64,000 nucleotides of DNA from a virus. Its lineage: Duplodnaviria; Caudoviricetes. Where the stretch lies: the IMG/VR virus record IMGVR_UViG_2885526491_000007, positions 32,001 through 96,000 of that record; one strand, 5' to 3'. The position numbers were made by a program, and so were the translations under genes. Numbering within the stretch: the stretch's first letter is position 1; every line of letters starts with the position of its first letter. Under the pieces are notes generated by a model that ran no database searches, was not told where the DNA came from, and worked only from the letters and a program-made list of their open reading frames with translations. Shown here piece by piece: positions 1 to 64,000 of the stretch.

Positions 1-640
1 TTGCTATGAATTGTTTAAAATCGTCACTAATCCATTTGAGTATTTTATGTATTCGTACTTGACTAAACTTTTCATTTTTCTCGTTATACCACTCAGTTAA
101 CGTTTTATTGTGTTTTTCACTATTACAGAGCCTGCAACTAGGAATACAATTTGAAAGATCGTTTGTTCCATTCGGATTAACATGCTCTTTACTAAAATCG
201 TATAACTTGAAAACTTTTTTAACTTCAATTAAATGTTTGTCTTTGGGCAAGCCGCAGTAAGCACATTCGAAATTGAAATGTTTCTTGCAGTTTTCCCATT
301 CTTCATCTGTAATTTCATGTATTTTTTTATTTTTCCTATAAGATTTCTGTTTGTCGGGATTATTTTTGTACCAATTTTCATAATACCCTCTAGATCTCTT
401 TCTTCTGGTATTTTCTTTAAACTGGACTCTTCTTCTGTCTTTGTTCCGTTCATCACCAGCTCTCACATTTTTCAAATGACGTTCATAATTATCTTCAGCC
501 CATTTTTTAGTCTTTTTAATGGTACAGAGTATACAATATGGCTGATAATAGGTATAGGCTATTCCTTTTGAGTTAAATTTTTGTCGACTATAAAATTCAT
601 CTAGTAGTTTTAATTCATTGCAGATACTACATTCTTTAAT
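1..640 (-). CDS. HNH endonuclease (3' end runs off the window; probable ATT start, in-frame GTG at 658)
   Basis: Manual translation: KECSIC...PYCILC...HEITDEEWENCKKHFNFECAYCG...SKEHVNPNGTNDLSNCIPSCRLCNSEKHNK; RBS GAGGAGGG at 649-656; not in the ORF track. Confidence 0.85.
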   Translation of the reverse strand, partial: MKECSICNELKLLDEFYSRQKFNSKGIAYTYYQPYCILCTIKKTKKWAEDNYERHLKNVRAGDERNKDRRRVQFKENTRRKRSRGYYENWYKNNPDKQKSYRKNKKIHEITDEEWENCKKHFNFECAYCGLPKDKHLIEVKKVFKLYDFSKEHVNPNGTNDLSNCIPSCRLCNSEKHNKTLTEWYNEKNEKFSQVRIHKILKWISDDFKQFIA

Positions 641-908
641 AAGTTTATCCCTCCTCACAAAAGTTGATAAAGCCACTATTTTATTTGTCGCGATCACTTT
701 TAGGGACAAAGTCATTCCCTTTGCAGGAAAGTAGATTTGCGGTTCTACAGAAGTGTTCAAAGTTACAATCTTCGCAAATGTCCATTGCTTCATAATCTTC
801 AAGCTTTTCTTCGCTCAATAACCTCTACCTCACTTATCTTGAAACTTGTATTTTATAAGGAAATAGGGTCTAAAAAATCCATTCCAAAAGTATTTCGAAT
901 GTCTTTTT

Positions 909-1094
909 TTAATTACAACTCCAACACACGTATCCATCTATAGCCTGTGAACATTTCGCACATACTCTCTCAATGTATAATTTACCACCTAAAATCTCTA
1001 CTCTTGAATATTCACCAGACTCTTCTAGTTCTTTTTTCTTTTGTTCAAGAAATGATCTTTTATATGACGATTTACACCAAGGAACTAATGCCAT
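909..1094 (-). CDS. small Cys-rich hypothetical protein
   Basis: RBS AAGGAGG; CxxC...CxxC at the C-terminus. Confidence 0.65.
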   Translation of the reverse strand: MALVPWCKSSYKRSFLEQKKKELEESGEYSRVEILGGKLYIERVCAKCSQAIDGYVCWSCN

Positions 1095-1121
1095 AAAAAT
1101 CCTCCTTCGCTTAAGATTTTT

Positions 1122-1904
1122 CTAAAAACAGATATCAACCAGTTCATCATATGTGCTCTCAATTCTTTGATTAGCCAACTCTATGTATTTACTTTCTGTT
1201 TCAAATCCAATAAATCTACGATTGTTTTTTAATGCTGCTACCGCTGTTGTTCCTGATCCCATGCAATTATCTAGTATGATTGAGTTTTCATTTGTGTAAG
1301 TTAACATTAGGAATTCAAAGAGTTCTAATGGCTTCTGTGTAGGGTGTATTGGCTTCATATCGACCCCAAATCTTTGTACACTTCTAGGGTAGCCCGTATG
1401 TGTCTGAATCGCATCTTTATCAGACTTTCCGTAGTTAGTACCGCCAGCCCCTTCAGATTTCTTTCCACGATCCCCTTTATTAATTGTGGGCTTATCTTTT
1501 TCTACTAATCCTTGAGGGTTGTAGATTGGTAAATTCTTATAAAAGACTAGTACATTTTCATGAGCCTTCATAGGCATCTTCTTAGCGTTTAAATGACCAG
1601 TTGCCTTATTCTTTTCCCATATCCACTCGTATTTTAGAAGTTTTAAATTGCTTGATCCAAGTACCTTATCAAATGGTGTCTGAGCTGTTAAAACAATAGC
1701 TCCGTCATCTTTTATAATTCTTTCATATTGAATCCATAATCTTTCTAGATCGATAATACTATCCCATTTGTTTTGAGTCGTCCCATAAGGTAAATCACAC
1801 AGTATCATATCCACGCTAACATCAGGAATTAATTTCATTCCCTCTAAACAATCCATTTGATAAATGCGATTCAGCTCAATACTGCCTAATAGCTCCTTAG
1901 TCAA
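1122..1904 (-). CDS. orphan DNA N6-adenine/N4-cytosine methyltransferase (beta class)
   Basis: Motif IV DLPY precedes HPTQKP and motif I DNCMGSGTT. Confidence 0.95.
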   Translation of the reverse strand: MTKELLGSIELNRIYQMDCLEGMKLIPDVSVDMILCDLPYGTTQNKWDSIIDLERLWIQYERIIKDDGAIVLTAQTPFDKVLGSSNLKLLKYEWIWEKNKATGHLNAKKMPMKAHENVLVFYKNLPIYNPQGLVEKDKPTINKGDRGKKSEGAGGTNYGKSDKDAIQTHTGYPRSVQRFGVDMKPIHPTQKPLELFEFLMLTYTNENSIILDNCMGSGTTAVAALKNNRRFIGFETESKYIELANQRIESTYDELVDICF

Positions 1905-1957
1905 TTGCCCATCTCCTCATATTTTGATGAAACAGTTCTTTCTTGGACTTCTATGTA

Positions 1958-2212
1958 TTAAAATGTTGTACATCCCTTACGATATCTCTTGCCTTTATAT
2001 TTGAATCGCGCGATGAATGTACGAACTAGAATTAATCCTTCATTCACACGCTCAATCACAATTACACCCTTTTCAGTCATCCATCTTATTTTTCCTTGTA
2101 CATTTGGAATGGAGGATATCATCTTAATGAGATATCCCACCCCAACATTGCTTTGCTCACATCTTACGCGCGCATGATCACTGACTTTGATTCTTACTTT
2201 TTGATTCTTCAT
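1958..2212 (-). CDS. hypothetical protein
   Basis: ORF in operon; SDHARVR motif. Confidence 0.65.
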   Translation of the reverse strand: MKNQKVRIKVSDHARVRCEQSNVGVGYLIKMISSIPNVQGKIRWMTEKGVIVIERVNEGLILVRTFIARFKYKGKRYRKGCTTF

Positions 2213-2217
2213 ATGTA

Positions 2218-2439
2218 TTACCGTTTATTAGATTTGCGCTGAGTACGTTGCTTCTTGAATTTAGTCAACACAGATCCTTCCTTTCGACCATTTTCTGCTG
2301 GCTTAACATAATGGAATGAGAAACCCTTTTTAGCTGCTTGCTGTTTAGCTGCAATGACTGCACCAAGATAATCAGCAGGAAGATTGTCGATTACCACACT
2401 TTGATTGTTGTTGTTAGTTGCGATTCCGTAAAATTTCAT
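2218..2439 (-). CDS. hypothetical protein
   Basis: ORF with GGAG RBS. Confidence 0.65.
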   Translation of the reverse strand: MKFYGIATNNNNQSVVIDNLPADYLGAVIAAKQQAAKKGFSFHYVKPAENGRKEGSVLTKFKKQRTQRKSNKR

Positions 2440-2471
2440 ATGTATATTTCTCCATTCGTATATGTATTATT

Positions 2472-4115
2472 TTATTGTTTAATTACTTCTCTATAATCTT
2501 CAATGAACAATTGGCATGTCTTAGTAACTTTAAATTTAGGCTTATATTCAGTCCAAATGTTCATATTGAGCGAACCTATCGCCTCTATATCTGTAAATAC
2601 CGGAACCTTATTGTAATACTCAATATCGACTTTGAACTTCATTAGTTGTAACTTTCCGCAATCTATCTTTACAGTGTTATTTGATTTTCCTAATGGTTTT
2701 CTATCTGAGATGAACAGATCTTTGATTAAAAACATTCCCGGCTTAAAACCATTACCTGAGTACCGATAAAACTCGGTAATATAATTGATAAATCTCTCAT
2801 CGATTTCATTGACACTAAACTCTAAGTCATAGTACAGCGTGTCATCTGGAACAAAACTACTTAACCGATTATTGAGCTCATCCTTCAGTTCTTGTAAATT
2901 CTCTTTTTTTATACTCAGCCCTCCTGCGCCGGGGTGTCCACCTGTATGTTCAATAGCCCTACATTTTTCTAATAGGTCAAGCATGGAGAAATCTTCTAAT
3001 CCGCGAAAGCTTCCTGCATATGTATTTTTATCGTCTCCATCCCCCAGAACAATAGCTGGCCTATTGAATTTCTTAGACAGCTCCTGTCCTACAAGGCCGT
3101 TCATCCCTTTTCCGATTGATGGATCATAAATTATTGCTACTTTATCGTCGTCACTAATGTTATCTTTGTGTCTCTCAAGAGCTTCAGCTTGCACAACTTT
3201 CCGATATTCATTTAATTTAATTAACTCTTTTATATACTCTTTCAATTCAGGTGTTTCTTTGTCACACATTAAGAAATCAATTGCCAGTTTAATATTGTCA
3301 ACTCTGGTCGCCGCTGTAATAGCAGGACTTACTCCATATAAAAAATCAGTTGCGGTTAGGTTATTCAAATCCTTCTTCATGCCTTTAAAGAGTTGCTTTA
3401 ATCCTTCATGCCGCAAACCTTTTAGTGACAACTTGGCATAATATCTATTTTCCATTTCCATCATTAACATCATGTCTGCCATAAGTGAGAAACCCGGCAA
3501 ATCACTTAATTCATAAGAATAAGAGGTTTCCATTAGATCATCTAGCACCTGACACAACTTAAAGGTTAAAAGTCCTCCACATGCATTTTTATTTGGATAA
3601 CCGCAATCGTCTTGTTGTGGATTTACGATTATTGCGAAAGAATTTGCATTAGTAATTGTGTGGTGATCTATAATTAGACAGTCGATTCCTTTTTCAGTTA
3701 AATACTTCATCGACTCCGTATCATTAGATGAGCTATCCAATGCAATAAACAGTTTAGTTTCGTCTGGAATACTTTGTATCAAACTACCAATCATGTGGCC
3801 TTTTGATCTTTCATTGCACACATAGTGTAACCTGTCTGTGAAGTTGCTTAAGTATTTGTAAAGAATAACAAGCGAAGTCACTCCGTCCATATCCGGGTCG
3901 CCTGAAATTGTGACTAATTCATTTTTATCTAATGCATTCTTAATTCTTTGCCCAACCAAATCAATGTTTTTCAGTAGATATGGACTATGCACTAAATTAG
4001 AGAGCGGATTCAGAAATTCATCGATATTTTCAATCTCATTAATCTTCGCTAGTTTTGAATATGTATTGTCATAAGGTTCAAATGGAATTTTGGGTTGCTT
4101 TTGTTTCCATGCTAT
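2472..4115 (-). CDS. recJ: RecJ-like DHH ssDNA exonuclease (YorK-like); probable ATA start
   Basis: GDPDMDG, DHH, GSFRG, GGHPGAGG motifs; frame stays open 41 codons above the track start up to ATA-GCA-TGG behind AAAGGAGTGA. Confidence 0.92.
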   Translation of the reverse strand: MAWKQKQPKIPFEPYDNTYSKLAKINEIENIDEFLNPLSNLVHSPYLLKNIDLVGQRIKNALDKNELVTISGDPDMDGVTSLVILYKYLSNFTDRLHYVCNERSKGHMIGSLIQSIPDETKLFIALDSSSNDTESMKYLTEKGIDCLIIDHHTITNANSFAIIVNPQQDDCGYPNKNACGGLLTFKLCQVLDDLMETSYSYELSDLPGFSLMADMMLMMEMENRYYAKLSLKGLRHEGLKQLFKGMKKDLNNLTATDFLYGVSPAITAATRVDNIKLAIDFLMCDKETPELKEYIKELIKLNEYRKVVQAEALERHKDNISDDDKVAIIYDPSIGKGMNGLVGQELSKKFNRPAIVLGDGDDKNTYAGSFRGLEDFSMLDLLEKCRAIEHTGGHPGAGGLSIKKENLQELKDELNNRLSSFVPDDTLYYDLEFSVNEIDERFINYITEFYRYSGNGFKPGMFLIKDLFISDRKPLGKSNNTVKIDCGKLQLMKFKVDIEYYNKVPVFTDIEAIGSLNMNIWTEYKPKFKVTKTCQLFIEDYREVIKQ

Positions 4116-4378
4116 GGCAAAATCACTCCTTTCAACATTTTACTGAACTACTATTTTGAATTTTTCAGGTAATGCAATATTCTCATTATTATTTATCCAA
4201 CTACTTGTTAACCACTTGTCTACCAATCCTGTATGTTTGTTGATGATTTTGATATTCACTTTTCTCAAATCGATCCACTCCTCAGAAATTAGTTAAGCAG
4301 CATTTTAAAACCCTTGTGTTTACTGGCTTTTTTGATCTTCAATTCTAGGTAAAAGAGCAGTTTCATTTAAGCCTTAAA

Positions 4379-4591
4379 TTACCACCAATATCGGTCTGTT
4401 TCATCTGAATATTCGCCCATCTTGCAATAACGCTGATAGTGATCCCAATTATCCAAATCTAGTCCTTGCTTTTTGCCATCCTCATAATCCTCATCTGAAT
4501 ATGGCTTCGTTGGATCGCCACCACACAACGATAATTCTTCAATGCTGCTTCTTTGAATCAATTGATTGATAATATCTTCCGTTGAATTCAT
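4379..4591 (-). CDS. hypothetical protein
   Basis: ORF with AAAGGAG RBS. Confidence 0.6.
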   Translation of the reverse strand: MNSTEDIINQLIQRSSIEELSLCGGDPTKPYSDEDYEDGKKQGLDLDNWDHYQRYCKMGEYSDETDRYWW

Positions 4592-4618
4592 ATTCAGTTC
4601 TCCTTTAAATCGAATTTC

Positions 4619-4945
4619 TTACCACTTAACACTTGGAAGCTTATGTAGCTTTCTTACATATCTTTTGACTAGCCAGTAGCTGATTGGATCGCGAATCTTC
4701 ATACCCTTATCTTCAAACTTGATGATGCTTGCATGAAAATAACATTTAGCTTCTTCATTTTCGAAACTCTTTGGATAAGACTTCAGCCGTTTCCATTCGT
4801 ATTTATTCCAGTTCTCTTTAAATTTCTTGTAGCTTCCCCATCCAGATCTCTGCGTGTCGCCATTGGTCATAGAGATATGACCTAACCAAGGCACACAGGG
4901 AATTGAAATTAGTGCGTAAATAATCAAGCAGGCTGCAATTAACAT
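4619..4945 (-). CDS. membrane-anchored hypothetical protein (paralog of 62038..62493)
   Basis: N-terminal TM; shared GWxSY..F...YEWK...HAxIIKFEDxGMKIxDPxSY. Confidence 0.75.
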   Translation of the reverse strand: MLIAACLIIYALISIPCVPWLGHISMTNGDTQRSGWGSYKKFKENWNKYEWKRLKSYPKSFENEEAKCYFHASIIKFEDKGMKIRDPISYWLVKRYVRKLHKLPSVKW

Positions 4946-4999
4946 TTACATTCTCTCCTTTTGTAAGTAAAAGTATATTTTTACTTAGATTTTCAGTTG

Positions 5000-5302
5000 C
5001 TAGAAGGCAATGCCTAAAATATCACATGCAGTGCGCATCCCTACCTTGAAATCACTTTCTCTTCCCTGATAACCATCTACTACATATTTGTCGAAGCTAT
5101 TGTAGGCCAATCGTAGCTTTTTTTCTATTGAAATCTTTTCTCCAAGGTATTCGCAAATAGTTTCAAGGGGGATATTGTGCAAAATCTCATCATCCCACAA
5201 AGCTGGATTTTGAGAGTGACACTTGATAAACCATTCATTGTTAACTTCACTGACAATCTCATTGATAAGCTCTTTTTGTTCATTCGTTAATACATATACC
5301 AT
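5000..5302 (-). CDS. hypothetical protein
   Basis: ORF bounded by palindromes at 4967 and 5329. Confidence 0.65.
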   Translation of the reverse strand: MVYVLTNEQKELINEIVSEVNNEWFIKCHSQNPALWDDEILHNIPLETICEYLGEKISIEKKLRLAYNSFDKYVVDGYQGRESDFKVGMRTACDILGIAF

Positions 5303-5406
5303 TCCATCATCTTCCTTTCTGATTCTCCATCAAACTCTTCTTTCACAGGAACGGGGTAACAAGCAAAGTCACTTTATTCACTTGTCACTCCCATCTCCCC
5401 GAATGA

Positions 5407-5796
5407 TTATTTATCTAATTGACCAAGCATTGCTTGTAGCTCTTTAACGGACTTGTTCTCCAATTCTTGATTTTGTTTGGTGAACAAGATTTCTTGGATC
5501 TTCTGTTTTTGTTCTTTTTGAGCTTTTGCCTTAAATTGCGCTTCTTTCTCTGCAAGTTTAGTTGAAACAATATACCTTACTAGTTCAATTTTTACATCAA
5601 GCTCTTTATCCTCTTTTGTTTTAGAATTCAATAGGCTTTCTTCTTTTACTTGTTTCAGTTGAGAATTAAGTGTTTTGAAAATTGAATCTAAGTTTTCAAC
5701 ACTCAAATCCCACAGATCCTCTGTGCTTATCAAGCCTTTAAACTGGAATCGAATCTTAGTTTTTGTTGCAATTTCAAAAATGTTTTCTGTTGTCAT
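5407..5796 (-). CDS. conserved phage coiled-coil protein (partner of the upstream 681-aa gene)
   Basis: RFQFKGLISTEDLWDL motif; AGGAGAG RBS. Confidence 0.8.
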   Translation of the reverse strand: MTTENIFEIATKTKIRFQFKGLISTEDLWDLSVENLDSIFKTLNSQLKQVKEESLLNSKTKEDKELDVKIELVRYIVSTKLAEKEAQFKAKAQKEQKQKIQEILFTKQNQELENKSVKELQAMLGQLDK

Positions 5797-5822
5797 AGTT
5801 AATCTCTCCTTAATATTGGTTA

Positions 5823-7868
5823 TTAAAATTTCACTTTAAGAATTCTCTCAGTTTGTCCCTTTACTTTAACCAGTAGATCATTTCGTCTAGTCGAACTGAA
5901 TCCAATCCCCGACAACTGATCATCCACAGGTTTAATAGATAGTTTACTTCCTAGTGCCTCAAGAACTCTTCTGTGCTGCATCAATTCCTCTACCAAGAAT
6001 TCATTATAAAATCCAGATGGTGATTCTGTATTGGTACAGTCCTTTAGGAAAAACATATAATGCTTATGCCCAATTCCTTGTTGTTGATTCCAGTAGTTAG
6101 GCGAATATGAGACAACACTTACTGGAACAAATTGATTAGTCTTTACTCCCCATACATCCTTAGATGATGCACTTGAAGGCAATTTTTCCTTAAGAGTAAA
6201 CCCTTTGTCTCGACTAAAATTCACTTCTGCTACTTCAACTTTCTCACCATTTCTCAATTCTTGGCTGTAGTCGAAGGAATAAATTTGTCCATCAAATTCA
6301 ATCTCTGCTTTGAAACCTGTCTTCCCTCCGCGATGTGAAAAGTTATGAACTAAGAATTTATATGTTCCTTCTTGCATTCTGTCTTTATTTGTCCAAGTAA
6401 TATTCTCAACTGCTGGAATTCCCCTAAGCGGATTAATAATATCCACATCTAGTTGACCTGTAGTATATCTATTATTCTTTTCACCATAATAAAGTAGATT
6501 ACCATCAGGTTCATAGCAATGAGCGTCCAAATCATTTTCGTCATATTGCTCGTCATTCCATTGAATAGAAAATCTGAGTACACCTTCTACATTGCCACCT
6601 GCTGATTTTACTCGTTCCTTCAGTGCGCTATCGGTAATATTACCAGAATAGGCCCAACTAAAAGCATTGTCCCATTTAAACATTGACTCTGCGCTGCTGT
6701 CTTCGGGAGCAATAAGTGATACCATATTTCCAGAATGCTTACTTTCCAGAAACACTTCTAGTTCATTTGCAGTGGGGAGAATGTGATCAATAAAGCTGTC
6801 AATGGAAACCTCTTCTACTCGCGAAAAACTCTTAGGGTTAATACCAATATCTTTTGACATCTTATCAAAAACATTTGCAGCGCCCTGAATACGATTTGCT
6901 GAGTCTTTGTTAGAGAAAAGGATGTTGTTCACTGTAATATCATCTAAAGTTGCATGTCTGCGATCCAATGAATTTAAGTATCCAAGCTGTTCAATGGTTT
7001 TGCGAGCATCATCAAGCATTCTTTGAGTGAAAATTGGCTTGCTTCGCTTGTAGTTTTGAGGTGCTACAATCACTTCATATTTCTTTACAGCCGTGTCCAA
7101 ATCCAAGCCTTCACTAACATTGATAAGCAGAGTGCCAATACTGTGGTTCCTGATGCGCCCGATTGCACCGCCAACTTTAACGGATTGTTCCCATGCATAG
7201 TTATTTTTTTCCTGAATGGAACTTAGTAAGTCATATGTCTTTTTGTGCTTTAGGAATTCAGTTAGTACTCCTTTCCACTCTTCACCCTTATACAAGGAGT
7301 TCTGAGAAATGAGCTCTAAAACTGTAAGTAAGCTGTCTGCACTGATTTCTTCAAGGGATCGTTTAAATACATTGCGTGTATCTCTGTATACTCCTTTTGT
7401 TTCTGCTTCTGACTTACTGCTTTGATCAAAGAATCCTTCTGGCAACTCCATGTACAGGTGATCCCATTCAATGATCTTTGTATTTGTTTTTTCAAAATTC
7501 TTATCTGTGCCGATTTTCTTAAACTTGGTTACATATACATCAGAAACATCATGAGACCTAATGAAGGTTGAAAGTGCGTTAAGTACTGGTTGGAACTTTG
7601 TTTCGTTGGTCTCAAAATCCCAAATAGTAGTGACCTGATTGTCTTTAATAAACACTGCGTTTCCAATATTTTTGATAAACTGTCTACAGCAACTACAATC
7701 GTATTCTCTTCGTTCACGGAAAATTTCATTTGTTCCTTTTGGGAAACTGTCAAGATATAGATTCCAGAGCTCGTCTTTGTCCACATCCACCTCAAACAAT
7801 TTGGTGGCATCTTGAGACAGTTTGTTGAAATTTTTCTGAAGCAGCACCTTTAACTCTTTGGTTTGCAT
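5823..7868 (-). CDS. large conserved phage protein with C-terminal YfaP/DUF2135-like domain
   Basis: YDCSCCRQFI; DLDAHCYEPDG...LDVD...AVENITW...GTYKFLVHNF. Confidence 0.75.
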   Translation of the reverse strand: MQTKELKVLLQKNFNKLSQDATKLFEVDVDKDELWNLYLDSFPKGTNEIFRERREYDCSCCRQFIKNIGNAVFIKDNQVTTIWDFETNETKFQPVLNALSTFIRSHDVSDVYVTKFKKIGTDKNFEKTNTKIIEWDHLYMELPEGFFDQSSKSEAETKGVYRDTRNVFKRSLEEISADSLLTVLELISQNSLYKGEEWKGVLTEFLKHKKTYDLLSSIQEKNNYAWEQSVKVGGAIGRIRNHSIGTLLINVSEGLDLDTAVKKYEVIVAPQNYKRSKPIFTQRMLDDARKTIEQLGYLNSLDRRHATLDDITVNNILFSNKDSANRIQGAANVFDKMSKDIGINPKSFSRVEEVSIDSFIDHILPTANELEVFLESKHSGNMVSLIAPEDSSAESMFKWDNAFSWAYSGNITDSALKERVKSAGGNVEGVLRFSIQWNDEQYDENDLDAHCYEPDGNLLYYGEKNNRYTTGQLDVDIINPLRGIPAVENITWTNKDRMQEGTYKFLVHNFSHRGGKTGFKAEIEFDGQIYSFDYSQELRNGEKVEVAEVNFSRDKGFTLKEKLPSSASSKDVWGVKTNQFVPVSVVSYSPNYWNQQQGIGHKHYMFFLKDCTNTESPSGFYNEFLVEELMQHRRVLEALGSKLSIKPVDDQLSGIGFSSTRRNDLLVKVKGQTERILKVKF

Positions 7869-8186
7869 ATATGTAAAACTCCTTTTTTATGGTTTTTAAA
7901 TTTCTATGTAACTATTTGTTTTGTTGATGAAATTCAAACTTCATCTACTTTTTATTTTTCCGTTAGCTCGATAGTTATTTGACCGGAAGAATAAGTTGCA
8001 TCTTGATTGATGATTAGATTTGATAATCCGTACTCATCTCGCATTTCTTTTACTATCTCAAAAATTTTCTCATCCAGTAACTCTGTAAACTGCTCAATAT
8101 TCATTTAATAAATCCCTCCCAATCTTGATCAAATCCAACATTCATCAGATTACTTCTCTCAACCCGATGAATGTTGTCTAGTACAG

Positions 8187-8429
8187 TCACTTGTAAAACT
8201 CTTTTTTGCAGCAGATCCAGAATGAATAGTTCTCATTTCCGTTGTCATCCAATATGTATATTTCTTCTTCAACCGCTGCGCAATCGTCATACTTTATAAT
8301 GTAAAGCTTGTACATTCCCCCGATAGTGACTGGTACATTTCTTATACAGGCTAGTATTTTGACATGGGTGGCTTCCTCCTCATTTTGTGTGGGCGTAAGA
8401 TCAGATACGTCCATCCTCTGCTCATACAT
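8187..8429 (-). CDS. hypothetical protein
   Basis: ORF downstream of the promoter at 8459-8486. Confidence 0.6.
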   Translation of the reverse strand: MYEQRMDVSDLTPTQNEEEATHVKILACIRNVPVTIGGMYKLYIIKYDDCAAVEEEIYILDDNGNENYSFWICCKKEFYK

Positions 8430-8458
8430 TCGACCATCCCTTTCAGTCTTATATTGTT

Positions 8459-8505
8459 ATTATACTACCGTTATTCATTATGTCAATATGTATTTTTATT
8501 CTTAA
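8459..8505 (-). promoter_or_regulatory. sigmaA-type promoter with upstream TAAGAATAAAAATA operator-like motif
   Basis: Minus strand TTAAGAATAAAAATACATA-TTGACA-16-TATAAT; same motif at promoters near 14451, 19486, 27406, 43224, 54640, 57977, 63081, 63761 and inverted at 45690/45719. Confidence 0.75.
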
Positions 8506-8704
8506 ATTGTTTTAATGAAAACTATATTTTATCTGCTTATACATCAGTCAAAATATCCATCATCTTTTCAATGTCCTCATCATTCAGCCCATTGACTTCT
8601 TTCCAATCATTTACTAAAAACCTTAAGGGTGGACACTCCAGATCCCACCAAGATAGAAAGCTAAGTTGTTCAAGCTGTTTTACCGTAAACATTTAACACC
8701 TCTC

Positions 8705-9778
8705 TCATATAGAAATTTTAAATTTAGATTCTTCGTACAATTGCTTAAATGTATCCACACCAAGATCACAAGGACTATCCCTGTCTTTAAACATGTTTTT
8801 ATTGTCAAATAACGCATACACATTCCGTGTTTTACCAAACTTAGCAGCTTGTTTTTTTATTGCTTCTACGGACTTATCCTTATCCATAGCAATGACAATA
8901 TTGATGTCTAGCCCTAACTCTTTGATCATCTTTACCTGATACTCGCTAATGTCGTCACCACTAATTGCCAGACAATTTCTATAGCCAAATTGACTGCTTA
9001 ACCAACATGTCTTTTCAGCTTCAAATATGATCACTTCTTTTTCCTCAAGAATGTAGTACATAGCCCTATGCCAGTTGTACCACTCAATCATCTTATTAAA
9101 ATTGATGAGATACATAAATTTATAGATATCTCTATCCTCATAATCCTCATAAATTGTTCTGCCTTTGACAGAGATAATATCCCCGAAACGGTTGTGTATT
9201 GGAAATACAATTCTTTGACTTCTTATGTCATATCCTATGCCAAATTCAATTTGTGTTTTGTAATCAACTCCTTCATCGTAATATTTTTTATGTGGTAACA
9301 TTACAAATTGATTCATGTACTCATCGTCATAGATATTGTTTTCCAAATCATCTCTCAGTCGACTCTTCTTGCGCCCTCTTTTTACATTTTTCAACCAGCT
9401 TAAATGATCTAATGATGGATTGGGAGAATAAACTCCTGATAAAAATTGCTTATAATTTAACTTATCACATATCCATCTTTTCGCCTTTGGTAGACTTTTC
9501 TTTTGCTCATCTAACGTGTAATCATCGAAAACTATGTATGATACTAATCCGTAAATATCGATATCTGATTCTCCAAGCGACCTAATTCTGCTAGATAAAG
9601 ATTCATTAAGGTAAACCTGTACAGACCTTTTATTTGGGGACTCAAATTTGTGGGGCAATTGTGCTTCATATCTATTTTTCTTGGGATTAACATGTTCACA
9701 CCCCATTAATTCAAGCAATTCTCCAACTCGGTCTTCCTCAAGTATCTTCTGTTTGATTAATTTTAAGTCATCAATCAT
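8705..9778 (-). CDS. DNA primase (TOPRIM; YorJ-like)
   Basis: RIVFPIHN...KGR, IIFEAEK, IAMDKD motifs; adjacent to helicase. Confidence 0.9.
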   Translation of the reverse strand: MIDDLKLIKQKILEEDRVGELLELMGCEHVNPKKNRYEAQLPHKFESPNKRSVQVYLNESLSSRIRSLGESDIDIYGLVSYIVFDDYTLDEQKKSLPKAKRWICDKLNYKQFLSGVYSPNPSLDHLSWLKNVKRGRKKSRLRDDLENNIYDDEYMNQFVMLPHKKYYDEGVDYKTQIEFGIGYDIRSQRIVFPIHNRFGDIISVKGRTIYEDYEDRDIYKFMYLINFNKMIEWYNWHRAMYYILEEKEVIIFEAEKTCWLSSQFGYRNCLAISGDDISEYQVKMIKELGLDINIVIAMDKDKSVEAIKKQAAKFGKTRNVYALFDNKNMFKDRDSPCDLGVDTFKQLYEESKFKISI

Positions 9779-9797
9779 GCTGCTCCTCCAAGGGAGT

Positions 9798-11297
9798 TTA
9801 ACGTCCGTTATTTGGTACGACTACTAAGGCAACTTCTTTCCATGTATTGAAGTCGTAGTTTACTTCAAAAATGATTTGCTCATCTTCAGATCCCTCTCGG
9901 TTCTTGGGAAGGAACATGATAAGGTACTTCTTCTCTGGATCAAGCTTGTACGACTTTTTATTCCACGTTCCAAAACCCTTATCTTTCTCCCAATTGTAAG
10001 GAGAAAGTGCGTTCTTTTGTCCGTCGTATTCATCTGCAAATACCAATCTTCCAGCTAAAACGACAGCCGCGACTTCTACAATTTCAGGTGATTTACCGAT
10101 ACAGTCCAAATCAAGATATCTAAACTCTTTACCAATCTTAAGTTGAACAGTTGCAATTGTCGAACAATTATTTGCTTCTTCTTTAATGCAATCATAAAGG
10201 TCTTGAGCTGAATTTGAGAAAGCCAGCCATCTATCTATATTTTGGGTCATGTCTGGCTTAAAAGTGTCAAAATAAATATGCTTATATCCCAATGGACGAT
10301 ACAGTTCAATTCTATTGATAACATCTTCAATCCGATATTTCTTAAGTTGTATGAACTTTATATAATCCGGTCTGTGCTTTTTGAGCCATTCTGCTGCTTC
10401 CTTTAAAGTGTCTTTGATTTGCTTACTAAATCCACCTCTGTTTACAGTATCACGAGGGATCGGCTTATTTAAAATTCTGGCTGCTACGGTGACAAGAAGT
10501 CTAACTCTCCACCTTTTTACCCCCTCCTCATTTGCAAAGACAATTCCTTTTTCTTCTTGCTCAATTAAGCCGAGAACACCCTTCTCAGTTACTAGACTCG
10601 ATTTACCTACGCCCGATGGCAAAACAAGTAAAATAAGATTACCTAATTTTTGTCCATTTATTTTTTTGTTCAGTCGTGGCGAATCAAACAATGGTACTCC
10701 CACATCTTCGCCAGCCTCTAACTGTTCAATTGTCTCGTCTAAGCCATCTGTCAAATTGTATTCTATTACTTCTCCACTGTTTACGTGCGAGAAAGATTCT
10801 TTGTGCTTGAACTGAAAGAAACTTTGCATTTGCTTTAAATTCATATTTGCAAGGGTTGTTACTAATTTTTCATTTGAAGTGTCAATTAAACCCTGTTTCT
10901 GCAAATTTCTGAGTGACTCGTATTTTTGAACTTCACTAAAATGGTATTCATCATTACCCTTGTCTTCATCGCATTCTGCTTTAACCTCTTCAATTGTTCC
11001 ATATCCGCCATACTCATTATAATATTCGAAGTATGACTTCCTTCCTGTCTCTTGTGGCCTTGAGGTGAGAAAAGAATATGTAGTTACATCATCAAAACTC
11101 CTAATGCCATTATCGAACATCTCTTTACCAATATAGTAGTAGTACCACCAAGTAGCTTCAGTGAAAGTTTCTTTGGTAATCTTGTGGGTCTTGTACTTCC
11201 CATATAGACTTGGCGAATTCCAAAGATAACCAATGAAAATAGCTTCGTGTACTTTTGAAGGATCAACGAATTCTTTAATATATACTATATGTATCAC
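9798..11297 (-). CDS. DnaB-like replicative helicase (YorI-like); likely start ATA at 11288
   Basis: Walker A PSGVGKS, FANEE, YFDTFK, TVQL, PKNREG. Confidence 0.9.
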   Translation of the reverse strand: MIHIVYIKEFVDPSKVHEAIFIGYLWNSPSLYGKYKTHKITKETFTEATWWYYYYIGKEMFDNGIRSFDDVTTYSFLTSRPQETGRKSYFEYYNEYGGYGTIEEVKAECDEDKGNDEYHFSEVQKYESLRNLQKQGLIDTSNEKLVTTLANMNLKQMQSFFQFKHKESFSHVNSGEVIEYNLTDGLDETIEQLEAGEDVGVPLFDSPRLNKKINGQKLGNLILLVLPSGVGKSSLVTEKGVLGLIEQEEKGIVFANEEGVKRWRVRLLVTVAARILNKPIPRDTVNRGGFSKQIKDTLKEAAEWLKKHRPDYIKFIQLKKYRIEDVINRIELYRPLGYKHIYFDTFKPDMTQNIDRWLAFSNSAQDLYDCIKEEANNCSTIATVQLKIGKEFRYLDLDCIGKSPEIVEVAAVVLAGRLVFADEYDGQKNALSPYNWEKDKGFGTWNKKSYKLDPEKKYLIMFLPKNREGSEDEQIIFEVNYDFNTWKEVALVVVPNNGR

Positions 11298-11305
11298 TCC
11301 TAATT

Positions 11306-11881
11306 CTAAAGAAAGTTCGAGATATCAAGTTCATCACTTTTATTTTTGTTCTTAAAAGTGTTTTGTAAAGATTGATCCCTTTTACTTTCCATTGCTTGAA
11401 CTCTAACTTCTGCTGCTTCTTGCTTAGATTTGTTCTGCCTGATTTTAAATGCATCATTCAAATACCCTAGCATAGTTGATATTGTGTAGTTTATTTGTGA
11501 CACAACAGCCCACTCGCCTATTTTATTGTTAATTGCATTCCTATTTGTCTGCTCCGCTAGACTGTACGCTTCGAGCATTAAAGCAAAATCAGGCCCAGTC
11601 CTCCACTTACGAGTCCTACTTCCATTCTTATTTTCATACCCAGCCCTCAGATCCTTGAGACGTGAGATGTTTCCTTTTGGTAGTAATAAAATATCGTGCA
11701 ACTTGATTATGTATTGGTATAAATTATTCCACTCTTGATTTTCCCTTGCTGTTTCTGCCTTCAACTTTAAATACTTATCATGACAATACTCAACATGATA
11801 GTATCTCTTATCTTCCTCATATTTCATGTCTTCCTTCTGTCCGTATTGAGTACAGATAGGACACTTAACTGGTCTAGCCAG
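11306..11881 (-). CDS. Zn-binding replication-associated protein (YorH-like); probable CTG start
   Basis: ARPVKCPIC...YYHVEYC; GAGGAGGTGA 5 nt before CTG; synteny with helicase. Confidence 0.7.
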   Translation of the reverse strand: MARPVKCPICTQYGQKEDMKYEEDKRYYHVEYCHDKYLKLKAETARENQEWNNLYQYIIKLHDILLLPKGNISRLKDLRAGYENKNGSRTRKWRTGPDFALMLEAYSLAEQTNRNAINNKIGEWAVVSQINYTISTMLGYLNDAFKIRQNKSKQEAAEVRVQAMESKRDQSLQNTFKNKNKSDELDISNFL

Positions 11882-11894
11882 TTTAATCACCTCC

Positions 11895-12722
11895 TCAAAA
11901 TACAAAACTTTCGAACTCAGGCAATCTCAACAAATTGTTTTTGGTATATCCTCTATGCTTGACTACACACTTGATGACAGGATCAATATAAACCGTATCC
12001 TCTGTCTCTCTCTTTTTAAGTTGCTGGAATACTTTATATCCCGCTTTTCTCTCGTTTGTGCCGACAGCTAAACTCATTACCCCAACCATTCGCTTACCAT
12101 CAGACAAGAGCCAACCAAATTCATTTTTCTTGTATCCAGCAATGAAGTATTCTCCTATCTCATACGCAATTACCTTCAACCACTTGTCGGATCGCTTATC
12201 TATCTCATACCTTGAATTAATATCCTTCAGAACGATTCCCTCAAGTTTCTGCTGCTTGGCAAGGTTAAAGTATTCAATTCCATTTCCTCTTATAAAGATC
12301 GACTTTGTATAATAGTCATTGTCCGTGAAGGCATTAGAAAGTATCACTTTGCGTTCCATAAGTGGTTCAGAAGCCACACTTTCACCCCTATAGTTAATGA
12401 TATCGAACGCACAGAACGTAACTTTATGTCTGCTTTTCTTGGACATAAACCTTTCCATGATTGATTCAAAGTTTGGTTTACCGTCTGAGTCAGTTACGAT
12501 CAGTTCTCCATCAAGCGTTGTCCCTTTTTGTATCGGTATGTTTTTAACCAACTCAGGAAACTTGGCTGTAACATCATTGTTGTGTCTTGTATAGATTTTT
12601 ACCTTATCTCTGTAATCGACGATAAGACGTATACCATCGAGTTTAAGCTCTGTTATATGCATGTTACTGTTGAAAGGCATATTGTTTGGAGCCTTGTATT
12701 GCAACATTGGAGAAGTAAACAT
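11895..12722 (-). CDS. ATP-dependent DNA ligase
   Basis: ELKLDGIR, LDGEL, AFDI, EGIVLK, RSDKWLKV motifs. Confidence 0.95.
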   Translation of the reverse strand: MFTSPMLQYKAPNNMPFNSNMHITELKLDGIRLIVDYRDKVKIYTRHNNDVTAKFPELVKNIPIQKGTTLDGELIVTDSDGKPNFESIMERFMSKKSRHKVTFCAFDIINYRGESVASEPLMERKVILSNAFTDNDYYTKSIFIRGNGIEYFNLAKQQKLEGIVLKDINSRYEIDKRSDKWLKVIAYEIGEYFIAGYKKNEFGWLLSDGKRMVGVMSLAVGTNERKAGYKVFQQLKKRETEDTVYIDPVIKCVVKHRGYTKNNLLRLPEFESFVF

Positions 12723-12744
12723 ATTATCACCCATTTAAGTATAT

Positions 12745-12758
12745 CAAACAGGTGTTTG
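12745..12758. promoter_or_regulatory. putative LexA/DinR SOS box upstream of the ligase
   Basis: CAAACAGGTGTTTG versus consensus CGAAC-N4-GTTCG. Confidence 0.5.
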
Positions 12759-12915
12759 TATTTTCAGCGGTAATATATGTATGACTTAATACATCTACTC
12801 ACTCTTCTCACAAGCTTCTGAATCTTTATTATCACTATCTTTGCTCTTATAATGTTTTAATATGTCGTCTACTGTTTTAAGCTCTACTTCCACTTACAAT
12901 CATTCCAATCTTTGT

Positions 12916-13161
12916 TTATTCATTTTCTTCCCATTCATTTATTTCTACAAAGCGTTTTGTGCCATCATCCGTATAACCGAAAAACATGTTTGCTGGTCTA
13001 GCCCATAAAAGATCATCCTCGCCAATGTAGACAACTAACACCTCTCTGGTTTCAGTGTGTCTTGCGAGTCTTATAAGTTTGTATAATCCACCCTTATAAT
13101 GTCTAAATGATTGACCCTTGGTTTCCTCGAAACTCAATAAAATCACCTCACTAATACTCAC
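12916..13161 (-). CDS. DUF1653 protein
   Basis: FRHYKGGLY...ARHTETRE.LVVY...LWARP.NMF. Confidence 0.9.
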   Translation of the reverse strand: MSISEVILLSFEETKGQSFRHYKGGLYKLIRLARHTETREVLVVYIGEDDLLWARPANMFFGYTDDGTKRFVEINEWEENE

Positions 13162-13220
13162 TCTTTCTCTCGATATCTCCCATTTACTATTCCAATATTC
13201 TGATGAAACTGTACTTTTAC

Positions 13221-14402
13221 CTAGAATATCGGTACAGCTTTGACTTCAGTCCATTTGATATATTCTTCTTTCGGAATTTCACGTACTACATAGCAGCCAT
13301 TTGCCAAGATCTTGTCACTGTCCTTTTTAGTGAAGTTATCATAAGGTATAACAACTTCTATGAGTACACCTTTATTAAAATAATTGGACTTGTCGATCTC
13401 AAGTTTTTCACTAAAGTATAGATGTTCATTCTTAGGTACATTTATTTCACCAAACTTATACTCGTACTTACTATCATAATGACTAAAGTATTGACCATCT
13501 CGTTTCTCAACGAACTTGTAGTATTTCTGCGATTCTATGTATTGTTTTCCATCAATCTCGATCATATTGTTAGGTTCATTTTCAAATTCTCTAAGAGTGT
13601 TTTTCTTAGTAATTCTGTATGTATGTTCTTTAATATTCACTACTCTAACTGGCCCTTTTACAATCACATCAAGAATATCCTCTACGTCATCGTATTTAAT
13701 TTCTTTAGGTTTTTCAAAATAGTCTTCACTCATTGCAATATTTGCAATCTTATCAATGATCTTGCTTAGGCTAAATGCTTCACCTTCTTCAAGTTCAACA
13801 AGTTTGTCGTAGTTGATACCATACATTCCACCAAGATGCTGTTTCAATTCGTCTGTGTTAGTGATACATAATTCCATGCAACTCAGTGCAACTCGCAAAA
13901 ACTCAGGCTTAGAAATGTTATATCCCTTATCCTTATACTTCTGAACTCTCAGCAACGAAACAATTGGAAAGTCAGTGTTCTTGTTAAACTTCAAAATTCG
14001 TTGTGCATTGTGCTTCAAAAAGTCTTCATGCAATACAAACTGTTCTGTTTCAAAATCAAATGCTCCCATACATACTGTGTAGTCAAAAGTATTAAAGATA
14101 TCTTCTGCTCTCTCAAAATACTTAAAGTGAATCATTTGAATTTCCTTGTCATCTACTCTTACTAACAATGCCTTAGATGTTAGAGCATTTACCCAGTCAT
14201 TACTGTCATCATAAATCTCTTCAATCAACTCGGCTAGAGACTCTTCGTCTCTGAAGTACAAATCAATATCATTTACCGGATTGTTGCTGAAAATACTTGT
14301 GATTGTTCCTCCTGCTATGTATGCTTTCTGCTGCTTCAGAGTATTCACCAAGCTTGTTCCTAAATAATTGTACAATTTGTTCTTTTCGAAAATATAATCC
14401 AT
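13221..14402 (-). CDS. Pol-beta-family nucleotidyltransferase-like protein
   Basis: AYIAGG...NDIDLYF, FDYTVCM. Confidence 0.75.
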   Translation of the reverse strand: MDYIFEKNKLYNYLGTSLVNTLKQQKAYIAGGTITSIFSNNPVNDIDLYFRDEESLAELIEEIYDDSNDWVNALTSKALLVRVDDKEIQMIHFKYFERAEDIFNTFDYTVCMGAFDFETEQFVLHEDFLKHNAQRILKFNKNTDFPIVSLLRVQKYKDKGYNISKPEFLRVALSCMELCITNTDELKQHLGGMYGINYDKLVELEEGEAFSLSKIIDKIANIAMSEDYFEKPKEIKYDDVEDILDVIVKGPVRVVNIKEHTYRITKKNTLREFENEPNNMIEIDGKQYIESQKYYKFVEKRDGQYFSHYDSKYEYKFGEINVPKNEHLYFSEKLEIDKSNYFNKGVLIEVVIPYDNFTKKDSDKILANGCYVVREIPKEEYIKWTEVKAVPIF

Positions 14403-14746
14403 TTAATTAATTCCTCCTTTAGATTCATCTTACCATACATTTTAGTAATTGTACATATTTTTATTCTTAAATAATTCTAATTAAATCAACCTTTTACAAA
14501 GATTCTTGATGATATATTTGCGGCATCGCCAAAAGTTTTAACAAACACGAAATCCAACACCTCGAAATAGCGGTTAAATTGGATATCTGCCCACTTATAC
14601 AACAAGACTGGTTCGGTATATTTTGTAATTCATTGAGATCCATCAGATATGCTTCTGAACAAGTGGTTCCCCTTTTTAGATACTCTATGTAGGTAATACG
14701 TTCCGTTCTCATGTTCAATGACTAGATCCACTCTTTGCACTTTAGT

Positions 14747-15295
14747 TCACCTCCTTCCTTTAGGACGAAGAAACATCCACAATCTTCGATACCACTTTCT
14801 TGGTGGGTTAGCTATCTCTTCAAAAACTTCCTGATGCAATAAAGACTCAAAATGTATCAAAGAATCTCTTGCTGGAAAAATGATGTTTTTTTCGTCCTCT
14901 TCTATAAACACAACCTGTCCCTTATTTTCATGATAATAGGGTTCAACAAATTTAAAAAAGCTATTAACTTTTCCAACTAAGATTTCAAATGTATTAACTG
15001 TAGTCATAGAGTTAAATAAGTGCTTCCTGCTCTTGTATGCCTCTCTGAAGTTTGAAAATTCCTGTTTGGCATCTTTGATATCTTGCCTAGTTAATGCGCT
15101 TGATATAACCATCTCAACGAAACCAACAAGCTTAAATAACGAAGGAGAGACTCTATCATATGCTGCTACCTTCATTTCTCGTTTAATACGAATTCTTTCA
15201 ATTTCCAAACTCGCCTTCTTTTGTCTTGTGACATTAATCGTTGTCAACAATAACCCTGCTGATGATACCACTAAAGTCCATATAGGTACATTCAT
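14747..15295 (-). CDS. membrane-anchored hypothetical protein
   Basis: N-terminal TM; RBS; palindrome at 15316. Confidence 0.7.
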   Translation of the reverse strand: MNVPIWTLVVSSAGLLLTTINVTRQKKASLEIERIRIKREMKVAAYDRVSPSLFKLVGFVEMVISSALTRQDIKDAKQEFSNFREAYKSRKHLFNSMTTVNTFEILVGKVNSFFKFVEPYYHENKGQVVFIEEDEKNIIFPARDSLIHFESLLHQEVFEEIANPPRKWYRRLWMFLRPKGRR

Positions 15296-15331
15296 ACCAA
15301 TTTCTCCCCTTTCCTGTGAAAGTAAACTTTC

Positions 15332-15571
15332 TTAGAGATTATCTGCATCTGGAACAGATCTATCGACATTAGCTGTTACTTCTATGTCGCTGCATACTCT
15401 ATTGACTAATTTTCTTGCATCGTCTGCTGTAACTTCAAATAGTTCAGCTAGTTTATTTAAAGTTACATGACCTAGTAAATATAAACCCATCAGCTCGATT
15501 GGATTCAACTTCTTAATGTCTGTGTGATAATAATCGATCATCAAATTATTCGACTCTTTAGATGAGAACAT
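15332..15571 (-). CDS. hypothetical protein, possible HTH
   Basis: VTLNKLAELFEV; bounded by palindromes 15316 and 15590. Confidence 0.6.
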   Translation of the reverse strand: MFSSKESNNLMIDYYHTDIKKLNPIELMGLYLLGHVTLNKLAELFEVTADDARKLVNRVCSDIEVTANVDRSVPDADNL

Positions 15572-15603
15572 AGTTCACCTCCACTCTGTGTGAAAGAAAG
15601 ATT

Positions 15604-15804
15604 TTATATAAACTTAAAATCACCCTTCTTGAATGTGAGACCACCATATGAGCTGCTAAGTTGTTTTGTTGCGACATCATCAAACTCCACTAGGTATAAG
15701 TCTTCAGAATTGCTTGTTCGGATCGGGTTTTCTTTTATGGTTCCTGATTTTCCAATAGCTTCTTTCCAAACTGTTGAATCGTTAATTATAACTCTTTTCT
15801 TCAT
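15604..15804 (-). CDS. hypothetical protein
   Basis: Bounded by palindromes 15590 and 15826. Confidence 0.65.
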   Translation of the reverse strand: MKKRVIINDSTVWKEAIGKSGTIKENPIRTSNSEDLYLVEFDDVATKQLSSSYGGLTFKKGDFKFI

Positions 15805-15855
15805 ACTATTTCACCCTTTTCTCCATGAAAGGAAAATTTGATCAGAATACTCTTA

Positions 15856-16221
15856 TTATTTTGTTTTTCTGCTTAAATGAATAGCGATTGAGTTAGTCAA
15901 ATCATCGGTATCGAACGATCCATTTGCAGCCTCAAGTTTAACGCCGTACTGTTCGATTTTTTCTTTAAGCTCAATCATTTTTGCAACATTTCTAAACAAA
16001 ACACTTGGTTGTGATGTAATGATTTTTTGGAATTTACCACTTTTCGAATCTTCAATTAGTTTAATTAGACTTGGTCTAGTCTCGTTAAGACCGCTATAGC
16101 CAAAATCCTCATAAACACCAACCAGTTTATCATTAACACCTAACATCTTCATACATTCTCGTTCCTGTGATTCAGTAGTTTGTTCTTTTGTTGCCGCTCT
16201 GTAGTAAAAAACTGTCTTCAT
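15856..16221 (-). CDS. stand-alone serine-recombinase (resolvase) catalytic-like domain, active-site Ser absent
   Basis: YYRAAT (cf. YxRVS), YEDFGYSG..RPSL..L, QPSVLFRN (cf. DRLxRN). Confidence 0.8.
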   Translation of the reverse strand: MKTVFYYRAATKEQTTESQERECMKMLGVNDKLVGVYEDFGYSGLNETRPSLIKLIEDSKSGKFQKIITSQPSVLFRNVAKMIELKEKIEQYGVKLEAANGSFDTDDLTNSIAIHLSRKTK

Positions 16222-16257
16222 TTTATCTCAACCTTTCTAGATCAAATGTACGTTTCT

Positions 16258-16896
16258 TTAAGATATGTGATTCTCAAGTTTCTTCTTCCAATCTGAGATT
16301 GTATCAAAAACAAATTTTGAAGTTTCTACAGACATTTTATTTACGGCTTCATGTTTTTCTAAAATTTTGAATACCTTATATGGAGTAATTGCATCAATTA
16401 TTATTTTGTTCTCATATTTTGGTATATCATATTTTATATCATTAAACACATCGTAATTGAAACGGTTCTTATAGCTAAATACAAATGTTGAATTTAGTTT
16501 ATGATCTCTTCCTCTCTCCTCGAACGCAGAAAGAGTCGAAGGATCTATTTTTTCAAGATTAGATTGAATCTCATCATATAAATAGATTAAAACTAAATCA
16601 GCAAACACTTTCTCTTGTTTATCTTTTTTCGTTTCATCTTCAAGTCTTTTAATCTCAAGTTGTTCTCTTTCATGATTTAGTTGTTTAATGGCTATATCAG
16701 TTTGCGATTTAGCAATTAATAGAGCTATAAAGGCCGCAGCTATACCTCCAGCGTAACTACCAAAAAAACTAACCCAGGTTTCAGAGTCTCCTATTGCTAT
16801 AGGATTTGGAATCCATGCTAGCACATTGATGAGAATAGGAATCAATATAACAGCAATCCAATATTTAAGTGGTATACCAAAAAACTCTTTATTCAT
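16258..16896 (-). CDS. membrane protein
   Basis: Two TMs with WVSFFGSYAGG; bounded by palindromes 16241 and 16923. Confidence 0.75.
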   Translation of the reverse strand: MNKEFFGIPLKYWIAVILIPILINVLAWIPNPIAIGDSETWVSFFGSYAGGIAAAFIALLIAKSQTDIAIKQLNHEREQLEIKRLEDETKKDKQEKVFADLVLIYLYDEIQSNLEKIDPSTLSAFEERGRDHKLNSTFVFSYKNRFNYDVFNDIKYDIPKYENKIIIDAITPYKVFKILEKHEAVNKMSVETSKFVFDTISDWKKKLENHIS

Positions 16897-16939
16897 TTCA
16901 GTTCATCTCCAAGTCACTCACAATAAAATATTTGTTTGA

Positions 16940-17632
16940 TTAAATCTTAATCATATCTGTATACAACAACCTCTGCCTATTTGGTAATTCAAAGTCATGA
17001 TGAAAATGACCAAAATACCATTGCTTATATTCTGCCTTCTGTTCAATACCGTAGAAGTAAGGATGCATCTCATCTCGATCCATTCTAATATTACAACGCT
17101 GCTCAATGTATTCCAATGCTGTAGTGGAACAGGTATGTGTCAGTATGTAATCCACTTTCCAGTTGTGCTTCTCTAAATTATTTAATCCTTCTTCATATTC
17201 CTCCTTTGACGGCATTTCACGACTCCACCATGACTTTCCTTCCTTGCGATACTCTTTGTCGTGTGAAGCAGCTCCACCAAACGTAAAGATCTTCTTACCT
17301 TCAATCTCAAAAACCTGTCCACGCATCAGATGAATAACGCTGTCGTTAATTCTATGTACTTTACCACCATTCCAAATCTCCACCGGATACTCTTCAAGTA
17401 AATCGAAGTTCTCATGGTTCCCATCAATAAACAGTGTCATAAATGGCTTAGTCTTATTCAGCCACTTAAGCCAGTATTGATCCTCTTTACTTCCATCCCA
17501 TATTAAACCGAAGTCTCCAGCAATGATTACATAGTCATCCTTAGTCATATCTCTTTGTTGTGGAAAGTTCTTAGTATTGAGTCGCTTGTTCACACTAATT
17601 GTTCCATGAATGTCTCCAGTAATATTGATCAT
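16940..17632 (-). CDS. calcineurin-like metallophosphoesterase
   Basis: GDIHG, GDFG, GNHEN, THT, GHFH. Confidence 0.95.
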   Translation of the reverse strand: MINITGDIHGTISVNKRLNTKNFPQQRDMTKDDYVIIAGDFGLIWDGSKEDQYWLKWLNKTKPFMTLFIDGNHENFDLLEEYPVEIWNGGKVHRINDSVIHLMRGQVFEIEGKKIFTFGGAASHDKEYRKEGKSWWSREMPSKEEYEEGLNNLEKHNWKVDYILTHTCSTTALEYIEQRCNIRMDRDEMHPYFYGIEQKAEYKQWYFGHFHHDFELPNRQRLLYTDMIKI

Positions 17633-17644
17633 TTATGTCTCCTA

Positions 17645-17938
17645 TCATTTTAGAGTCTCGATAATTTCAATTCCATTAATATCACAATCATAAAACTTAT
17701 CTTTATCATCATAATAAAAAATTGCTGACTTCTTAACTTTGAGTTTAAATTTACTGTTAGACTGTTCTTCTGTCCAAACAGCGATACCATCTTGTGTATT
17801 TGACATTATAAGATCGTAACCATCATTATCTGTATAAGCAAGAAAGTAATCAAGGCTTTCAAGCTCATTCATTTTTTCTATCACAATGTCTAATTTATTT
17901 TCAATGGCCCAGTCTTTCAACTCTATCCAGTTGCTCAA
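17645..17938 (-). CDS. hypothetical protein
   Basis: AAGGAGG RBS, TTG start. Confidence 0.65.
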   Translation of the reverse strand: MSNWIELKDWAIENKLDIVIEKMNELESLDYFLAYTDNDGYDLIMSNTQDGIAVWTEEQSNSKFKLKVKKSAIFYYDDKDKFYDCDINGIEIIETLK

Positions 17939-18378
17939 TTTGAAACCTCCTTATTTTAAATGAAAGTCATATTTCATTAAATTCCGACTTATTTGAGTCA
18001 TCAGTTATTTCACCTATACCTCCTCTAATACTCTTAAGGTCGACATGGACTTCAATCACTTCGTTCGGGTCAAGTTGTTTCATTTTGAGTGATTTATTGC
18101 CATTTTCGTCTAGCAGCCAAGCTTCTCTAACTGAAAACTTTTTAATCAAATTCATACCCTCCCTTTCCTTAAATCTCACATTTCATATTGTTTCTTTTTC
18201 AAATAATAAAAGAAAAGATTAAGATGATGGAAAGAAGAATCCATGTGAAATATCCATAAGTTTATCCATCCATTTCTCGAACAAAAAGACCGCATTTTGT
18301 CGTGATATCTAAACCAAAACCGATGATAAATAGCCACAATCTCACCCCTATTATGTAAAAGATTCGTTTTACCCGATC

Positions 18379-18882
18379 TTACTCAACCTTGTACTCTTGT
18401 TCTTCCTTTTTCCGCTCATGTTTCTCTAAATAAAATTTGTGGAGAAACCTTCTTTTAATTGTGTCATTTAAATCCTGCTTTATCCAAGGCCTTGCTTCAT
18501 TTTTAGATCTTTCCCAATCATGCTTCAAAAGCGTACCAATACAATAACGAAACTCTTTCAGCACTTCTTGTGCTCTATTCCCTTTTTCGATTTCTTCTAA
18601 TAATTCTCTGATTCTGTTATCTAGTCTATTGTCAGAAGTAAACCTTAGAGGATTTAAACTCAATATCAGATGTGTGATGACACCCGCCTCTGTCTCCTTG
18701 TCTAGATCATATTTACCAGAATATATTTTCGAAGCGCTAATTTTAACAAACTCTCTCCACTTTGCTCTTTCATCCGTTATGTACTTTAACGATTGATTCT
18801 TATCATTGCTTATTTTGTTTATAATGGCTGCGATTACAGTAGCAGAAACGGAAGCCGTTATTATCGTTTGCAATATCCCCAT
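18379..18882 (-). CDS. hypothetical membrane-anchored protein
   Basis: ITDERAKWRE...LLKHDWERSK; bounded by palindromes 18355 and 18900. Confidence 0.75.
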   Translation of the reverse strand: MGILQTIITASVSATVIAAIINKISNDKNQSLKYITDERAKWREFVKISASKIYSGKYDLDKETEAGVITHLILSLNPLRFTSDNRLDNRIRELLEEIEKGNRAQEVLKEFRYCIGTLLKHDWERSKNEARPWIKQDLNDTIKRRFLHKFYLEKHERKKEEQEYKVE

Positions 18883-18913
18883 AAGATTCTCCCCTTATTA
18901 TGAAACTACTCTT

Positions 18914-19129
18914 TTACTTAAACTTCGTTTCAATAACTTCAAAAACTTCTCCACATTCAACTTTTAATTTAATCGCAGCATTTTCTGCTCTTACAAAAGT
19001 AGTATATTTCTTTGCTGTAATTTCACTTCCAACTGTCACTGCTATGTATTCGTCCTCCCTTGCTAACTTTTTCTTTCTTAAGAAGTATTCTGTAGAGTTC
19101 AATCCAAACTTACGCATCAATACGAACAT
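18914..19129 (-). CDS. hypothetical protein
   Basis: ORF with RBS. Confidence 0.55.
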   Translation of the reverse strand: MFVLMRKFGLNSTEYFLRKKKLAREDEYIAVTVGSEITAKKYTTFVRAENAAIKLKVECGEVFEVIETKFK

Positions 19130-19146
19130 ACCATTCCCTCATTTCC

Positions 19147-19338
19147 TTAACGACCAGTGCCACTCAGACAATAATTACAAATCGTCTCACCTTTGATAAC
19201 TCTCCATCCTTGATTCCTTAAAGCCTTCTCAGCAATCGATTTGTTACCTCTCATTTCTGCTGGATTAATATCTCCACTAGCCCAATTACCACACCTGTCA
19301 CAGCATGTATCATAATATCTTATTAAATTAAAACTCAA
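19147..19338 (-). CDS. small Zn-finger protein
   Basis: CDRC...GW...ICNYC. Confidence 0.65.
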   Translation of the reverse strand: MSFNLIRYYDTCCDRCGNWASGDINPAEMRGNKSIAEKALRNQGWRVIKGETICNYCLSGTGR

Positions 19339-19520
19339 TAAAGAAATCCCCCTTTTATCTATGAAAGACTAATTTTACTTTCTCTTATTACCATTATAAT
19401 CCTTTAATCATCCTGTTCAACACAATATCCTATGTATAAAAGCTGCGTCTCTTGTCATTAACAATTATTTATAATGTTATTTTATTATCTTTATTCTTAA
19501 AAGTCAAGTAACAAATCACT

Positions 19521-19883
19521 TCATGTCTTAGTTAGATCTATTTTCATGTAGTCAGCCAACATTACTAGCACATCTGTTCTAACCCTGCTCATTAGTGGGT
19601 TCATTTGATGCTGATATTTACGGATTGAGTAAGAAATAAACAAATTGTCTTTAGTTCTTCTCTGTTCGATGATTTTAATGTCACGGTCTCTTAATGTTTT
19701 CTTCAACTCATATATATCAGCGGTTATTCTATCTTGCAAAGAACTTAAATAAAATTTCAACTCTCTTTTTAATATGACACTGCTCTCATCTATCCTTTTC
19801 TTGTCTTCTTCTATAACGTCTAACAGTAACGGCATCTCAGCATATTTTTTCACCAACTCCAACTCTTCAGCACTTTGTTTCAT
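19521..19883 (-). CDS. YhjD-like protein
   Basis: ELVKKY..MPLLLDVIEED...LRDRDIKI; follows yolD. Confidence 0.6.
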   Translation of the reverse strand: MKQSAEELELVKKYAEMPLLLDVIEEDKKRIDESSVILKRELKFYLSSLQDRITADIYELKKTLRDRDIKIIEQRRTKDNLFISYSIRKYQHQMNPLMSRVRTDVLVMLADYMKIDLTKT

Positions 19884-20233
19884 TATTCTAATCCTCCTCC
19901 CGATAATCTGACAGCAACTAAACTCTTTATGTCGATCCATTCGTGCCCATTTTCCCATTCGATTCTAATCTTCTTTCCTAACTCATTAACCTTTGAAACA
20001 ATCCCACTTACAGCCCGTTTCGAATTCGATTCAAAAATCTCAAAGTATGCTTCTTCAGTATATCTATATGATATTCCTATGTTTTGATAAATAACTTCCC
20101 ATTCGTCCTCGTGTAAAAGTGGTTTAGATAAATCGTTATCTCTTGAACGATGTTCAATGATTCTTTCTTTATGTTGTGGCAGCATCATACGACTTGATTC
20201 CCACAGCCCATTTGCCTCCAGTTTTTTGCTCAT
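19883..20233 (-). CDS. yolD: YolD-like protein
   Basis: SKKLEANGLWESSRMMLPQHKE...KPLLHEDE; coupled to uvrX. Confidence 0.9.
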   Translation of the reverse strand: MSKKLEANGLWESSRMMLPQHKERIIEHRSRDNDLSKPLLHEDEWEVIYQNIGISYRYTEEAYFEIFESNSKRAVSGIVSKVNELGKKIRIEWENGHEWIDIKSLVAVRLSGGGLE

Positions 20234-21474
20234 TTATAGTGTCCTCCAATTTTATTTGATCTGTCTATGGCTTGACCAGCAGATGTAATTGAGCTTGCCC
20301 GTAAGATTGCAATATCTCCAAAACGATCCTTAATGTCATCCATTACCTTATCAATCGCACGTTTTTGTTCTTGATCATCGAACAATGAGAGTTGATAGGT
20401 CTCAGCATTGGAAAGATTGGACAATGATATCCCCACTCTTCGCACAGGCTGACCATCCCAATGTTGCCTAAAGATTTGTTTAGCTATCTTACACACGTCT
20501 ACAGTTATGTTAGTGGGATCTTGCAACTTAACTTGTCGACTGAAACCTGTAGGATGATCAAAGTCTGCTCCCGATAAACTCATTGTAACTACACTACCCA
20601 TTAATCTCTTTTTACGTGCACGTCTACAAACCTCAGTACAGATATCTTGAATGACTACTTCAATCTCCCAAGCTTCTGTATAATCCCTAGGCAGCGTCAT
20701 ACCGTTCCCAATATCCTTTTGTACACTATGAGTATTAATTGTTACTGGAGAGTCATCCAGTCCATTTGCCACTCTCCAAATAACCTCTCCGTTTACGCCC
20801 CATTTGCTTCTCAATTTTGACAGAGGAGTATTCGCAAGCTGTCTTATTGTTCGAATGCCCATTTTCCATAAATGTTTTTCCATCCTAGACCCAATACCCC
20901 ACATATCACGAATTGGTTTATCGCCTATGTGCTGATGAAGCTCTTCTTTTTTAAGGAAGAATACTCCACCTTCAATTTTCTTAGCGATCAGGTCACAGCA
21001 AAGCTTACTCATCACTTTATTTGTTGAGATGCCAGCTCTTGCATAGACTCCCGTTTCATTGTAAATCTTGTCTTGAATCTGCTTTGCTAAATCAATGGGA
21101 TCATTGCCAAAAAGGTGTAGTGATCCTGACACGTCCGCGAAAAGTTCGTCGATGCTATAGGGTTCCACTAAGTCAGTAAACTCCTCAATAATGGACATAA
21201 TTTGAGTTGAAACTTCGATGTATTCCTGCATATGTGGCCTTACAATAATCAGCTCAGGGCACTTTTGAAGTGATTGCCATAATGGTTCAGCGGTTGACAC
21301 GCCTTTTGCTTTAGCTAGAGGACATGCAGCAAGTATGATTCCTGAACGCCTTGCTGGATCTCCTGCAACTGCCAACGGTTTGTTTTTATGTTGCGGCATT
21401 TTAGCCTTTTCTACACTGGCATAAAACGATTGCATGTCAATTAACATAATTGTCCGCTCTTTCTTCGCCATCAT
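20230..21474 (-). CDS. uvrX: Y-family translesion DNA polymerase (UvrX/PolY2-like)
   Basis: IDMQSFYASVE, YSIDE, MWGIG, QLSLF clamp motif; RBS before ATG 21474/21471. Confidence 0.93.
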   Translation of the reverse strand: MMAKKERTIMLIDMQSFYASVEKAKMPQHKNKPLAVAGDPARRSGIILAACPLAKAKGVSTAEPLWQSLQKCPELIIVRPHMQEYIEVSTQIMSIIEEFTDLVEPYSIDELFADVSGSLHLFGNDPIDLAKQIQDKIYNETGVYARAGISTNKVMSKLCCDLIAKKIEGGVFFLKKEELHQHIGDKPIRDMWGIGSRMEKHLWKMGIRTIRQLANTPLSKLRSKWGVNGEVIWRVANGLDDSPVTINTHSVQKDIGNGMTLPRDYTEAWEIEVVIQDICTEVCRRARKKRLMGSVVTMSLSGADFDHPTGFSRQVKLQDPTNITVDVCKIAKQIFRQHWDGQPVRRVGISLSNLSNAETYQLSLFDDQEQKRAIDKVMDDIKDRFGDIAILRASSITSAGQAIDRSNKIGGHYK

Positions 21475-21495
21475 TATCACTCCCGTAGTTATATA

Positions 21496-21539
21496 AGAAC
21501 ATTTGTTTGTATTAGTATTATACACCGAACAGACGTTCT
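21496..21539. promoter_or_regulatory. two LexA/DinR SOS boxes upstream of uvrX
   Basis: AGAACATTTGTTTG (21496-21509) and CGAACAGACGTTCT (21526-21539). Confidence 0.8.
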
Positions 21540-21630
21540 TTATGCAACAGGAAATTTTTGTAGTTCAATTAAACATTAAAGTTGTATAATACATTAGGTA
21601 TTCTATCTCACATAACAAGGGAGTATTAAA

Positions 21631-22134
21631 ATGAAGGACAAGTTAAAGGGGTTAGTGATTGGTATTCTGATCGGATCAACAATTACAGGGGCAACAGCAT
21701 TTGCAGCTACTACAACACCAATTAAAGCAGCAATCCAGAAAGTCAGTCTTTATGTAGATGGAACTAAGAAATCCACAACTGATGCAATAACGTACAAGAA
21801 CACTACATATATCCCAGTTAGAAGTATGAGTAATGCAATTGGTGAGAAGGTTTCATTAAAAGGGGATAATCTTTATATAGGCAAGCAGCCGAAGTTTATT
21901 GTAAATGAGGACAATGCCTACAAGTATGTTTATGCTAAGATCAAAGTTGATGCTGATAAATACAAACTGGGGTTCATGGACGAGGGATATAGTGATGATG
22001 GGAAATATTTTACGATCAGAGCTTATGAAGATCATCAAGAATACATCGTCACTTATGGATTTTATTATGTAGAATTGACTACAGGAAATGTTTATAAATT
22101 TGACCTTTTCTCTGACGGTTTAATAAAACTATAG
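21631..22134 (+). CDS. secreted copper-amine-oxidase N-terminal (stalk) domain protein
   Basis: Signal peptide; YKNTTYIPVRSMSNAIG motif; own terminator. Confidence 0.85.
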   Translation: MKDKLKGLVIGILIGSTITGATAFAATTTPIKAAIQKVSLYVDGTKKSTTDAITYKNTTYIPVRSMSNAIGEKVSLKGDNLYIGKQPKFIVNEDNAYKYVYAKIKVDADKYKLGFMDEGYSDDGKYFTIRAYEDHQEYIVTYGFYYVELTTGNVYKFDLFSDGLIKL

Positions 22135-22156
22135 GGTGGATTTCTCCACCCCTTTT
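22132..22156 (+). terminator. intrinsic terminator
   Basis: AGGGTGGA-tttc-TCCACCCT followed by T-tract. Confidence 0.8.
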
Positions 22157-22192
22157 CTTCTTAAAACTTGTCTTTCATTGAAACAATCATAT

Positions 22193-22813
22193 TTAAACAA
22201 ACGAAAAACTTCTCATTTTTTCATCAATATCTATTTCCATGTCCCACCAAATCTTACCCTCTTTTACCTCAGGATCTTTTTGGAGATTCATTTCATTATC
22301 TAATCTAAATACATTTTGATCATATACCTTCCCGTAGCTCATTCCATATCTAGTACCACCTTCGATCACTCCTTCATTTTTCACTGTAACGATTTTTGGA
22401 CACAATGCTGCCAATAGTCGATCACGTTCAATTAAACGCTTTGAGAATTGACTCAATCCTCTCTCGTTGCGTTCAACTGCCTTTGTGGCGTATGGGTGAA
22501 TAATACATCCTTTGTTTCTAATCTCTTCGGCAAGGCTACGGTTTTTCCATGGGTAGATATCTTGCTCAATAGGTGTGTTTACGATTGCTATCGTTTTCCC
22601 ATTTCCAGCTATAGCTCCCTTGTGTGCGGCTGCATCTATACCTTCCGCTAATCCCGAAACAACTATGTATCCGTGCCTTGCTAAATTATAGGCAAAACTA
22701 TGTGCTGTTTTTAACTCTTCAGGGCTTGCTTTTCTTGACCCAATCACGGCAACCCAATTGTCTCTTTGAGTTAAATCCAAATTTAAACCAGATACTTTAA
22801 TTAGTCCCACCAT
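22193..22813 (-). CDS. DprA/Smf-type SLOG domain protein
   Basis: VAVIGSRKAS...VVSGLAEGIDAAAHKGAI...ERDRLLAAL. Confidence 0.88.
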   Translation of the reverse strand: MVGLIKVSGLNLDLTQRDNWVAVIGSRKASPEELKTAHSFAYNLARHGYIVVSGLAEGIDAAAHKGAIAGNGKTIAIVNTPIEQDIYPWKNRSLAEEIRNKGCIIHPYATKAVERNERGLSQFSKRLIERDRLLAALCPKIVTVKNEGVIEGGTRYGMSYGKVYDQNVFRLDNEMNLQKDPEVKEGKIWWDMEIDIDEKMRSFSFV

Positions 22814-23226
22814 CCTTGAGACTTTTCAGCAATGATTTTGAATGCTTCTTTCATGTCATTTAACTCTTGCTCTTCGGCTTTACGATTTACCTCTTTCCAT
22901 TCCTGATAAACAGGGCTATTTCTATTCACATGCCATTTGCGATTCTCAATACTGATAAATCCATCCGGTAAGCTATCGACCTTATTGGAATGAACGCTGT
23001 TTATCATATTGTTGAGTTTATCTTTTGCTTCTTTAATTTCTTCTGCAATCTGTGGAGCTTCAACAGAATATGTATTCTTACTATTAAAGAATTTCTCCAT
23101 ACTGGACATCTTATAATGAACAATGCGATACAGATAATCATGATCATAGTCCCTATCAGTCCATACAATCGGCAACCATTTAATCAGATTCCGAACTCCA
23201 ACTCTAAATGCTCGTGCTTGTGACAT
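22801..23226 (-). CDS. conserved phage hypothetical protein
   Basis: NLIKWLPIVWTDRDYD...GWWD. Confidence 0.75.
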   Translation of the reverse strand: MSQARAFRVGVRNLIKWLPIVWTDRDYDHDYLYRIVHYKMSSMEKFFNSKNTYSVEAPQIAEEIKEAKDKLNNMINSVHSNKVDSLPDGFISIENRKWHVNRNSPVYQEWKEVNRKAEEQELNDMKEAFKIIAEKSQGWWD

Positions 23227-23482
23227 AATTCTTTTGTAGATGTTTATACTAATGACCTCTCTTCAATTATAGGATATGGAATCTTCGTAACACTGCAATT
23301 AAAACAAACGTTGCCATCATCACATAAAAGTATAGTCTGTGTGAGAATCTTGATTTATTTGTAAAACTTACGAAACGGATAGGAAGATATGCTAGTGCCA
23401 TTGTACTCAACAATCCCAATGCAGTATCTAAATAATTTACCAGAGTTCCTGCCTCACCTTTCTTTATCAATTGTTCATTTTA

Positions 23483-23840
23483 TCAGATAGAAATTTCATA
23501 CACATTCCCTACCTTTGTCCCCTTGGTAATACAGGAGCCTTTTAGATGTTCTTCATGCTCAGGATCTTCTAAATGCTTTGAGTCTGCCAAATAATAGCCT
23601 GTGTTCACATAATCCCACTCAACTACGTACAGCCAACCCTCATATTCTATAACGTCTTTATGATAAACTTTTTGCTTGCCTGACACATCGTAAAGGCCAG
23701 TAAACGCTCTAAATATATAGTTGGCATAATGTCCACTACCTTCAGCATCATGAACTCCACTCTCCTCAAACCAATATAAATCTTCAATGGTCTCCATTTC
23801 TTTGCGGCGAGTATCGAAAGCCTGAAATTCTGAAAAACAT
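23483..23840 (-). pseudogene. YopX-family protein with a +1 frameshift right after the start
   Basis: AFTGLYDVSGKQKVYHKDVI...VGNVYE; removing one T from ATGTTTTTCA restores MFSEFQAFD behind AAGGAG. Confidence 0.7.
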
Positions 23841-23883
23841 TACTAAGTCACTCCTTATTCGTATTTTCAATCCAATATGTATT

Positions 23884-24237
23884 TCATTCAATTACTGATA
23901 TCTTAATTTCTTTTCCTTTTAATCGATCTAGAATCACTCCAATAGAAGTGCCTCCAATAATGTGATCTGTAACAATGCCTCTTGATGGTGTAACTTTACC
24001 TGTTTACTGAACATTACCTGAGAAATCTTCGTCATCAATGGCTATGGATTCTCCATTTTGTTTATCCAGCTCATTTGCCACTTGATTAAATTCATTGGCG
24101 ATACTTCTAAGATCCTGAGCACTCCACGTGTTATTTGTTAAACTGATACTGCTAACAAGCCGATGTGGGAATCCGATTTGTTTTACTATTTTCCCTTTTA
24201 TAAATCTCCCGTTAACCTTTATCTCAGCACTAAACAT
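23884..24237 (-). pseudogene. hypothetical protein interrupted by an in-frame TAA at 24004
   Basis: Frame continues 39 codons past the stop: TGKVTPSRG...LKGKEIKISVIE. Confidence 0.55.
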
Positions 24238-24817
24238 TCGCAATTTCCTCCTTTTTAGTCCATTCTAATTTATTTGTTTCGTGTCTATCCTTTTTATGTT
24301 TGAACCCCAGTTTCGCCAAAATATAATCATAAAAGGGCTTATAGTTATAGTTGTCTGTTCTGATATCTTTAGTTAAGTATGGTGACATATCTGAGGGATG
24401 TTTATAATAATGAACCCTTAAATAATATCGTTCCCCATAACTATCTCTCCCGAGTACTCTGACACACAATTCAGCATATTTATTTTCTGCTTGAGGAATC
24501 CAAACATAATGATGTGAATGGAAGCTTCCATCTGGATCATTTCTTAAATCCTCAACCTGATAAAGACATCCATCTCTAACTTCATATGTATACCGCTCAT
24601 TGTCTGGAGCATAATTGAAACTCTTTGGAATTTCGTATTGAACACCATTAATATCTGCTGTATTAAGTTTACTACTTACTCGGCGTGCTTCCTCGTCAAT
24701 CTTATGTCTCAACTTGTACATCTCTTCCCCAATGCCCTTTTTTGCCGTTTTGCTTTTCACATTCCCGTAATCCATTTTTGCTTGTTCATACTCGTTCTTC
24801 ATTTCTATTAGCTGCAT
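24230..24817 (-). CDS. hypothetical protein
   Basis: GGGAGG RBS; 195 aa. Confidence 0.75.
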   Translation of the reverse strand: MQLIEMKNEYEQAKMDYGNVKSKTAKKGIGEEMYKLRHKIDEEARRVSSKLNTADINGVQYEIPKSFNYAPDNERYTYEVRDGCLYQVEDLRNDPDGSFHSHHYVWIPQAENKYAELCVRVLGRDSYGERYYLRVHYYKHPSDMSPYLTKDIRTDNYNYKPFYDYILAKLGFKHKKDRHETNKLEWTKKEEIANV

Positions 24818-25534
24818 TTTCTACCTCCCCAATGTTAGTCAAACACGAATTTCATTCTGACTTGTTGAAAGCAATCCTTCGGTATATACCAGTCATATGT
24901 ATTTGATTAATGATGTGATTTCGAATCTTCTTTTCTGAAAGATATGATTTTACTGGTGTGTCTGTTTCCTCAGCAAATTTTAGCAATTGTTCCTTTGTGA
25001 ATGGATCAAATACTACTTTTAATTCTTCAACAGATAGATTGTAGTAATATTCTAGTGTCAACAAATGAATCTCCTCCTTTCCAATAAAATAGACCTTTTA
25101 CAAGATTGTATACCATGCCTCTAGATTACTTTCAGTTAGCGGAACTACTTCGTTTAAGTGCTCTCCATCCTGATTGCAATATACAATTGCACTGTCTCCA
25201 AACCTTCTAGTTATGTACCACTCCTCATGAAGTCCGTATTCTGCTTTTGCTACATTTCCATTAGTCAGCAGATCTAAAATCCCCGCCAACGTCAACATTT
25301 TAATCACTCCTTATTATAAATAGCCAACAAATGTCCCTTTTGGTGCAATTTCAATCTGATCAATAAAGTCTCTCTTTGATAAATACTCAATATCAAGCTT
25401 ACTCCTGTATCCAATTAAGCCTTTAATTACAGGCGATCTATATGCCACGATACCAAATTTATTTAGCACTTTTTCACACTTTTCATAGTCTTCAGAAAGT
25501 CTAATTATGTACTCCATCTACTAAGCTCCCCCTC

Positions 25535-25780
25535 TTATCTACCAAAGAAGTCATTGATACACTCCTTCTTAAAACTTTCAAGAGATATTCCATAGTCGCT
25601 ATCTAATTTATTTTTATACACACTCTTCCAACCAAACCAATACTTCATTTTCTTAAAAATACTCAGATTGTATTCTGTTGTATATAACTCAACTCCACCC
25701 ATACGACCCGTTGATACTCTTGACTGTCTAACTTTCATTAAGTATCGTGTTCCATTTTCTACCCAATACTTTTTATACAA
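25535..25780 (-). CDS. hypothetical protein
   Basis: ORF in operon. Confidence 0.6.
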   Translation of the reverse strand: MYKKYWVENGTRYLMKVRQSRVSTGRMGGVELYTTEYNLSIFKKMKYWFGWKSVYKNKLDSDYGISLESFKKECINDFFGR

Positions 25781-25790
25781 ACTTGTCCCC

Positions 25791-26237
25791 TCACAATCTG
25801 TACAATGTCACTTCATAATCGCTGAATACTTCTTCAATAATTCCATAAACAACTTTCCAATCTCCATTAGCTAACCCACAACCAATGTTATATGGAAGTG
25901 CAACTGAATAACCAAACTTCTTTGCCCGTAACTTCAATGACTCAAGCGCAGACTTCAAAGCAGCATAGTCTGTGTATACAACGTTCCTATTTCTTCCATA
26001 TGTAGTCTGTCCAAATATATTAGCTATAACTCTCTTATTGTTTACCTTGGTAGTCCAACATAGACCCAGTAATCTATCACCATATTCATGACATGCCAAC
26101 TGGTAAAACGGATAAGCATCTGGGTACATCTGTTTGATTGCTTTGGCGATTCCTGATCCCCAGACACCTTTAGTATTTGTTTGATGCCCAATGATATCTT
26201 CAGTAGCATCAAGCAAGTCACCATCGATTATTTTAAT
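25791..26237 (-). CDS. macrodomain ADP-ribosylhydrolase (DarG/TARG1/Poa1p-like); probable ATT start
   Basis: IKIIDGDLLDA...HQTNTKGVWGSGIAKAIK...ALPYNIGCGLANGDW. Confidence 0.9.
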   Translation of the reverse strand: MKIIDGDLLDATEDIIGHQTNTKGVWGSGIAKAIKQMYPDAYPFYQLACHEYGDRLLGLCWTTKVNNKRVIANIFGQTTYGRNRNVVYTDYAALKSALESLKLRAKKFGYSVALPYNIGCGLANGDWKVVYGIIEEVFSDYEVTLYRL

Positions 26238-26459
26238 CCTTCACATTGTCCTTTCTTTGATGGGCATATAATTCATAGAACTTTGTAAATAATTCACCAC
26301 TAGATGGACTTCGTTTAATTTCAAACTCAATTTCTCTTGTTCCTAATTCCAACATAATCTCTTCTTTTATGTCTCCAAGTTCTTCGAGTTGTTTTTCATG
26401 TAATAAATAATAGTCCAAAGCTTATTCTCCTTTCCTGTGAAACGTGCCTTTTACTTAGA

Positions 26460-26825
26460 CTATGATTGCAAGTCATCTACTCTAACTAAGCCCCATTTCT
26501 CTTCGTCGTCTGGTGTTGCTTCTCTGACGAACTTTGCCTGAACATGAGGACACAAACACCCATCTTCTTCTCTTACAATCATTTCAATAAGATTGTCTGC
26601 ACACCATGATCCCTTATTGTATCTAAACTCAACATCTTCATCCTTCCAAGACTCCGGTACGTCCATTACCATCCTAATAGTAAAATCCATAACAACTGTT
26701 CTGTTTCTAATTACACATTCGGAAGTATGTGACTCTCCAATCAAGCTATGGCAATAAAAACAACGATCTGGTTTACCTGCTGGTCTTGCTGCATATTCAG
26801 TTACAATCCAATCTTTTCTTCTCAT
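26460..26825 (-). CDS. Cys-rich hypothetical protein
   Basis: CFYC..H..C, CLCP; bounded by palindromes 26437 and 26846. Confidence 0.75.
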   Translation of the reverse strand: MRRKDWIVTEYAARPAGKPDRCFYCHSLIGESHTSECVIRNRTVVMDFTIRMVMDVPESWKDEDVEFRYNKGSWCADNLIEMIVREEDGCLCPHVQAKFVREATPDDEEKWGLVRVDDLQS

Positions 26826-27425
26826 ATAGCTACCTCCAATTTTTGATGAAACAGATCTTTTACATAAATATATTTGTGGTATATTTACTCTTAATTATTC
26901 TTCTGTAAAGCATCTAATGCGGATCTCATCCTTTGTACGGTTTCGTCAAGCACTTGCTGCGCCCAATATTCCAGAGGATAGTGTCCAACAAATTCTTCAT
27001 CTTCTTTTAACATCTCAATAAAAGATGAATGACTAATAATGACTCTTACTAAACTTTCCTCTAAAGGTGTTGCATCGGTTATGTACTGGATTAACATTTC
27101 AACAAAAATATGATCGTTCAATGAACTTGTCCTCCTAGCTCTTTTCTATATTTACTATCTGCTATCTCAGGGAAGATTGCTACGAATAAATCTATTACAT
27201 CTAAAATTTTACGTTCTCCGTTTGTTGCAACATAGAATCCAAAGTTTTCACTATGCTTAGTTACTTTTATGCCCAATTCTTCAGCTAATATCATTGTCTT
27301 GTCTAAATCAACTGATTTGATGTCTTTCAATTTATGTATCGCCTCCTAATTAAAGTAGTGGTATAACAACTTGTTAAAGTCATCATACCACTACTTTTAT
27401 AATTTGTACATATATTTATTCTTAT

Positions 27426-27938
27426 TTAACTGATTCTCAAGTGTTTTTTGTCATTTACCAGTACTGCACCTTCAACTTCCAATCCATTTTTCACGGCTTT
27501 AAGAAGTGCCTTACTATCAATTTTAGGCTCCTGTTCAATTTTAAACGTATCTGGGATCTTCGCTGGATCAATTATATTGATTGATGGTGGATTTACTTGG
27601 AGTTTTACTTTAAAGGTTCCAGCATTGACCTTATCGATCTTACTGACCTCAAGTGTATTTTGCATGTAGCTCTTTAGACCATCAAACTTGTTCTGAAGAT
27701 ACTTACGTTTCTTTTCAAGTCGCTTTTCCTCGTTTTTAAAAGCTTCAATATCGCCTTCGATATTCTTCATGAATTTCACAATGTTCTCAACTTTAACTTC
27801 AACCTCATCTTCAATTGATTCAAGTGTCTCAATATACATCTGCAAATCATCTTCAGTCATATCCTCATCATCCCAAGCTGCATCAACAAAATGATTAAAG
27901 CGTCTGTACTTCTCTCCAAGCTCATAAAGTTTACTCAT
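27426..27938 (-). CDS. siphovirus Gp157 (Gam-like) protein
   Basis: MSKLYEL...KVENIVK...NPPSINI...PKIDSKAL..A.KNG..VEGA.L. Confidence 0.9.
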   Translation of the reverse strand: MSKLYELGEKYRRFNHFVDAAWDDEDMTEDDLQMYIETLESIEDEVEVKVENIVKFMKNIEGDIEAFKNEEKRLEKKRKYLQNKFDGLKSYMQNTLEVSKIDKVNAGTFKVKLQVNPPSINIIDPAKIPDTFKIEQEPKIDSKALLKAVKNGLEVEGAVLVNDKKHLRIS

Positions 27939-28011
27939 TCATTATTCTCCTCATATATGTATTATTCTTGATAAATTCTATGTTTCATTGAAATATTTCA
28001 TCATGAGGCAA

Positions 28012-29079
28012 TCAGATAGTATCGTTACTAAAATCAGATTCTATGTCTTCTATTGTTTGATCAGCAAGCTCGGAAATAAATTTAATCTTTTCCTCTTTAG
28101 GAATGTTCAATTTACAAATCATCTCAATTTTCTTGTCCATCCTGATATTTCGTTGCATTATAAACGCTTTCTGCTGAGGATATTGGAAGTCTAGATAATA
28201 AAAGTGTCCATATTGATTTTCTGTCATTTGGTCTTTAAATAGTTCAGACAACTCAGTATTAAACTTTAGAAGATATGAATTCTTCTTAACGAAATTCTTA
28301 TGGATTTCTTTAAGATTTTTCGTCGGAATGAGCTTAAACAATTCTTTAGACTGACTAGTACTGATATTCTGATAGTCTTGTATTTTAAAGAAGTATTCTG
28401 AATGACTCTTCTTGTTTAATATTGAATCATAGATCAGTTTGAAGTATTTATCTTGAGTAAGTAGTGGATTCTGCAACAGTAGATTCCATGGAATTTCAAC
28501 ATATGATTCCTTCTCAAATAGATTCTTTAGATTCCCTTTGTAGCGGCTAACAGAGGAGAAATGAAAACCCATATTGTGCTCAAAGATACAACCATTACAC
28601 ACGTACATTTTATAAAGGTTGCTAAAAATCATATCTAACTCACTTTCATTGTAGTCATACGGAAGCTTATAACTTTTTGCCCATAGTGGATATTCGATAT
28701 CAAAGAGATCAAACAGAGCAAATATGATATCTTTATCTGGATAATATTTAACAATCAATTTAAACCATTGGGGAATCTCATCCTTATGCATCCCCTCAAA
28801 GTCAACTGAACTAGATTCTAGGTTTAAATGTGCAATCAATACAGAAATATTATCTAAAGTAATCTTAGACTTAAGAACCTCAAACAACTTCATTTGTTCA
28901 GGTTTCTTGTTTGTCTGAGTTAATTCGATGATCTTTTGCTCACTCAACCTATTGACTTCTCTTAAAGAGTGCAACTCATCGAGGTATTCATTAACCCTCT
29001 TTTCAACCTCTGTGTTCACCAAAGACATAAAACTGCTCTCGAAACTCTGATAGCTTTCCTCATCATATTCTAAGTACAA
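28012..29079 (-). CDS. hypothetical protein
   Basis: 355-aa ORF bounded by palindromes 27971 and 29100. Confidence 0.8.
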   Translation of the reverse strand: MYLEYDEESYQSFESSFMSLVNTEVEKRVNEYLDELHSLREVNRLSEQKIIELTQTNKKPEQMKLFEVLKSKITLDNISVLIAHLNLESSSVDFEGMHKDEIPQWFKLIVKYYPDKDIIFALFDLFDIEYPLWAKSYKLPYDYNESELDMIFSNLYKMYVCNGCIFEHNMGFHFSSVSRYKGNLKNLFEKESYVEIPWNLLLQNPLLTQDKYFKLIYDSILNKKSHSEYFFKIQDYQNISTSQSKELFKLIPTKNLKEIHKNFVKKNSYLLKFNTELSELFKDQMTENQYGHFYYLDFQYPQQKAFIMQRNIRMDKKIEMICKLNIPKEEKIKFISELADQTIEDIESDFSNDTI

Positions 29080-29116
29080 TTTATTAACTCCTTTTCTCAG
29101 TAAAATTTACATTTGA

Positions 29117-29470
29117 TCAAGATTCGTTCGACGTTAAGTCGATACCAAAGAAATATTCGCTGTTTGCCCCTCTTACACTATCAGGTGTGTCAATAAGTTC
29201 GATTCTGCTTCCATTTCCAAATTCAATATAACCATTGTTGCCTTTTTGACTTCTCAAAAACTTGCGAATCTCAATCAATTCTCTGAAATTACGTTTCATC
29301 ATCATCTCATCTACTTCATCCATAATTTGATACATCGCTTCCTGATGATCACTCCGTATAGCCGAAGGACAATCCAATGTGTTTGGAATAGCAGCATTAT
29401 GTAGTTCTTCGCTTTCAGGGCAACATTGATCAAATGCATTCCACAAACAGTGATTGTTATTGCAATGCAT
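29117..29470 (-). CDS. hypothetical Cys-rich protein
   Basis: GAAGGTGA RBS before MHCNNNHCLWN. Confidence 0.6.
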   Translation of the reverse strand: MHCNNNHCLWNAFDQCCPESEELHNAAIPNTLDCPSAIRSDHQEAMYQIMDEVDEMMMKRNFRELIEIRKFLRSQKGNNGYIEFGNGSRIELIDTPDSVRGANSEYFFGIDLTSNES

Positions 29471-29905
29471 TTGAATCACCTTCAGACACAGACATATCCG
29501 ACAAGCTTTCAGATAGTTCCTTATATTTGTCGGTAAGTTGTCTTGCATCCTCTTTTATTTTTTCGTCATCATATGTATGCATTTTTAGGGTTACACCATT
29601 CAGGGCATCTTTTGTCATCATATTACTTCATCCTCCAATTCTCTAAGAAAGTCCTCTTTTACATAGTTATTTGCTTTAGTAACTCATCATTGTGCTCCAT
29701 TAATTCCGTATATTTTTCGAGCACATGTTTTAATTCCCCAAGATCTATAAAATCAGAAGCTAAGCTTGTTCCAGTTTCTCTGTTGAAAATAATGAATTTG
29801 TTATTATCAAATATCATCTCATGCCTTCCTGAACCTACTGATGAGTAAATGACGTTATCCCAATTAATCATTTCTACACTCCTTTCATTTTCCATGTCAA
29901 AAAAT

Positions 29906-30589
29906 TTAACTGCGAACAATCCAATAAACGTCAAAACAATTGTCCCAGCAGATATTTTTTGTTACGTAGCCAGTATCTTTGAACTCTCGGAAGAATCCGT
30001 ATTTAATATCTGCCTTTTCGATATCCGTCAGATACTTCTCAGCATCTATCTTCATATGTAATTCCTCTACACTGTTGGCGTAAAATCCACCTTCAGTCCC
30101 ATCAGTTTTACCATAGAGCACTGTGTACTTGTATAGTGAAGCTACTGTATTCTCAAAAATACGTTTCAGGTCATGAGAATATTTAAAACGCTCCATGTTT
30201 AATCTAATGGACTTTATTTAATTACCATCATCATGTCGTCTTGTTGCTGCATGCCAATCACAGAACATTTCTACGATATCAAACAGGTTCATGTCTGCAA
30301 TTCCTCTTGGGTAGTGCTCAGGGTGATGTGAGTTGTTAGCATAATGATGTTTAAGTGCCACACCCATTTTTTCAAGATATACCTTGTATTCGTCAGACCC
30401 ATAAGTACTCACCTTGAGTTTAGGAGTGTATTCAGTGAAAACCTCAAGTTCGGGAGATTCTAACTTAGATTTATCATGTACAAGTGCTCTTTCAGTCAAT
30501 TCCTTTGTAAACTCCATCATGAATTCTCTAACCTGACCAATGTGCTCCTTGGTGTCTCGTATACAATGTTCTTTTGTGTATTCGTACAT
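29906..30589 (-). pseudogene. DUF5662 (HD-like) protein split by an in-frame TAA at 30218
   Basis: HDKSK...HHY.NNSHHPEHY...EMFCDW; DGN*IKSIRLNMERF continues in frame into 29906..30196. Confidence 0.75.
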
Positions 30590-30616
30590 TTTATTATCCC
30601 TTTCTCTGTAAATTTT

Positions 30617-30871
30617 CTATTTCATTAACTTATTGAAGTACTCATGAATGAGCTCATCATCAGACATAGCCTTCTCAATAATGCATTTTAAGTCTTTAAT
30701 TTGAATTTCTTTAGATCCGTTTTCTTCAATTTTAATCAATAAATCATAAAAGAACTTACCCGTGTTAGCAGAACCTAACTTAAATGCCTTATTTATAGTT
30801 GAGTATTCTGCCATTTCTTTAATAATCTCTATATAAATCTTATCCAGTTCACCTGTAGTGTCTCTATTCAA
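30617..30871 (-). CDS. hypothetical protein
   Basis: AAAGGAG RBS then TTG; bounded by palindromes 30608 and 30892. Confidence 0.6.
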   Translation of the reverse strand: MNRDTTGELDKIYIEIIKEMAEYSTINKAFKLGSANTGKFFYDLLIKIEENGSKEIQIKDLKCIIEKAMSDDELIHEYFNKLMK

Positions 30872-30914
30872 CTTCAATTCTCCTTTTCTCTGTGAAATTG
30901 CGATTTGATCTGAA

Positions 30915-31109
30915 TTACTTTTCATCTGAATTGGTTTGAAAACAGTGAAAATCATCGTTACACGAAAAGATGGCTTCGGTTCGAATGTTCTTTTTCTCAC
31001 ACAATCCATCACCTTGAAACTTACCATTGGTATAGTCGTCCTTATAATAGATGCAAAAATCACAGAGTGCTCCGACCATCTCGCATTCGCTATCACAGTA
31101 TACAGCCAT
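30915..31109 (-). CDS. Cys-rich hypothetical protein
   Basis: AAGGAG RBS; multiple Cys. Confidence 0.65.
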   Translation of the reverse strand: MAVYCDSECEMVGALCDFCIYYKDDYTNGKFQGDGLCEKKNIRTEAIFSCNDDFHCFQTNSDEK

Positions 31110-31399
31110 TCATTTTATCTCCTTATTTCTAATTATTTATTGTGATTTAATTTGCTTAGCTTAGCTTTTTAATCATATGATCTAGTGTATTTCTTAAAGC
31201 AATCGCATCAGCAAGGGAAAAGTCTATCCCACAAAATCGTGAATTGTCTTTAATTGTTACGTAAAACTCATCATCTCTCCCATGCTTCATCGCATTCTCA
31301 ACATTGTCATGATTCCAAATTAACTGCAGCAAATTGCCATTGCTATTGTTTATTTTTAACTGTAAACCTTCCTGATCTAAATATTGAGTGCTTGACATA

Positions 31400-31849
31400 C
31401 TATTCATCCCCTTCATACACAGAACAATATCCTTTAACATACATCTTAAAATTTATGTATAATTCTTCAATCGATTCTGCGTAACTATTAACATTTGGCA
31501 AAGAATATAGAAATCTTTTTTGATAATTCGTATTAAAACCATTGTCGTCCATATAGTCTTCGAATGATAACAGCAGGGACTGAAGATATCCTCTTTCTTC
31601 ATTACTACTTTCACAATGTTGGGTTTGCATATGTAAAAAGTACAATTTGTTCTTTCTATCATAAATGACTTCTATATCATTTAAGGTATACATATTAGCT
31701 TCCTTAAAACGATTATCTATTGAAGACTTAACACCCCAAATGTGCTTAAGTCTTCCCTGATTGTATTCATTGTCAGCATAGTCTGGATATTTCATTTTGC
31801 AGCGAAACACGTCAATCCATCTTGTTGTAGCATAATAAAAGTCTTTCAA
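31400..31849 (-). CDS. hypothetical protein
   Basis: ORF with GAGGGG RBS. Confidence 0.7.
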   Translation of the reverse strand: MKDFYYATTRWIDVFRCKMKYPDYADNEYNQGRLKHIWGVKSSIDNRFKEANMYTLNDIEVIYDRKNKLYFLHMQTQHCESSNEERGYLQSLLLSFEDYMDDNGFNTNYQKRFLYSLPNVNSYAESIEELYINFKMYVKGYCSVYEGDE

Positions 31850-31881
31850 ATTCTTACCCCTCTCTTAATGAAATCACGATA

Positions 31882-32328
31882 TCATTTTAGATTTTCAATT
31901 TCACTCATTAGGATTTTTTTATATTCATCCAGTCCAACAATATGAACGTGTGTGTCTGGTTCGCTGTGATAATATCCACTTTCATCGTCAATTTCGAATT
32001 CCTGCTCAGGATCATAGCAAGTGTAATGTACATATGTATTAGGGAACTTCATAATACTCTTATCGTATTTCTTGGTGTAGCCACCATATATACCTTCCTC
32101 TTCGTATCGATTCATATCTTCAATGCTTTCAAAATCCAGTACTTCAGCATCTTCGACTGACAAATGCACACCCCTACGTTTGATTTTGCAGTAATTGAAT
32201 TCGTAACTCTCAGCTTGATGTTCATAATCAAATTTCTGTCCATCACTTGTTTCCCATTTTTCTTCCACATGTTCACCTACTTGAATACTTTCAAAAACTG
32301 GAGTTTTAATTTCGATTTTCTTAGTCAT
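31882..32328 (-). CDS. acidic hypothetical protein
   Basis: AAGGAG RBS. Confidence 0.7.
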   Translation of the reverse strand: MTKKIEIKTPVFESIQVGEHVEEKWETSDGQKFDYEHQAESYEFNYCKIKRRGVHLSVEDAEVLDFESIEDMNRYEEEGIYGGYTKKYDKSIMKFPNTYVHYTCYDPEQEFEIDDESGYYHSEPDTHVHIVGLDEYKKILMSEIENLK

Positions 32329-32342
32329 TTAATCTTCTCCTT

Positions 32343-33059
32343 TTATGACCCAAAATGTCTGTCTGCTTTATTGCTATTCAAAATCTCAATTTCCTTATCA
32401 GTAAAACCTACGCTATGTAGTTTCAATAAAACTTTACTCATCTCTTTTTGTGTAATAGTCATTCCACGCTGGATAAATCGCGGAACCCGTACAATTGTTC
32501 CTACAATATCTCGTGCTCTTTGTTCGTTGTAAACCAACGCATTACCTTTCAGATATGACCAATCACTCAAAGTATATACTCGTTTATTTTTCCAATAGAA
32601 CATGTTGTGCCTGAAATCAAATTCCTGAATAACATCCTGCGGATCTCCTACCCATTGAGTAATAATTTGATACTTACCAATGGAGATTGCATTGTTTGTG
32701 ATAATCAAAGGTAAATCATGATATGTTCCACCACTTATATCACTGCCATGATATCCAGCACGTTCAATAAAGTATTCTCTAATCTCATTAACGAGAGATT
32801 GATTTACCAAGAAGAAGTCAAAGTCTTTAGGCTTCTTGTCGTGATATAGACTGTAGATACAGCCACCAGAAATATAAGCCTCCTCTTCAAACCGCTGCCA
32901 CATCTGAGTTGGTAGCAATTTGATCAATTCATTTTTAACTTCTCTTAAGTGATTGCTAATGTCGTTCAGTTTTTGCTTATGTATTTCTTCGCTACCTCTA
33001 TGTATTGTCTTTCTAAATAGATTACTCTTCAATAATAGCCGCTTAAATACGTTCAACAA
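32343..33059 (-). CDS. second Pol-beta-family nucleotidyltransferase-like protein
   Basis: AYISGGCIYS...PKDFDFF, FDFRH. Confidence 0.75.
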   Translation of the reverse strand: MLNVFKRLLLKSNLFRKTIHRGSEEIHKQKLNDISNHLREVKNELIKLLPTQMWQRFEEEAYISGGCIYSLYHDKKPKDFDFFLVNQSLVNEIREYFIERAGYHGSDISGGTYHDLPLIITNNAISIGKYQIITQWVGDPQDVIQEFDFRHNMFYWKNKRVYTLSDWSYLKGNALVYNEQRARDIVGTIVRVPRFIQRGMTITQKEMSKVLLKLHSVGFTDKEIEILNSNKADRHFGS

Positions 33060-33384
33060 CTCAGCTCCTCTCTTTAATCTTCATCAGTAAATTTATGTTC
33101 AACGCTTGCGGTAAATAGTTTTCAATACTAACATAGGCCGAGACTAGTGGGATGAGACAATCCGCATGAATAGTTTTTTCTGAGTAAATGCAAGGCTGAA
33201 CTTGAAAATTACTAACCTCACACTCGCCATCCTCATACTGCTTTTTTACCTCTTCAATGAATTCCTCTTTACTCAGAAAGTCATTAGCTAAACCATATAC
33301 AAAATCAGAATCTTCTGACCACAGCAACTCTTTTGCCATTTTTATCGTTCTCCTTTTCTAATTGAAATTCTCATTTCGTGAAAT

Positions 33385-33753
33385 TTAACAATACGATCCA
33401 ATCTTCCGTCTAACTGTGAAGCCTTGTGTATCTAAATACTCGTTCAATTCGCGCGCGCTAATGTTTCCATTATATTTACTCTCAATATCTTCAATTAAAA
33501 TGTCTACTGCTTTATCTGGCTTCTTAAATGGTTCTGTTGGTTCTGATTTCAATATGTATTTTGTAACTCCACCATCTAATTCTTCACTATGTATTTTGTA
33601 TCCACGTACATATAACTCTTGAATACGTGCATTGTATCGTAAAGCAATCTTATTTAGTTCTACGTTGGTTGCTCCTGAATCTCCTGCACGTTTTAATGCA
33701 GATACAATCTTATCCCTCTGCGTCTCTGTTCGTTCTTGAGTCTCTTTTTTCAT
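33385..33753 (-). CDS. winged-HTH protein
   Basis: TQRDKIVSALK...ELNKIALRYNARIQEL..RGYKI. Confidence 0.75.
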   Translation of the reverse strand: MKKETQERTETQRDKIVSALKRAGDSGATNVELNKIALRYNARIQELYVRGYKIHSEELDGGVTKYILKSEPTEPFKKPDKAVDILIEDIESKYNGNISARELNEYLDTQGFTVRRKIGSYC

Positions 33754-34029
33754 CTATTCTCCTTTCTTAGATCTAGCTTCTTTAAGCCGTTCAGCAGCAG
33801 CTTGTTTCTGCTCCTCAGTCCATACTCGACCACTACTCTTAGCCCGGAATGACACCTGTCCATAATCGCCTTTGAAATAATGTCCTCCATGCTCATCGAC
33901 CCGCAACAATTCCAATCCCGCTTTCTTAATCTTTGTAATTACTTTGGAAGAACAACTATAGACTTCCCACTCATTAGTTTCGTCATTACAAACACAAACT
34001 GTCTCACGCTCAATAGCAGTAAAACTCAA
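33754..34029 (-). CDS. hypothetical protein
   Basis: ERETV...W.VYS...TEEQKQAAAERL. Confidence 0.7.
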   Translation of the reverse strand: MSFTAIERETVCVCNDETNEWEVYSCSSKVITKIKKAGLELLRVDEHGGHYFKGDYGQVSFRAKSSGRVWTEEQKQAAAERLKEARSKKGE

Positions 34030-34308
34030 CCAACATCAACTCCCTTATTAAACTTTCTCTTTAACAACAAATCCTATTTTAATTTTCTGTTTATAGTATT
34101 CCTCGGCAGGTACTTCCTTTTCAGTTGCTCTTCTACATCTCAAACATCTACTTAAAGATTCTGACTCATAAATTTCGCCATCACACTTAATGCATTTATC
34201 GATCAATATCTTAGTCACCTTTCCTGATCAAAGTTTCATTTTATATACATCCTCCGAACTACATGGTATATTTATCCTATAAATTTACATGATTAATAGG
34301 AGGAAAGT

Positions 34309-34641
34309 ATGAGTAGTTTGTCTAGAGTTAACAATAAGCGTGTTCCCAAAGAAAAAGATCAAACAAACAAAGCGGTAGTATCATTCATTTTCAGTTTGTT
34401 GGGTGTAATAACTTTAATTTGGGTATTATACGGAACAGCTAAAGCAGACGAGTTTATGTTTAGGCCATTCCTTATCACTTTGTTCTTCAACTTAGGTGCA
34501 ATGATTCTTGGTTGGAAGTCAAGAAATTCACTTGAGTTGAAAGGGCTGGCTGTAGCTGCCATTACTATTAGCGCAATCCCTTTAGCATTAATTGCTTTCG
34601 TAGTAATTTCTACTTTACCCGCTTTAATTAGAATGCTTTAG
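34309..34641 (+). CDS. 3-TM membrane protein (DUF4190-like), moron
   Basis: NKAVVSFIFSLLG...GLAVAAI; AGGAGG RBS; terminator at 34666-34690. Confidence 0.8.
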   Translation: MSSLSRVNNKRVPKEKDQTNKAVVSFIFSLLGVITLIWVLYGTAKADEFMFRPFLITLFFNLGAMILGWKSRNSLELKGLAVAAITISAIPLALIAFVVISTLPALIRML

Positions 34642-34704
34642 AAACATGTACATATTATTTAATTAGGAGAGCCTTAACGGGCTCTTTTTAAAATGCTGAT
34701 TTTA

Positions 34705-34929
34705 CTAAAACATCTTTCGGTATCCTTCTTTTTGCCAAGAACCACATAGACCTTCATCTTCCATTCGTTCAATCACATAACTTGCTCCATACCAATTAAC
34801 AGAGAAAGTTCTCATCACCCATTCAACATAGATAACACCATTTGATTTTGCCTTTCCAACAATCTCATCATAAATACCATTGGCCTTTTTAATAGAGTCA
34901 TCTATGTATTCTTGTGTTATTTCATTCAT
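34705..34929 (-). CDS. FtsK-gamma-like winged-helix protein
   Basis: VMRTFSVNWYGASYVIERMEDEGL resembles LQRxxxIGYNRAARLIEQME..G. Confidence 0.55.
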   Translation of the reverse strand: MNEITQEYIDDSIKKANGIYDEIVGKAKSNGVIYVEWVMRTFSVNWYGASYVIERMEDEGLCGSWQKEGYRKMF

Positions 34930-34933
34930 ATTT

Positions 34934-35494
34934 TCACTCTCCCTTCTTATGAGTAGCAGTGTTATTTTCTATTAACGAATCAAAATCTAACTCACTTAAA
35001 ATCTTTAACAGTCTTTCTACTTTTGGAGCTCTCCACGCTGTCATTGCATATGTATGTGCCTTACTTGTGTAATGGTAATGGTTTAACTCAAGATGTCGTT
35101 TTGCTTCTGCTTTAGTCAGAAACATTGTATTTGGAGCAATAAAATCTTCTTCTTTCACAAATACCGAATCAAAATATCCATCCTCATTCAAATTGTTTGT
35201 TATGTATTGCCAGAGATATTCAATATCTTCATTGTTTAAATGCCATCTCAACTCATCATCTATGTCTTCCTCATAGTGTTCCTCAATGAACTCTTTTAGG
35301 TGGTTAAAGTCTTCAAATACTACATGATCACCATCGTTGAAGTAATACTGTAGTTCTCCACTATCATAATCTTCATTTCCGGGTGACTTTTTATAATCCA
35401 TGATCGTCCAGAAACGTGGCGCTGCTTGACAGTCATTCTCTTGAGTATTTAATTCTGTTTGCAGCTCTTTTAGAAACTTTAAATCCTCGTTCAT
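34934..35494 (-). CDS. conserved phage protein
   Basis: ELNTQENDCQAAPRFW...FLTKAEAKRHLELNHYHY...AWRAP. Confidence 0.8.
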   Translation of the reverse strand: MNEDLKFLKELQTELNTQENDCQAAPRFWTIMDYKKSPGNEDYDSGELQYYFNDGDHVVFEDFNHLKEFIEEHYEEDIDDELRWHLNNEDIEYLWQYITNNLNEDGYFDSVFVKEEDFIAPNTMFLTKAEAKRHLELNHYHYTSKAHTYAMTAWRAPKVERLLKILSELDFDSLIENNTATHKKGE

Positions 35495-35754
35495 TCATAC
35501 ACTCCTTTTCTCAGTAAATGATCGATTTCATCTAATCTTGATGATCGTATATGTATTCGAGTTCAAACTCTACGTTCAACGCCTCAAGTAAATTCCTTAC
35601 AACATCCTCATCAACATCTGTAAATGTACCAACTAACTTTTCATTGACAATTAACTCTGTTCCCCATTCGCTACAGCAACCATCAGAGCAACTGTAATGG
35701 TAGTCTCGGACTACAATCTTGTTCAGCAGTTTCACCCCCTTTATACTCCCCCTA

Positions 35755-36087
35755 CTAGAAGAAATGGACATGTTCTTTCCAGTTATAACTATCATCATGT
35801 TCTCCATAAAAGTCTGGTGATCTCAACATAGTTAAAATATAATTAACCGCATCTGAAACTACAGACAAAGACTTGTCAATGTAAACTTCTTGATATCTAT
35901 ATCCCCTGCAACCCTCAAAGTACTTTTTAGCCTTAAATGTTCCTACAGTTGTTTTAATACGATCATTTTCTCTTTTCACAATGGATATCTCAGGTAAGAA
36001 TCTGACTAGCTCATTCATCTTCGCTTCTGCCTTTGATTGATCATCAGAAAATATCATTGTGCTAACATGTGTAGCATTCATACTCAT
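35755..36087 (-). CDS. hypothetical protein
   Basis: RBS AAGGAGAG; RGYRYQEVYID. Confidence 0.65.
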   Translation of the reverse strand: MSMNATHVSTMIFSDDQSKAEAKMNELVRFLPEISIVKRENDRIKTTVGTFKAKKYFEGCRGYRYQEVYIDKSLSVVSDAVNYILTMLRSPDFYGEHDDSYNWKEHVHFF

Positions 36088-36127
36088 GTCATCTCTCCTT
36101 TCTTGATCAAATATCAATTTTATTCAA

Positions 36128-36949
36128 CTACACAACTTGCTCTAGTTCCGTTGCCGCTAAAGAGATATGCTTATATTTTGTATTACATAAGTTTTCTAGC
36201 ATACTTTTGCGTTGTTTAAAGTCTATTTGACCTATAATCAATGCAATATCCACAAGTTGTAGTTCATACAAAGTTTGATTGATCTGAATTGTCAAATTGT
36301 CTCTTGTTTTATCATCCTCTATTTCTAAAAATAATCTTATTTGCTTAGCTTTCGCTCCTAAAAGACACTCATTAATCATATCGGCTTCATTGCTATAGAC
36401 AAAAATATTCGCTTCTTTCCCATTATGAGTTAACTTGTAATTACTATTTACTGCTTCACATAGTTGTTTGTATCCTTCTTTTTCTGGATTACGTACTAGT
36501 ATCCATTTTTCCATATCGCGAACTGCTCGTTCCAATAGGATAAAATACGAACGAACTTCTTTTCCTTTTGCACTATTTTCTGATAAAGCAATGTGCTTAG
36601 CAGATTCTACAGTAAAATATTGATTCTCCAGTTCTTTAAATCCATCATTTACAAGGTGGATTTTTTTCCACCTTGTAATATAATCAACGTTCTCAGTCCA
36701 CCCCTGCTTTCTAACCTTTCTATTGAACCAATGGTTGTATTTATCATATGGTTTCCCAAGATGCTCCCAAAGAATCCGATTATCAATAACAAAATTTTTC
36801 TCAGTGTGTTCCTGTAGAAGCTCAGGAAAATCTTTTTGGTATTTCATTACAATCTTGATTTCTTTTTCATTAAAACCTAATTTATTTCGTAAGTCTTTTT
36901 TCTCAAAAACCTTGATCTTATTCCCATTATCGAGTTTAATATTTTTTAT
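36128..36949 (-). CDS. AntA/AntB-type antirepressor; probable ATA start
   Basis: IDNRILWEHLG...WF...ENVDY...YFTVESAKHIAL.ENS.KGKEVRSYFI; frame open up to ATA behind AAAGGAGAG. Confidence 0.85.
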   Translation of the reverse strand: MKNIKLDNGNKIKVFEKKDLRNKLGFNEKEIKIVMKYQKDFPELLQEHTEKNFVIDNRILWEHLGKPYDKYNHWFNRKVRKQGWTENVDYITRWKKIHLVNDGFKELENQYFTVESAKHIALSENSAKGKEVRSYFILLERAVRDMEKWILVRNPEKEGYKQLCEAVNSNYKLTHNGKEANIFVYSNEADMINECLLGAKAKQIRLFLEIEDDKTRDNLTIQINQTLYELQLVDIALIIGQIDFKQRKSMLENLCNTKYKHISLAATELEQVV

Positions 36950-37009
36950 TTGAATACTCTCCTTTAATTATTTGTTTCTTCTTATTTGATTCTAAATAAA
37001 TTCTTTATT

Positions 37010-37309
37010 TCACTGACTCTTAGATTCCTTATACTTCCCAATCAATTCCTCACGGGTCATACTGAGCAATGTAATCGCAAATTCAAGTAAATTACAATCT
37101 GAAAAATCTTCTTTCCGACAGTAGTTGCAGCTCGTCCCTTGTTCCCAAGTGCTACCCTCTGGAGTGAATCCATCTTCCTCTTCTCGATAACCCTCTGTGT
37201 CAGCACATTCATCACAACACCAGTGCATACCACATTCACAACCAGTGTAGCTTCCACAGTCAGGAAATGTATCCTCACAGCTATTGCATGTATAATAATC
37301 TACTCCCAC
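37010..37309 (-). CDS. Cys-rich hypothetical protein
   Basis: MGVDYYTC..C..TFPDCG...CECG...CNYC. Confidence 0.75.
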   Translation of the reverse strand: MGVDYYTCNSCEDTFPDCGSYTGCECGMHWCCDECADTEGYREEEDGFTPEGSTWEQGTSCNYCRKEDFSDCNLLEFAITLLSMTREELIGKYKESKSQ

Positions 37310-37332
37310 TTATAAGTCCTTCTTTCTATGTT

Positions 37333-37756
37333 TTATTTACTCTTGAACAAATCCATCAATTCCTGATAATCATCCACTAAAGACTGTCTACCTACTTTTA
37401 TGTATTGTCTTACTACATCTGCCTGACAATTCAAGCTTTTACCTTTGAAGATGTCATTGAATTCATCAAATTGTTTCGCATATTCTACAAGCTCTGGATT
37501 ATTGTCCAAGTAGTTAACCCACAACATCTTATACCATTGAGATAGTAATCTTAATTCATATTGTCTTCCGTTCAATTCGCATGTGTGTAGGTTCCTTGCC
37601 TTTTGCATCCTTCCAGTTAGAAGGTTTAGATTCACCAAACCTTTTACTCAGTTGATAGTGGTTTTCTATTGAATCATATCTTTCCCAAGCCCTAACCTTT
37701 GCATAAAATGCTGAATAACGTTTATCGCCTTTAGACGAGCATTCAAGAACTTTTAT
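37333..37756 (-). pseudogene. NADAR-family protein (DarT1-associated type), frameshifted near 37585; ATA start
   Basis: 5' frame: KVLECSSKGDKRYSAFYA...SIENHYQLSK...DAKGK; 3' frame: WYKMLW..YLDNNPELVEYAKQFD.FNDIF...NCQA. Confidence 0.65.
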
Positions 37757-37787
37757 ACTTAGCTACCCCCTATGGAAACTATTTCGC

Positions 37788-38150
37788 TTATTCGTATGTA
37801 TTAATTACTTTCTCAATGTCGTTCAATATCTTTTTTATTTCTTCAGCATTCTTTCCAAAAATTGAGCCACCACTTGATTTAATCTCGAACTTGAAGTTGT
37901 CCTTGTTCATCTCTGGTTCAACTGGAACAGTGTTATAGATCAATGTGCCTTTTGGAAAAGTCTTTTTGGTGTAGCTGTCGCAATAATCTTCTTTAAGCTC
38001 TGTTAAACCTTTACATCCTCTATTCTGCTTAACGCTTTTCTTAGATCTGATCCAGCAATGACCAAGTGTTTTAAACTTATGTACTTCTAAAAGCAAACCT
38101 TCTCTGACTCTCCATATATCTTTAATTGCGTGTGATTGAATTTTTTCCAT
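37788..38150 (-). CDS. hypothetical protein
   Basis: ORF overlapping the upstream gene. Confidence 0.65.
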   Translation of the reverse strand: MEKIQSHAIKDIWRVREGLLLEVHKFKTLGHCWIRSKKSVKQNRGCKGLTELKEDYCDSYTKKTFPKGTLIYNTVPVEPEMNKDNFKFEIKSSGGSIFGKNAEEIKKILNDIEKVINTYE

Positions 38151-38502
38151 ATGTATCGATCCGTTTCTGTAATTTCTTTTTAATTCGTTTGTTCTTTGTC
38201 TTTTTTTTCAATTTTGTTAATTTATCTGCTTCTACTTGGTTCAAAATTTCACTAGTTTTCTGATTGTTCCAGATTAGAAACTGTGGCTCTTGTGGAGGAA
38301 GACCTTCAACTTCTCCAGATGACCATGTCTCGGCTTTAGCAACCTGATCTCCATACCAACTTACATGTAATTTATTGGCCTTCACATTGCCTTCAATGTC
38401 CATTTTAAACTTGTCTTCCTTAAATACTTCCGCTGCCAACGGTTTAACTGGTGTACTAAATTTACTTGCTACTTTTTTAATGAATGCTTTAAATTTACTC
38501 AT
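38122..38502 (-). CDS. hypothetical basic protein
   Basis: AAGGAGAG RBS. Confidence 0.7.
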   Translation of the reverse strand: MSKFKAFIKKVASKFSTPVKPLAAEVFKEDKFKMDIEGNVKANKLHVSWYGDQVAKAETWSSGEVEGLPPQEPQFLIWNNQKTSEILNQVEADKLTKLKKKTKNKRIKKKLQKRIDTYGKNSITRN

Positions 38503-38725
38503 TCGATCTCTCCTTGTTATATGAATTTATATTTCCGATGAAATACAGCTTTTACTGTGACTCAAGGCGTTCAATTAACTCTTGCACCTTGAGTCCGTAT
38601 TCAGTTCTACTTGCTTTTGCTGAATCAATTACTTTAATAATGTCACTCTGCTTAGAGACGATCTGTTTGACCATCTCATCCACAGAGGTTTCACTTATGT
38701 ATTTAACTGTTTTAAGCCTATTCAT

Positions 38726-39253
38726 CTAAAGTTTCGATTCAACTTTGATGATGTTTCTGATAATTTTAACTGCTTTGTCAAAATCATAGTTGGGAACCTG
38801 ATAGTCATAACGCTTCTTACTAAACTTAATTCCGTCAGTATTGATACGAGACAGAATTCTAAGTACATCGTCACCACGTTTTTGCATACGTTTCATGCGT
38901 GTCTCTTTATCGACTTTCAGATAAATTACTACAAATTCAACATCCTTCATGCGCTCTTTTAAATCCTTAATACCCACAGGGTCAACAACGTAAATATCCG
39001 AATTCAAGAGTTGTTTCTTCGTTGCGAAGTAATGGTATCCTTGGATTTGAGAATACGCGGCAATCTCATCTTTTGCTTTATACTTCCCATACTCTTCATC
39101 GTTACAAAATGTGTGTCCCCACTCATTCTTATGACGTTGTGGTCTTGTGGTATAGGACTGCAAGATTTTATATCCGTCTTTTTCAAGTTCTTTTACAATC
39201 TCAGTCTTACCAGCTCCTGAGTAAGCCATAATGCAGAATATTTTCTTCTTCAT
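38726..39253 (-). CDS. guanylate kinase-like protein
   Basis: AYSGAGKT, SYTTRPQR, YVVDPVG, RMQKRGD. Confidence 0.9.
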   Translation of the reverse strand: MKKKIFCIMAYSGAGKTEIVKELEKDGYKILQSYTTRPQRHKNEWGHTFCNDEEYGKYKAKDEIAAYSQIQGYHYFATKKQLLNSDIYVVDPVGIKDLKERMKDVEFVVIYLKVDKETRMKRMQKRGDDVLRILSRINTDGIKFSKKRYDYQVPNYDFDKAVKIIRNIIKVESKL

Positions 39254-39269
39254 ATGTATTCATCCTCTA

Positions 39270-39779
39270 CTACTCAATAATTCTTACTTTTACGTGCTTC
39301 TTTCGTCCGAATTCCAGAGCTTCCTCTTCGCTCTCAAAGTACACGTCGATTTTTTGCCCCTTAATCGCGCCACCTTTATCGAGGACGGTTCTTTCGCCTA
39401 CTCCATCTATGTAAACACGAGTTCCTTTAGGGAGCACTCGCCAGTCAGCAGCTATTGTGACACCCTCTTCTGTTTTAGCTCCACTTGCTGTGATACCATA
39501 GTCGGGATCACCTTTACTTTTCCCTGTGCTATTTTCATGATTGGTATATGCAGTTAATTCAAAGTACATCCAATCATTCTCATCATTGCTATTTTTACTT
39601 GCAGTTGCTTTAACTTGCTTGACTTCCTTTTGAACAACTTTCTTAACCTCAACGGACTTATCAACTTTTTTAACACTCTCAATCTTAGTCGTGTTTTTCG
39701 CTTCTCGTGCTTGATTGGCACTTTCTAATCCTGCCTGACCAATGGACAGTGCCAACAATAGAGATAGGAGTACTTCCAA
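39270..39779 (-). CDS. secreted 3D-domain protein (YorM-like)
   Basis: TAYT...GITASG...IAAD..VLPKGT...DKGGAIKGQKIDVY. Confidence 0.93.
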   Translation of the reverse strand: MEVLLSLLLALSIGQAGLESANQAREAKNTTKIESVKKVDKSVEVKKVVQKEVKQVKATASKNSNDENDWMYFELTAYTNHENSTGKSKGDPDYGITASGAKTEEGVTIAADWRVLPKGTRVYIDGVGERTVLDKGGAIKGQKIDVYFESEEEALEFGRKKHVKVRIIE

Positions 39780-40055
39780 CGTATCACCTTCCTGATATTT
39801 GATTATAGTAAAGCCCCACTATCTCAAGTGAGGCCGTATGTATTATTGATTTACCACTGCGTGATGACAACACCATTATCTTTAATGAAAGCAATGGCTT
39901 CACCGTTTTCATTTTCAATCCATCCCTGATAGCCTGTTTCAGATCCCTTTGAATATTGATAATATTTCATATTTTTCACCTCCTTAAAATATCATTTGAA
40001 CACTTGATCAGATGGACAATGTACCATTTTTAATGCTCTCGGCAATTCTATTCAT

Positions 40056-40448
40056 TTATTTTTTTGTCTCTTCGCTTATTGATCCGGGTAAACTTTGAAT
40101 TACATCGATCTTCATGCAAAGTGGTAAACTGGACTTCACACTCATCAGTCGTTTGATTAACCGTAATTTACTTTGATAGTTTTTCATGTTACCGATTTTA
40201 ATATCCTCTTTTGTCTCACTCTGAATACCTGTAATTTCTGACTCGATAGATTGGTTTAATTTATCGAAAAATTCTTTATATTTAATTAATTCAGGATTTT
40301 TAGTACTAGACACAATTAAACTCACAATTAGCCCAATACTATCAACCACCGTTTTATAGTCCTCCGCCTGACCTGACTTTCTAAGGTTCACAAGAAGCTC
40401 CATTAACTCACCAATATCATCTTTATAAGAATCAATATTAACGGTCAT
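40056..40448 (-). CDS. hypothetical protein
   Basis: AGGAGAG RBS. Confidence 0.65.
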   Translation of the reverse strand: MTVNIDSYKDDIGELMELLVNLRKSGQAEDYKTVVDSIGLIVSLIVSSTKNPELIKYKEFFDKLNQSIESEITGIQSETKEDIKIGNMKNYQSKLRLIKRLMSVKSSLPLCMKIDVIQSLPGSISEETKK

Positions 40449-40547
40449 ATTCTCTCCTATCGTCTATATGTAGATCTATATAGTTTGTTATAATCTACAT
40501 ATAGACATCTATTCTTTATGAAATCTGTCTTTCACAAACTCTATGTA

Positions 40548-41696
40548 TTAGATTGATTTTACGAAATCAAGCGCTTCTTGAAGCTTCTCTGTATCAGTAA
40601 TTGTTCTGAAATTAGGAACACCAAGGATATCTTTAAATTTTGGCACAATCTTTTCGGTTTTATCATTAGAACTGAAACGATCAACCTCTGTTTGAATGGC
40701 GTTGATTAAGTCGTCGGCTGAAGCTTTTGCTTCCTCGTTTTCAGCAAATTCTTGTGCTTTTTGTTCCTGAACTGTTTCTTGTTCTTCCTCAATCTTCACA
40801 ATATTCTTTCTTGACTCAGCATCCATTTGGCCTTTTACAGCCTCCTCATAGATTCGCATAAACTCTTTAGAACTATAAGGAACGGGCTCGGATGGTAGGT
40901 TTACATAGCGACCACCACCAATGGACACAAATTCATTCGGACGGAACAGCATCATGACCTGAGTCTCATGGAAAGCACTAGCTTTATCCTTACCTTTTTT
41001 GTCTTTGATATTTTCATCCAATTCATTTCCATCTTTGTCCAAAATCACGGTATCGTTATATAGCGTACAAATCAGACTAGCCTGAGACTCGAACACCTTT
41101 TTACCAGTAGCAGACATCATCATATCAATAGATGTAAATTTGTTGCCATTGCGAAGAGTAGTTTCTCTCTCTTTAGACCATGCGAGAGACATCGTTCCGT
41201 AGCCCGAATTTTCTAATGTATCGAATTGTTTATTCATTTCTGCCGTAAGAAGTGTGTATCCATTATCAGAGGTTTTATCACTAATTTCTTTAAGAGAAGT
41301 ATATCTTGACCCATTTCTCTTGTTGAAGTCTCTAATTACCCACTCTTCTGCTGCTGCCATAGCTTTATCAGCCGTATCTACGCCAAGAAGTTTAACAATT
41401 TTATTTGTACTTGCTTCCTCAACAAGATCCTTTACAACTGTACTTCGGAAATATTCCCATTGATCTGCTGGAGTTTTACCTTTAGCATGAATAGGGACAA
41501 CGTTCTTCAAACTCCATGTTTCCCAACCTTTTTCAAATGATAGTAACATGTAGTCATCAGGATTGTCGTAATGAAGTTCGGTTACTTCTTTCCAAAGTCG
41601 TGTTTTACCCGACTTATAATTTCCTACTATAAGCGAACGAATTCCATGTAAAGCTACCTTTGGTACATTGTTAATTACTGCGTCTCTCAATCCCAT
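40548..41696 (-). CDS. AAA_24/Sak4-like ATPase (YorG-like)
   Basis: GNYKSGKT, FEKG, GVDTAD. Confidence 0.8.
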   Translation of the reverse strand: MGLRDAVINNVPKVALHGIRSLIVGNYKSGKTRLWKEVTELHYDNPDDYMLLSFEKGWETWSLKNVVPIHAKGKTPADQWEYFRSTVVKDLVEEASTNKIVKLLGVDTADKAMAAAEEWVIRDFNKRNGSRYTSLKEISDKTSDNGYTLLTAEMNKQFDTLENSGYGTMSLAWSKERETTLRNGNKFTSIDMMMSATGKKVFESQASLICTLYNDTVILDKDGNELDENIKDKKGKDKASAFHETQVMMLFRPNEFVSIGGGRYVNLPSEPVPYSSKEFMRIYEEAVKGQMDAESRKNIVKIEEEQETVQEQKAQEFAENEEAKASADDLINAIQTEVDRFSSNDKTEKIVPKFKDILGVPNFRTITDTEKLQEALDFVKSI

Positions 41697-41785
41697 AAAT
41701 TAAACATCTCTCCCTGATATTATTTTTTTTATTTTAAATTAGTTGTTTAGGAGTGCCATAAGACACTCCATATCTCAATTACCAA

Positions 41786-42925
41786 TTAAGCAAATGGATC
41801 ATCGCTCTTATCAGTTGCAAATGGATCGCTCTCAACTTGGCTAAACGGGTCATCTGATTTGTTTGTGTTGTTAAATGGGTCATCGTTGGTTGATGCTGCT
41901 GCTTTTCTGAATTCCTCTTCGGTTAGCAATTCACGCATAATACTACCTTGAACATAGCTCAGTACCTCTAAACCTTTTTTATCTCCATTAGTCACACGTT
42001 CTTGCCGGGTCACTTTTTCGCTACTGTCAACTTGGCTAAACGGGTCATCTGATGCAATTTCCTCCACAACATCTACATAAGCAAATGTCGCCCGGTTATT
42101 ATCCTGTCCAATTACTTCGATGAAATCATATGTATTCAGAGAGGCGAATGCATCAGCCATAGAGATTCCTTGCTCTACTTTCTTCTGATAGACCATCAAT
42201 TCAACATCTTTTGGTTCAGATCTATCCATACCATTTGTTAGGACAACTGCGTTTACTTTTGTATCACCAGTTTCACTATCTTGATATGTGGTATTGATAC
42301 CAATCTGCATATTAAATCGATTTACTTCAATAAAGTCAGGTGATTGGAAATCACAAACATAGTTAATGGTGTTTTTGTCGACTTTAATCTCTTTGACTTC
42401 TCCATCGATAATTACTTTACCTTCATCGTTAACTGGATTGATAAAGCTGATTTGTCTTGAGATTCCTTTAATTACTTTCCCGTCTTCAGCTTCAAACTCG
42501 TATGGGATATATTTCCCCTTAACTTCCACCCAACAATCTTTCTCTACGATCTCTTTAAACTTTTCAATTCTATCCCATTCAGGCTCAATGAGATGATATG
42601 TATTATCTGGATAAGCTTCTTTATTGAATCTTTTATTCCATTCTACTTTTGCAGACTTGCCATGTTGTCTGCTATATGGATATGCAAATGGCTTCTCTTT
42701 GCCTGTAATTTTAACCTTTAGTTCATTACTCATTGCAGTTTCAATAATAAATTGGAATACCTTCTTTTTCCCATCTTCTTCAGTTGAATAGAACGGAATG
42801 TCTTCCCAATTATCTGTATTCTTATCTTTTTCTTTGATCGGTTTTACTTTACCAACGAAATGAAATCCACTATTAAATTCTTTTCCACCATGATTATTGT
42901 TGAGTTTAATTTTGTAATCTGCCAT
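41786..42925 (-). CDS. SSB-like protein (YorF-like)
   Basis: OB-like segments and acidic tail with DDPF repeats; adjacent to the Sak4-like ATPase. Confidence 0.7.
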   Translation of the reverse strand: MADYKIKLNNNHGGKEFNSGFHFVGKVKPIKEKDKNTDNWEDIPFYSTEEDGKKKVFQFIIETAMSNELKVKITGKEKPFAYPYSRQHGKSAKVEWNKRFNKEAYPDNTYHLIEPEWDRIEKFKEIVEKDCWVEVKGKYIPYEFEAEDGKVIKGISRQISFINPVNDEGKVIIDGEVKEIKVDKNTINYVCDFQSPDFIEVNRFNMQIGINTTYQDSETGDTKVNAVVLTNGMDRSEPKDVELMVYQKKVEQGISMADAFASLNTYDFIEVIGQDNNRATFAYVDVVEEIASDDPFSQVDSSEKVTRQERVTNGDKKGLEVLSYVQGSIMRELLTEEEFRKAAASTNDDPFNNTNKSDDPFSQVESDPFATDKSDDPFA

Positions 42926-43265
42926 TAATTAATTTTATCTCCCTTTGTGTATATGTATTTTTGGATTGATGTCTCTTTGGCTAATTCAGTTACATCGGAG
43001 GACTTCTCAATCTGCTCGTCATATGTTTCACCACCTTTTCAGAGTAAACTTGCTGCCTCTATATAATCACGCTTAGCGTGTTATTTTATTCTCCGTCATT
43101 CTTTCATATACTCTCGCATGCTTCACTTTTCAAGCAAAATTTCTTGATGAAACTATTACTTCATCAGCTTTTTTCGTGTTAAGCACCTCATATATCCATT
43201 ATATGCATACATTATCATTTTGTAAATATGTATTTTTATTCTTATTTTGTTGCCGGGTGATCCGG

Positions 43266-43634
43266 CTACAGAAAATACCCAGTAAAACTATTAAATTTAA
43301 CATTTGGGTCTTTGATGTGATAAGTATATATAGTAATTGGATCAATGCAATTCAGTTTGCTTAACTTATCACTATTGATGCGCTCTTGAAATAGGCGCTC
43401 CAATGCCATAGGCGGGTTTACATTGTAGGCTTCTACAAACTCATTTTGCGACCTGTAGCGCGTTTCTGAGATCTTCTGAAATCTATACTGCATAAGCCAA
43501 CTGTTAATTTGCTTCCCATTCATACCGCTGCACTGTCGTACAAATTCTTCGTTGTTTCGATAGTCTTGAAAAAAGAAATTAGCTATAGTAATAAGTCCTA
43601 TCGACTTCTTATCAATATTCAAGGTGTTTTTCAT
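43266..43634 (-). CDS. hypothetical protein
   Basis: GAGG RBS; 122 aa. Confidence 0.6.
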   Translation of the reverse strand: MKNTLNIDKKSIGLITIANFFFQDYRNNEEFVRQCSGMNGKQINSWLMQYRFQKISETRYRSQNEFVEAYNVNPPMALERLFQERINSDKLSKLNCIDPITIYTYHIKDPNVKFNSFTGYFL

Positions 43635-43726
43635 ATTTTCATTTCCTCTCGTATCTTATGATGAATACTGGGTGTGATTTATCTTATGTATTTATTTTAA
43701 TCCATCTTTTAGCACTTGACAAACAC

Positions 43727-43755
43727 TTTAACCCCCCGACTAAAAATGCTTGACA
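43727..43755 (+). repeat. 29-bp inverted repeat, left copy
   Basis: TTTAACCCCCCGACTAAAAATGCTTGACA is the exact reverse complement of 49414-49442. Confidence 0.95.
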
Positions 43756-43816
43756 AGTAGATAATATTGGAAAGTTAGCCATCTTAATGTCGATAAGTGT
43801 CGAATAGAACATTTAT

Positions 43817-43830
43817 AGAACTTGTGTTCG
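43817..43830. promoter_or_regulatory. LexA/DinR SOS box
   Basis: AGAACTTGTGTTCG. Confidence 0.7.
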
Positions 43831-43926
43831 TATTCCTAATTATACAACAATTTATGAGTTAGTCAAAGTATATATACCATTTGGCAACATATTTTATTAC
43901 GTATTTTTATTCCTTATAGGTTGATA

Positions 43927-44307
43927 TCACTTCTTGCCAAATAACTTCTTAAAATACTCTTTTACAACACTCTTTCGGGAATCTCCTATGATCTCTATGT
44001 AATCGTTCGCCTGTACATCAAAAAACATCTTACCTTTTTCATAGTCAATATGTTCTGCATGATATAAGTTACCCATTCTACCACGATCTACAACGACTAA
44101 TCCATGATGCTTGTGCATCAAATGCATGATTGCATCATTGCTTGTACAATAAATGAAATCTCCCCCATCAGTATGAAAAACAGTCTTATATTCCTTTTTG
44201 CCATTGATCAACTCTTTACTTGAAGATTTGATATCAACAATCTTTAACCATTCGGCTTCATCATTTATTTTTTTTCCCTCTTTCCTCTGGACAATAATGT
44301 GATCCAT
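43927..44307 (-). CDS. stand-alone LytTR-family DNA-binding protein
   Basis: FHT..G......L....GLVVVDRGRMGNL..AEHID..KGKMFF; no receiver domain. Confidence 0.7.
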   Translation of the reverse strand: MDHIIVQRKEGKKINDEAEWLKIVDIKSSSKELINGKKEYKTVFHTDGGDFIYCTSNDAIMHLMHKHHGLVVVDRGRMGNLYHAEHIDYEKGKMFFDVQANDYIEIIGDSRKSVVKEYFKKLFGKK

Positions 44308-44332
44308 TCTATTACACCTCTTTTGATAAATC

Positions 44333-44360
44333 TGCCCTCCACATTTTAGTGCAGAGGGCA
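44333..44360 (-). terminator. stem-loop between agrD and lytTR
   Basis: TGCCCTC...GAGGGCA inverted repeat. Confidence 0.55.
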
Positions 44361-44366
44361 TTGTTA

Positions 44367-44501
44367 TTATTTTAATTCTTCAGGTACTGGCTCATTGTGA
44401 ATCAATGTCCAGCTTGCAGTATTAACGCCAGCTACAGCAATAGCTGTCAGCAAAAATCCAAATGCAGTCATACCAAATTTCATCATTTTAATTTTATTCA
44501 T
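44367..44501 (-). CDS. agrD: AgrD-type cyclic lactone autoinducer precursor
   Basis: MNKIKMMKFGMTAFGFLLTAIAVAGVNTASWTLIHNEPVPEELK; AAAGGAGGTGA RBS; overlaps the agrB stop; below the ORF-track cutoff. Confidence 0.9.
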   Translation of the reverse strand: MNKIKMMKFGMTAFGFLLTAIAVAGVNTASWTLIHNEPVPEELK

Positions 44502-45027
44502 TCCTATCACCTCCTTTCAAGCGAATCAAAAGGAGACTTTGAGCAAACATCGAACAACTGATAATGGGGTCTCTTATTAAAGCTCCCACTAGTACCGTAA
44601 GAATTGCTATGTACTTTAAGTATATAAAATATTTACTAAGAATCTTTGTTTGGTTCTCAATATTTGATGGTGCGAAGATTGTCACCAATATTAAAGCTGC
44701 TATAGAAAATATCCATTCTATACCTTCAAATAAATTTCCGAATGTCGCAATTGTCAATATCAGTATGCTTGAGTAAATCAAACATATCTCAGGGTATTTG
44801 CTGTGATATCCTCCAGAAGAAAGCCGCAGCGCAGAAAATGACAGAATACTGATTAAAACATTATTATAAATGTTAAACATCAAACCCACAAGTAACAATA
44901 ACATGATAGGTAAGATATTTGAAACAATAAACTTTATTCCGTATCTGGTGATCCCATATGGCGGCAATTCAGTCGGAAAGCGATCAACTAATTTTCGTGA
45001 AATATTGTTTACATAATTATCTATCAT
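44494..45027 (-). CDS. agrB: AgrB peptide-processing membrane protease
   Basis: LRLSSGGYHS...C catalytic motif, FAP, multiple TMs. Confidence 0.93.
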   Translation of the reverse strand: MIDNYVNNISRKLVDRFPTELPPYGITRYGIKFIVSNILPIMLLLLVGLMFNIYNNVLISILSFSALRLSSGGYHSKYPEICLIYSSILILTIATFGNLFEGIEWIFSIAALILVTIFAPSNIENQTKILSKYFIYLKYIAILTVLVGALIRDPIISCSMFAQSLLLIRLKGGDRNE

Positions 45028-45668
45028 GCCAACTCACTCTTTTCCTTAACAACATCAATGAATATAATATTGATTAGACATATTAACCAGAATAACAGTC
45101 CTAGGTATACATTCTCAATTTGCTTTACATTGTATAATATCACTACTGCCAACAGACCCAGAGTACAACTGATAATATTTGTTTTATTGAGTTTAATTTT
45201 AAACGTATAATCATATGGTAGTGTGGTGTACCAAATTCTTCTTTTTTGCAAAATTAACGTTAGAGCTATTAGAAAACCATCGCCTATCAATTGAATGTAC
45301 ATCCCGAAATTTTCAAGAGTATAAGTATAGCCTGATCCAGAGGCCACCATGATTAAAATGGCTATTATCATTTGAGAAACAAATTGTGCTCCGAATCCGT
45401 AAATTGCTAACTTAACACTACTCCAAGGTCTTATCCGAAAGTAAAATGTAAGTGATATAGCCAGTAACAGAAAACATATGATGGGAATAAAACTTGATAT
45501 TGCTTCATTGGACTTCATGTAAAAAGTGCCTATTGAGATAACTACGTTTGTGACTAATATTTCCTTCCAATAATCTCGAAAACTCACTTTAAAACAACCA
45601 AAGGCGAACATAAAAATTGTAATACCATCTAATAAAGACATTAGTGCATAAATCAGATCGTTTTTCAT
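45024..45668 (-). CDS. polytopic membrane protein resembling an AgrC sensor domain without a kinase
   Basis: About 6-7 TMs, 214 aa, ATGA-coupled to agrB; no H-box or HATPase motifs. Confidence 0.7.
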   Translation of the reverse strand: MKNDLIYALMSLLDGITIFMFAFGCFKVSFRDYWKEILVTNVVISIGTFYMKSNEAISSFIPIICFLLLAISLTFYFRIRPWSSVKLAIYGFGAQFVSQMIIAILIMVASGSGYTYTLENFGMYIQLIGDGFLIALTLILQKRRIWYTTLPYDYTFKIKLNKTNIISCTLGLLAVVILYNVKQIENVYLGLLFWLICLINIIFIDVVKEKSELA

Positions 45669-45689
45669 TTCATCTTGTCTCCCACTGTT

Positions 45690-45748
45690 TAAGAATAAAT
45701 ATATGTATTTGATAAACTAAGAATAACATGCATTTATTAATAAGTCAA
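45690..45748 (-). promoter_or_regulatory. promoter of the agr-like operon with two operator-like motifs
   Basis: Minus strand TTGACT-17-TATTCT; TAAGAATAA motifs on the plus strand at 45690 and 45719. Confidence 0.6.
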
Positions 45749-45785
45749 ACACTTTTATAAAAAAAAGAAGAATAAAGGATTAACC

Positions 45786-46811
45786 TTATTCTTCTCCATA
45801 AAACTTCTCTATATTTTCAATGTTTAAAAAATCTGCCTTTAGTCTTCCATACGAGATTTCACCATTTTTACCTATGCCTACATTATATTGCCTCAACACT
45901 TGCTCATAGTCTTCCTTACCCAACTTTTTGTCATTTTCATAATACAACTCACTAGCCAACTTTAGCATCCCACTGTTTCGTATGTTCGTCGCAGTTAACA
46001 TTGGTAACTGGTACATTTCAGCAATCCTGGCTATCCTTCTGTTTATTAGCGCTGGAGCAGATGGAGTATTACCAGAAGATTTTGTGCGTGCGTTTTCGGC
46101 AGCTCTTATTATATAGTCAGTCTTGACTAGATAATTTTTGTTGTTTCTCATTCCTTCAAAGTCAAGGCCATTATTCTTAAAGTATATATCCTCGTCATTT
46201 GCTATTCGCATTATATTGTACAAGTCAGATGTAACCTTCAGAGTTCTTTCTTTGTTTCCATCAACAGTTTCATTAATCAAGCGAACATTGTAGTGATCTG
46301 GATCATCATTTATTTCCTCAAAGAATTTCATTTTTAATGTTAAAAGCTCACTATATTGTCTACCATAGATTCCTTCGTATAGACCAAGTATTACCGCTTT
46401 ATCTTGATAATTTATACATTCGTCAACAACATCTTTCTTAATTTCAGTGTAACTAAAGAGTGTTTGCTCACTCGTGTCCAAAAATTGTTTATAAAATTCT
46501 CCAGACGCAACTGCATCAAGTGGATTTATGTTGTCAGTACGAAGATCCTGTTCAATAGCCCATCTTATATAATTTTGAATAATATTGCCTGAATGCATTA
46601 CAGTACTAAGTTTAGTAGCCTTTAGAATAAACAATAACTGTTTTATTTCATCTAAATTAAAGTCATATAGGTCTTTTCCAAGTTTGTTTTCTATTTTTGC
46701 AGCTCTCAACAATACTCTGCTATATGCTTTTTTTGTTGATTCAATTTGATCTTTTAAGTACCTGCTCTTTTGATTAGGATTGTAGAACTCCTCATAATAT
46801 ATCTTGTTCAT
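45786..46811 (-). CDS. MrpR/YopR (SroF)-like lysogeny repressor, integrase fold
   Basis: FYN...K..YL...E..LGKDLYDF...YI.WAI...INYQDKAVI..LYEGI.G..YSELL.L matches the SPbeta YopR pattern. Confidence 0.85.
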   Translation of the reverse strand: MNKIYYEEFYNPNQKSRYLKDQIESTKKAYSRVLLRAAKIENKLGKDLYDFNLDEIKQLLFILKATKLSTVMHSGNIIQNYIRWAIEQDLRTDNINPLDAVASGEFYKQFLDTSEQTLFSYTEIKKDVVDECINYQDKAVILGLYEGIYGRQYSELLTLKMKFFEEINDDPDHYNVRLINETVDGNKERTLKVTSDLYNIMRIANDEDIYFKNNGLDFEGMRNNKNYLVKTDYIIRAAENARTKSSGNTPSAPALINRRIARIAEMYQLPMLTATNIRNSGMLKLASELYYENDKKLGKEDYEQVLRQYNVGIGKNGEISYGRLKADFLNIENIEKFYGEE

Positions 46812-46812
46812 T

Positions 46813-48138
46813 TTATTTTACACCTCTAAAAATAGATTCAAAATAACTTATCAAGTTATTGCGCGCTAAATTATTTCCTCTTATGCCCTTAGTACTCAAC
46901 ATACCTATCAGTTTTTCATCATCAAAATCGATCTGGTTAATCATTTTATTTAAATCTCTAAGATTAATATCTTGTTCTTGCATATATTTAGACAGCACAA
47001 TGTATCCTATAAACATTAAAGGGTGTCTCATTACAGAGTTAGTACTTTCTTTAGCTTTTAAGGAGAATTCATCTGGATATTTCCCCACAAGGTATGCGAA
47101 AAAATCAACCAAATAGTCGCTAGTCTCTAAAACATCAAACTGTATTTTTAGTGGAAAAACTTTATCTATAGTATATGAAAGGATATCAAAAGTCGTAAGC
47201 TCTCCTGCTGGTATACTAACTTGAGATGACGATGCTATTCGTTTACCTATTTCAGATTTTCTTTGTAGGTTAGCTACCACTTTATCTGACATTCTTTCTT
47301 GAGCAAGCTCTTTTCTTCTTTCTGTCTTAAGAACATTAATTGTGTTTATTTGCCCAAAGAATTTTTGAGCTGTCTCATGATCATAAGTTCTCACAGATAG
47401 TATTTCAACTAAGTCAGCATTCGGATTGATCTCTAGAGCAGCCAAGGCTCCCTGAAGACGATGGAATCCATCCAAAATAGATATAATAGCACCATCATTT
47501 ATAGTCAATGTTCTAGTTTCTTCATGATAGGTTACTGGTTCTATCTCAGTTGAGTATACGTTTAATACTATCATATCTTCTAAATAATCATTATCAGCCA
47601 TTTTTTTAGAAATGCGCTTTACACTGGCTTTATTTACTATTGGCGTTTTGACTATACCACCAGAAGCATTTGTCTTATATTTAGCACCACGTTGAGTTTC
47701 ATAGTCGTAAATTATTAGCTGACTTTCAAACATTTTTACTAATTCTTTTATTGAAATCTTTGTTACAAAACTGTCGTACTTTATTTTTATAACATCATTT
47801 AGCGGGATAGGCAGGTATATCTTTTCACTTATTGTTTGACCAAGAATATCCAAAGCATCTCTAACTTCTCTGTCTCCAAACAAGGTCTCTGTATGTAAAT
47901 CTCTATCTTTAGTTAACTTATATACTGCAATAGAGATACCTACAAGTAGTGGAATATCCACTTCCGAAATTATTTCCTCATTAGCTAGTATAGACTCAAC
48001 CATTCCATAAGGCACATTTAATTCAGAAAGAAATACATTTAATTCATTTAATGATTTTCTTGATTTCTTAACTAAATTTAGGCTTTTAATTATTCTTATT
48101 TCAATCTCTTTTCGATCAATTTGCATACTTATGTACAC
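46813..48138 (-). CDS. YopQ (SroE)-like DGQHR/DndB-ParB-fold protein
   Basis: YDYETQR, ILDGFHRL, FGQIN; directly upstream of the MrpR-like gene as in SPbeta. Confidence 0.8.
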   Translation of the reverse strand: MYISMQIDRKEIEIRIIKSLNLVKKSRKSLNELNVFLSELNVPYGMVESILANEEIISEVDIPLLVGISIAVYKLTKDRDLHTETLFGDREVRDALDILGQTISEKIYLPIPLNDVIKIKYDSFVTKISIKELVKMFESQLIIYDYETQRGAKYKTNASGGIVKTPIVNKASVKRISKKMADNDYLEDMIVLNVYSTEIEPVTYHEETRTLTINDGAIISILDGFHRLQGALAALEINPNADLVEILSVRTYDHETAQKFFGQINTINVLKTERRKELAQERMSDKVVANLQRKSEIGKRIASSSQVSIPAGELTTFDILSYTIDKVFPLKIQFDVLETSDYLVDFFAYLVGKYPDEFSLKAKESTNSVMRHPLMFIGYIVLSKYMQEQDINLRDLNKMINQIDFDDEKLIGMLSTKGIRGNNLARNNLISYFESIFRGVK

Positions 48139-48330
48139 TCTCCTTTAGATTCATTATAGCATATAAGCATAAATATAATACATTATCTAAAGGGATAACA
48201 ATATATCTTTATTATTGCTTCATAATATTTTAACAATTAAATCTCACTAAAAAACTATTACTTAACTTCTGATAACTAATTTACTACAATTTTATTGCTA
48301 TTGCAAAACGTTTATATAGCAAAAAAAGCC

Positions 48331-48549
48331 TCATAATACTTGAGGCTTCTCATTATCTTTAATCCATTGTTTTAGATTTAAATTAGTTTTTATTATTGTA
48401 TTGTTCTCATTATCATAAATTCTATAACCATTAAACATGAAATTGTTTAGTTCATGAGGTTTGTTTGTTCCAATGCCTAAAAACTTCCACGTCTCTAGCT
48501 TCGAATTTGAATCATATTTTACCAACTTCATTAAACAATACCTCTTCAT
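48331..48549 (-). CDS. hypothetical protein
   Basis: GAGGGGG RBS. Confidence 0.55.
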   Translation of the reverse strand: MKRYCLMKLVKYDSNSKLETWKFLGIGTNKPHELNNFMFNGYRIYDNENNTIIKTNLNLKQWIKDNEKPQVL

Positions 48550-48649
48550 ACAAACTAAGCCCCTCTGTTACTACGATAATTAACATGTTAAAATGAAGAT
48601 TCATGAATACTCCCATTGTTTTGGGAGTCTTTTGCTATGCAAAAATATT

Positions 48650-48666
48650 GGAACGATTTTCGTTCC
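48650..48666. promoter_or_regulatory. palindromic operator upstream of the XRE gene
   Basis: GGAACG-ATTTT-CGTTCC. Confidence 0.5.
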
Positions 48667-48702
48667 ACCTTACTTCTATTATTATAAAAGGAGACTTTTT
48701 AC

Positions 48703-48930
48703 ATGTCAAGTTCTAATACTAATTGGTGGTTTGAGATCACGCTAGAGCAAATTCTTGCTTCAAAAGATATATCTAAAAGAGAGCTGTCTAGGCTAACAGG
48801 AATTAGACATTCTACTATTAATGATTTATGTAATAATAAGGTCAAACAAATCCCTTTAAGTAATTTAGCTTCTATATGTGAGGCATTAAATATTACCAAT
48901 TTAAACGAGCTAATTAAACTACATAAGTAA
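48703..48930 (+). CDS. XRE/Cro-type HTH regulator
   Basis: ISKRELSRLTGIRHSTINDLCNN...LASICEALNI. Confidence 0.92.
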   Translation: MSSSNTNWWFEITLEQILASKDISKRELSRLTGIRHSTINDLCNNKVKQIPLSNLASICEALNITNLNELIKLHK

Positions 48931-48934
48931 TAGA

Positions 48935-49303
48935 TTACATTTGTAAAGATATTGACAATGCTTTACTTATTGGCTGTTGAAATTTTTCTGGAAGAGTAGC
49001 AATTTTAAACTCTAATTGATCTTTGGATATTGTCATTATCTGCTCTAATAGAATAATACTGTCGTCATAAAGTTCAATCTCATTTGCCTCTACTCTAACA
49101 TGAGTTGGCATTGGCTTTTTTACTTTGCTTGTAACTGGAGCCACAATAACCACTGGACTAAATTTATTTCCTTTATCATTCCCCAAAACAACTACTGGTC
49201 TTTCTCCGCTTTGTACACTACCTTTATTTCTTCCTAAATTAGCATTCCACATATCAAGTCGTTTAACTTCTTTATTCATAATTCGATCCATAGCCACTGC
49301 CAT
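48935..49303 (-). CDS. mazF: MazF/PemK-family endoribonuclease (orphan)
   Basis: GSVQSGERPVVVLGNDKGNKFSP..IVAPVTS...PTHV...DSIILLEQI.TISK, close to Bacillus NdoA/MazF. Confidence 0.92.
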   Translation of the reverse strand: MAVAMDRIMNKEVKRLDMWNANLGRNKGSVQSGERPVVVLGNDKGNKFSPVVIVAPVTSKVKKPMPTHVRVEANEIELYDDSIILLEQIMTISKDQLEFKIATLPEKFQQPISKALSISLQM

Positions 49304-49400
49304 GATATCACACTCCGCATTTTCATTATATTTATTGTTTATATTTGTTTGTCATCTGTATATTTATTATTATAATAGATTGAACTTCATATAACAATAG

Positions 49401-49414
49401 GGAACTTATGTTCT
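49401..49414. promoter_or_regulatory. LexA/DinR SOS box upstream of mazF
   Basis: GGAACTTATGTTCT overlapping a minus-strand TTGACA. Confidence 0.65.
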
Positions 49415-49442
49415 GTCAAGCATTTTTAGTCGGGGGGTTAAA
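49414..49442 (-). repeat. 29-bp inverted repeat, right copy
   Basis: TGTCAAGCATTTTTAGTCGGGGGGTTAAA. Confidence 0.95.
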
Positions 49443-49515
49443 TATTTCCAAAACAAGGTATATTCTATTGACAAATAGGATATATATGTAATTAAAAGTA
49501 ATCTGAGGTGAAAAC

Positions 49516-50001
49516 ATGATAAGAAAAGATAGTTGGAATGCTGATGAGGATAAATTACTAGCTACTATTGTATTAAACTATATAACTACTGGAGAAACAC
49601 AATTAAAAGCATTTTATGATGTAGGCCTAGAGCTTGATCGCACAGCCGCCGCCTGTGGTTTTAGATGGAACTCTTACCTTAGACAAAAATACATTGAAGA
49701 GATTATAGAAGCCAAACATAGAAAATTAAGCAATAAACGCTCTTCGATAAAATCTCCTCCATTTACTCTTAATATTGAATACATTGTTGAATACCTTCAA
49801 GCACTTAAACAGGATCTAATATTGTCTGAAGCTCAGATACGGCTCATCAAGGTAAAGATACAGGATGTATCATCAGAAATCGATTCTAGGCGCTCTGAGA
49901 TGTCTCTAGATGCGAGTCAAAATAGAGACGCTCTTGCAGCTCTAATTGCTAAAGCATCAGAACTAGGATTATTTGAACACAACAAAAAACCCGCCATTTA
50001 A
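49516..50001 (+). CDS. rsfA: RsfA-family sporulation transcription regulator
   Basis: RKDSW..DED.LLA..VL.YI..G.TQL.AF..VG..L.RTAAACGFRWNS.LR..Y. Confidence 0.92.
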   Translation: MIRKDSWNADEDKLLATIVLNYITTGETQLKAFYDVGLELDRTAAACGFRWNSYLRQKYIEEIIEAKHRKLSNKRSSIKSPPFTLNIEYIVEYLQALKQDLILSEAQIRLIKVKIQDVSSEIDSRRSEMSLDASQNRDALAALIAKASELGLFEHNKKPAI

Positions 50002-50014
50002 TTGGTGGGTTTTG
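49984..50014. terminator. bidirectional terminator
   Basis: AAAACCCGCCA...TGGTGGGTTTT between convergent genes. Confidence 0.7.
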
Positions 50015-50041
50015 TTATTTAATCTATGTGAAATCTACATT

Positions 50042-51022
50042 TTATTTAGTCTTCATCAAAATTGGTTCCAAATAATTGTTTGAAAGTTCCTCCAGCATAC
50101 CCAAGGCATTTTCTTGAGATGAAAACCCTTGTCCAGCAGAAGGAAATGGTATTAAGAAAATATACAAGGTCTTGTTATCTAATGGTACTTCTGCTTTAAA
50201 CGCTTTTTGTAACTGTCCCTTGCTGTTTCTCATATCACATGTAAAAGGTATTGTTGAAAAAATATCTTTTCCAAACATTACTTCAAGAGCATCCTTTTTA
50301 AAGCCACCCGCTCCACCAATCCCAAGAAGAATTTGTGCTTTCGATTTTATTAAAGCATTTTTTATTATACTTGCTCTAAAATTCATATCTTCTTTGAAGT
50401 CACTAAAACTTGAAGTGGTATACTTTTTGGGATTGAATCTGCCTTTAGGTTTATTGAAAACTGCTAAATAGGGATTATCTTGATTTGGCTTGTCTTCAGG
50501 TGATGCTGCAACGGCTCCATATTCAATCGGCCAGATTCTCTCTGTTAGCCTAGGGAGTGGCCTCCAGTCAATTAAAGCAGTTTGAATTCCCTCAGCTCTT
50601 GGCTTATAAAGTCTTCTACCAATGTACTCTTTGATTGCTTCATATGCCAGTACATTAGTAGCACCTTGAAACCAATTGTTGCTTGAGCTTCGTTCATGGG
50701 CTAGACAAAGCCTTGCAATGGCAGCATTAAATACACCAGCAGTAAAATCTTTCGTCCGTTTATTCTCATGAGTTGCAAGAAGTTGATCTGAATCTGGATA
50801 AAAAAATCCCTCTCGCCAATTGCTAGCCTCAATACTGTAATTGCTAACATCCCCACCAGCTAAAATTAACTGCGTTCTGGCTTTTACATTCTCTGTTACA
50901 CTATACCCGCCTGTCCCCTCTTCATTGCCGAAAACTAAAATATCAGCATTAGGAATATCGCCACAGCCTATGTATGAGAGAAGTATTTTATATTCTTCTT
51001 TGCTTAGCCTCCAGTTTTCCAC
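50042..51022 (-). CDS. hypothetical protein, possible UDG-superfamily glycosylase
   Basis: YIGCG...ADILVFGNEEG, ILLGIG, IPFPS. Confidence 0.55.
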   Translation of the reverse strand: MENWRLSKEEYKILLSYIGCGDIPNADILVFGNEEGTGGYSVTENVKARTQLILAGGDVSNYSIEASNWREGFFYPDSDQLLATHENKRTKDFTAGVFNAAIARLCLAHERSSSNNWFQGATNVLAYEAIKEYIGRRLYKPRAEGIQTALIDWRPLPRLTERIWPIEYGAVAASPEDKPNQDNPYLAVFNKPKGRFNPKKYTTSSFSDFKEDMNFRASIIKNALIKSKAQILLGIGGAGGFKKDALEVMFGKDIFSTIPFTCDMRNSKGQLQKAFKAEVPLDNKTLYIFLIPFPSAGQGFSSQENALGMLEELSNNYLEPILMKTK

Positions 51023-51565
51023 AACACAATTCCTCTCCTTCTAAGTTTTAATCAAACTTGCATTTCATTATGTTTTTAGTCTATCTTCTCCAGTTCACCG
51101 CATTCAATTGCATCCTCAAGAGCTTCAGCAAAGTCTTTTCCTCCGTATTCGGCATTAGAGAGCATCCCAAAAACATCACTATCATTCGGTTCATAACCCT
51201 TTGATCTCAACCACTCCATTATCTTTGCTTCTGCTGCTCTTGCAGAAAGTAAGTGACTATATACAGAATCAGCCAAAACAATTATTTTCTTAGGCACTTT
51301 AACGCTCATAATTAGTCAGCTCCTTTTTTCTAAATGAAACATGCCTTTTACTTAATCACAAAATTCAAATCTAAACATAAAAAATTCGTCATGTTCATAC
51401 CGCTTGTATTTATTGTTTTTAGTTGCAATCACATGCTGATCATTGAGATCATCTACAATCTCAATACCGTACTCCTTAACTTGGAAATCGTATTTCTTCC
51501 CCAGTGTAAACTCCTCATCACGTCTATCATGAACATATTTAACTTTCATCGTATTACTCCTCTCG

Positions 51566-51928
51566 TTACTCCCCAGAATACTTATTCACCGTTATTGGAT
51601 AATGATATATCTCAATATCCTCATCAATAAACTCTCTGCGTTGAGCTGCTAACAGAGTCTCGTACATGTTCTGTCGTCCTACAGGATTATCAGTATGTAT
51701 GTAGATCTTATCGGCCCTCAATCCATGCTCACATAAGTACTTCACCAATTCATATCCATTGGGTAGCTCTTTACCATCTACATCCTCACCTAGATCGTGG
51801 TCTAATGTAAGAATAGCCACCTCTTTGGTCTCAAGTATATGTATTGCTTCATAGTATGTACGAGCGACCACAAAGCCATCTGGACAGTCTCTGAGGTCGT
51901 CTACGTATAGGTTAATCTTATCTGTCAT
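51566..51928 (-). CDS. cyclic-phosphate-processing receiver-like domain protein
   Basis: LYVDDLR..P.GF..AR...EA...LDHDLG...GY...IHT.NP.GR. Confidence 0.85.
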   Translation of the reverse strand: MTDKINLYVDDLRDCPDGFVVARTYYEAIHILETKEVAILTLDHDLGEDVDGKELPNGYELVKYLCEHGLRADKIYIHTDNPVGRQNMYETLLAAQRREFIDEDIEIYHYPITVNKYSGE

Positions 51929-52235
51929 GGTCGCACCACCTTTAATGGGGATTTATTGCTTAGTTTGCTTTCTTAGTTCTAGGAGCTCTTTCAGGTACGG
52001 TAGAGCCCATGCAGTTGGAGTATATGAAGTTCCGTATGTAAATTCGCCAATTGATGGCATTGCGTATTCATGTTCTAATAAGTACTCATCTGGAAAATCG
52101 TAACGCTCACTATTTCTATCCATTTCCTTGATGAGATCTTCAAGCGTCTCTGGTTGATCACTCATTTATCATTGCTCCTTTATATTTCATTCTGTAAAAC
52201 ACATCTTTCATTGATTCTTGCTGGATATAGAAATG

Positions 52236-52544
52236 CTAATAATTTGTGTATGCGGCTTCTACAAGAATCGCAACAAGTTGATATAGACGATAATCATTAA
52301 ACTCACTTTCGTTATCATAAATAGCGGCGATTTTGTCTGATAATTCGTCGATATTTAGTTCCTTATCGCTTGTTATCGTGATGGATTTCTCCAGATTCTC
52401 ATCTTCTCCTGTATATACTTGATAAAATACTTTATAGATGTATTTGGCACTTTTAGTGTATCTGCTTTTTAACTCATTAGGTAATTCTTTATGCATTATC
52501 TTTGAATTATTCTCCTGAGACTTATAGTACACAGCGTACTCCAT
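52236..52544 (-). CDS. hypothetical protein
   Basis: GAGGT RBS. Confidence 0.6.
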   Translation of the reverse strand: MEYAVYYKSQENNSKIMHKELPNELKSRYTKSAKYIYKVFYQVYTGEDENLEKSITITSDKELNIDELSDKIAAIYDNESEFNDYRLYQLVAILVEAAYTNY

Positions 52545-52581
52545 TCATTTACCTCACTCTCAAGATAGTAATACAGCCATT

Positions 52582-53310
52582 TTATATAACCTTAATGTAT
52601 TCCATTATGACTGGGATAAGTTTATCAGACTCTTCAGGCGTGTATTCTTTTGATCGGCAGAGCACAACAAAATCAAATTCAACGGTATTTTGATAATCGT
52701 CCATATCAATAGTATTAAATGGTATATTTAGACGATTCTTATCTGATTTAATTTTGTTCTCAGTAAAATTAGAGTAACTTGATATCTCACTAGGATTATA
52801 TGCAGCTAAATGCAAAAGTCCTGATTCTGGATTAAAATCTCTAAAATAGATGTCACTTAACCCGTCGTTATCATCCCAATCATAATGAGTAACATAAGTT
52901 AAATGGTTTATCCACCCACATGCAAGAGCGAAAACAAGATAATTGCTAAAATGTAGTTTCGATTTATCCATCTTACCCACTCTATTCCCGACACTTTCAT
53001 GCATTAATTCCCCTAGAATGTAAGTATAGCTCATTGTATAAAGATCTGAATGCATATCGGCATGTACAACCTCGAATGGGACAGTCAATCGCTGAGCTTC
53101 CACTAATTCTTCCCAGTATAAGAACGCCTCATGATGTTGTTGAACCAATACGCCCTCAATTGGTTTTTCTTTCGACAGTCCGCATCTTTTCTCCAAGAAT
53201 TGTCTAACTCTCTCTTCCTCAAAAGGAACATTGTTGTTATCTTCTCTATCGTGTGATAAGCCATCATACGCATATAAAAATAAATCAAGATCAATATCCA
53301 AGATTCTCAT
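52582..53310 (-). CDS. UPF0489 family protein
   Basis: ILDIDLDLF, HHEA, VVHADMHSDL, CRSKEYTP. Confidence 0.85.
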   Translation of the reverse strand: MRILDIDLDLFLYAYDGLSHDREDNNNVPFEEERVRQFLEKRCGLSKEKPIEGVLVQQHHEAFLYWEELVEAQRLTVPFEVVHADMHSDLYTMSYTYILGELMHESVGNRVGKMDKSKLHFSNYLVFALACGWINHLTYVTHYDWDDNDGLSDIYFRDFNPESGLLHLAAYNPSEISSYSNFTENKIKSDKNRLNIPFNTIDMDDYQNTVEFDFVVLCRSKEYTPEESDKLIPVIMEYIKVI

Positions 53311-54191
53311 TAGACAGACTCCTCTTAGCTGTTTTTTGGGAATGAAACAGTCATTTGATTAAAACTGACTAAATTTATCTTTCAGGTAAAAGTTTCCGAG
53401 TTTGAATTCATACATATCTCTATCGATTTCTCGTATCTTTGATTTGTGGAGCATAATAGTGTATTTTTCGTCTTCTTCAAATTCGTATACTCGTACAAAA
53501 TCATCATTCTCTTTTGCTACCTCAAAGAAAAACACCTTGTCTCCCATCCCTCTGTTTTCATCTTTAGGGAATACACATGGTAGTTTAATCATAATATCCT
53601 CCTCCTAAATTGCTTATAAAATAGTTATTTGATTATCTTCTAACATTAGTTAACCACTTTAAAATTAATTTCAGCCAAATCATGAACATTCACCAATACT
53701 GTCTCACTGTCTACAGTAACAAATTCAATGAATTCATTCACTCCAGTTCTAAAGGCTTTATTAATCGCTGCATATACAAAGTCTTTAGCATGCTCTGCCA
53801 TAATTTCAATAGTTACCTTGTCATCAAGTCCGAAGTCTGTCTGATAATTTCTTTCCGCTCCACTCTTATACAATAAAGAAATCTTGGTTTTCATCTATTT
53901 TTCCTCCGTTCTGTTAATGTTTATATTCATAATCCATCTAGAAATGTTGGAGTTGTAAGTACTAAAATAATAAGAATACCAGCAGTTAAGGCAAATGATC
54001 CAGCTTTAGAATATTCTCTATTCTTAAGGGCAACAATTGAACTCACCAATGTATAGATTCCCCCCAACAAATACCAATAATAAAACATTCTTATCCCTCC
54101 TCTGTTTGTATGAAATAAACCTTTCACAACCATATGTATAACATGTCGCCGCAATCTACAATACTATTATACGGCGACATAATAAAGATAA

Positions 54192-54527
54192 CTAGGTAAG
54201 ATTCATTATCTCTTCTTCAATTTCTTTGAATCTAGCCGTAGATACCGATGCCTCTTTACCCTCACTGAACACAAGCTTTCTGTTCATTGGATCAATTCTT
54301 TTGACTTTCTTTAGGTTTACAGCAACCCCACCATCAGAAACCTTTAATTGTCCTGTATCTGTTAGATACTTAACAAATTCTGTTTCACTAAGTATGCGGT
54401 ACTCACCATTTTCTGTTGATACTTTTTGTATTGAACCGTTATTGCCTGATCTTACAATATACTGTACTTCATCTACACTTATCATCTTTACTTCCTTAAT
54501 TTCTATATCCATTACAGGAATATTCAT
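54192..54527 (-). CDS. second stand-alone LytTR-family protein
   Basis: IS.DEVQYI...TENGEY...VNLKKVKRID....LVF.....SVS..RFKE. Confidence 0.7.
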   Translation of the reverse strand: MNIPVMDIEIKEVKMISVDEVQYIVRSGNNGSIQKVSTENGEYRILSETEFVKYLTDTGQLKVSDGGVAVNLKKVKRIDPMNRKLVFSEGKEASVSTARFKEIEEEIMNLT

Positions 54528-55031
54528 TATGTTTTCACCTCACATAGAGATATAGTTTTTCTCATTTACAATACTAAGTTACTGTTTCGAGTACGCTGTT
54601 TCCTTATATATGAATTATATCATCATATTATTACTTTTACAATATATATTTTCATTCTTAAAAGAGGCGATTGTTAGTCACCTCTTTAGTTGCTCACTTA
54701 TATCTATGTATTTGTGCTGCTTCTTTAAGGGTAATCCATTTTCCGCTCCGATTCATAACCCATAGTGTCCCATCTGCAAAGCGTCTCCCATGCTTAAACA
54801 TTGTAATAGTGCTCTTTTCCTGTTTCTTGTACAACTACGTTGATGTGTTGTCTTAATTGACTTGTGAGAGCATAAACACGATCCATGAGCACATAAGCCA
54901 TAGTATCTTTGCAACGTCCCTCTTCTTTAATAGAATCTACAACTTCTCCATTTGCTATCAGGTTATAAGTATTCATTAATAATTTCCTCTTTTCGTATTT
55001 TTATTGTTTAAATGATTATAAAAGACTTATT

Positions 55032-55415
55032 TTACTCAAACATCCTGCATTCAGCTCGTCCAATTTCCCACCCCAACTGACAGCAGTTTGAAGCGGCTCT
55101 ATCTCTATTTGTAGTATCGTGTGGGATAAAGTGTCCAATCTTTTTACAAGCCTGTCCTTCTCTAATACATGTGTTGTAACAGCCTCTTTCCCAAACAATC
55201 ACGAAATGATCCTTCAGCTCTGTGTAATCCATATTAACTTTTTCATGATTTAGATAGAAGAAATAGATATTTTCACTTACATCAACATGGACTATGTCGT
55301 TGACTTCAACTTTATACTCTTTCTTCATTTGTTCAGCCAGTTCCTTATGCATACCCCTTATTGGGGGCATTACTCTCGAAATTTCCTTAATGCATCTTGC
55401 AACCACTTCAGACAC
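55032..55415 (-). CDS. hypothetical protein
   Basis: AAGGAG RBS, GTG start. Confidence 0.6.
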   Translation of the reverse strand: MSEVVARCIKEISRVMPPIRGMHKELAEQMKKEYKVEVNDIVHVDVSENIYFFYLNHEKVNMDYTELKDHFVIVWERGCYNTCIREGQACKKIGHFIPHDTTNRDRAASNCCQLGWEIGRAECRMFE

Positions 55416-55445
55416 TATGTGACCACTCCTTTTAAAATACTTCTT

Positions 55446-55754
55446 TTATTCCAGTCTTGCACCTTTTGATAGCTTTTCTTTAACGATATTTATTTTATCA
55501 CTTATAAAAGTATCAAGTGCCTCTATTGCTTGCAAGAATCCCCCATCGTTTAAGAATTCCTCTTCAAACAATGCTACACCCCATCTATCGAATGTCTCTG
55601 GGAATTCAGCTCTCATACAGTATTGAAAGTCTGTCCTGTGATGTGGTTCGATAAGTTGGATATGCAACTCATCACCCTCCAGAACAGTCACACCATATCT
55701 AGACCAACTTAGAATCAGATTGTATTTTGATGACAATAATTTAATATAGTCCAT
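55446..55754 (-). CDS. hypothetical protein
   Basis: ORF with RBS. Confidence 0.65.
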   Translation of the reverse strand: MDYIKLLSSKYNLILSWSRYGVTVLEGDELHIQLIEPHHRTDFQYCMRAEFPETFDRWGVALFEEEFLNDGGFLQAIEALDTFISDKINIVKEKLSKGARLE

Positions 55755-55763
55755 CGCTTCCCC

Positions 55764-56153
55764 TTATCTGAAACGGATTTCGTCACAATTGATCTTTTGT
55801 GCTTCATTATAATCCTGAACTGTTACCGCATCTAATTTTGAAACCCATGTAACGTAACCACTTGGTTGAATGCATGTATATGAATGAATGTTCTCACTAA
55901 TCACAGGCAATTTAAATTCACCAAAGTATTTGGGATATGTAACATTTTTATCAATTAAGAAATCAAAGTGATATTTCTCAATCCAATCATACTTACTAAT
56001 TGATGGAATAAAAACAAACCATTTCTGTTTATCAATAGATTGGGACTGTACGTGCAATACATCATTTTCATTAATAGTGTACTTCTCACCATCAACTTCA
56101 CAGCTTACAGACATAGTGCAAAGAATACGACAATTATATTCCAATGTAATCAA
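55764..56153 (-). CDS. hypothetical protein
   Basis: ORF in array. Confidence 0.6.
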   Translation of the reverse strand: MITLEYNCRILCTMSVSCEVDGEKYTINENDVLHVQSQSIDKQKWFVFIPSISKYDWIEKYHFDFLIDKNVTYPKYFGEFKLPVISENIHSYTCIQPSGYVTWVSKLDAVTVQDYNEAQKINCDEIRFR

Positions 56154-56689
56154 CCCCTCATTAGTCTTTGTGAAAGAATCCTTTTACATACACTTTGCAA
56201 ATTCCATCACTTCTTTTAGTCTATGAGTGGAGGAAGGGTAATTACTCTGTAATAATCCAATGTTCTCTTTTAGTTCAGAAAGCATGTTTACTTTAAAGGT
56301 AATGTTACTGTCACCCATGTACTTGCATCCAATTAAAGCTATAATATTCGATTTTATATCACTTAATATAGAAAAATCTGTGCTGATAAAATTATCAACT
56401 TCACACTCATAAAATCTCAAGGTGTGCTCCACTTTCATCCAATTCATATCTTGCTTCATTATAAATTCTCCTTTTTCGTTTTAATGAAATAATCTTTTCA
56501 TATACTTTAAATTTGATTCTCATAATCTACTATACGATGATAAACATCCTCCATACACTCTTTTTCTGTTGGGTTAAAATTAGGTGAATTAACTATGGTA
56601 TCAAGTAAACTCTGCCTAACCATCTCTCGCTCTGAGTCAGATAAGACTAGTTCCATTCCACCCTCACTCCTTATAAAATATTCATTTCA

Positions 56690-57304
56690 TTATCTATGCT
56701 TATAGTTAGTTGAAAACATATCTTTTCTCAGTTTAGCCATCTTACCATTGCTTCGATTAAGGAATACTACTCCTTCTGCCTCAACATCTGGATTTAGTAG
56801 TGACTTGAGACTAAGAATCCATTCTTTCCACATATCATAATCGTCTGTTTGTGGAAAATCCTTATAAACACTTACTCCATCCTTATGAGGTTCAAACGTA
56901 TACCACATATTTCGATCTAAGCCATATTTATTTCCTTGAATATTCACGCCAATAGCCTCTCCATAATATTCACCATCTTTAAATTTCTTTGATCTCTTAG
57001 AAACTCGATTAACAACAGCTTCGTTGATGTATTTATATTGAGGATCGTTAAGTTCAGTCTTCACATAACCCTTATGTTTTTGATTTCTTGCATAGATTTC
57101 AAGCTTAACTCCATCAACAATAATTTTCACATTCGTTCCATCTATCTTCTCAAGAACAATTGCCTGTGCTGGATCAAAGCACCATTCCCAACCGCTTGCT
57201 ACTTCTGTTGTACATAGACCAGTCTCCATATCACGGATAAATGGAGGAAACATTTTTTCGAATTCTAGATACTTAGTCACTAGTTCAATATTTTCACGAT
57301 TCAT
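56690..57304 (-). CDS. ATP-dependent RNA ligase-like protein
   Basis: EKIDGTN (motif I), YGEAIG, EGVVF, MAKL; bounded by palindromes 56673 and 57336. Confidence 0.85.
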   Translation of the reverse strand: MNRENIELVTKYLEFEKMFPPFIRDMETGLCTTEVASGWEWCFDPAQAIVLEKIDGTNVKIIVDGVKLEIYARNQKHKGYVKTELNDPQYKYINEAVVNRVSKRSKKFKDGEYYGEAIGVNIQGNKYGLDRNMWYTFEPHKDGVSVYKDFPQTDDYDMWKEWILSLKSLLNPDVEAEGVVFLNRSNGKMAKLRKDMFSTNYKHR

Positions 57305-57349
57305 AATTTATTTCTCCTCTAGTTAATTTATTTGGGTGAAAGGATCATT

Positions 57350-57730
57350 TTATTCAGTTCTATCGCCCACATCAACCAATGCTTTATACGCTATCTCTTT
57401 TAACTCAGCTATGTACTCAATCAGCTCTTCGTGGCTGACCTCTTCAACAGCTATTCCATGTGTATCAATTGCATTCAGTGCTTTAAGCATTATATGTTCC
57501 CTTCCCATCTCCGTCTTGTCCTTCAAGAAATCGTCTTCTTTTAAATGTACTCCGATTTCTCTAATCCATTTCTTTGCTTTCGCGATGGTTTCAAGTTGTG
57601 GAAGTTGGTGTTTAAAATTTTCAATCCCCTCAATTGACCACTCTGGTTCTACTACCCAGTCCTTCTCTGATGCATTCCAAATGATAAATCCTTTATATTT
57701 ATAATCGCCCTGCCACTTTGATTCGGCCAT
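57350..57730 (-). CDS. hypothetical protein
   Basis: Bounded by palindromes 57336 and 57747. Confidence 0.7.
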   Translation of the reverse strand: MAESKWQGDYKYKGFIIWNASEKDWVVEPEWSIEGIENFKHQLPQLETIAKAKKWIREIGVHLKEDDFLKDKTEMGREHIMLKALNAIDTHGIAVEEVSHEELIEYIAELKEIAYKALVDVGDRTE

Positions 57731-58041
57731 TAAAGATCAACTCCTTATGAAATTATAGTTTCATTTAAACTGCCACAGTGATAGGTGGAGCGATTACTAT
57801 GATATTCTCATCCTCTTCACAAAGGGATTTGAAAAGTTGCTGCTGTTCTTCTGTAGGAAATCCATATGTATTGTATTCAATTTTATCAAGTATCTTTTCA
57901 ATTACAAGAACCTTGTACACGACAATCACCTCATCTATTTGATAACCTTATACTATCACATATTTTAATTAATGTATACATATATTTATTCTTAAATGAT
58001 GAAAAAGAGATGCTTTAATGCATCCCCTGTTATCTCACAAC

Positions 58042-58293
58042 CTAAAACTGATATTTGTCTTTTATACTTAGATAGAAAAATACTCCCGCTGCTACTAAAA
58101 ACAATACCACAACTCCACCGTTAACAAAGTAATCGTACGCTGTTGTATAAAGCCAGTTGTTTAAGCTGTTATCGATAGGTGTACCCATATAATCTGTTTG
58201 CTTTGGACTGTTACTATATGCTATGTACAAGATCCATGACATAATAGGATATACTAAACACAAAACTCCGAAGACTGGATAAAACTTTCTCAT
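58042..58293 (-). CDS. 2-TM membrane protein
   Basis: GGGGTGA RBS; two hydrophobic segments. Confidence 0.65.
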   Translation of the reverse strand: MRKFYPVFGVLCLVYPIMSWILYIAYSNSPKQTDYMGTPIDNSLNNWLYTTAYDYFVNGGVVVLFLVAAGVFFYLSIKDKYQF

Positions 58294-58412
58294 ATAATCA
58301 CCCCCATTCACTACATATTGATTACACAGTTTGATTGTAACACAATATACAGTGTTTCTCAAAATAAAGACACAGCCAATGAATAACTGTGTCTAATATA
58401 CAAACTTGATTA

Positions 58413-58700
58413 CTAATTAGTGTTTTTGCTCATGAATTCAATATAGTGCTTTTTACATCTGTTTCTCATAAACGATCTTGCCCTACAACTTTTGACACTG
58501 CAAATACTGTAGCCATACTGCATTAAATCCATTTTAGTCTTGTGTGTTGCTTTTTTGGTTGAGTTTCTAATTATTCTTGCAGTGTCAATCAGATACTCCC
58601 TACATGGATAGCACAGTCCCATAGGAGCATTTTCGTTTCTGCAATTCTCACAACCATCTCTCAAACATTTGACAAGAGGTTTACTCATTGCATTCACCAT
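58413..58700 (-). CDS. Cys-rich Zn-finger protein
   Basis: C..DGC...LC..C; CSVKSC...CKKHY. Confidence 0.6.
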   Translation of the reverse strand: MVNAMSKPLVKCLRDGCENCRNENAPMGLCYPCREYLIDTARIIRNSTKKATHKTKMDLMQYGYSICSVKSCRARSFMRNRCKKHYIEFMSKNTN

Positions 58701-58816
58701 CCAGTATGTTCTAAGTTGTCTGTATACATATATTCTAACACTGGAGATTCATATGGGTAAAATTAATCTTTCATAAAAAGAAGACACAGCTCAATGTGAA
58801 CCGTGCCTATATCCTA

Positions 58817-59734
58817 CTATTTAATTCTCTCAACTTGTACTTTGTCCGTCATTCCATCAACTTTCATATAGTACCTAGATCCGTCCCTGTAGATAATAAC
58901 ATCAGGTCTGTACGAATATCTGTAGGAATATTTATAATCAACCTGTTTCCAGATCTGTCCATTGGCAAGTTCATATAAATTCCCCTCTTCGTAACCTTCG
59001 AAATCATCGTCTATTTTAGTTTCTATAGTGTCCGATGTAACTGGAACAGTAGGAACAAGAGGCGTATTGTTGCTTGATGTGAAGGGAGTAGCGTTTAGAG
59101 CAGTATATGGGACTTTCACATCTATGAACCCCTCCGAAAATGGGGCAACCTCGTAGGGACTAAATCGAACAACAATACCACCATCATAGAAGAAAAATGT
59201 GGAATCGGGGCCAATTGGATAGTTGTCTATACTTTCATCATATATTTCTATACCTGCACGCTTTTGTATACTTAAACCTGCACTTATCGAAACAACTAAG
59301 TTACTTATTTGGGCTGTACTTTTTGCTACATCCCCCAAAGTAATAACATTGCCATTACTTAAATTGAAGTTGTATGTAAATGTTGAATATATTTCATGAA
59401 CGCCGCCCATAAAGGCGCTATCAGTATAGACTATAGATAGTCTCTCATTTTTATTGAATTTAGTACTTGGAGATGTTTTATAAAAATTTTGTTTTGATTG
59501 TTTTTTTAATTCTGTGTCTAATTGAACTGCCGTTAATGCGTGAGTTTTTAGTATTTTATTGATCTTATCTGTTGCTTTTTTGTTACCACCCGTAAGTTGG
59601 ATATACTTTTGTCCTTTATAGTTTAGTACTTTTGTTTTAACACTGGCAGTAGAAGCTGCGTCGACGTAGTGGGATGGAAAAAACATGATAATAGACAAAA
59701 TAATGATAAAGCATCGTTTAAGATTAAATTTCAT
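58817..59734 (-). CDS. secreted DUF4163/DUF3298 (PdaC/RsiV-like) protein
   Basis: Signal peptide; FMGGVH...YNFNL..G..ITL.D; F.PYEVAPFSEG. Confidence 0.85.
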   Translation of the reverse strand: MKFNLKRCFIIILSIIMFFPSHYVDAASTASVKTKVLNYKGQKYIQLTGGNKKATDKINKILKTHALTAVQLDTELKKQSKQNFYKTSPSTKFNKNERLSIVYTDSAFMGGVHEIYSTFTYNFNLSNGNVITLGDVAKSTAQISNLVVSISAGLSIQKRAGIEIYDESIDNYPIGPDSTFFFYDGGIVVRFSPYEVAPFSEGFIDVKVPYTALNATPFTSSNNTPLVPTVPVTSDTIETKIDDDFEGYEEGNLYELANGQIWKQVDYKYSYRYSYRPDVIIYRDGSRYYMKVDGMTDKVQVERIK

Positions 59735-59867
59735 TCTTTCACCTCTACAAATCCACATCGGTTGTGGGCATGACTCATTAAGTAGGTCTAAAGAATTATA
59801 TGCTGATTTCCCAAATTTAACAATATGAATTTATATGTCAGTATAAAATCAGACTTTTATATGATTT

Positions 59868-59901
59868 TAGCGACCAACTCAGTAATCAAAATTGGTCGCT
59901 A
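59868..59901 (-). terminator. terminator after dinG
   Basis: TAGCGACCAA...TTGGTCGCTA. Confidence 0.7.
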
Positions 59902-59908
59902 TATATAA

Positions 59909-61936
59909 TTAATGCTGTTCTAATTTAGGAATTACTTTTTCTGAAACAAACTTCTCCACCATATTGAAGTCTTCTGTGTACGTTTTAAATGGTAACGAAC
60001 TTAATACAGACTTTCTGTATGGCTTATTGCTACCCTCGCTTAAACGTGAATCCAAAATGCTAATGATGCCTGTATCAGTCTCAGTCCTAATTAGGCGACC
60101 TGTCCCTTGGCGCAATTTAATTAGCATTTCTGGAAGAAATATTTCATTCATTGGATCTTTAGAATTATTGATCTTATGTTCAGTAATAGGGTCACTTGGA
60201 ACTGGAAATGGAAGTCTCACTATAATTACCTGAGATAAATCTGATCCAGAGATATTAATCCCTTCCCAAAAGATCCCTGTTCCAAAAAGCACACCATTAC
60301 TTTCTTTAAATTCAGTGATTGCAGAATCTTGAGAAGATCCCTCTTTTTGCACAATAATCCGCCAGTTAACTTTAATCTTTGATAAGTTTTCGATTACAAG
60401 CTTTAGATCTTCCTTTGCAGAGAATAAGACCAGTGTTCTGCCGTTAGTCAAATTGCAAAGTTTTACAATTTTATCAGTAGCGGCCTTTAGAAAAACCTCT
60501 TTATTGTCCTCATTTTTCACTCTGTACATAGGCATGTCATTGGTAACGTACATTAGAGCATTTTCTTCATACTTATAAGGCGAGAATTGTTGTTCTCCCA
60601 GTACTCCCTTGAATCCTAATGCCTTTGTAATGTAATCATATCTTTCTTCAAGAGATGAGCCAGATTGACAAATCGTAGCCGAAGTAAGGATAACTGAGTT
60701 TCGGCCTGAGAATAATCTATCTGTCAGTACATCTTTTATATTTTTTGGGCAATAACTAAGTTCAACAGTATTTTTGTTCGCTTTTTGAGACCAAATGAGA
60801 TAATCAGACTTAACATTTCCTAAGATGGAAAAAAGCGTATGGAAATCTCTCAATTCTTGCAATGAGTCATCAATCTGTCTCTCTTTTTTACCTGTATCAA
60901 TCAGAGACATTGATGTGATAAGTTCTTTAGTATGTTCAATAAGTGCCTGGAAATCAACTGAGTTGATAGTTGATATTGAATACCTCTCAGACTCTGATGA
61001 TACATAACTATCAATCTGATCCTTAACTGTTTTAAATATATTTTCAAGCTCATAAACAAGCATGTCTATACTCCGTAAGTGGGTGTAAACACCTCTTGAA
61101 TCGAGTAATCTTGATATATTTCTTATAGATTTTTTTGAATCTGAAAGATTAAATTTTAATGTTAAAGCACTTCTAACCTTCTCTTCGAAATTGTGAGCTT
61201 CATCAATTATTGTTAATACGTTGCTGTCAGTCATAAAACCTTTTCCGGTTTCATATTTTCGAATCAAATCTCTAATTAGTAAATCTTGGTTCACTACAAT
61301 AAAATCAACTACCCTAGCATCAGTTTTTATTAAAGTCCTCATTTTATAGAACTCACAGGTATTCCTGTAAGTGCATTTTTCGTAAGTGCAATTATTTACA
61401 GAGACTCTATTCCAGTCCTTATCTGACACACCAAAAGATATGTCACTCCGTTGCTTAATTTTTCCGGATGAAATTTGTGTCACTAAGCTTTCAAAAAAAT
61501 GTTCTCCTTCTTTAATTAAACCCATTTCGATTATTCTCTCAGTGCGCTCTTGACATGAATAATTGGCCATTCCCTTACCGATTACAGCTCTAACCTCATC
61601 AAAACCTAATCGATGTGCAATTGTGTATACATCGTCATAAATTTGTTCGGACAGTTGTATTGAAGAAGTTGCTATAATAATAGGCTTTCTAAGTCTCTCA
61701 TTAATTAATAATGAAGGTATCAAATATGCAAATGATTTACCAATTCCTACCCCTGCTTCTATTATTAGATTGCTATCGTCAGTAAAAGCCTCTACAATAT
61801 CTAATGACATATTTTCTTGACCTTCCCTGGGATGCATTCCATACGCTTCGACGTTTTCGTATATTTCAAAAACTTTGTCTATTAGCTTTGGTTCTAATTT
61901 TTTCTTAGAAAGCTGCCGATCAAATAACCATGAAAT
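59909..61936 (-). CDS. dinG: DinG/YoaA-family Fe-S helicase; probable ATT start
   Basis: REGQ, EAGVGIGKS, Cys cluster, DEAH, TSAT, FWEGINI, RLPFPVP, QGTGRLIR; 33 extra codons up to ATT behind AGGGGGAG. Confidence 0.92.
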   Translation of the reverse strand: MSWLFDRQLSKKKLEPKLIDKVFEIYENVEAYGMHPREGQENMSLDIVEAFTDDSNLIIEAGVGIGKSFAYLIPSLLINERLRKPIIIATSSIQLSEQIYDDVYTIAHRLGFDEVRAVIGKGMANYSCQERTERIIEMGLIKEGEHFFESLVTQISSGKIKQRSDISFGVSDKDWNRVSVNNCTYEKCTYRNTCEFYKMRTLIKTDARVVDFIVVNQDLLIRDLIRKYETGKGFMTDSNVLTIIDEAHNFEEKVRSALTLKFNLSDSKKSIRNISRLLDSRGVYTHLRSIDMLVYELENIFKTVKDQIDSYVSSESERYSISTINSVDFQALIEHTKELITSMSLIDTGKKERQIDDSLQELRDFHTLFSILGNVKSDYLIWSQKANKNTVELSYCPKNIKDVLTDRLFSGRNSVILTSATICQSGSSLEERYDYITKALGFKGVLGEQQFSPYKYEENALMYVTNDMPMYRVKNEDNKEVFLKAATDKIVKLCNLTNGRTLVLFSAKEDLKLVIENLSKIKVNWRIIVQKEGSSQDSAITEFKESNGVLFGTGIFWEGINISGSDLSQVIIVRLPFPVPSDPITEHKINNSKDPMNEIFLPEMLIKLRQGTGRLIRTETDTGIISILDSRLSEGSNKPYRKSVLSSLPFKTYTEDFNMVEKFVSEKVIPKLEQH

Positions 61937-62037
61937 ATGTATCTCCCCCTATTAAATGCATTCAACAACTATTATATCACGTAAACTAATAGAGGAACAT
62001 GTGTGCGATACCAATCATATCCTGTAAAATAACTGTT

Positions 62038-62493
62038 TCATTCTAAAACCTTCCCATATATCTCTTCCATAGATACATAGATCACTTCTCCACTAGGAAG
62101 ACTTACATTATAGCCTTCTCTTTTTGGTTTTCTCTTAATCAATTCATTTTGAAAGCTGAAAACATTATTTTTGTTATGGTTCTTGATGTATTTTCTAGTG
62201 TATATACGTACAAGGAAATAGCTAAAAGGGTCGTTTATTTTCATACCAACATCCTCAAATTTAATTATCCCTGCATGATATGTACATTTCATTTCTCTAT
62301 TCCACAGGCTACCTCTGAAAACATTATCGCCCTTCCACTCATAATTGTGGAACCATTTTATAAAAGTTGAATAACTGGCCCAACCAGACTTAATTGAACC
62401 ATCCAACGTCATTGATAAATGAATCATCCAATCGATAGTTATAAGTAACAAGGCAAGAATCAAAATAGCTAAAACTATCATTAAGGTAGTTAT
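62038..62493 (-). CDS. membrane-anchored protein (paralog of 4619..4945); ATA start possible
   Basis: Shared motifs; AAGGAGGAG RBS before ATA. Confidence 0.75.
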   Translation of the reverse strand: MTTLMIVLAILILALLLITIDWMIHLSMTLDGSIKSGWASYSTFIKWFHNYEWKGDNVFRGSLWNREMKCTYHAGIIKFEDVGMKINDPFSYFLVRIYTRKYIKNHNKNNVFSFQNELIKRKPKREGYNVSLPSGEVIYVSMEEIYGKVLE

Positions 62494-62528
62494 CTCTCAA
62501 CTCCTCCTTTCTATTTAAAATCCTGCTC

Positions 62529-62765
62529 TCATTGGAATGCCTTGACAAGCTTATGATGAATTTCATCTTTAGAATCGAATGCACTAATCAATACATCGCG
62601 CTCATTTCGTCCGTAAGCTGCAACAATTACTCTATCCAGATCCATTACATGAATACATTTTGCACCAACATAATATGTAGTATCACCAATGACTACCTCA
62701 AAATCAAACGATTCTCCATTGTTCATATTAAAAATAACATTCGCTACATCTTTCAGGTTTTTCAC
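62529..62765 (-). CDS. hypothetical protein
   Basis: AAAGGAGG plus GTG; bounded by palindromes 62515 and 62780. Confidence 0.65.
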   Translation of the reverse strand: MKNLKDVANVIFNMNNGESFDFEVVIGDTTYYVGAKCIHVMDLDRVIVAAYGRNERDVLISAFDSKDEIHHKLVKAFQ

Positions 62766-62796
62766 TCTTATTCCTCCTTTTGAAATACTGTTTTGA

Positions 62797-62943
62797 TCAA
62801 CTCTCATTGCCGAACGTATCTTGATACCAATCTTCAAAGCCAAACGGTTCTTCTCCTTTATGGTAGCCCCATTCAACATAATTGTCGTAAATCTCCACAA
62901 TCTCGTCTTCTGTAAGTTCTTCTCTTCTCTTGTTTATCTGCAT
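62797..62943 (-). CDS. hypothetical protein
   Basis: GGAGGG RBS; bounded by palindromes 62780 and 62965. Confidence 0.6.
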   Translation of the reverse strand: MQINKRREELTEDEIVEIYDNYVEWGYHKGEEPFGFEDWYQDTFGNES

Positions 62944-63218
62944 CGTGTATCCCTCCATTTCTATGTAAAATCGTTGTTTCACTTAGTCTTATGTATCGTT
63001 ACAGCACATTGTTTCTTTTGCTGGTACATCGTTTCTTACTTCCTGATCTAATCATAGCATCATAACACTATAATTACAATACATATTTTTATTCTTATTG
63101 TGTTTAATTTCATTTAACAATGAAAATCCTTGATAAAAGTATCATACTGAACTAGAATAATCCTATTGCATGAACTAGTACTTTAGGAGGAGCAGTACAC
63201 TATGTTTACTGATGCTTT

Positions 63219-63380
63219 ATGAGTAAGAGTACTTTGTTTTGGGTAATTGGAAATTGTCTTGCACTACTAGGATACATATTATACATAACTACGTCTAAGA
63301 TTGAATACGTGTATGTAGTTCTAATTTTAGCTACAATATTGCTTATAGTTTCCGTGTATTTAGTTATTAAAAAGAAATAA
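63219..63380 (+). CDS. 53-aa 2-TM peptide
   Basis: MSKSTLFWVIGNCLALLGYILY...LLIVSVYLVIKKK; followed by a terminator. Confidence 0.55.
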   Translation: MSKSTLFWVIGNCLALLGYILYITTSKIEYVYVVLILATILLIVSVYLVIKKK

Positions 63381-63414
63381 AAAAGGAGCTGCTTAATCGC
63401 AGACTCCTTTTTTT
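63381..63414. terminator. bidirectional terminator
   Basis: AAAAGGAG-CTGC...GCAG-A-CTCCTTTTTT. Confidence 0.75.
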
Positions 63415-63454
63415 ATGTACTTATATTATATGAACTATATACCTATTTTTACTC

Positions 63455-63586
63455 TTAAATTAAACTAAACAAAGTTATTAACTGCTCTACAAAGTTGACT
63501 GGTACTACTTTAAAAGAAACAGATAGAGTTAAAACTAACACAGTAATACATACCAAATTGATTGTTGCGAGTCTCTTGTTTTCCAT
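63455..63586 (-). CDS. 43-aa hydrophobic peptide
   Basis: MENKRLATINLVCITVLVLTLSVSFKVVPVNFVEQLITLFSLI; GAAGGAGG RBS. Confidence 0.55.
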   Translation of the reverse strand: MENKRLATINLVCITVLVLTLSVSFKVVPVNFVEQLITLFSLI

Positions 63587-64000
63587 GCATATCAACCTCC
63601 TTCACCACATGATATCTATGATAAAACCATAAACTATATTGAAACGATATACAGAATATGGTAGTATAGATTCAGTGGTGAAGTTTTGCCACAATATTAT
63701 TGTCTTTGTAAGGCCCGCCCTCTGTTCACTGCGAATGATCAGAGGGTACTATATAATGTTAATATATTTATTCTTAAAAGTCAATATCTTTTTCATGTAA
63801 GCTTCACACTGGACTATAAAACATCCAGTGTTTTTTATTTTGTTATGTAAGTGTAACATTTCATAGTATCTTGACTACCTTAATTCATCATTTCTAATTA
63901 TCGTCTCACCCTCATTAACCAATGAGGCAGTTAGTTCAGTATACGGACTGTCATATTGTTTATGAATCACTACAGTTCTATATCCACCGATCTTAACTAT

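Follow-up and report, generated by a model that had tools for sequence, protein, structure and literature searches.

Inverted-repeat sites with position-specific cores mark cassette boundaries in a Paenibacillus SPbeta-like prophage and may serve as recombination joints

A short inverted repeat (dyad) that recurs throughout a Paenibacillus SPbeta-like provirus (G000; 134,573 bp) is a real element, common to the phage family and specific to phages. On balance we favour a reading in which allelic cassettes are exchanged at the dyads, each being a recombination site addressed by its position, with an orphan phage tyrosine recombinase as the probable enzyme; the dyads resemble recombination joints built into the genome more than operators of a repressor. 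The stretch of DNA analysed, here called the window, comprises 64,000 nucleotides (G000:32001–96000).

The window contains 40 strict matches to the pattern RTVAAA-N6-TTTBAY, where 100 dinucleotide shuffles predict 1.25 ± 1.2 (maximum 6); the original count was 38, with about one estimated by chance. The full 134.6-kb prophage contains 56 strict matches and two to a reversed-pattern control, and when the spacer between the same arms was varied from 0 to 12 bp, all 56 were obtained at a spacer of 6 while other spacers gave 0–6 each. A relaxed search with a symmetrised 30-bp position weight matrix (PWM; score ≥12) revealed 77 sites in the prophage and 0–6 in shuffled sequences. In the window, 53 sites found by the PWM and one found by the strict pattern only make about 54, so that the earlier figure of about 60 was roughly right; all five sites that it gave as examples (13203, 15590, 29100, 51334 and 56673) were found, and a site at 34066 was not recovered, its PWM score being under 12.

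The sites are given here without strand. Strict matches above the threshold (PWM scores in brackets) begin with 4349–4366 (19.5), 4967–4984 (19.9), 5329–5346 (20.7), 13203–13220 (22.4), 15590–15607 (22.6), 15825–15842 (19.6), 16923–16940 (17.9), 17960–17977 (22.2), 18355–18372 (18.6), 18900–18917 (20.2) and 19361–19378 (17.4). They continue with 24838–24855 (20.8), 25084–25101 (19.7), 26437–26454 (24.1), 26846–26863 (23.1), 29100–29117 (22.8), 30892–30909 (21.2; within a crudely called ORF), 34227–34244 (21.0), 36106–36123 (16.5), 38538–38555 (21.8) and 40518–40535 (23.2). Towards the end of the window lie 52194–52211 (17.0), 53342–53359 (18.5), 53616–53633 (16.7), 54110–54127 (21.2), 56170–56187 (26.2), 56484–56501 (19.4), 56673–56690 (17.8), 57336–57353 (21.9), 57747–57764 (22.0), 58757–58774 (18.5), 59843–59860 (18.2), 62024–62041 (18.0) and 62965–62982 (23.1). 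Relaxed sites are located at 1927–1944 (12.1), 7927–7944 (14.0), 14480–14497 (15.2), 15316–15333 (16.5), 16241–16258 (15.1), 22161–22178 (14.9), 23870–23887 (13.5), 27971–27988 (14.8), 29645–29662 (16.4), 30608–30625 (14.4), 34688–34705 (14.7), 35514–35531 (15.0), 36996–37013 (14.6) and 43147–43164 (14.2), and the strict-only site, under PWM 12, at 7873–7890. Further dyads, at 8515–8532, 50028–50045, 51051–51068, 51334–51351 and 55018–55035, are described below.

Conserved positions extend 5 bp outwards from both arms (T at −5, A at +5), so the layout is 11-6-11, and with their 6-bp core the dyads have the geometry of a tyrosine-recombinase core-type site (Xer/dif, lox and FRT type), in which two inverted arms surround an overlap of 6–8 bp. 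The core is biased at its edges, as had been noted originally: its first base is A in only 1/40 and its last base T in only 3/40 of the strict window dyads. Among the 56 strict prophage dyads, Watson-Crick pairs occur at positions 1/18 in 25 and at 3/16 in 21; no arm covariation was found across this set, and about half of the arm pairs are unable to base-pair. A dyad of fixed geometry whose arms do not covary indicates a symmetric protein site and excludes a hairpin.

With respect to genes, 73 of the 77 sites are intergenic and just four fall inside called ORFs, although coding sequence makes up some 84% of the DNA. The stop codon of the upstream gene lies mostly −4 to +18 nt from the dyad, the T-V-A of an arm often supplying it, and the next start codon typically follows after 16–32 nt, which bears out the placement between stop codon and ribosome-binding site (RBS) first described. 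Dyads are dense in the early operons and sparse in the late genes, and none occurs at 8532–13203 or 43164–50028, the two blocks originally reported as free of sites. This narrow spacing to the following RBS, an A that is conserved five bases past the dyad in the gene direction, and the stem-loop annotation carried by two SPbeta copies in the GenBank record would suit a signal in transcription or in the transcript, be it a per-gene promoter, weak terminator, RNase site or translation element. Such a role is very unlikely. An RNA hairpin or intrinsic terminator was rejected because the symmetric arms show no compensatory changes. A sigma-A promoter was rejected as well: flank information content is low, no −35/−10 pattern exists, ATGAAA and GTGAAA arms have no −10-like TA, and the true promoters have a separate box. 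Furthermore, some dyads are upstream of true promoters and thus outside the downstream transcript, and the YonO polymerase has a single late start site (PMC5467207).

The dyad is widespread among related phages. Five IMG/VR relatives possess 42–80 strict dyads (controls, 1–5); SPbeta has 15 at spacer 6 against 0–5 at other spacers, and phi3T (16 vs 2 control), Perkons (38 vs 2), E3 (29 vs 3), vB_BcoS-136 (19 vs 2) and Tsamsa (23 vs 4) are likewise enriched. A 4.2-Mb Lysinibacillus chromosome showed no enrichment (67 dyads vs 75 control), and only one dyad occurs in the initial ~50 kb of the G005 record, which is probably host flank.

Comparison of relatives places the ends of homology in the dyads. 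Among G001, G002, G004 and G005, 203 of 1018 megablast HSP ends lie within ±6 bp of a dyad, with 13.5 expected, an excess of about 15-fold over uniform placement. Per-base identity at the junctions is a step that drops inside the far arm: in the four mosaic relatives homology continues across the near arm and core and ends in the far arm. The breakpoints fall between the core and those far-arm positions that vary, a resolution limited by the invariant AAA-core-TTT stretch. The core is identical (6/6) in 89 of 95 true junction pairs and changed in four. In the near arm, the variable positions agree in 57/58 and 57/58 of the pairs with upstream homology, and in 33/33 and 30/33 of those with downstream homology. 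In the far arm, agreement at positions 1 and 3 is 0.45 and 0.79, as against 0.50 and 0.73 for site pairs taken at random. At upstream-homologous junctions the far-arm match is 0.76 and 0.66 (random, 0.56 and 0.53), one hybrid arm was found and some far arms are co-inherited; the matches above random and the hybrid arm mean that not every crossover took place at a fixed core edge.

The core AGATTA illustrates the pattern, since in four genomes it joins upstream and downstream alleles in the combinations U1-D1, U1-D2, U2-D1 and U2-D3, each arm variant tracking its own flank. Arms segregate with their flanks, and the alleles on either side reassort round a constant core. Blocks of 1.5–2.5 kb that are present or absent among relatives end at dyads; between SPbeta and phi3T homology begins or stops right at the dyads at SPbeta 83687 and 113663, and in a comparison of SPbeta relatives the match to six isolates ends exactly at query base 218, the last base of a dyad. 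The phage in the window has no close relative, so the junction evidence comes mostly from its cousins. Within the window, the dyad at 51051–51068 is a mosaic junction with a Paenibacillus xylanilyticus contig, homology spanning ATCAAA and the core (5/6) and ending in the far arm. The dyad at 50028–50045 (core TCTACA) has an identical copy on a contig of that species, and the core CATGCC of 51334–51351 is preserved at the orthologous site of G004/G001. Where gene boundaries have no strict dyad, 34 of 78 control pairs were junctions as well, compared with 124 of 171 dyad pairs; mosaicism is heightened and sharpened by the dyad but not created by it. The original view of the dyads as recombination sites stands as far as they are cassette joints with recurrent recombination, whose breakpoints coincide with the sites.

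The reordering of genes that it also envisaged was not seen: among 76–132 shared proteins per pair in six genome pairs none was off-diagonal, and collinearity extends to more distant relatives. An integron-like system, in which any site recombines with any other, so that cassettes can be taken up, released as circles and put into a new order, does share with the dyads promoterless, cassette-sized units of RBS and ORF that each terminate in a site, a highly variable cassette content and indels bounded by sites. We regard it as highly improbable, given the strict order, the identical cores of exchanging sites, and the lack of a folded, hairpin-forming single-strand attC and of any single attI-like acceptor or array with adjacent integrase and promoter; in the present system, cores would have to match. 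The integron analogy drawn at the outset is accordingly not upheld.

The cores within one genome repel each other. In 193 sites from four independent genomes, identical core pairs within a genome numbered 0 (3.2 expected), reverse-complement pairs 0 (3.2 expected) and palindromic cores 0 (4.7 expected, P=0.0095), and core pairs with at most one mismatch numbered 28 against 52–53 expected (P≤0.003, a GC-preserving null included). Hexamers at nine control offsets showed no similarity deficit. Together with the shared core at 89/95 junctions, this avoidance leaves the earlier supposition that unlike cores are tolerated unsupported.

These statistics bear on a rival that we consider unlikely, yet the most substantial of those weighed, namely that a dimeric phage protein other than MrpR binds the dyads and silences, insulates or organises the early operons in the manner of mycobacteriophage stoperators, recombination being passive. 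In that case the dyads would be the sole conserved islands between unrelated cassettes, where annealing-type recombinases (Sak4-like, RecJ-like) cross over. Symmetric arms without covariation, an intergenic position just ahead of the RBS, the density in early operons and retention of the dyad in very distant phages all suit a bound protein; the deep conservation and early-gene bias would also fit a basic role in expression or architecture. Possible binders are a YopQ/SroE-like DndB-family protein (46813–48138, minus strand) and a YopB-like small HTH protein (48703–48930, plus strand), both kept in 8/8 phages compared, and SroE is a second repressor in SPbeta phages (bioRxiv 10.1101/2025.11.27.690993). 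For the passive part, an AAA_24-family protein (Pfam AAA_24; 40548–41696, minus strand) stands where SPbeta, going by its yorG annotation, has the Sak4-like annealing protein YorG, and could drive short-homology recombination; the phage also encodes a RecJ-like gene, and the control gene boundaries are often junctions too. However, a neutral spacer predicts neither core repulsion nor the absence of palindromes, and arm crossovers between unlike-core sites would bring in a foreign core about half the time, whereas this was seen in 4/95. Direct repeats of the longer promoter box, which share ~17 bp by eye, are tolerated, so that short-homology recombination alone explains core repulsion poorly.

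A master repressor of the MrpR/SroF type was the alternative entertained originally, with the dyads as its operator array and hence the SPBRE of this phage. The window does encode a recombinase-fold homologue (45786–46811, minus strand; Pfam MrpR_N_CB 1.4e-24, MrpR_C_cat 1.4e-17), MrpR itself is folded like a tyrosine recombinase and recognises a repeated element (PMC10516654), and three of the five SroF boxes of phi3T abut a dyad. This phage, though, has about 14 copies of a separate phi3T-like box, TTAAGAATAAAWATA, at its promoters. One, AAGAATAAAAATA, followed by TTGACA-N17-TATAAT, is at 8491–8503 (minus strand); others are found at promoters on the minus strand at 14456–14468, 27411–27423, 43231–43243, 54647–54659, 57981–57993 and 63084–63096, and one on the plus strand (45691–45703) adjoins the MrpR-like gene. 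The dyads at 8515–8532 and 14480–14497 lie 12 nt upstream, in the gene direction at the former, of such promoter boxes, and that at 55018–55035 lies 9 nt upstream of a box-like element. SPBRE, TAGACAAATACAAAWAATATGTATATAAT, is asymmetric and overlaps sigma-A promoters, and the phi3T box is a 26-bp asymmetric element bound by an SroF monomer (bioRxiv 10.1101/2025.11.27.690993), whereas the dyad is symmetric and mostly within operons. ChAP-seq of SPbeta MrpR gave only 10 peaks, all at SPBRE promoters (PMC10516654), from which the SPbeta dyads at 24127, 44416, 113663 and 132746 are far removed. The repressors and boxes of SPbeta and phi3T are divergent and yet the dyad is shared. The operator array is thus the least credible of the explanations, and the promoter boxes, not the dyads, are the predicted targets of the MrpR/SroF-like protein.

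Returning to recombination sites for cassette exchange, we infer that a dedicated site-specific recombinase is behind the exchange. The best candidate would be the YopP/SroD-like protein, followed by a YomM-like protein and host Xer. In the YopP-like tyrosine recombinase, which 8/8 phages compared possess, the R..K..HxxR..H..Y signature is complete; the protein is only 29% identical between this phage and SPbeta, despite nearly equal dyad arms. The YomM-like recombinase has an HxxK variant, and G002 and G004 carry a 27%-identical recombinase in its place. The tyrosine recombinase genes are far from the dyad arrays. Integration in these phages is by a serine integrase, and it is a recognised puzzle that they have tyrosine 'integrases' in addition (PMC13245101).

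The proposed site would be a dyad of about 28 bp, in which two inverted 11-bp arms (tcTTn-RTVAAA) flank the 6-bp core; the arms would be common to all sites, and the core, unique to each genome position, would be the address of the site. On an encounter between related phages or prophages, strands would be exchanged in the AAA-core-TTT of sites with the same core, identity of the core being needed as in other tyrosine-recombinase systems, and the block on one side of the dyad would be replaced by another allele with gene order unchanged. We propose, tentatively and with rather less assurance, a natural, genome-wide recombinase-mediated cassette exchange, in which a YopP/SroD- or YomM-like enzyme swaps cassettes, in order, between co-resident SPbeta-type phages having 40–80 addressed sites each. 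If true, this would account for the several 'extra integrases' found beside the serine integrase in the large SPbeta/E3/Perkons/Tsamsa phages.

Known systems share some of these features. In Acinetobacter plasmids many 28-bp pdif (XerC/XerD) sites of 11-6-11 layout divide accessory genes into discrete modules that turn up in different combinations; their arms match host dif, orientations alternate around modules, and the recombinase is inferred, not demonstrated. The dyads are alike in layout, size, partitioning of accessory genes and the putative status of their recombinase, but their arms are symmetric and phage-specific, they are found in a phage genome at almost all early-gene junctions, and gene order is never altered; the arms have no clear match to B. 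subtilis dif. Heterospecific lox/FRT sites, a laboratory design, combine the same arms with two or three spacer types so that same-spacer sites recombine, giving in-place exchange without deletions. The dyads also share arms and differ in spacer, but are natural, number 40–80 per genome and would have a separate spacer apiece, and that their spacers must match is deduced from statistics only. The T4-type PeSL, a promoter with a stem-loop, is thought to work via homologous recombination; like it and the 'linker' sequences of Susskind and Botstein, the dyads are short conserved intergenic elements at the joints of mosaic phage modules, and unlike PeSL they are 18–28 bp long with a position-specific core that bears signs of selection. 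The 13-bp stoperators of mycobacteriophage L5 are the asymmetric, orientation-dependent binding sites of the immunity repressor, and we know of no link between them and mosaic joints. In both cases a temperate phage has dozens of short sites in the small gaps between genes all along its operons, a likeness of placement seen in sequence, but the dyads are symmetric and the immunity repressor here has another predicted box. SPBRE and Phi3TRE are repeated in the same phage family, are bound by a recombinase-fold protein and share with the dyad an ATAAAA hexamer, sometimes abutting it (PMC10516654; bioRxiv 10.1101/2025.11.27.690993); unlike the dyad, they are asymmetric and monomer-bound, with 5–14 copies over sigma-A promoters.

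Almost all genes in the window lie on the minus strand, and the gene set of the phage is SPbeta-like, with a homologue of the master repressor MrpR/YopR (45786–46811), a YopQ-like and a RecJ-like protein, a primase, a helicase and a ligase; a YonO-type polymerase is encoded further along the phage. A search of IMG/VR by means of the MrpR homologue revealed no close relatives, and the sole bacterial contig with a high-identity shared cassette was from Paenibacillus xylanilyticus. A 5.7-kb lysogeny module (LytTR, agrD/agrB, a membrane protein, MrpR-like, YopQ-like, HTH and MazF) is flanked by a perfect 29-bp inverted repeat (43727–43755 and 49414–49442), both copies of which terminate in TTGACA. 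Within the module, at 43927–45668 and 48935–49303, the place of the SPbeta arbitrium genes is taken by a gene of the AgrB family (Pfam 2e-19) and one for a MazF/PemK toxin (1.4e-24).

The original prediction that an 18-bp site with inverted arms recurs in this DNA was confirmed. The dyad, RTVAAA-N6-TTTBAY, in which two arms surround a 6-bp core, has 40 matches in the window where 1.25 are expected, and 56 in the whole phage as against 2 for the reversed control pattern. With the arms held constant, only the 6-bp spacer gave 56 matches, other spacers giving 0–6, and a symmetrised PWM located 77 sites in the phage compared with 0–6 in shuffled sequences. The dyad also sits where it had been predicted to sit, adjoining or overlapping the stop codon of the upstream gene and with the next start codon approximately 16–32 nt further on; a mere 4 of the 77 PWM sites fall inside called ORFs. 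Conservation of a T at −5 and an A at +5, beyond the arms, indicates an 11-6-11 layout. Both arms carry the same variants at equal frequencies and do not co-vary, which argues that the dyad is a symmetric protein site; the hairpin reading was rejected on this ground. A sigma-A promoter reading was likewise rejected. To our knowledge, none of the sites of ComK, CodY, Rex, Fnr, CcpA, parS, Hin hix and B. subtilis dif matches the dyad in spacing.

Each of five IMG/VR relatives of the phage holds 42–80 dyad matches (controls 1–5), and strong enrichment was also seen in Psychrobacillus phage Perkons (38 vs. 2 for the control), Geobacillus virus E3 (29 vs. 3), and Bacillus phages vB_BcoS-136 (19 vs. 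2) and Tsamsa (23 vs. 4). No enrichment was detected in a 4.2-Mb Lysinibacillus chromosome (67 vs. 75 for the control), and the first 50 kb of the record of one relative (G005), probably host flank, contain a single site. By its distribution, the dyad belongs to large Bacillales siphoviruses, a broad group, and not to their hosts.

An array of repressor operators had been put forward as an alternative and, as regards the MrpR homologue, is unlikely. The MrpR operator of SPbeta (SPBRE) is asymmetric and lies within sigma-A promoters at ten ChAP-seq targets (PMC10516654), and this element was recovered in the present analysis. In phi3T, SroF binds as a monomer to a box that is asymmetric and 26 bp long (bioRxiv 10.1101/2025.11.27.690993), and this box has five occurrences. 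In the phage studied here, a box of closely similar sequence, TTAAGAATAAAWATA-tGTAcA, is present about 14 times; its first 15 bases are almost identical to the SroF box, and each copy lies immediately upstream of a sigma-A-like −35/−10 pair (window 8491–8503, 14456–14468, 27411–27423, 43231–43243, 45691–45703 on the plus strand, 54647–54659, 57981–57993 and 63084–63096, among others). The MrpR homologue probably acts through this box, whose copies map the promoters of the early region. The box is absent from the five relatives and so could not be used there as a control class for junctions. SPbeta and phi3T differ in their repressors and boxes, yet the dyad is found in both, with 15 copies in SPbeta and 16 in phi3T, nearly all ATAAAA-N6-TTTTAT. 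With a separate box at the promoters and a dyad common to phages with unlike repressors, the dyad is best kept apart from the MrpR/SroF operator, the focus of current work. Since YonO has a single late start site (PMC5467207), the dyads were also rejected as YonO promoters. In phi3T, a dyad directly adjoins or overlaps three of the five SroF boxes (phi3T 107906–107948, 121039–121081 and 125051–125091), and at two of these the repressed promoter takes its −10-like TAAAAT from the first dyad arm.

The five relatives came from a helicase search, and their alignments cover only about 15% of the phage, at 65–77% identity; because so little DNA is shared, breakpoints were studied among the relatives themselves. 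Four of them (G001, G002, G004 and G005) are mosaics of one another at 91–93% identity, and in their alignments homology begins or ends at the dyad edge: 203 of 1018 HSP ends lie within 6 bp of a site, 13.5 being expected. The flanks of every site were tested for junction pairs, defined as a 40-nt flank with at least 85% identity on one side and at most 55% on the other. The 95 clean pairs gave a step-like identity profile, approximately 0.9–1.0 across the core and the arm on the homologous side (near arm), with a drop in the opposite (far) arm. The core was identical in 89 pairs, and near-arm variable positions nearly always agreed. In the far arm, positions 1 and 3 matched at chance level, 0.45 and 0.79 (chance 0.50 and 0.73), and positions 16 and 18 a little more often than chance predicts. 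For nine sites there is both a partner homologous upstream only and one homologous downstream only. At the site with core AGATTA, four genomes carry the upstream (U) and downstream (D) flank alleles U1-D1, U1-D2, U2-D1 and U2-D3; the core is constant, while the upstream arm tracks U and the downstream arm D. Flanks have thus been reassorted exactly at the dyad. Blocks of 1.5–2.5 kb that are present in one genome and absent from another also have sites as their boundaries. One G002 dyad (matching G004 12048 and G001 124208) contains an 8-bp internal duplication, GTAAAACTAC-AAAACTAC-TATTTTAT, which could reflect replication slippage or staggered-cut repair.

Between SPbeta and phi3T, homology starts right at the dyad edge at SPbeta positions 83687 and 113663, and in six SPbeta-like isolates the match to the yorZ region extends to the final dyad base and no further. 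Among the 16 joints reported for laboratory phi3T-SPbeta hybrids, 15 are in long stretches of homology and one, which is non-homologous, is near yosA (bioRxiv 10.1101/2020.05.06.055103); SPbeta has a dyad at 116414. What the P. xylanilyticus contig has in common with the phage is not the whole phage but a single cassette, that of a 326-aa gene, about 95% identical in DNA sequence, and two weaker stretches. The comparison gave one junction inside the window, where the match extends through ATCAAA and the core of the site at 51051 and ends in the far arm. The main rival to recombination at these sites is that the dyad binds a regulatory or architectural protein and acts passively as a short-homology linker. 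In its favor, gene starts without the motif are also frequent junctions (34 of 78 pairs, as against 124 of 171 at dyads), and some far arms are co-inherited.

The dyads had been proposed as recombination sites permitting integron-like shuffling. Exchange at the sites is supported by the junctions and by reassortment, but shuffling is not: the 76–132 proteins shared per genome pair are all collinear, as are more distant comparisons, and cassettes are replaced in place. Support goes to a modified version of the recombination reading, an address-specific exchange of alleles, for which we infer that recombination would occur between sites with the same core, with crossover inside AAA-core-TTT; the data fit such a scheme. 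Among 193 sites from four independent genomes, compared within each genome, cores avoid one another. There are no identical and no reverse-complement pairs (3.2 expected in each case), no palindromic cores (4.7 expected; P=0.0095), and 28 pairs with at most one mismatch (52–53 expected; P≤0.003). This last deficit persists under a GC-preserving null, and none was found in hexamers at nine other offsets. In contrast to the cores, the promoter box occurs as direct repeats that by eye have roughly 17 bp in common, and the genome tolerates these. Under address-specific exchange, core repulsion would represent selection against within-genome deletions and inversions, and the behavior of the dyads resembles that of tyrosine-recombinase sites with heterospecific spacers. 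All-A/T cores are rarer than expected as well (2 vs. 9; column shuffles, four genomes).

Why the joints of phage mosaics coincide with gene boundaries is an old question, on which there are two views: selection after random illegitimate recombination, and dedicated linker sequences. Here a defined 18–28-bp element marks the joints to the base pair, and statistical signs of selection are seen in its spacers. Since SPbeta and phi3T, both genetically tractable phages of Bacillus subtilis, contain the dyad, the idea is directly testable; if the address rule is true, the dyads would be a stock of orthogonal recombination sites ready for use.

Two tyrosine recombinases are candidate enzymes for the dyads. 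The YopP/SroD-like protein has the full catalytic signature and occurs throughout the eight phages compared. The YomM-like protein (127044–128045 of the phage record, outside the window) has, family-wide, HxxK instead of HxxR, and shares 59% identity with SPbeta YomM, far above most other proteins. In G002 (35862–36908) and G004 (104572–105618) its slot is occupied by a different recombinase, 27% identical and with the canonical HxxR. These phages integrate via a serine integrase, and their surplus tyrosine "integrases" are an acknowledged puzzle (PMC13245101); recombination at dyads would offer a function for them. A short ORF of about 121 aa (window 15856–16221), which lacks a DNA-binding domain and is not conserved among the relatives, matches resolvase-type serine recombinases in the catalytic domain only.

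Follow-up and report, generated by a model that had tools for sequence, protein, structure and literature searches.

The prophage analyzed here carries an agr-like cassette, comprising the genes for a seven-transmembrane (7-TM) protein, AgrB, AgrD, and a stand-alone LytTR protein, which, judging from its gene content, should yield a cyclic peptide signal without a histidine kinase or a receiver domain. Sequence comparisons across the genus are best explained by the assignment of this cassette to a large, uncharacterized family of agr-type systems that would work without a phosphorelay. Tentatively, we read the arrangement as a phosphorelay-free cyclic-peptide cassette in which, by analogy with streptococcal systems, the 7-TM protein might gate the LytTR protein and thereby tune the maintenance or induction of the phage.

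Genes and regulatory signals of the cassette

All coordinates refer to the window, i.e., the whole 64,000-nt stretch of DNA under study, which corresponds to positions 32,001 to 96,000 of IMGVR_UViG_2885526491_000007, a 134,573-bp provirus that is complete according to CheckV. With its MrpR master repressor, its YopQ-like partner, and a genome size of about 130 kb, this Paenibacillus prophage is SPbeta-like. The matches to PF22822 and PF22823 and to the DndB/DGQHR families establish that the cassette directly follows the YopQ/MrpR-like genes (Table 1), as the preliminary description had stated, and the identity and order that it gave for the cassette genes, all located on the minus strand within the stated coordinates, agree with the Pfam and TIGR04223 matches, the translations, and the LytTR fold matches. 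The synteny of the YopQ-like gene is kept across all related prophage loci; p122 had no match in Pfam and PHROG searches. A DNA similarity search of the 5-kb module against a phage collection returned zero matches, an Rfam scan of 42.5 to 50 kb no RNA family, and the sole source of expression data found, a soil metatranscriptome, contained two 251-nt contigs, both on the mrpR-like gene.

Table 1. Genes and regulatory elements of the cassette and its surroundings (window coordinates)
Feature	Position	Strand	Basis or remark
YopQ-like DndB/DGQHR-domain protein, 441 aa	46813..48138	-	PF14072 1.5e-9, TIGR03187 1.9e-9
MrpR-like master-repressor homologue, 341 aa	45786..46811	-	PF22822 1.4e-24, PF22823 1.4e-17
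Intrinsic terminator closing the YopQ-MrpR operon	45764..45797	-	14-bp stem, then T-run; kept in 5 loci
Cassette promoter, TTGACT, 17 nt, TG-n-TATTCT (extended -10)	45720..45748	-	-35 and extended -10 kept in 5-locus alignment
Leader element, inverted copy of promoter-associated motif	45690..45710	.	inverted-repeat pairing with 43224-43244
7-TM membrane protein, 214 aa, without kinase domain	45024..45668	-	phrog_15604 'membrane protein' 7e-7
AgrB peptidase/cyclase, 177 aa	44494..45027	-	PF04647 70 bits, E 2e-19
AgrD precursor, 44 aa, predicted Ser-closed ring SWTLI	44367..44501	-	TIGR04223 28 bits, cut-off 19
Hairpin between agrD and LytTR gene	44333..44360	-	11-bp stem, -18.8 kcal/mol, z -3.8
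Divergent stand-alone LytTR DNA-binding protein without receiver, 126 aa	43927..44307	-	relatives, model, fold matches
Promoter TTGACT, 16 nt, TATAAT, with LexA (Cheo)-type box CGAAC-N4-GTTC	43818..43866	-	box just after -10; drives p122
122-aa protein (p122), core partner of MrpR-type modules	43266..43634	-	present after MrpR with or without cassette

In the AgrB translation, the R-x3-G-G-x-H motif is followed by a cysteine seven residues after the histidine, and the catalytic dyad is intact, as in the earlier reading of the motif. The agrB start overlaps the stop of the 7-TM gene. AgrD comprises 44 aa when read from ATG (alternatively 47 aa from a GTG at 44510), and its match to TIGR04223 lies above the cut-off; the proposed Ser-type five-residue core holds. 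Its C-terminal part reads ...NTA-SWTLI-HNEPVPEELK, with Ser as the first ring residue and, counted from the end of the ring, Pro at +6 and Glu-Leu at +8/+9, which are the tail positions of Staphylococcus aureus AgrD. Orthologues were found in eight loci. The cores of the family vary (SWTLI, SWTLV, SWTIV, SWTVI, SWFLL, and SWLLI), and the identity of the 7-TM proteins peaks among loci with the NTASWTLI core and the tail in common.

The 7-TM protein had no match in Pfam and NCBIfam. Read by the positive-inside rule, it has seven helices with the N terminus outside and the C terminus inside, and the two residues Q99 and Q126, both intramembrane, are invariant in an alignment of 55 family members, which contains no protease-type motif and no conserved catalytic-type residues. 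A comparison with PDB sequences returned nothing, and the ESM Atlas returned unnamed clusters only. Similarity to the AgrC sensor of the Paenibacillus polymyxa-type locus did not exceed the reversed-sequence control in hhalign comparisons with 10-sequence and 55-sequence profiles, a weak test in that no more than two sensors were retrieved with the single-sequence kinase HMM; a word-based search, likewise weak as evidence, found no longer 7-TM forms fused to a kinase.

Several lines of evidence point to a LytTR fold for the 126-aa protein. The protein had no direct Pfam match; an exhaustive profile search matched PF04397 to 18 of its 32 relatives (best 3.4e-7). An AlphaFold model based on a 32-sequence alignment (pLDDT 88.9) replaced a first, unusable one from 6 close homologues (pLDDT 43). 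The best ten Foldseek matches of the new model were all LytTR domains (AgrA, ComE, and a Bacillus cereus LytTR), VIA-align superposed its residues 55-125 on LytTR with Z values of 5.3 to 6.1, and the best 30 ESM-Atlas clusters of the protein were all LytTR; a LytTR profile search of PDB sequences gave chance matches only. The true start of the gene is MDHIIVQ, with a GAGG ribosome-binding site ahead, and the 144-aa version of the reading frame runs through the hairpin.

In the whole provirus, no match was found to HATPase_c_5 (PF14501), the mark of an AgrC-type (HPK10) kinase, and none to Response_reg (PF00072), the receiver of AgrA, in line with the earlier description of a LytTR protein without a receiver. 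Likewise, the AimR model NF038310 matched a single 75-aa XRE protein in the provirus, and there the HTH alone (18 bits versus a cut-off of 70); an intact arbitrium elsewhere in the phage, named in the preliminary description as a refuting result, was not found. AimR was also absent from 93 of 93 Paenibacillus genomes, including the 11 loci of MrpR-type prophages that lack the cassette; because it is missing from the whole genus sample, mutual exclusivity of cassette and arbitrium is uninformative and lends no support to the replacement of arbitrium that the preliminary description had considered.

The leader element lies downstream of the cassette -10, and its inverted repeat copy follows p122; in 6 of 10 loci, with conserved positions, no more than 5 of 300 shuffles reached its score. 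The 9-mer AAATACATA, considered as a region-specific operator, was discarded, since it belongs to a longer motif abutting the -35 of many promoters phage-wide. Hairpins of differing sequence occur at the same place after agrD in seven loci (z -2.4 to -4.8), so that the stem-loop noted earlier is real, and it is predicted to be a leaky terminator or a processing site. The LexA box directly after the LytTR gene is kept in 12 of 13 related loci, and the cassette sits between the MrpR-like repressor and this conserved promoter.

Distribution and synteny of the cassette family

The cassette is a member of a widespread chromosomal and phage family and is not unique to this phage. The 7-TM family was present in 47 of the 93 Paenibacillus genomes of the survey sample, and the homologous cassettes are mostly chromosomal, with up to six in one genome; some of these chromosomal copies carry stop codons. 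Among about 60 loci that were inspected, none was located near a kinase, the AgrD was always of the Ser/Thr type, and a receiver-less LytTR, single or tandem, followed in most cases. In five genomes, 24 of 25 AgrB genes were paired with a 7-TM gene, and the single canonical agrBDCA locus was of the Cys type (ICFGLF) and had no such partner; from this pattern it follows that the 7-TM protein and AgrC are mutually exclusive. ICFGLF is the Pp-AIP core published for P. polymyxa (PMC12180512).

The synteny survey suggested in the preliminary description revealed the gene order YopQ-MrpR-TM-AgrB-AgrD-LytTR-p122, with varying peptide cores, in at least ten distinct Paenibacillus prophages and down to approximately 30% identity. 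The cassette is present in 9 of 20 MrpR loci, optionally inserted into the variable slot that separates mrpR from p122, and it is therefore not the core switch of MrpR-type prophages. MrpR loci without the 7-TM, agrB, and agrD genes also lack the LytTR gene, with the exception of one metagenome contig, which places LytTR in the cassette and not in the phage backbone. Contig L007 had suggested that LytTR belongs to the core of the MrpR module and that the other three genes were inserted later; this idea was rejected on account of ten agr-less MrpR loci without LytTR.

Proposed mechanism and alternative explanations

We infer the peptide structure, the sensing by the 7-TM protein, the targets of LytTR, and the consequences for the phage as follows. 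The strong promoter of the cassette would transcribe the 7-TM gene, agrB, and agrD, and the hairpin would pass only some of the transcripts on to the LytTR gene. AgrB would cut AgrD after the Ile of SWTLI, and the Ser hydroxyl would close a five-residue ring. The AgrD leader resembles a Sec-type signal peptide ending with ...NTA right before the ring Ser, and because of this position the mature product may be a short-tailed lactone; in a tail-less lactone, an O-to-N acyl shift could give a head-to-tail cyclic pentapeptide. The 7-TM protein, located in the membrane together with AgrB, would be the most likely peptide-responsive component and could hold or release the bare LytTR protein without phosphorylation, like the membrane inhibitors of streptococcal LytTR systems, and LytTR may in turn act on nearby phage promoters, with the leader element, the stretch 43898-43912 ahead of the LexA-box promoter, and the promoter following p122 (43198-43241) as candidate sites. 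Since the cassette lies between the MrpR-like operon and the LexA-box promoter, which leads into early and replication genes, maintenance or induction might be tuned by how dense related lysogens or infections are. The more ambitious version, i.e., phosphorylation-free sensing of kin density in which an AgrB-bound 7-TM receptor of a Ser-derived cyclic pentapeptide would directly gate the bare LytTR factor beside a LexA-controlled early promoter and so set induction or lysogeny, used in Paenibacillus and independently in Brevibacillus phages as another counterpart of arbitrium with an unrelated mechanism, must be regarded as doubtful.

The position of the 7-TM protein in this scheme is contested by the sequence comparisons. 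Its gene adjoins agrB in every one of the approximately 60 loci inspected, with translational coupling and reading frames that usually overlap, and one genome (L039) encodes a natural TM-AgrB fusion of 379 aa. At least 12 loci contain the 7-TM, agrB, and agrD genes without LytTR, among them the conserved rsmD-coaD locus with the core SYVYV. Pairwise identities of the 7-TM protein correlate with those of AgrB at r 0.95 and with those of LytTR at r 0.80, the LytTR identities tracking MrpR and p122 slightly better. The 7-TM protein is thus tied to AgrB more closely than it is to LytTR, and because of this closer tie it may be the partner of AgrB, e.g., a scaffold or an exporter for the Ser-type peptide, and not a receptor; LytTR would then be an ordinary factor, and the peptide would be sensed elsewhere, for example by a component of the host, or the phage would not sense it. 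The strict association with Ser/Thr-type AgrD, together with the Cys-type canonical locus that lacks a 7-TM gene, would fit this alternative as well. However, the family has no conserved catalytic-type residues, the receiver-less LytTR following most cassettes would be left without an input, and the identity correlation does not discriminate, since the sensor domain of the canonical receptor likewise covaries with AgrB and AgrD. Moreover, Ser lactones are made in Staphylococcus intermedius and Enterococcus by AgrB/FsrB enzymes that are not known to require such a partner. As a complete account of the cassette, this alternative appears rather unlikely to us, but for the 7-TM protein itself the role of an AgrB partner is about as well supported by the sequence data as that of a sensor. 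The signaling interpretation of the preliminary description stands in part: gene content, Ser core, absence of kinase and receiver, phage context, and repressor neighborhood favor it, whereas its assignment of the membrane protein as the sensor is weakened by the missing AgrC-sensor similarity, the invariable contact with AgrB, the fusion, and the LytTR-less loci.

It is less probable still that the cassette is a moron, i.e., a lysogenic-conversion module serving the lysogen in host-level quorum signaling, kin recognition, or interference with related cassettes in competitors, with no role in the phage decision. Optional insertion into a variable slot, a separate sigma-A-type promoter that the terminator behind mrpR insulates, and mostly chromosomal homologues are features of the cassette that fit such a module; PHROGs assigns the 7-TM family to the category 'moron', and the hosts of two relatives contain a second cassette with a different peptide. 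The same regulatory position, however, is occupied in at least ten SPbeta-like prophages, an unrelated Brevibacillus phage has the cassette in its integrase/repressor region, the conserved LexA-box promoter follows immediately downstream, and the leader contains, inverted, the motif of other phage promoters. In the host of one relative (G001), the prophage encodes the only AgrB and none is left to be jammed, so that interference with a host Agr system, which the preliminary description had considered, is not required. An inactive remnant is very improbable, as nothing specific except the stop codons in some chromosomal copies elsewhere speaks for it, and four intact reading frames, the catalytic dyad, and a promoter, ribosome-binding sites, and hairpin kept across loci at 30 to 80% protein identity speak against it.

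To our knowledge, peptide signaling in Gram-positive bacteria proceeds either by a two-component phosphorelay (agr, com, blp) or by an imported peptide and a cytoplasmic RRNPP receptor, including arbitrium. A widespread agr-type module with neither would represent a third wiring, and in these large temperate phages it occupies a central regulatory site, flanked by the master repressor and an SOS-controlled promoter. Should it feed the phage switch, phage-phage communication would be broader than arbitrium and accessible in a tractable system with a five-residue peptide and only four genes; should the 7-TM protein instead be the partner of AgrB, a missing component of Ser-type autoinducing-peptide biogenesis would have been identified.

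Comparison with known systems

With the canonical agr system (agrBDCA of S. aureus and P. polymyxa), the cassette shares the His/Cys dyad of AgrB, the five-residue ring segment of AgrD followed by an acidic x-P-x-E-L tail, and the LytTR DNA-binding fold of the output protein. In contrast to the canonical system, which has the AgrC histidine kinase and a receiver on the LytTR protein, the phage-borne cassette has neither; it contains a 7-TM protein of an unrelated family upstream of agrB, its ring nucleophile is Ser instead of Cys, and its gene order is TM-B-D-LytTR instead of B-D-C-A.

The closest layout is already known from Brevibacillus phages. A single sentence in Hargreaves et al. 2014 (PMC3901668) mentions agr-like cassettes in Abouo (gp44-47), Davies, and Emery; the authors remarked on membrane proteins without a kinase domain but not on the LytTR gene, and reported no tests. 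Abouo has the same four-gene layout in the lysogeny (integrase/repressor) region of a temperate phage, and its gp44 is a homologue of the 7-TM protein (hhalign 97.8%), its gp47 one of the LytTR protein (87.9%); it differs in an AgrB of approximately 30% identity, a genome of 45 kb, an integrase/CI-type switch, and another peptide core. The Clostridioides difficile phage phiCDHM1 likewise carries agr signal-production genes on a temperate phage (agrBDC), but with a true AgrC kinase and no regulator, whereas the cassette has no kinase and a LytTR protein (PMC3901668).

The working analogy for the proposed mechanism is provided by the streptococcal LytTR regulatory systems HdrRM and BrsRM (PMC6193735), which also combine a receiver-less LytTR with a membrane protein and without a phosphorelay. 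Their regulator gene comes first, the membrane inhibitor is small, and peptide-maturation genes are not included, whereas the membrane protein of the cassette has seven TM helices and is coupled to AgrB and AgrD, the likeness being one of layout. Finally, arbitrium (AimR-AimP-AimX) of the SPbeta-group Bacillus phages shares with the cassette the location of peptide communication genes beside the yopQ/mrpR repressor module. Arbitrium relies on a linear, imported hexapeptide and a cytoplasmic TPR receptor, and in SPbeta aimRPX is located upstream of yopM-R (PMC10516654); the cassette, positioned downstream of mrpR, differs in all three respects.

A kinase-less agr cassette in the repressor module

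The cassette encoding the kinase-less membrane protein (TM protein), AgrB, AgrD and a LytTR protein is real, intact and conserved, and represents a member of a widespread kinase-less variant of agr. Every item observed in the preliminary description was found in place in the provirus, whose 134,573-bp record, covered by the window at bases 32001-96000, is rated complete by CheckV. The ORF of 144 aa listed for the last cassette gene runs through the preceding hairpin, and the protein of 126 aa truly begins with MDHIIVQ behind a GAGG ribosome-binding site.

Features of the window around the cassette and at related motifs
Feature	Position	Strand	Remarks
PemK/MazF-type toxin gene	49303..48935	minus	PF02452, 1.4e-24; heads repressor module
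XRE regulator, 75 aa	48703..48930	plus	also at head of repressor module
YopQ-like gene	first in module spanning 48138 down to 43266	minus	DndB/DGQHR type
MrpR-like gene	after YopQ-like gene	minus	PF22822/PF22823; strong terminator at its end
TM protein, 214 aa	after mrpR-like gene	minus	
AgrB	after TM gene	minus	PF04647, 70 bits; G-G-x-H motif, Cys seven residues beyond
AgrD, 44 aa	after agrB	minus	TIGR04223, 28 bits (cut-off 19); ...NTA-SWTLI-HNEPVPEELK
Hairpin	between agrD and 126-aa gene	minus	
LytTR protein, 126 aa	after hairpin	minus	
p122, conserved, 122 aa	last of module, down to 43266	minus	
Inverted repeat, 29 bp	43727-43755 and 49414-49442		perfect; TTGACA in each arm
Second LexA-type box	21526-21538	plus	just upstream of 431-aa ORF
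431-aa ORF	21525..20230		
YolD-like ORF	20233..19883		follows 431-aa ORF
Second LytTR protein, 111 aa	54527..54192	minus	stand-alone; PF04397, 27.5 bits
75-aa ORF	54154..53927	minus	after second LytTR gene
GAATAAAAATACRTA-like motif	54643-54657		upstream of second LytTR gene
GAATAAAAATACRTA sites (examples)	8487-8501; 14452-14466; 27407-27421; 43227-43241; 57977-57991; 63080-63094		

The order YopQ-MrpR-TM-AgrB-AgrD-LytTR-p122 recurs in Paenibacillus sp. NPDC057886, P. barcinonensis, Paenibacillus sp. QZ-Y1 and five more Paenibacillus genomes, in three IMG/VR contigs (128-204 kb; the P. barcinonensis prophage reappears as one of these) and in a metagenome contig with a LytTR protein of just 37% identity. 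A matching four-gene layout is present in Brevibacillus phage Abouo (gp44-47) between the integrase and repressor genes, and hhalign supports the homology of gp44 to the TM family (97.8%) and of gp47 to the LytTR family (87.9%). Hargreaves et al. (PMC3901668) remarked in one sentence on this layout and its membrane proteins devoid of a kinase domain; the LytTR gene went unmentioned there, and our literature search found no paper describing the TM-AgrB-AgrD-LytTR unit. A variant prophage cassette (L099; G027:C31) has the order MrpR-AgrB-TM-LytTR (170 aa), i.e., with TM and AgrB swapped, and another cassette (L014) adjoins a holin/amidase pair and therefore sits in another prophage. The 29-bp inverted repeat flanks the entire PemK-XRE-YopQ-MrpR-cassette module; it is 86-90% retained in two close relatives (L002 and L048) and was not found in more distant ones. 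In SPbeta, the host MazE/MazF pair is a target of YopM, whose gene belongs to the corresponding operon (PMC10516654).

LytTR proteins without phosphorelay and the wider TM-AgrB family

The 126-aa protein is a divergent stand-alone LytTR. It has no direct Pfam match and only five near relatives, all from Paenibacillus, to which an exhaustive profile search added 28 more distant ones of equal length; 18 of the 32 aligned family members match PF04397 (best, 3.4e-7). The AlphaFold model built on this alignment (pLDDT, 88.9) retrieved LytTR domains as all of its best ten Foldseek matches (AgrA, ComE and B. cereus LytTR), the VIA-align comparison of residues 55-125 with the same structures gave middling Z scores of 5.3-6.1 with specific matches, and the ESM-Atlas neighbours are LytTR clusters throughout. 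In agreement with the earlier reading that kinase and receiver are missing, neither an HATPase_c_5 nor a receiver domain was detected in the whole provirus. It also lacks AimR, and hence an intact arbitrium elsewhere in the phage, the AimR model matching only the helix-turn-helix of a 75-aa XRE protein.

Of 93 Paenibacillus species genomes, 47 contain matches to the TM profile, in total about 100 genes and up to six per genome. In all of the approximately 60 loci inspected with home-built HMMs, AgrB directly follows the TM gene, mostly in overlapping frames, and no kinase or receiver is present. Most continue with a small AgrD-like ORF and either a single LytTR of 111-153 aa or a receiver-less LytTR protein of larger size, 228-249 aa; the one examined (L043) is in our reading a tandem LytTR, in which Pfam matches the C-terminal half only. 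Among the 25 AgrB genes of five genomes, 24 are TM-paired, and the exception belongs to a canonical locus (agrB-agrD-agrC-agrA) with an AgrD that includes the ICFGLF core published for Pp-AIP (PMC12180512); TM protein and AgrC are thus mutually exclusive. The ring position of all TM-type precursors is occupied by Ser or Thr, never by Cys, and the TM protein therefore accompanies Ser-type peptides.

A second precursor class (L043, L053, L055, L062, L081, L082 and others) has a basic leader, cores such as K-S-I-V-G-A and K-T-L-F-G-A, and a tail ending in P-x-x-L-K-K-K. It pairs with a 235- to 240-aa TM variant, and most of these loci also encode a 228- to 249-aa LytTR protein, which we read as a tandem LytTR without receiver. 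Conserved chromosomal TM-AgrB-AgrD loci beside rsmD-coaD (L039:3457-4596, minus strand; L045; about 10 more) share the nearly invariant peptide end ...ASYVYVYQGDTPEELLK. Many chromosomal TM-AgrB-AgrD-LytTR cassettes (L014, L043, L044, L050, L055-L059 and L081-L087) have a YolD-like gene immediately upstream (PF08863, 4.7e-22 in L044).

The predicted peptide and the role of the TM protein

The AgrD tail fits the S. aureus pattern, with Pro at +6 and Glu-Leu at +8/+9 past the ring, and from this alignment we infer a SWTLI ring with Ser as the nucleophile. The S. intermedius peptide, as cited in PMC12180512, is a lactone likewise closed by Ser. The cores of the prophage loci (SWTLI, SWTLV, SWTIV, SWTVI, SWFLL and SWLLI) vary modestly, with Ser-Trp constant in all six and His after the ring in most. 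The leaders of the family resemble Sec signal peptides with small residues immediately ahead of Ser (VNTA, VSTA, VSVA and MPA), and such a leader ending directly at Ser makes a tail-less mature product possible. An S-to-N shift has been reported for clostridial peptides, and by analogy an N-terminal Ser ester could convert to a head-to-tail lactam.

A receptor that gates LytTR is slightly, but not by much, the preferred role of the TM protein over that of a partner of AgrB in peptide making or export. The receptor role is suggested by the need of receiver-less LytTR proteins for an input, and by the TM protein being the only other membrane component, which takes the place of AgrC across the family. 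The positive-inside rule predicts seven helices and an N-terminus on the outer side; the outer loops are short, with most variation in the fourth, and the cytoplasmic side has a basic, conserved loop and tail. Two intramembrane glutamines are invariant, the family shows no protease-like motif, and the streptococcal LytTR regulatory systems provide a precedent for such gating (PMC6193735). Partnership with AgrB is itself well founded: the adjacency is absolute, the two proteins are naturally fused in one genome (379 aa), and at least 12 TM-AgrB-AgrD loci (rsmD-coaD; core SYVYV) lack LytTR. Moreover, when ten prophage loci are compared pairwise, TM identity follows AgrB (r 0.95) more closely than LytTR (r 0.80), and LytTR identity follows MrpR and p122 slightly better. 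The AgrC sensor domain of canonical agr shows the same identity pattern with AgrB, so this correlation does not decide between partner and receptor. Comparison of the TM family with an AgrC sensor gave no detectable similarity.

Expression signals and the relation to the phage switch

Of the 93 Paenibacillus genomes, 19 carry MrpR-like genes, at 20 loci in all, with the cassette immediately downstream in 9 loci. At ten inspected agr-less loci, other genes or nothing lie between mrpR and p122, and LytTR is absent from all ten; LytTR without TM-agrBD was seen in a single metagenome contig. The four genes thus form one accessory unit in a variable slot, outside the core switch. Its placement between the master repressor and an SOS-controlled LexA-box promoter leading to p122 and the replication genes is suggestive of a link with the phage switch; morons, too, tend to occupy such positions. 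AimR is missing from all 93 genomes (the B. subtilis control was positive), and the genus is therefore uninformative on exclusivity with arbitrium. The observation of the preliminary description stands, and its interpretation holds in part; its proposals of a sensor role for the TM protein, of a substitution for arbitrium and of lysis-lysogeny control are each plausible only.

The terminator 3' of mrpR and a promoter before the TM gene (TTGACT / TG-extended -10) are kept in five aligned loci. The agrD-LytTR hairpin occurs in seven loci with locus-specific sequence and a short U-containing run behind it, which should leave LytTR sub-stoichiometric to TM, AgrB and AgrD. About 60 nt past the cassette end begins a TTGACT-16-TATAAT promoter with a LexA (Cheo)-type box, CGAACACAAGTTC, right behind its -10; 12 of 13 related loci retain the box, among them the contig without TM-agrBD. 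A box of this type occurs just once more in the window, ahead of the 431-aa ORF, which together with the YolD-like gene looks like an SOS polymerase pair of the UvrX/YolD type as in SPbeta.

The motif GAATAAAAATACRTA (up to two mismatches) has 14 sites in the window versus 1.3 expected; all but one are on the transcribed strand (13 sites). Several copies abut a -35-like hexamer, in some cases a weak one, and the motif looks like the mark of a class of phage promoters sharing an upstream element. The LexA-box promoter has one copy upstream of it, and another abuts the promoter after p122; the sole copy in inverted orientation is that of the cassette leader, giving rise to an inverted repeat at conserved positions in 6 of 10 loci. 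LytTR is a candidate, no more, for reading this motif.

The ORF behind the second LytTR gene seems to encode a small membrane protein with two helices, and this gene order is that of streptococcal LytTR regulatory systems. A further palindrome, RTVAAA-N6-TTTBAY, has 40 sites in the window (4349 to 62982) versus 1.25 expected and none between 40536 and 50027, i.e., in the regulatory and replication region; it possibly corresponds to the SPBRE sites, to which MrpR binds in SPbeta (PMC10516654).
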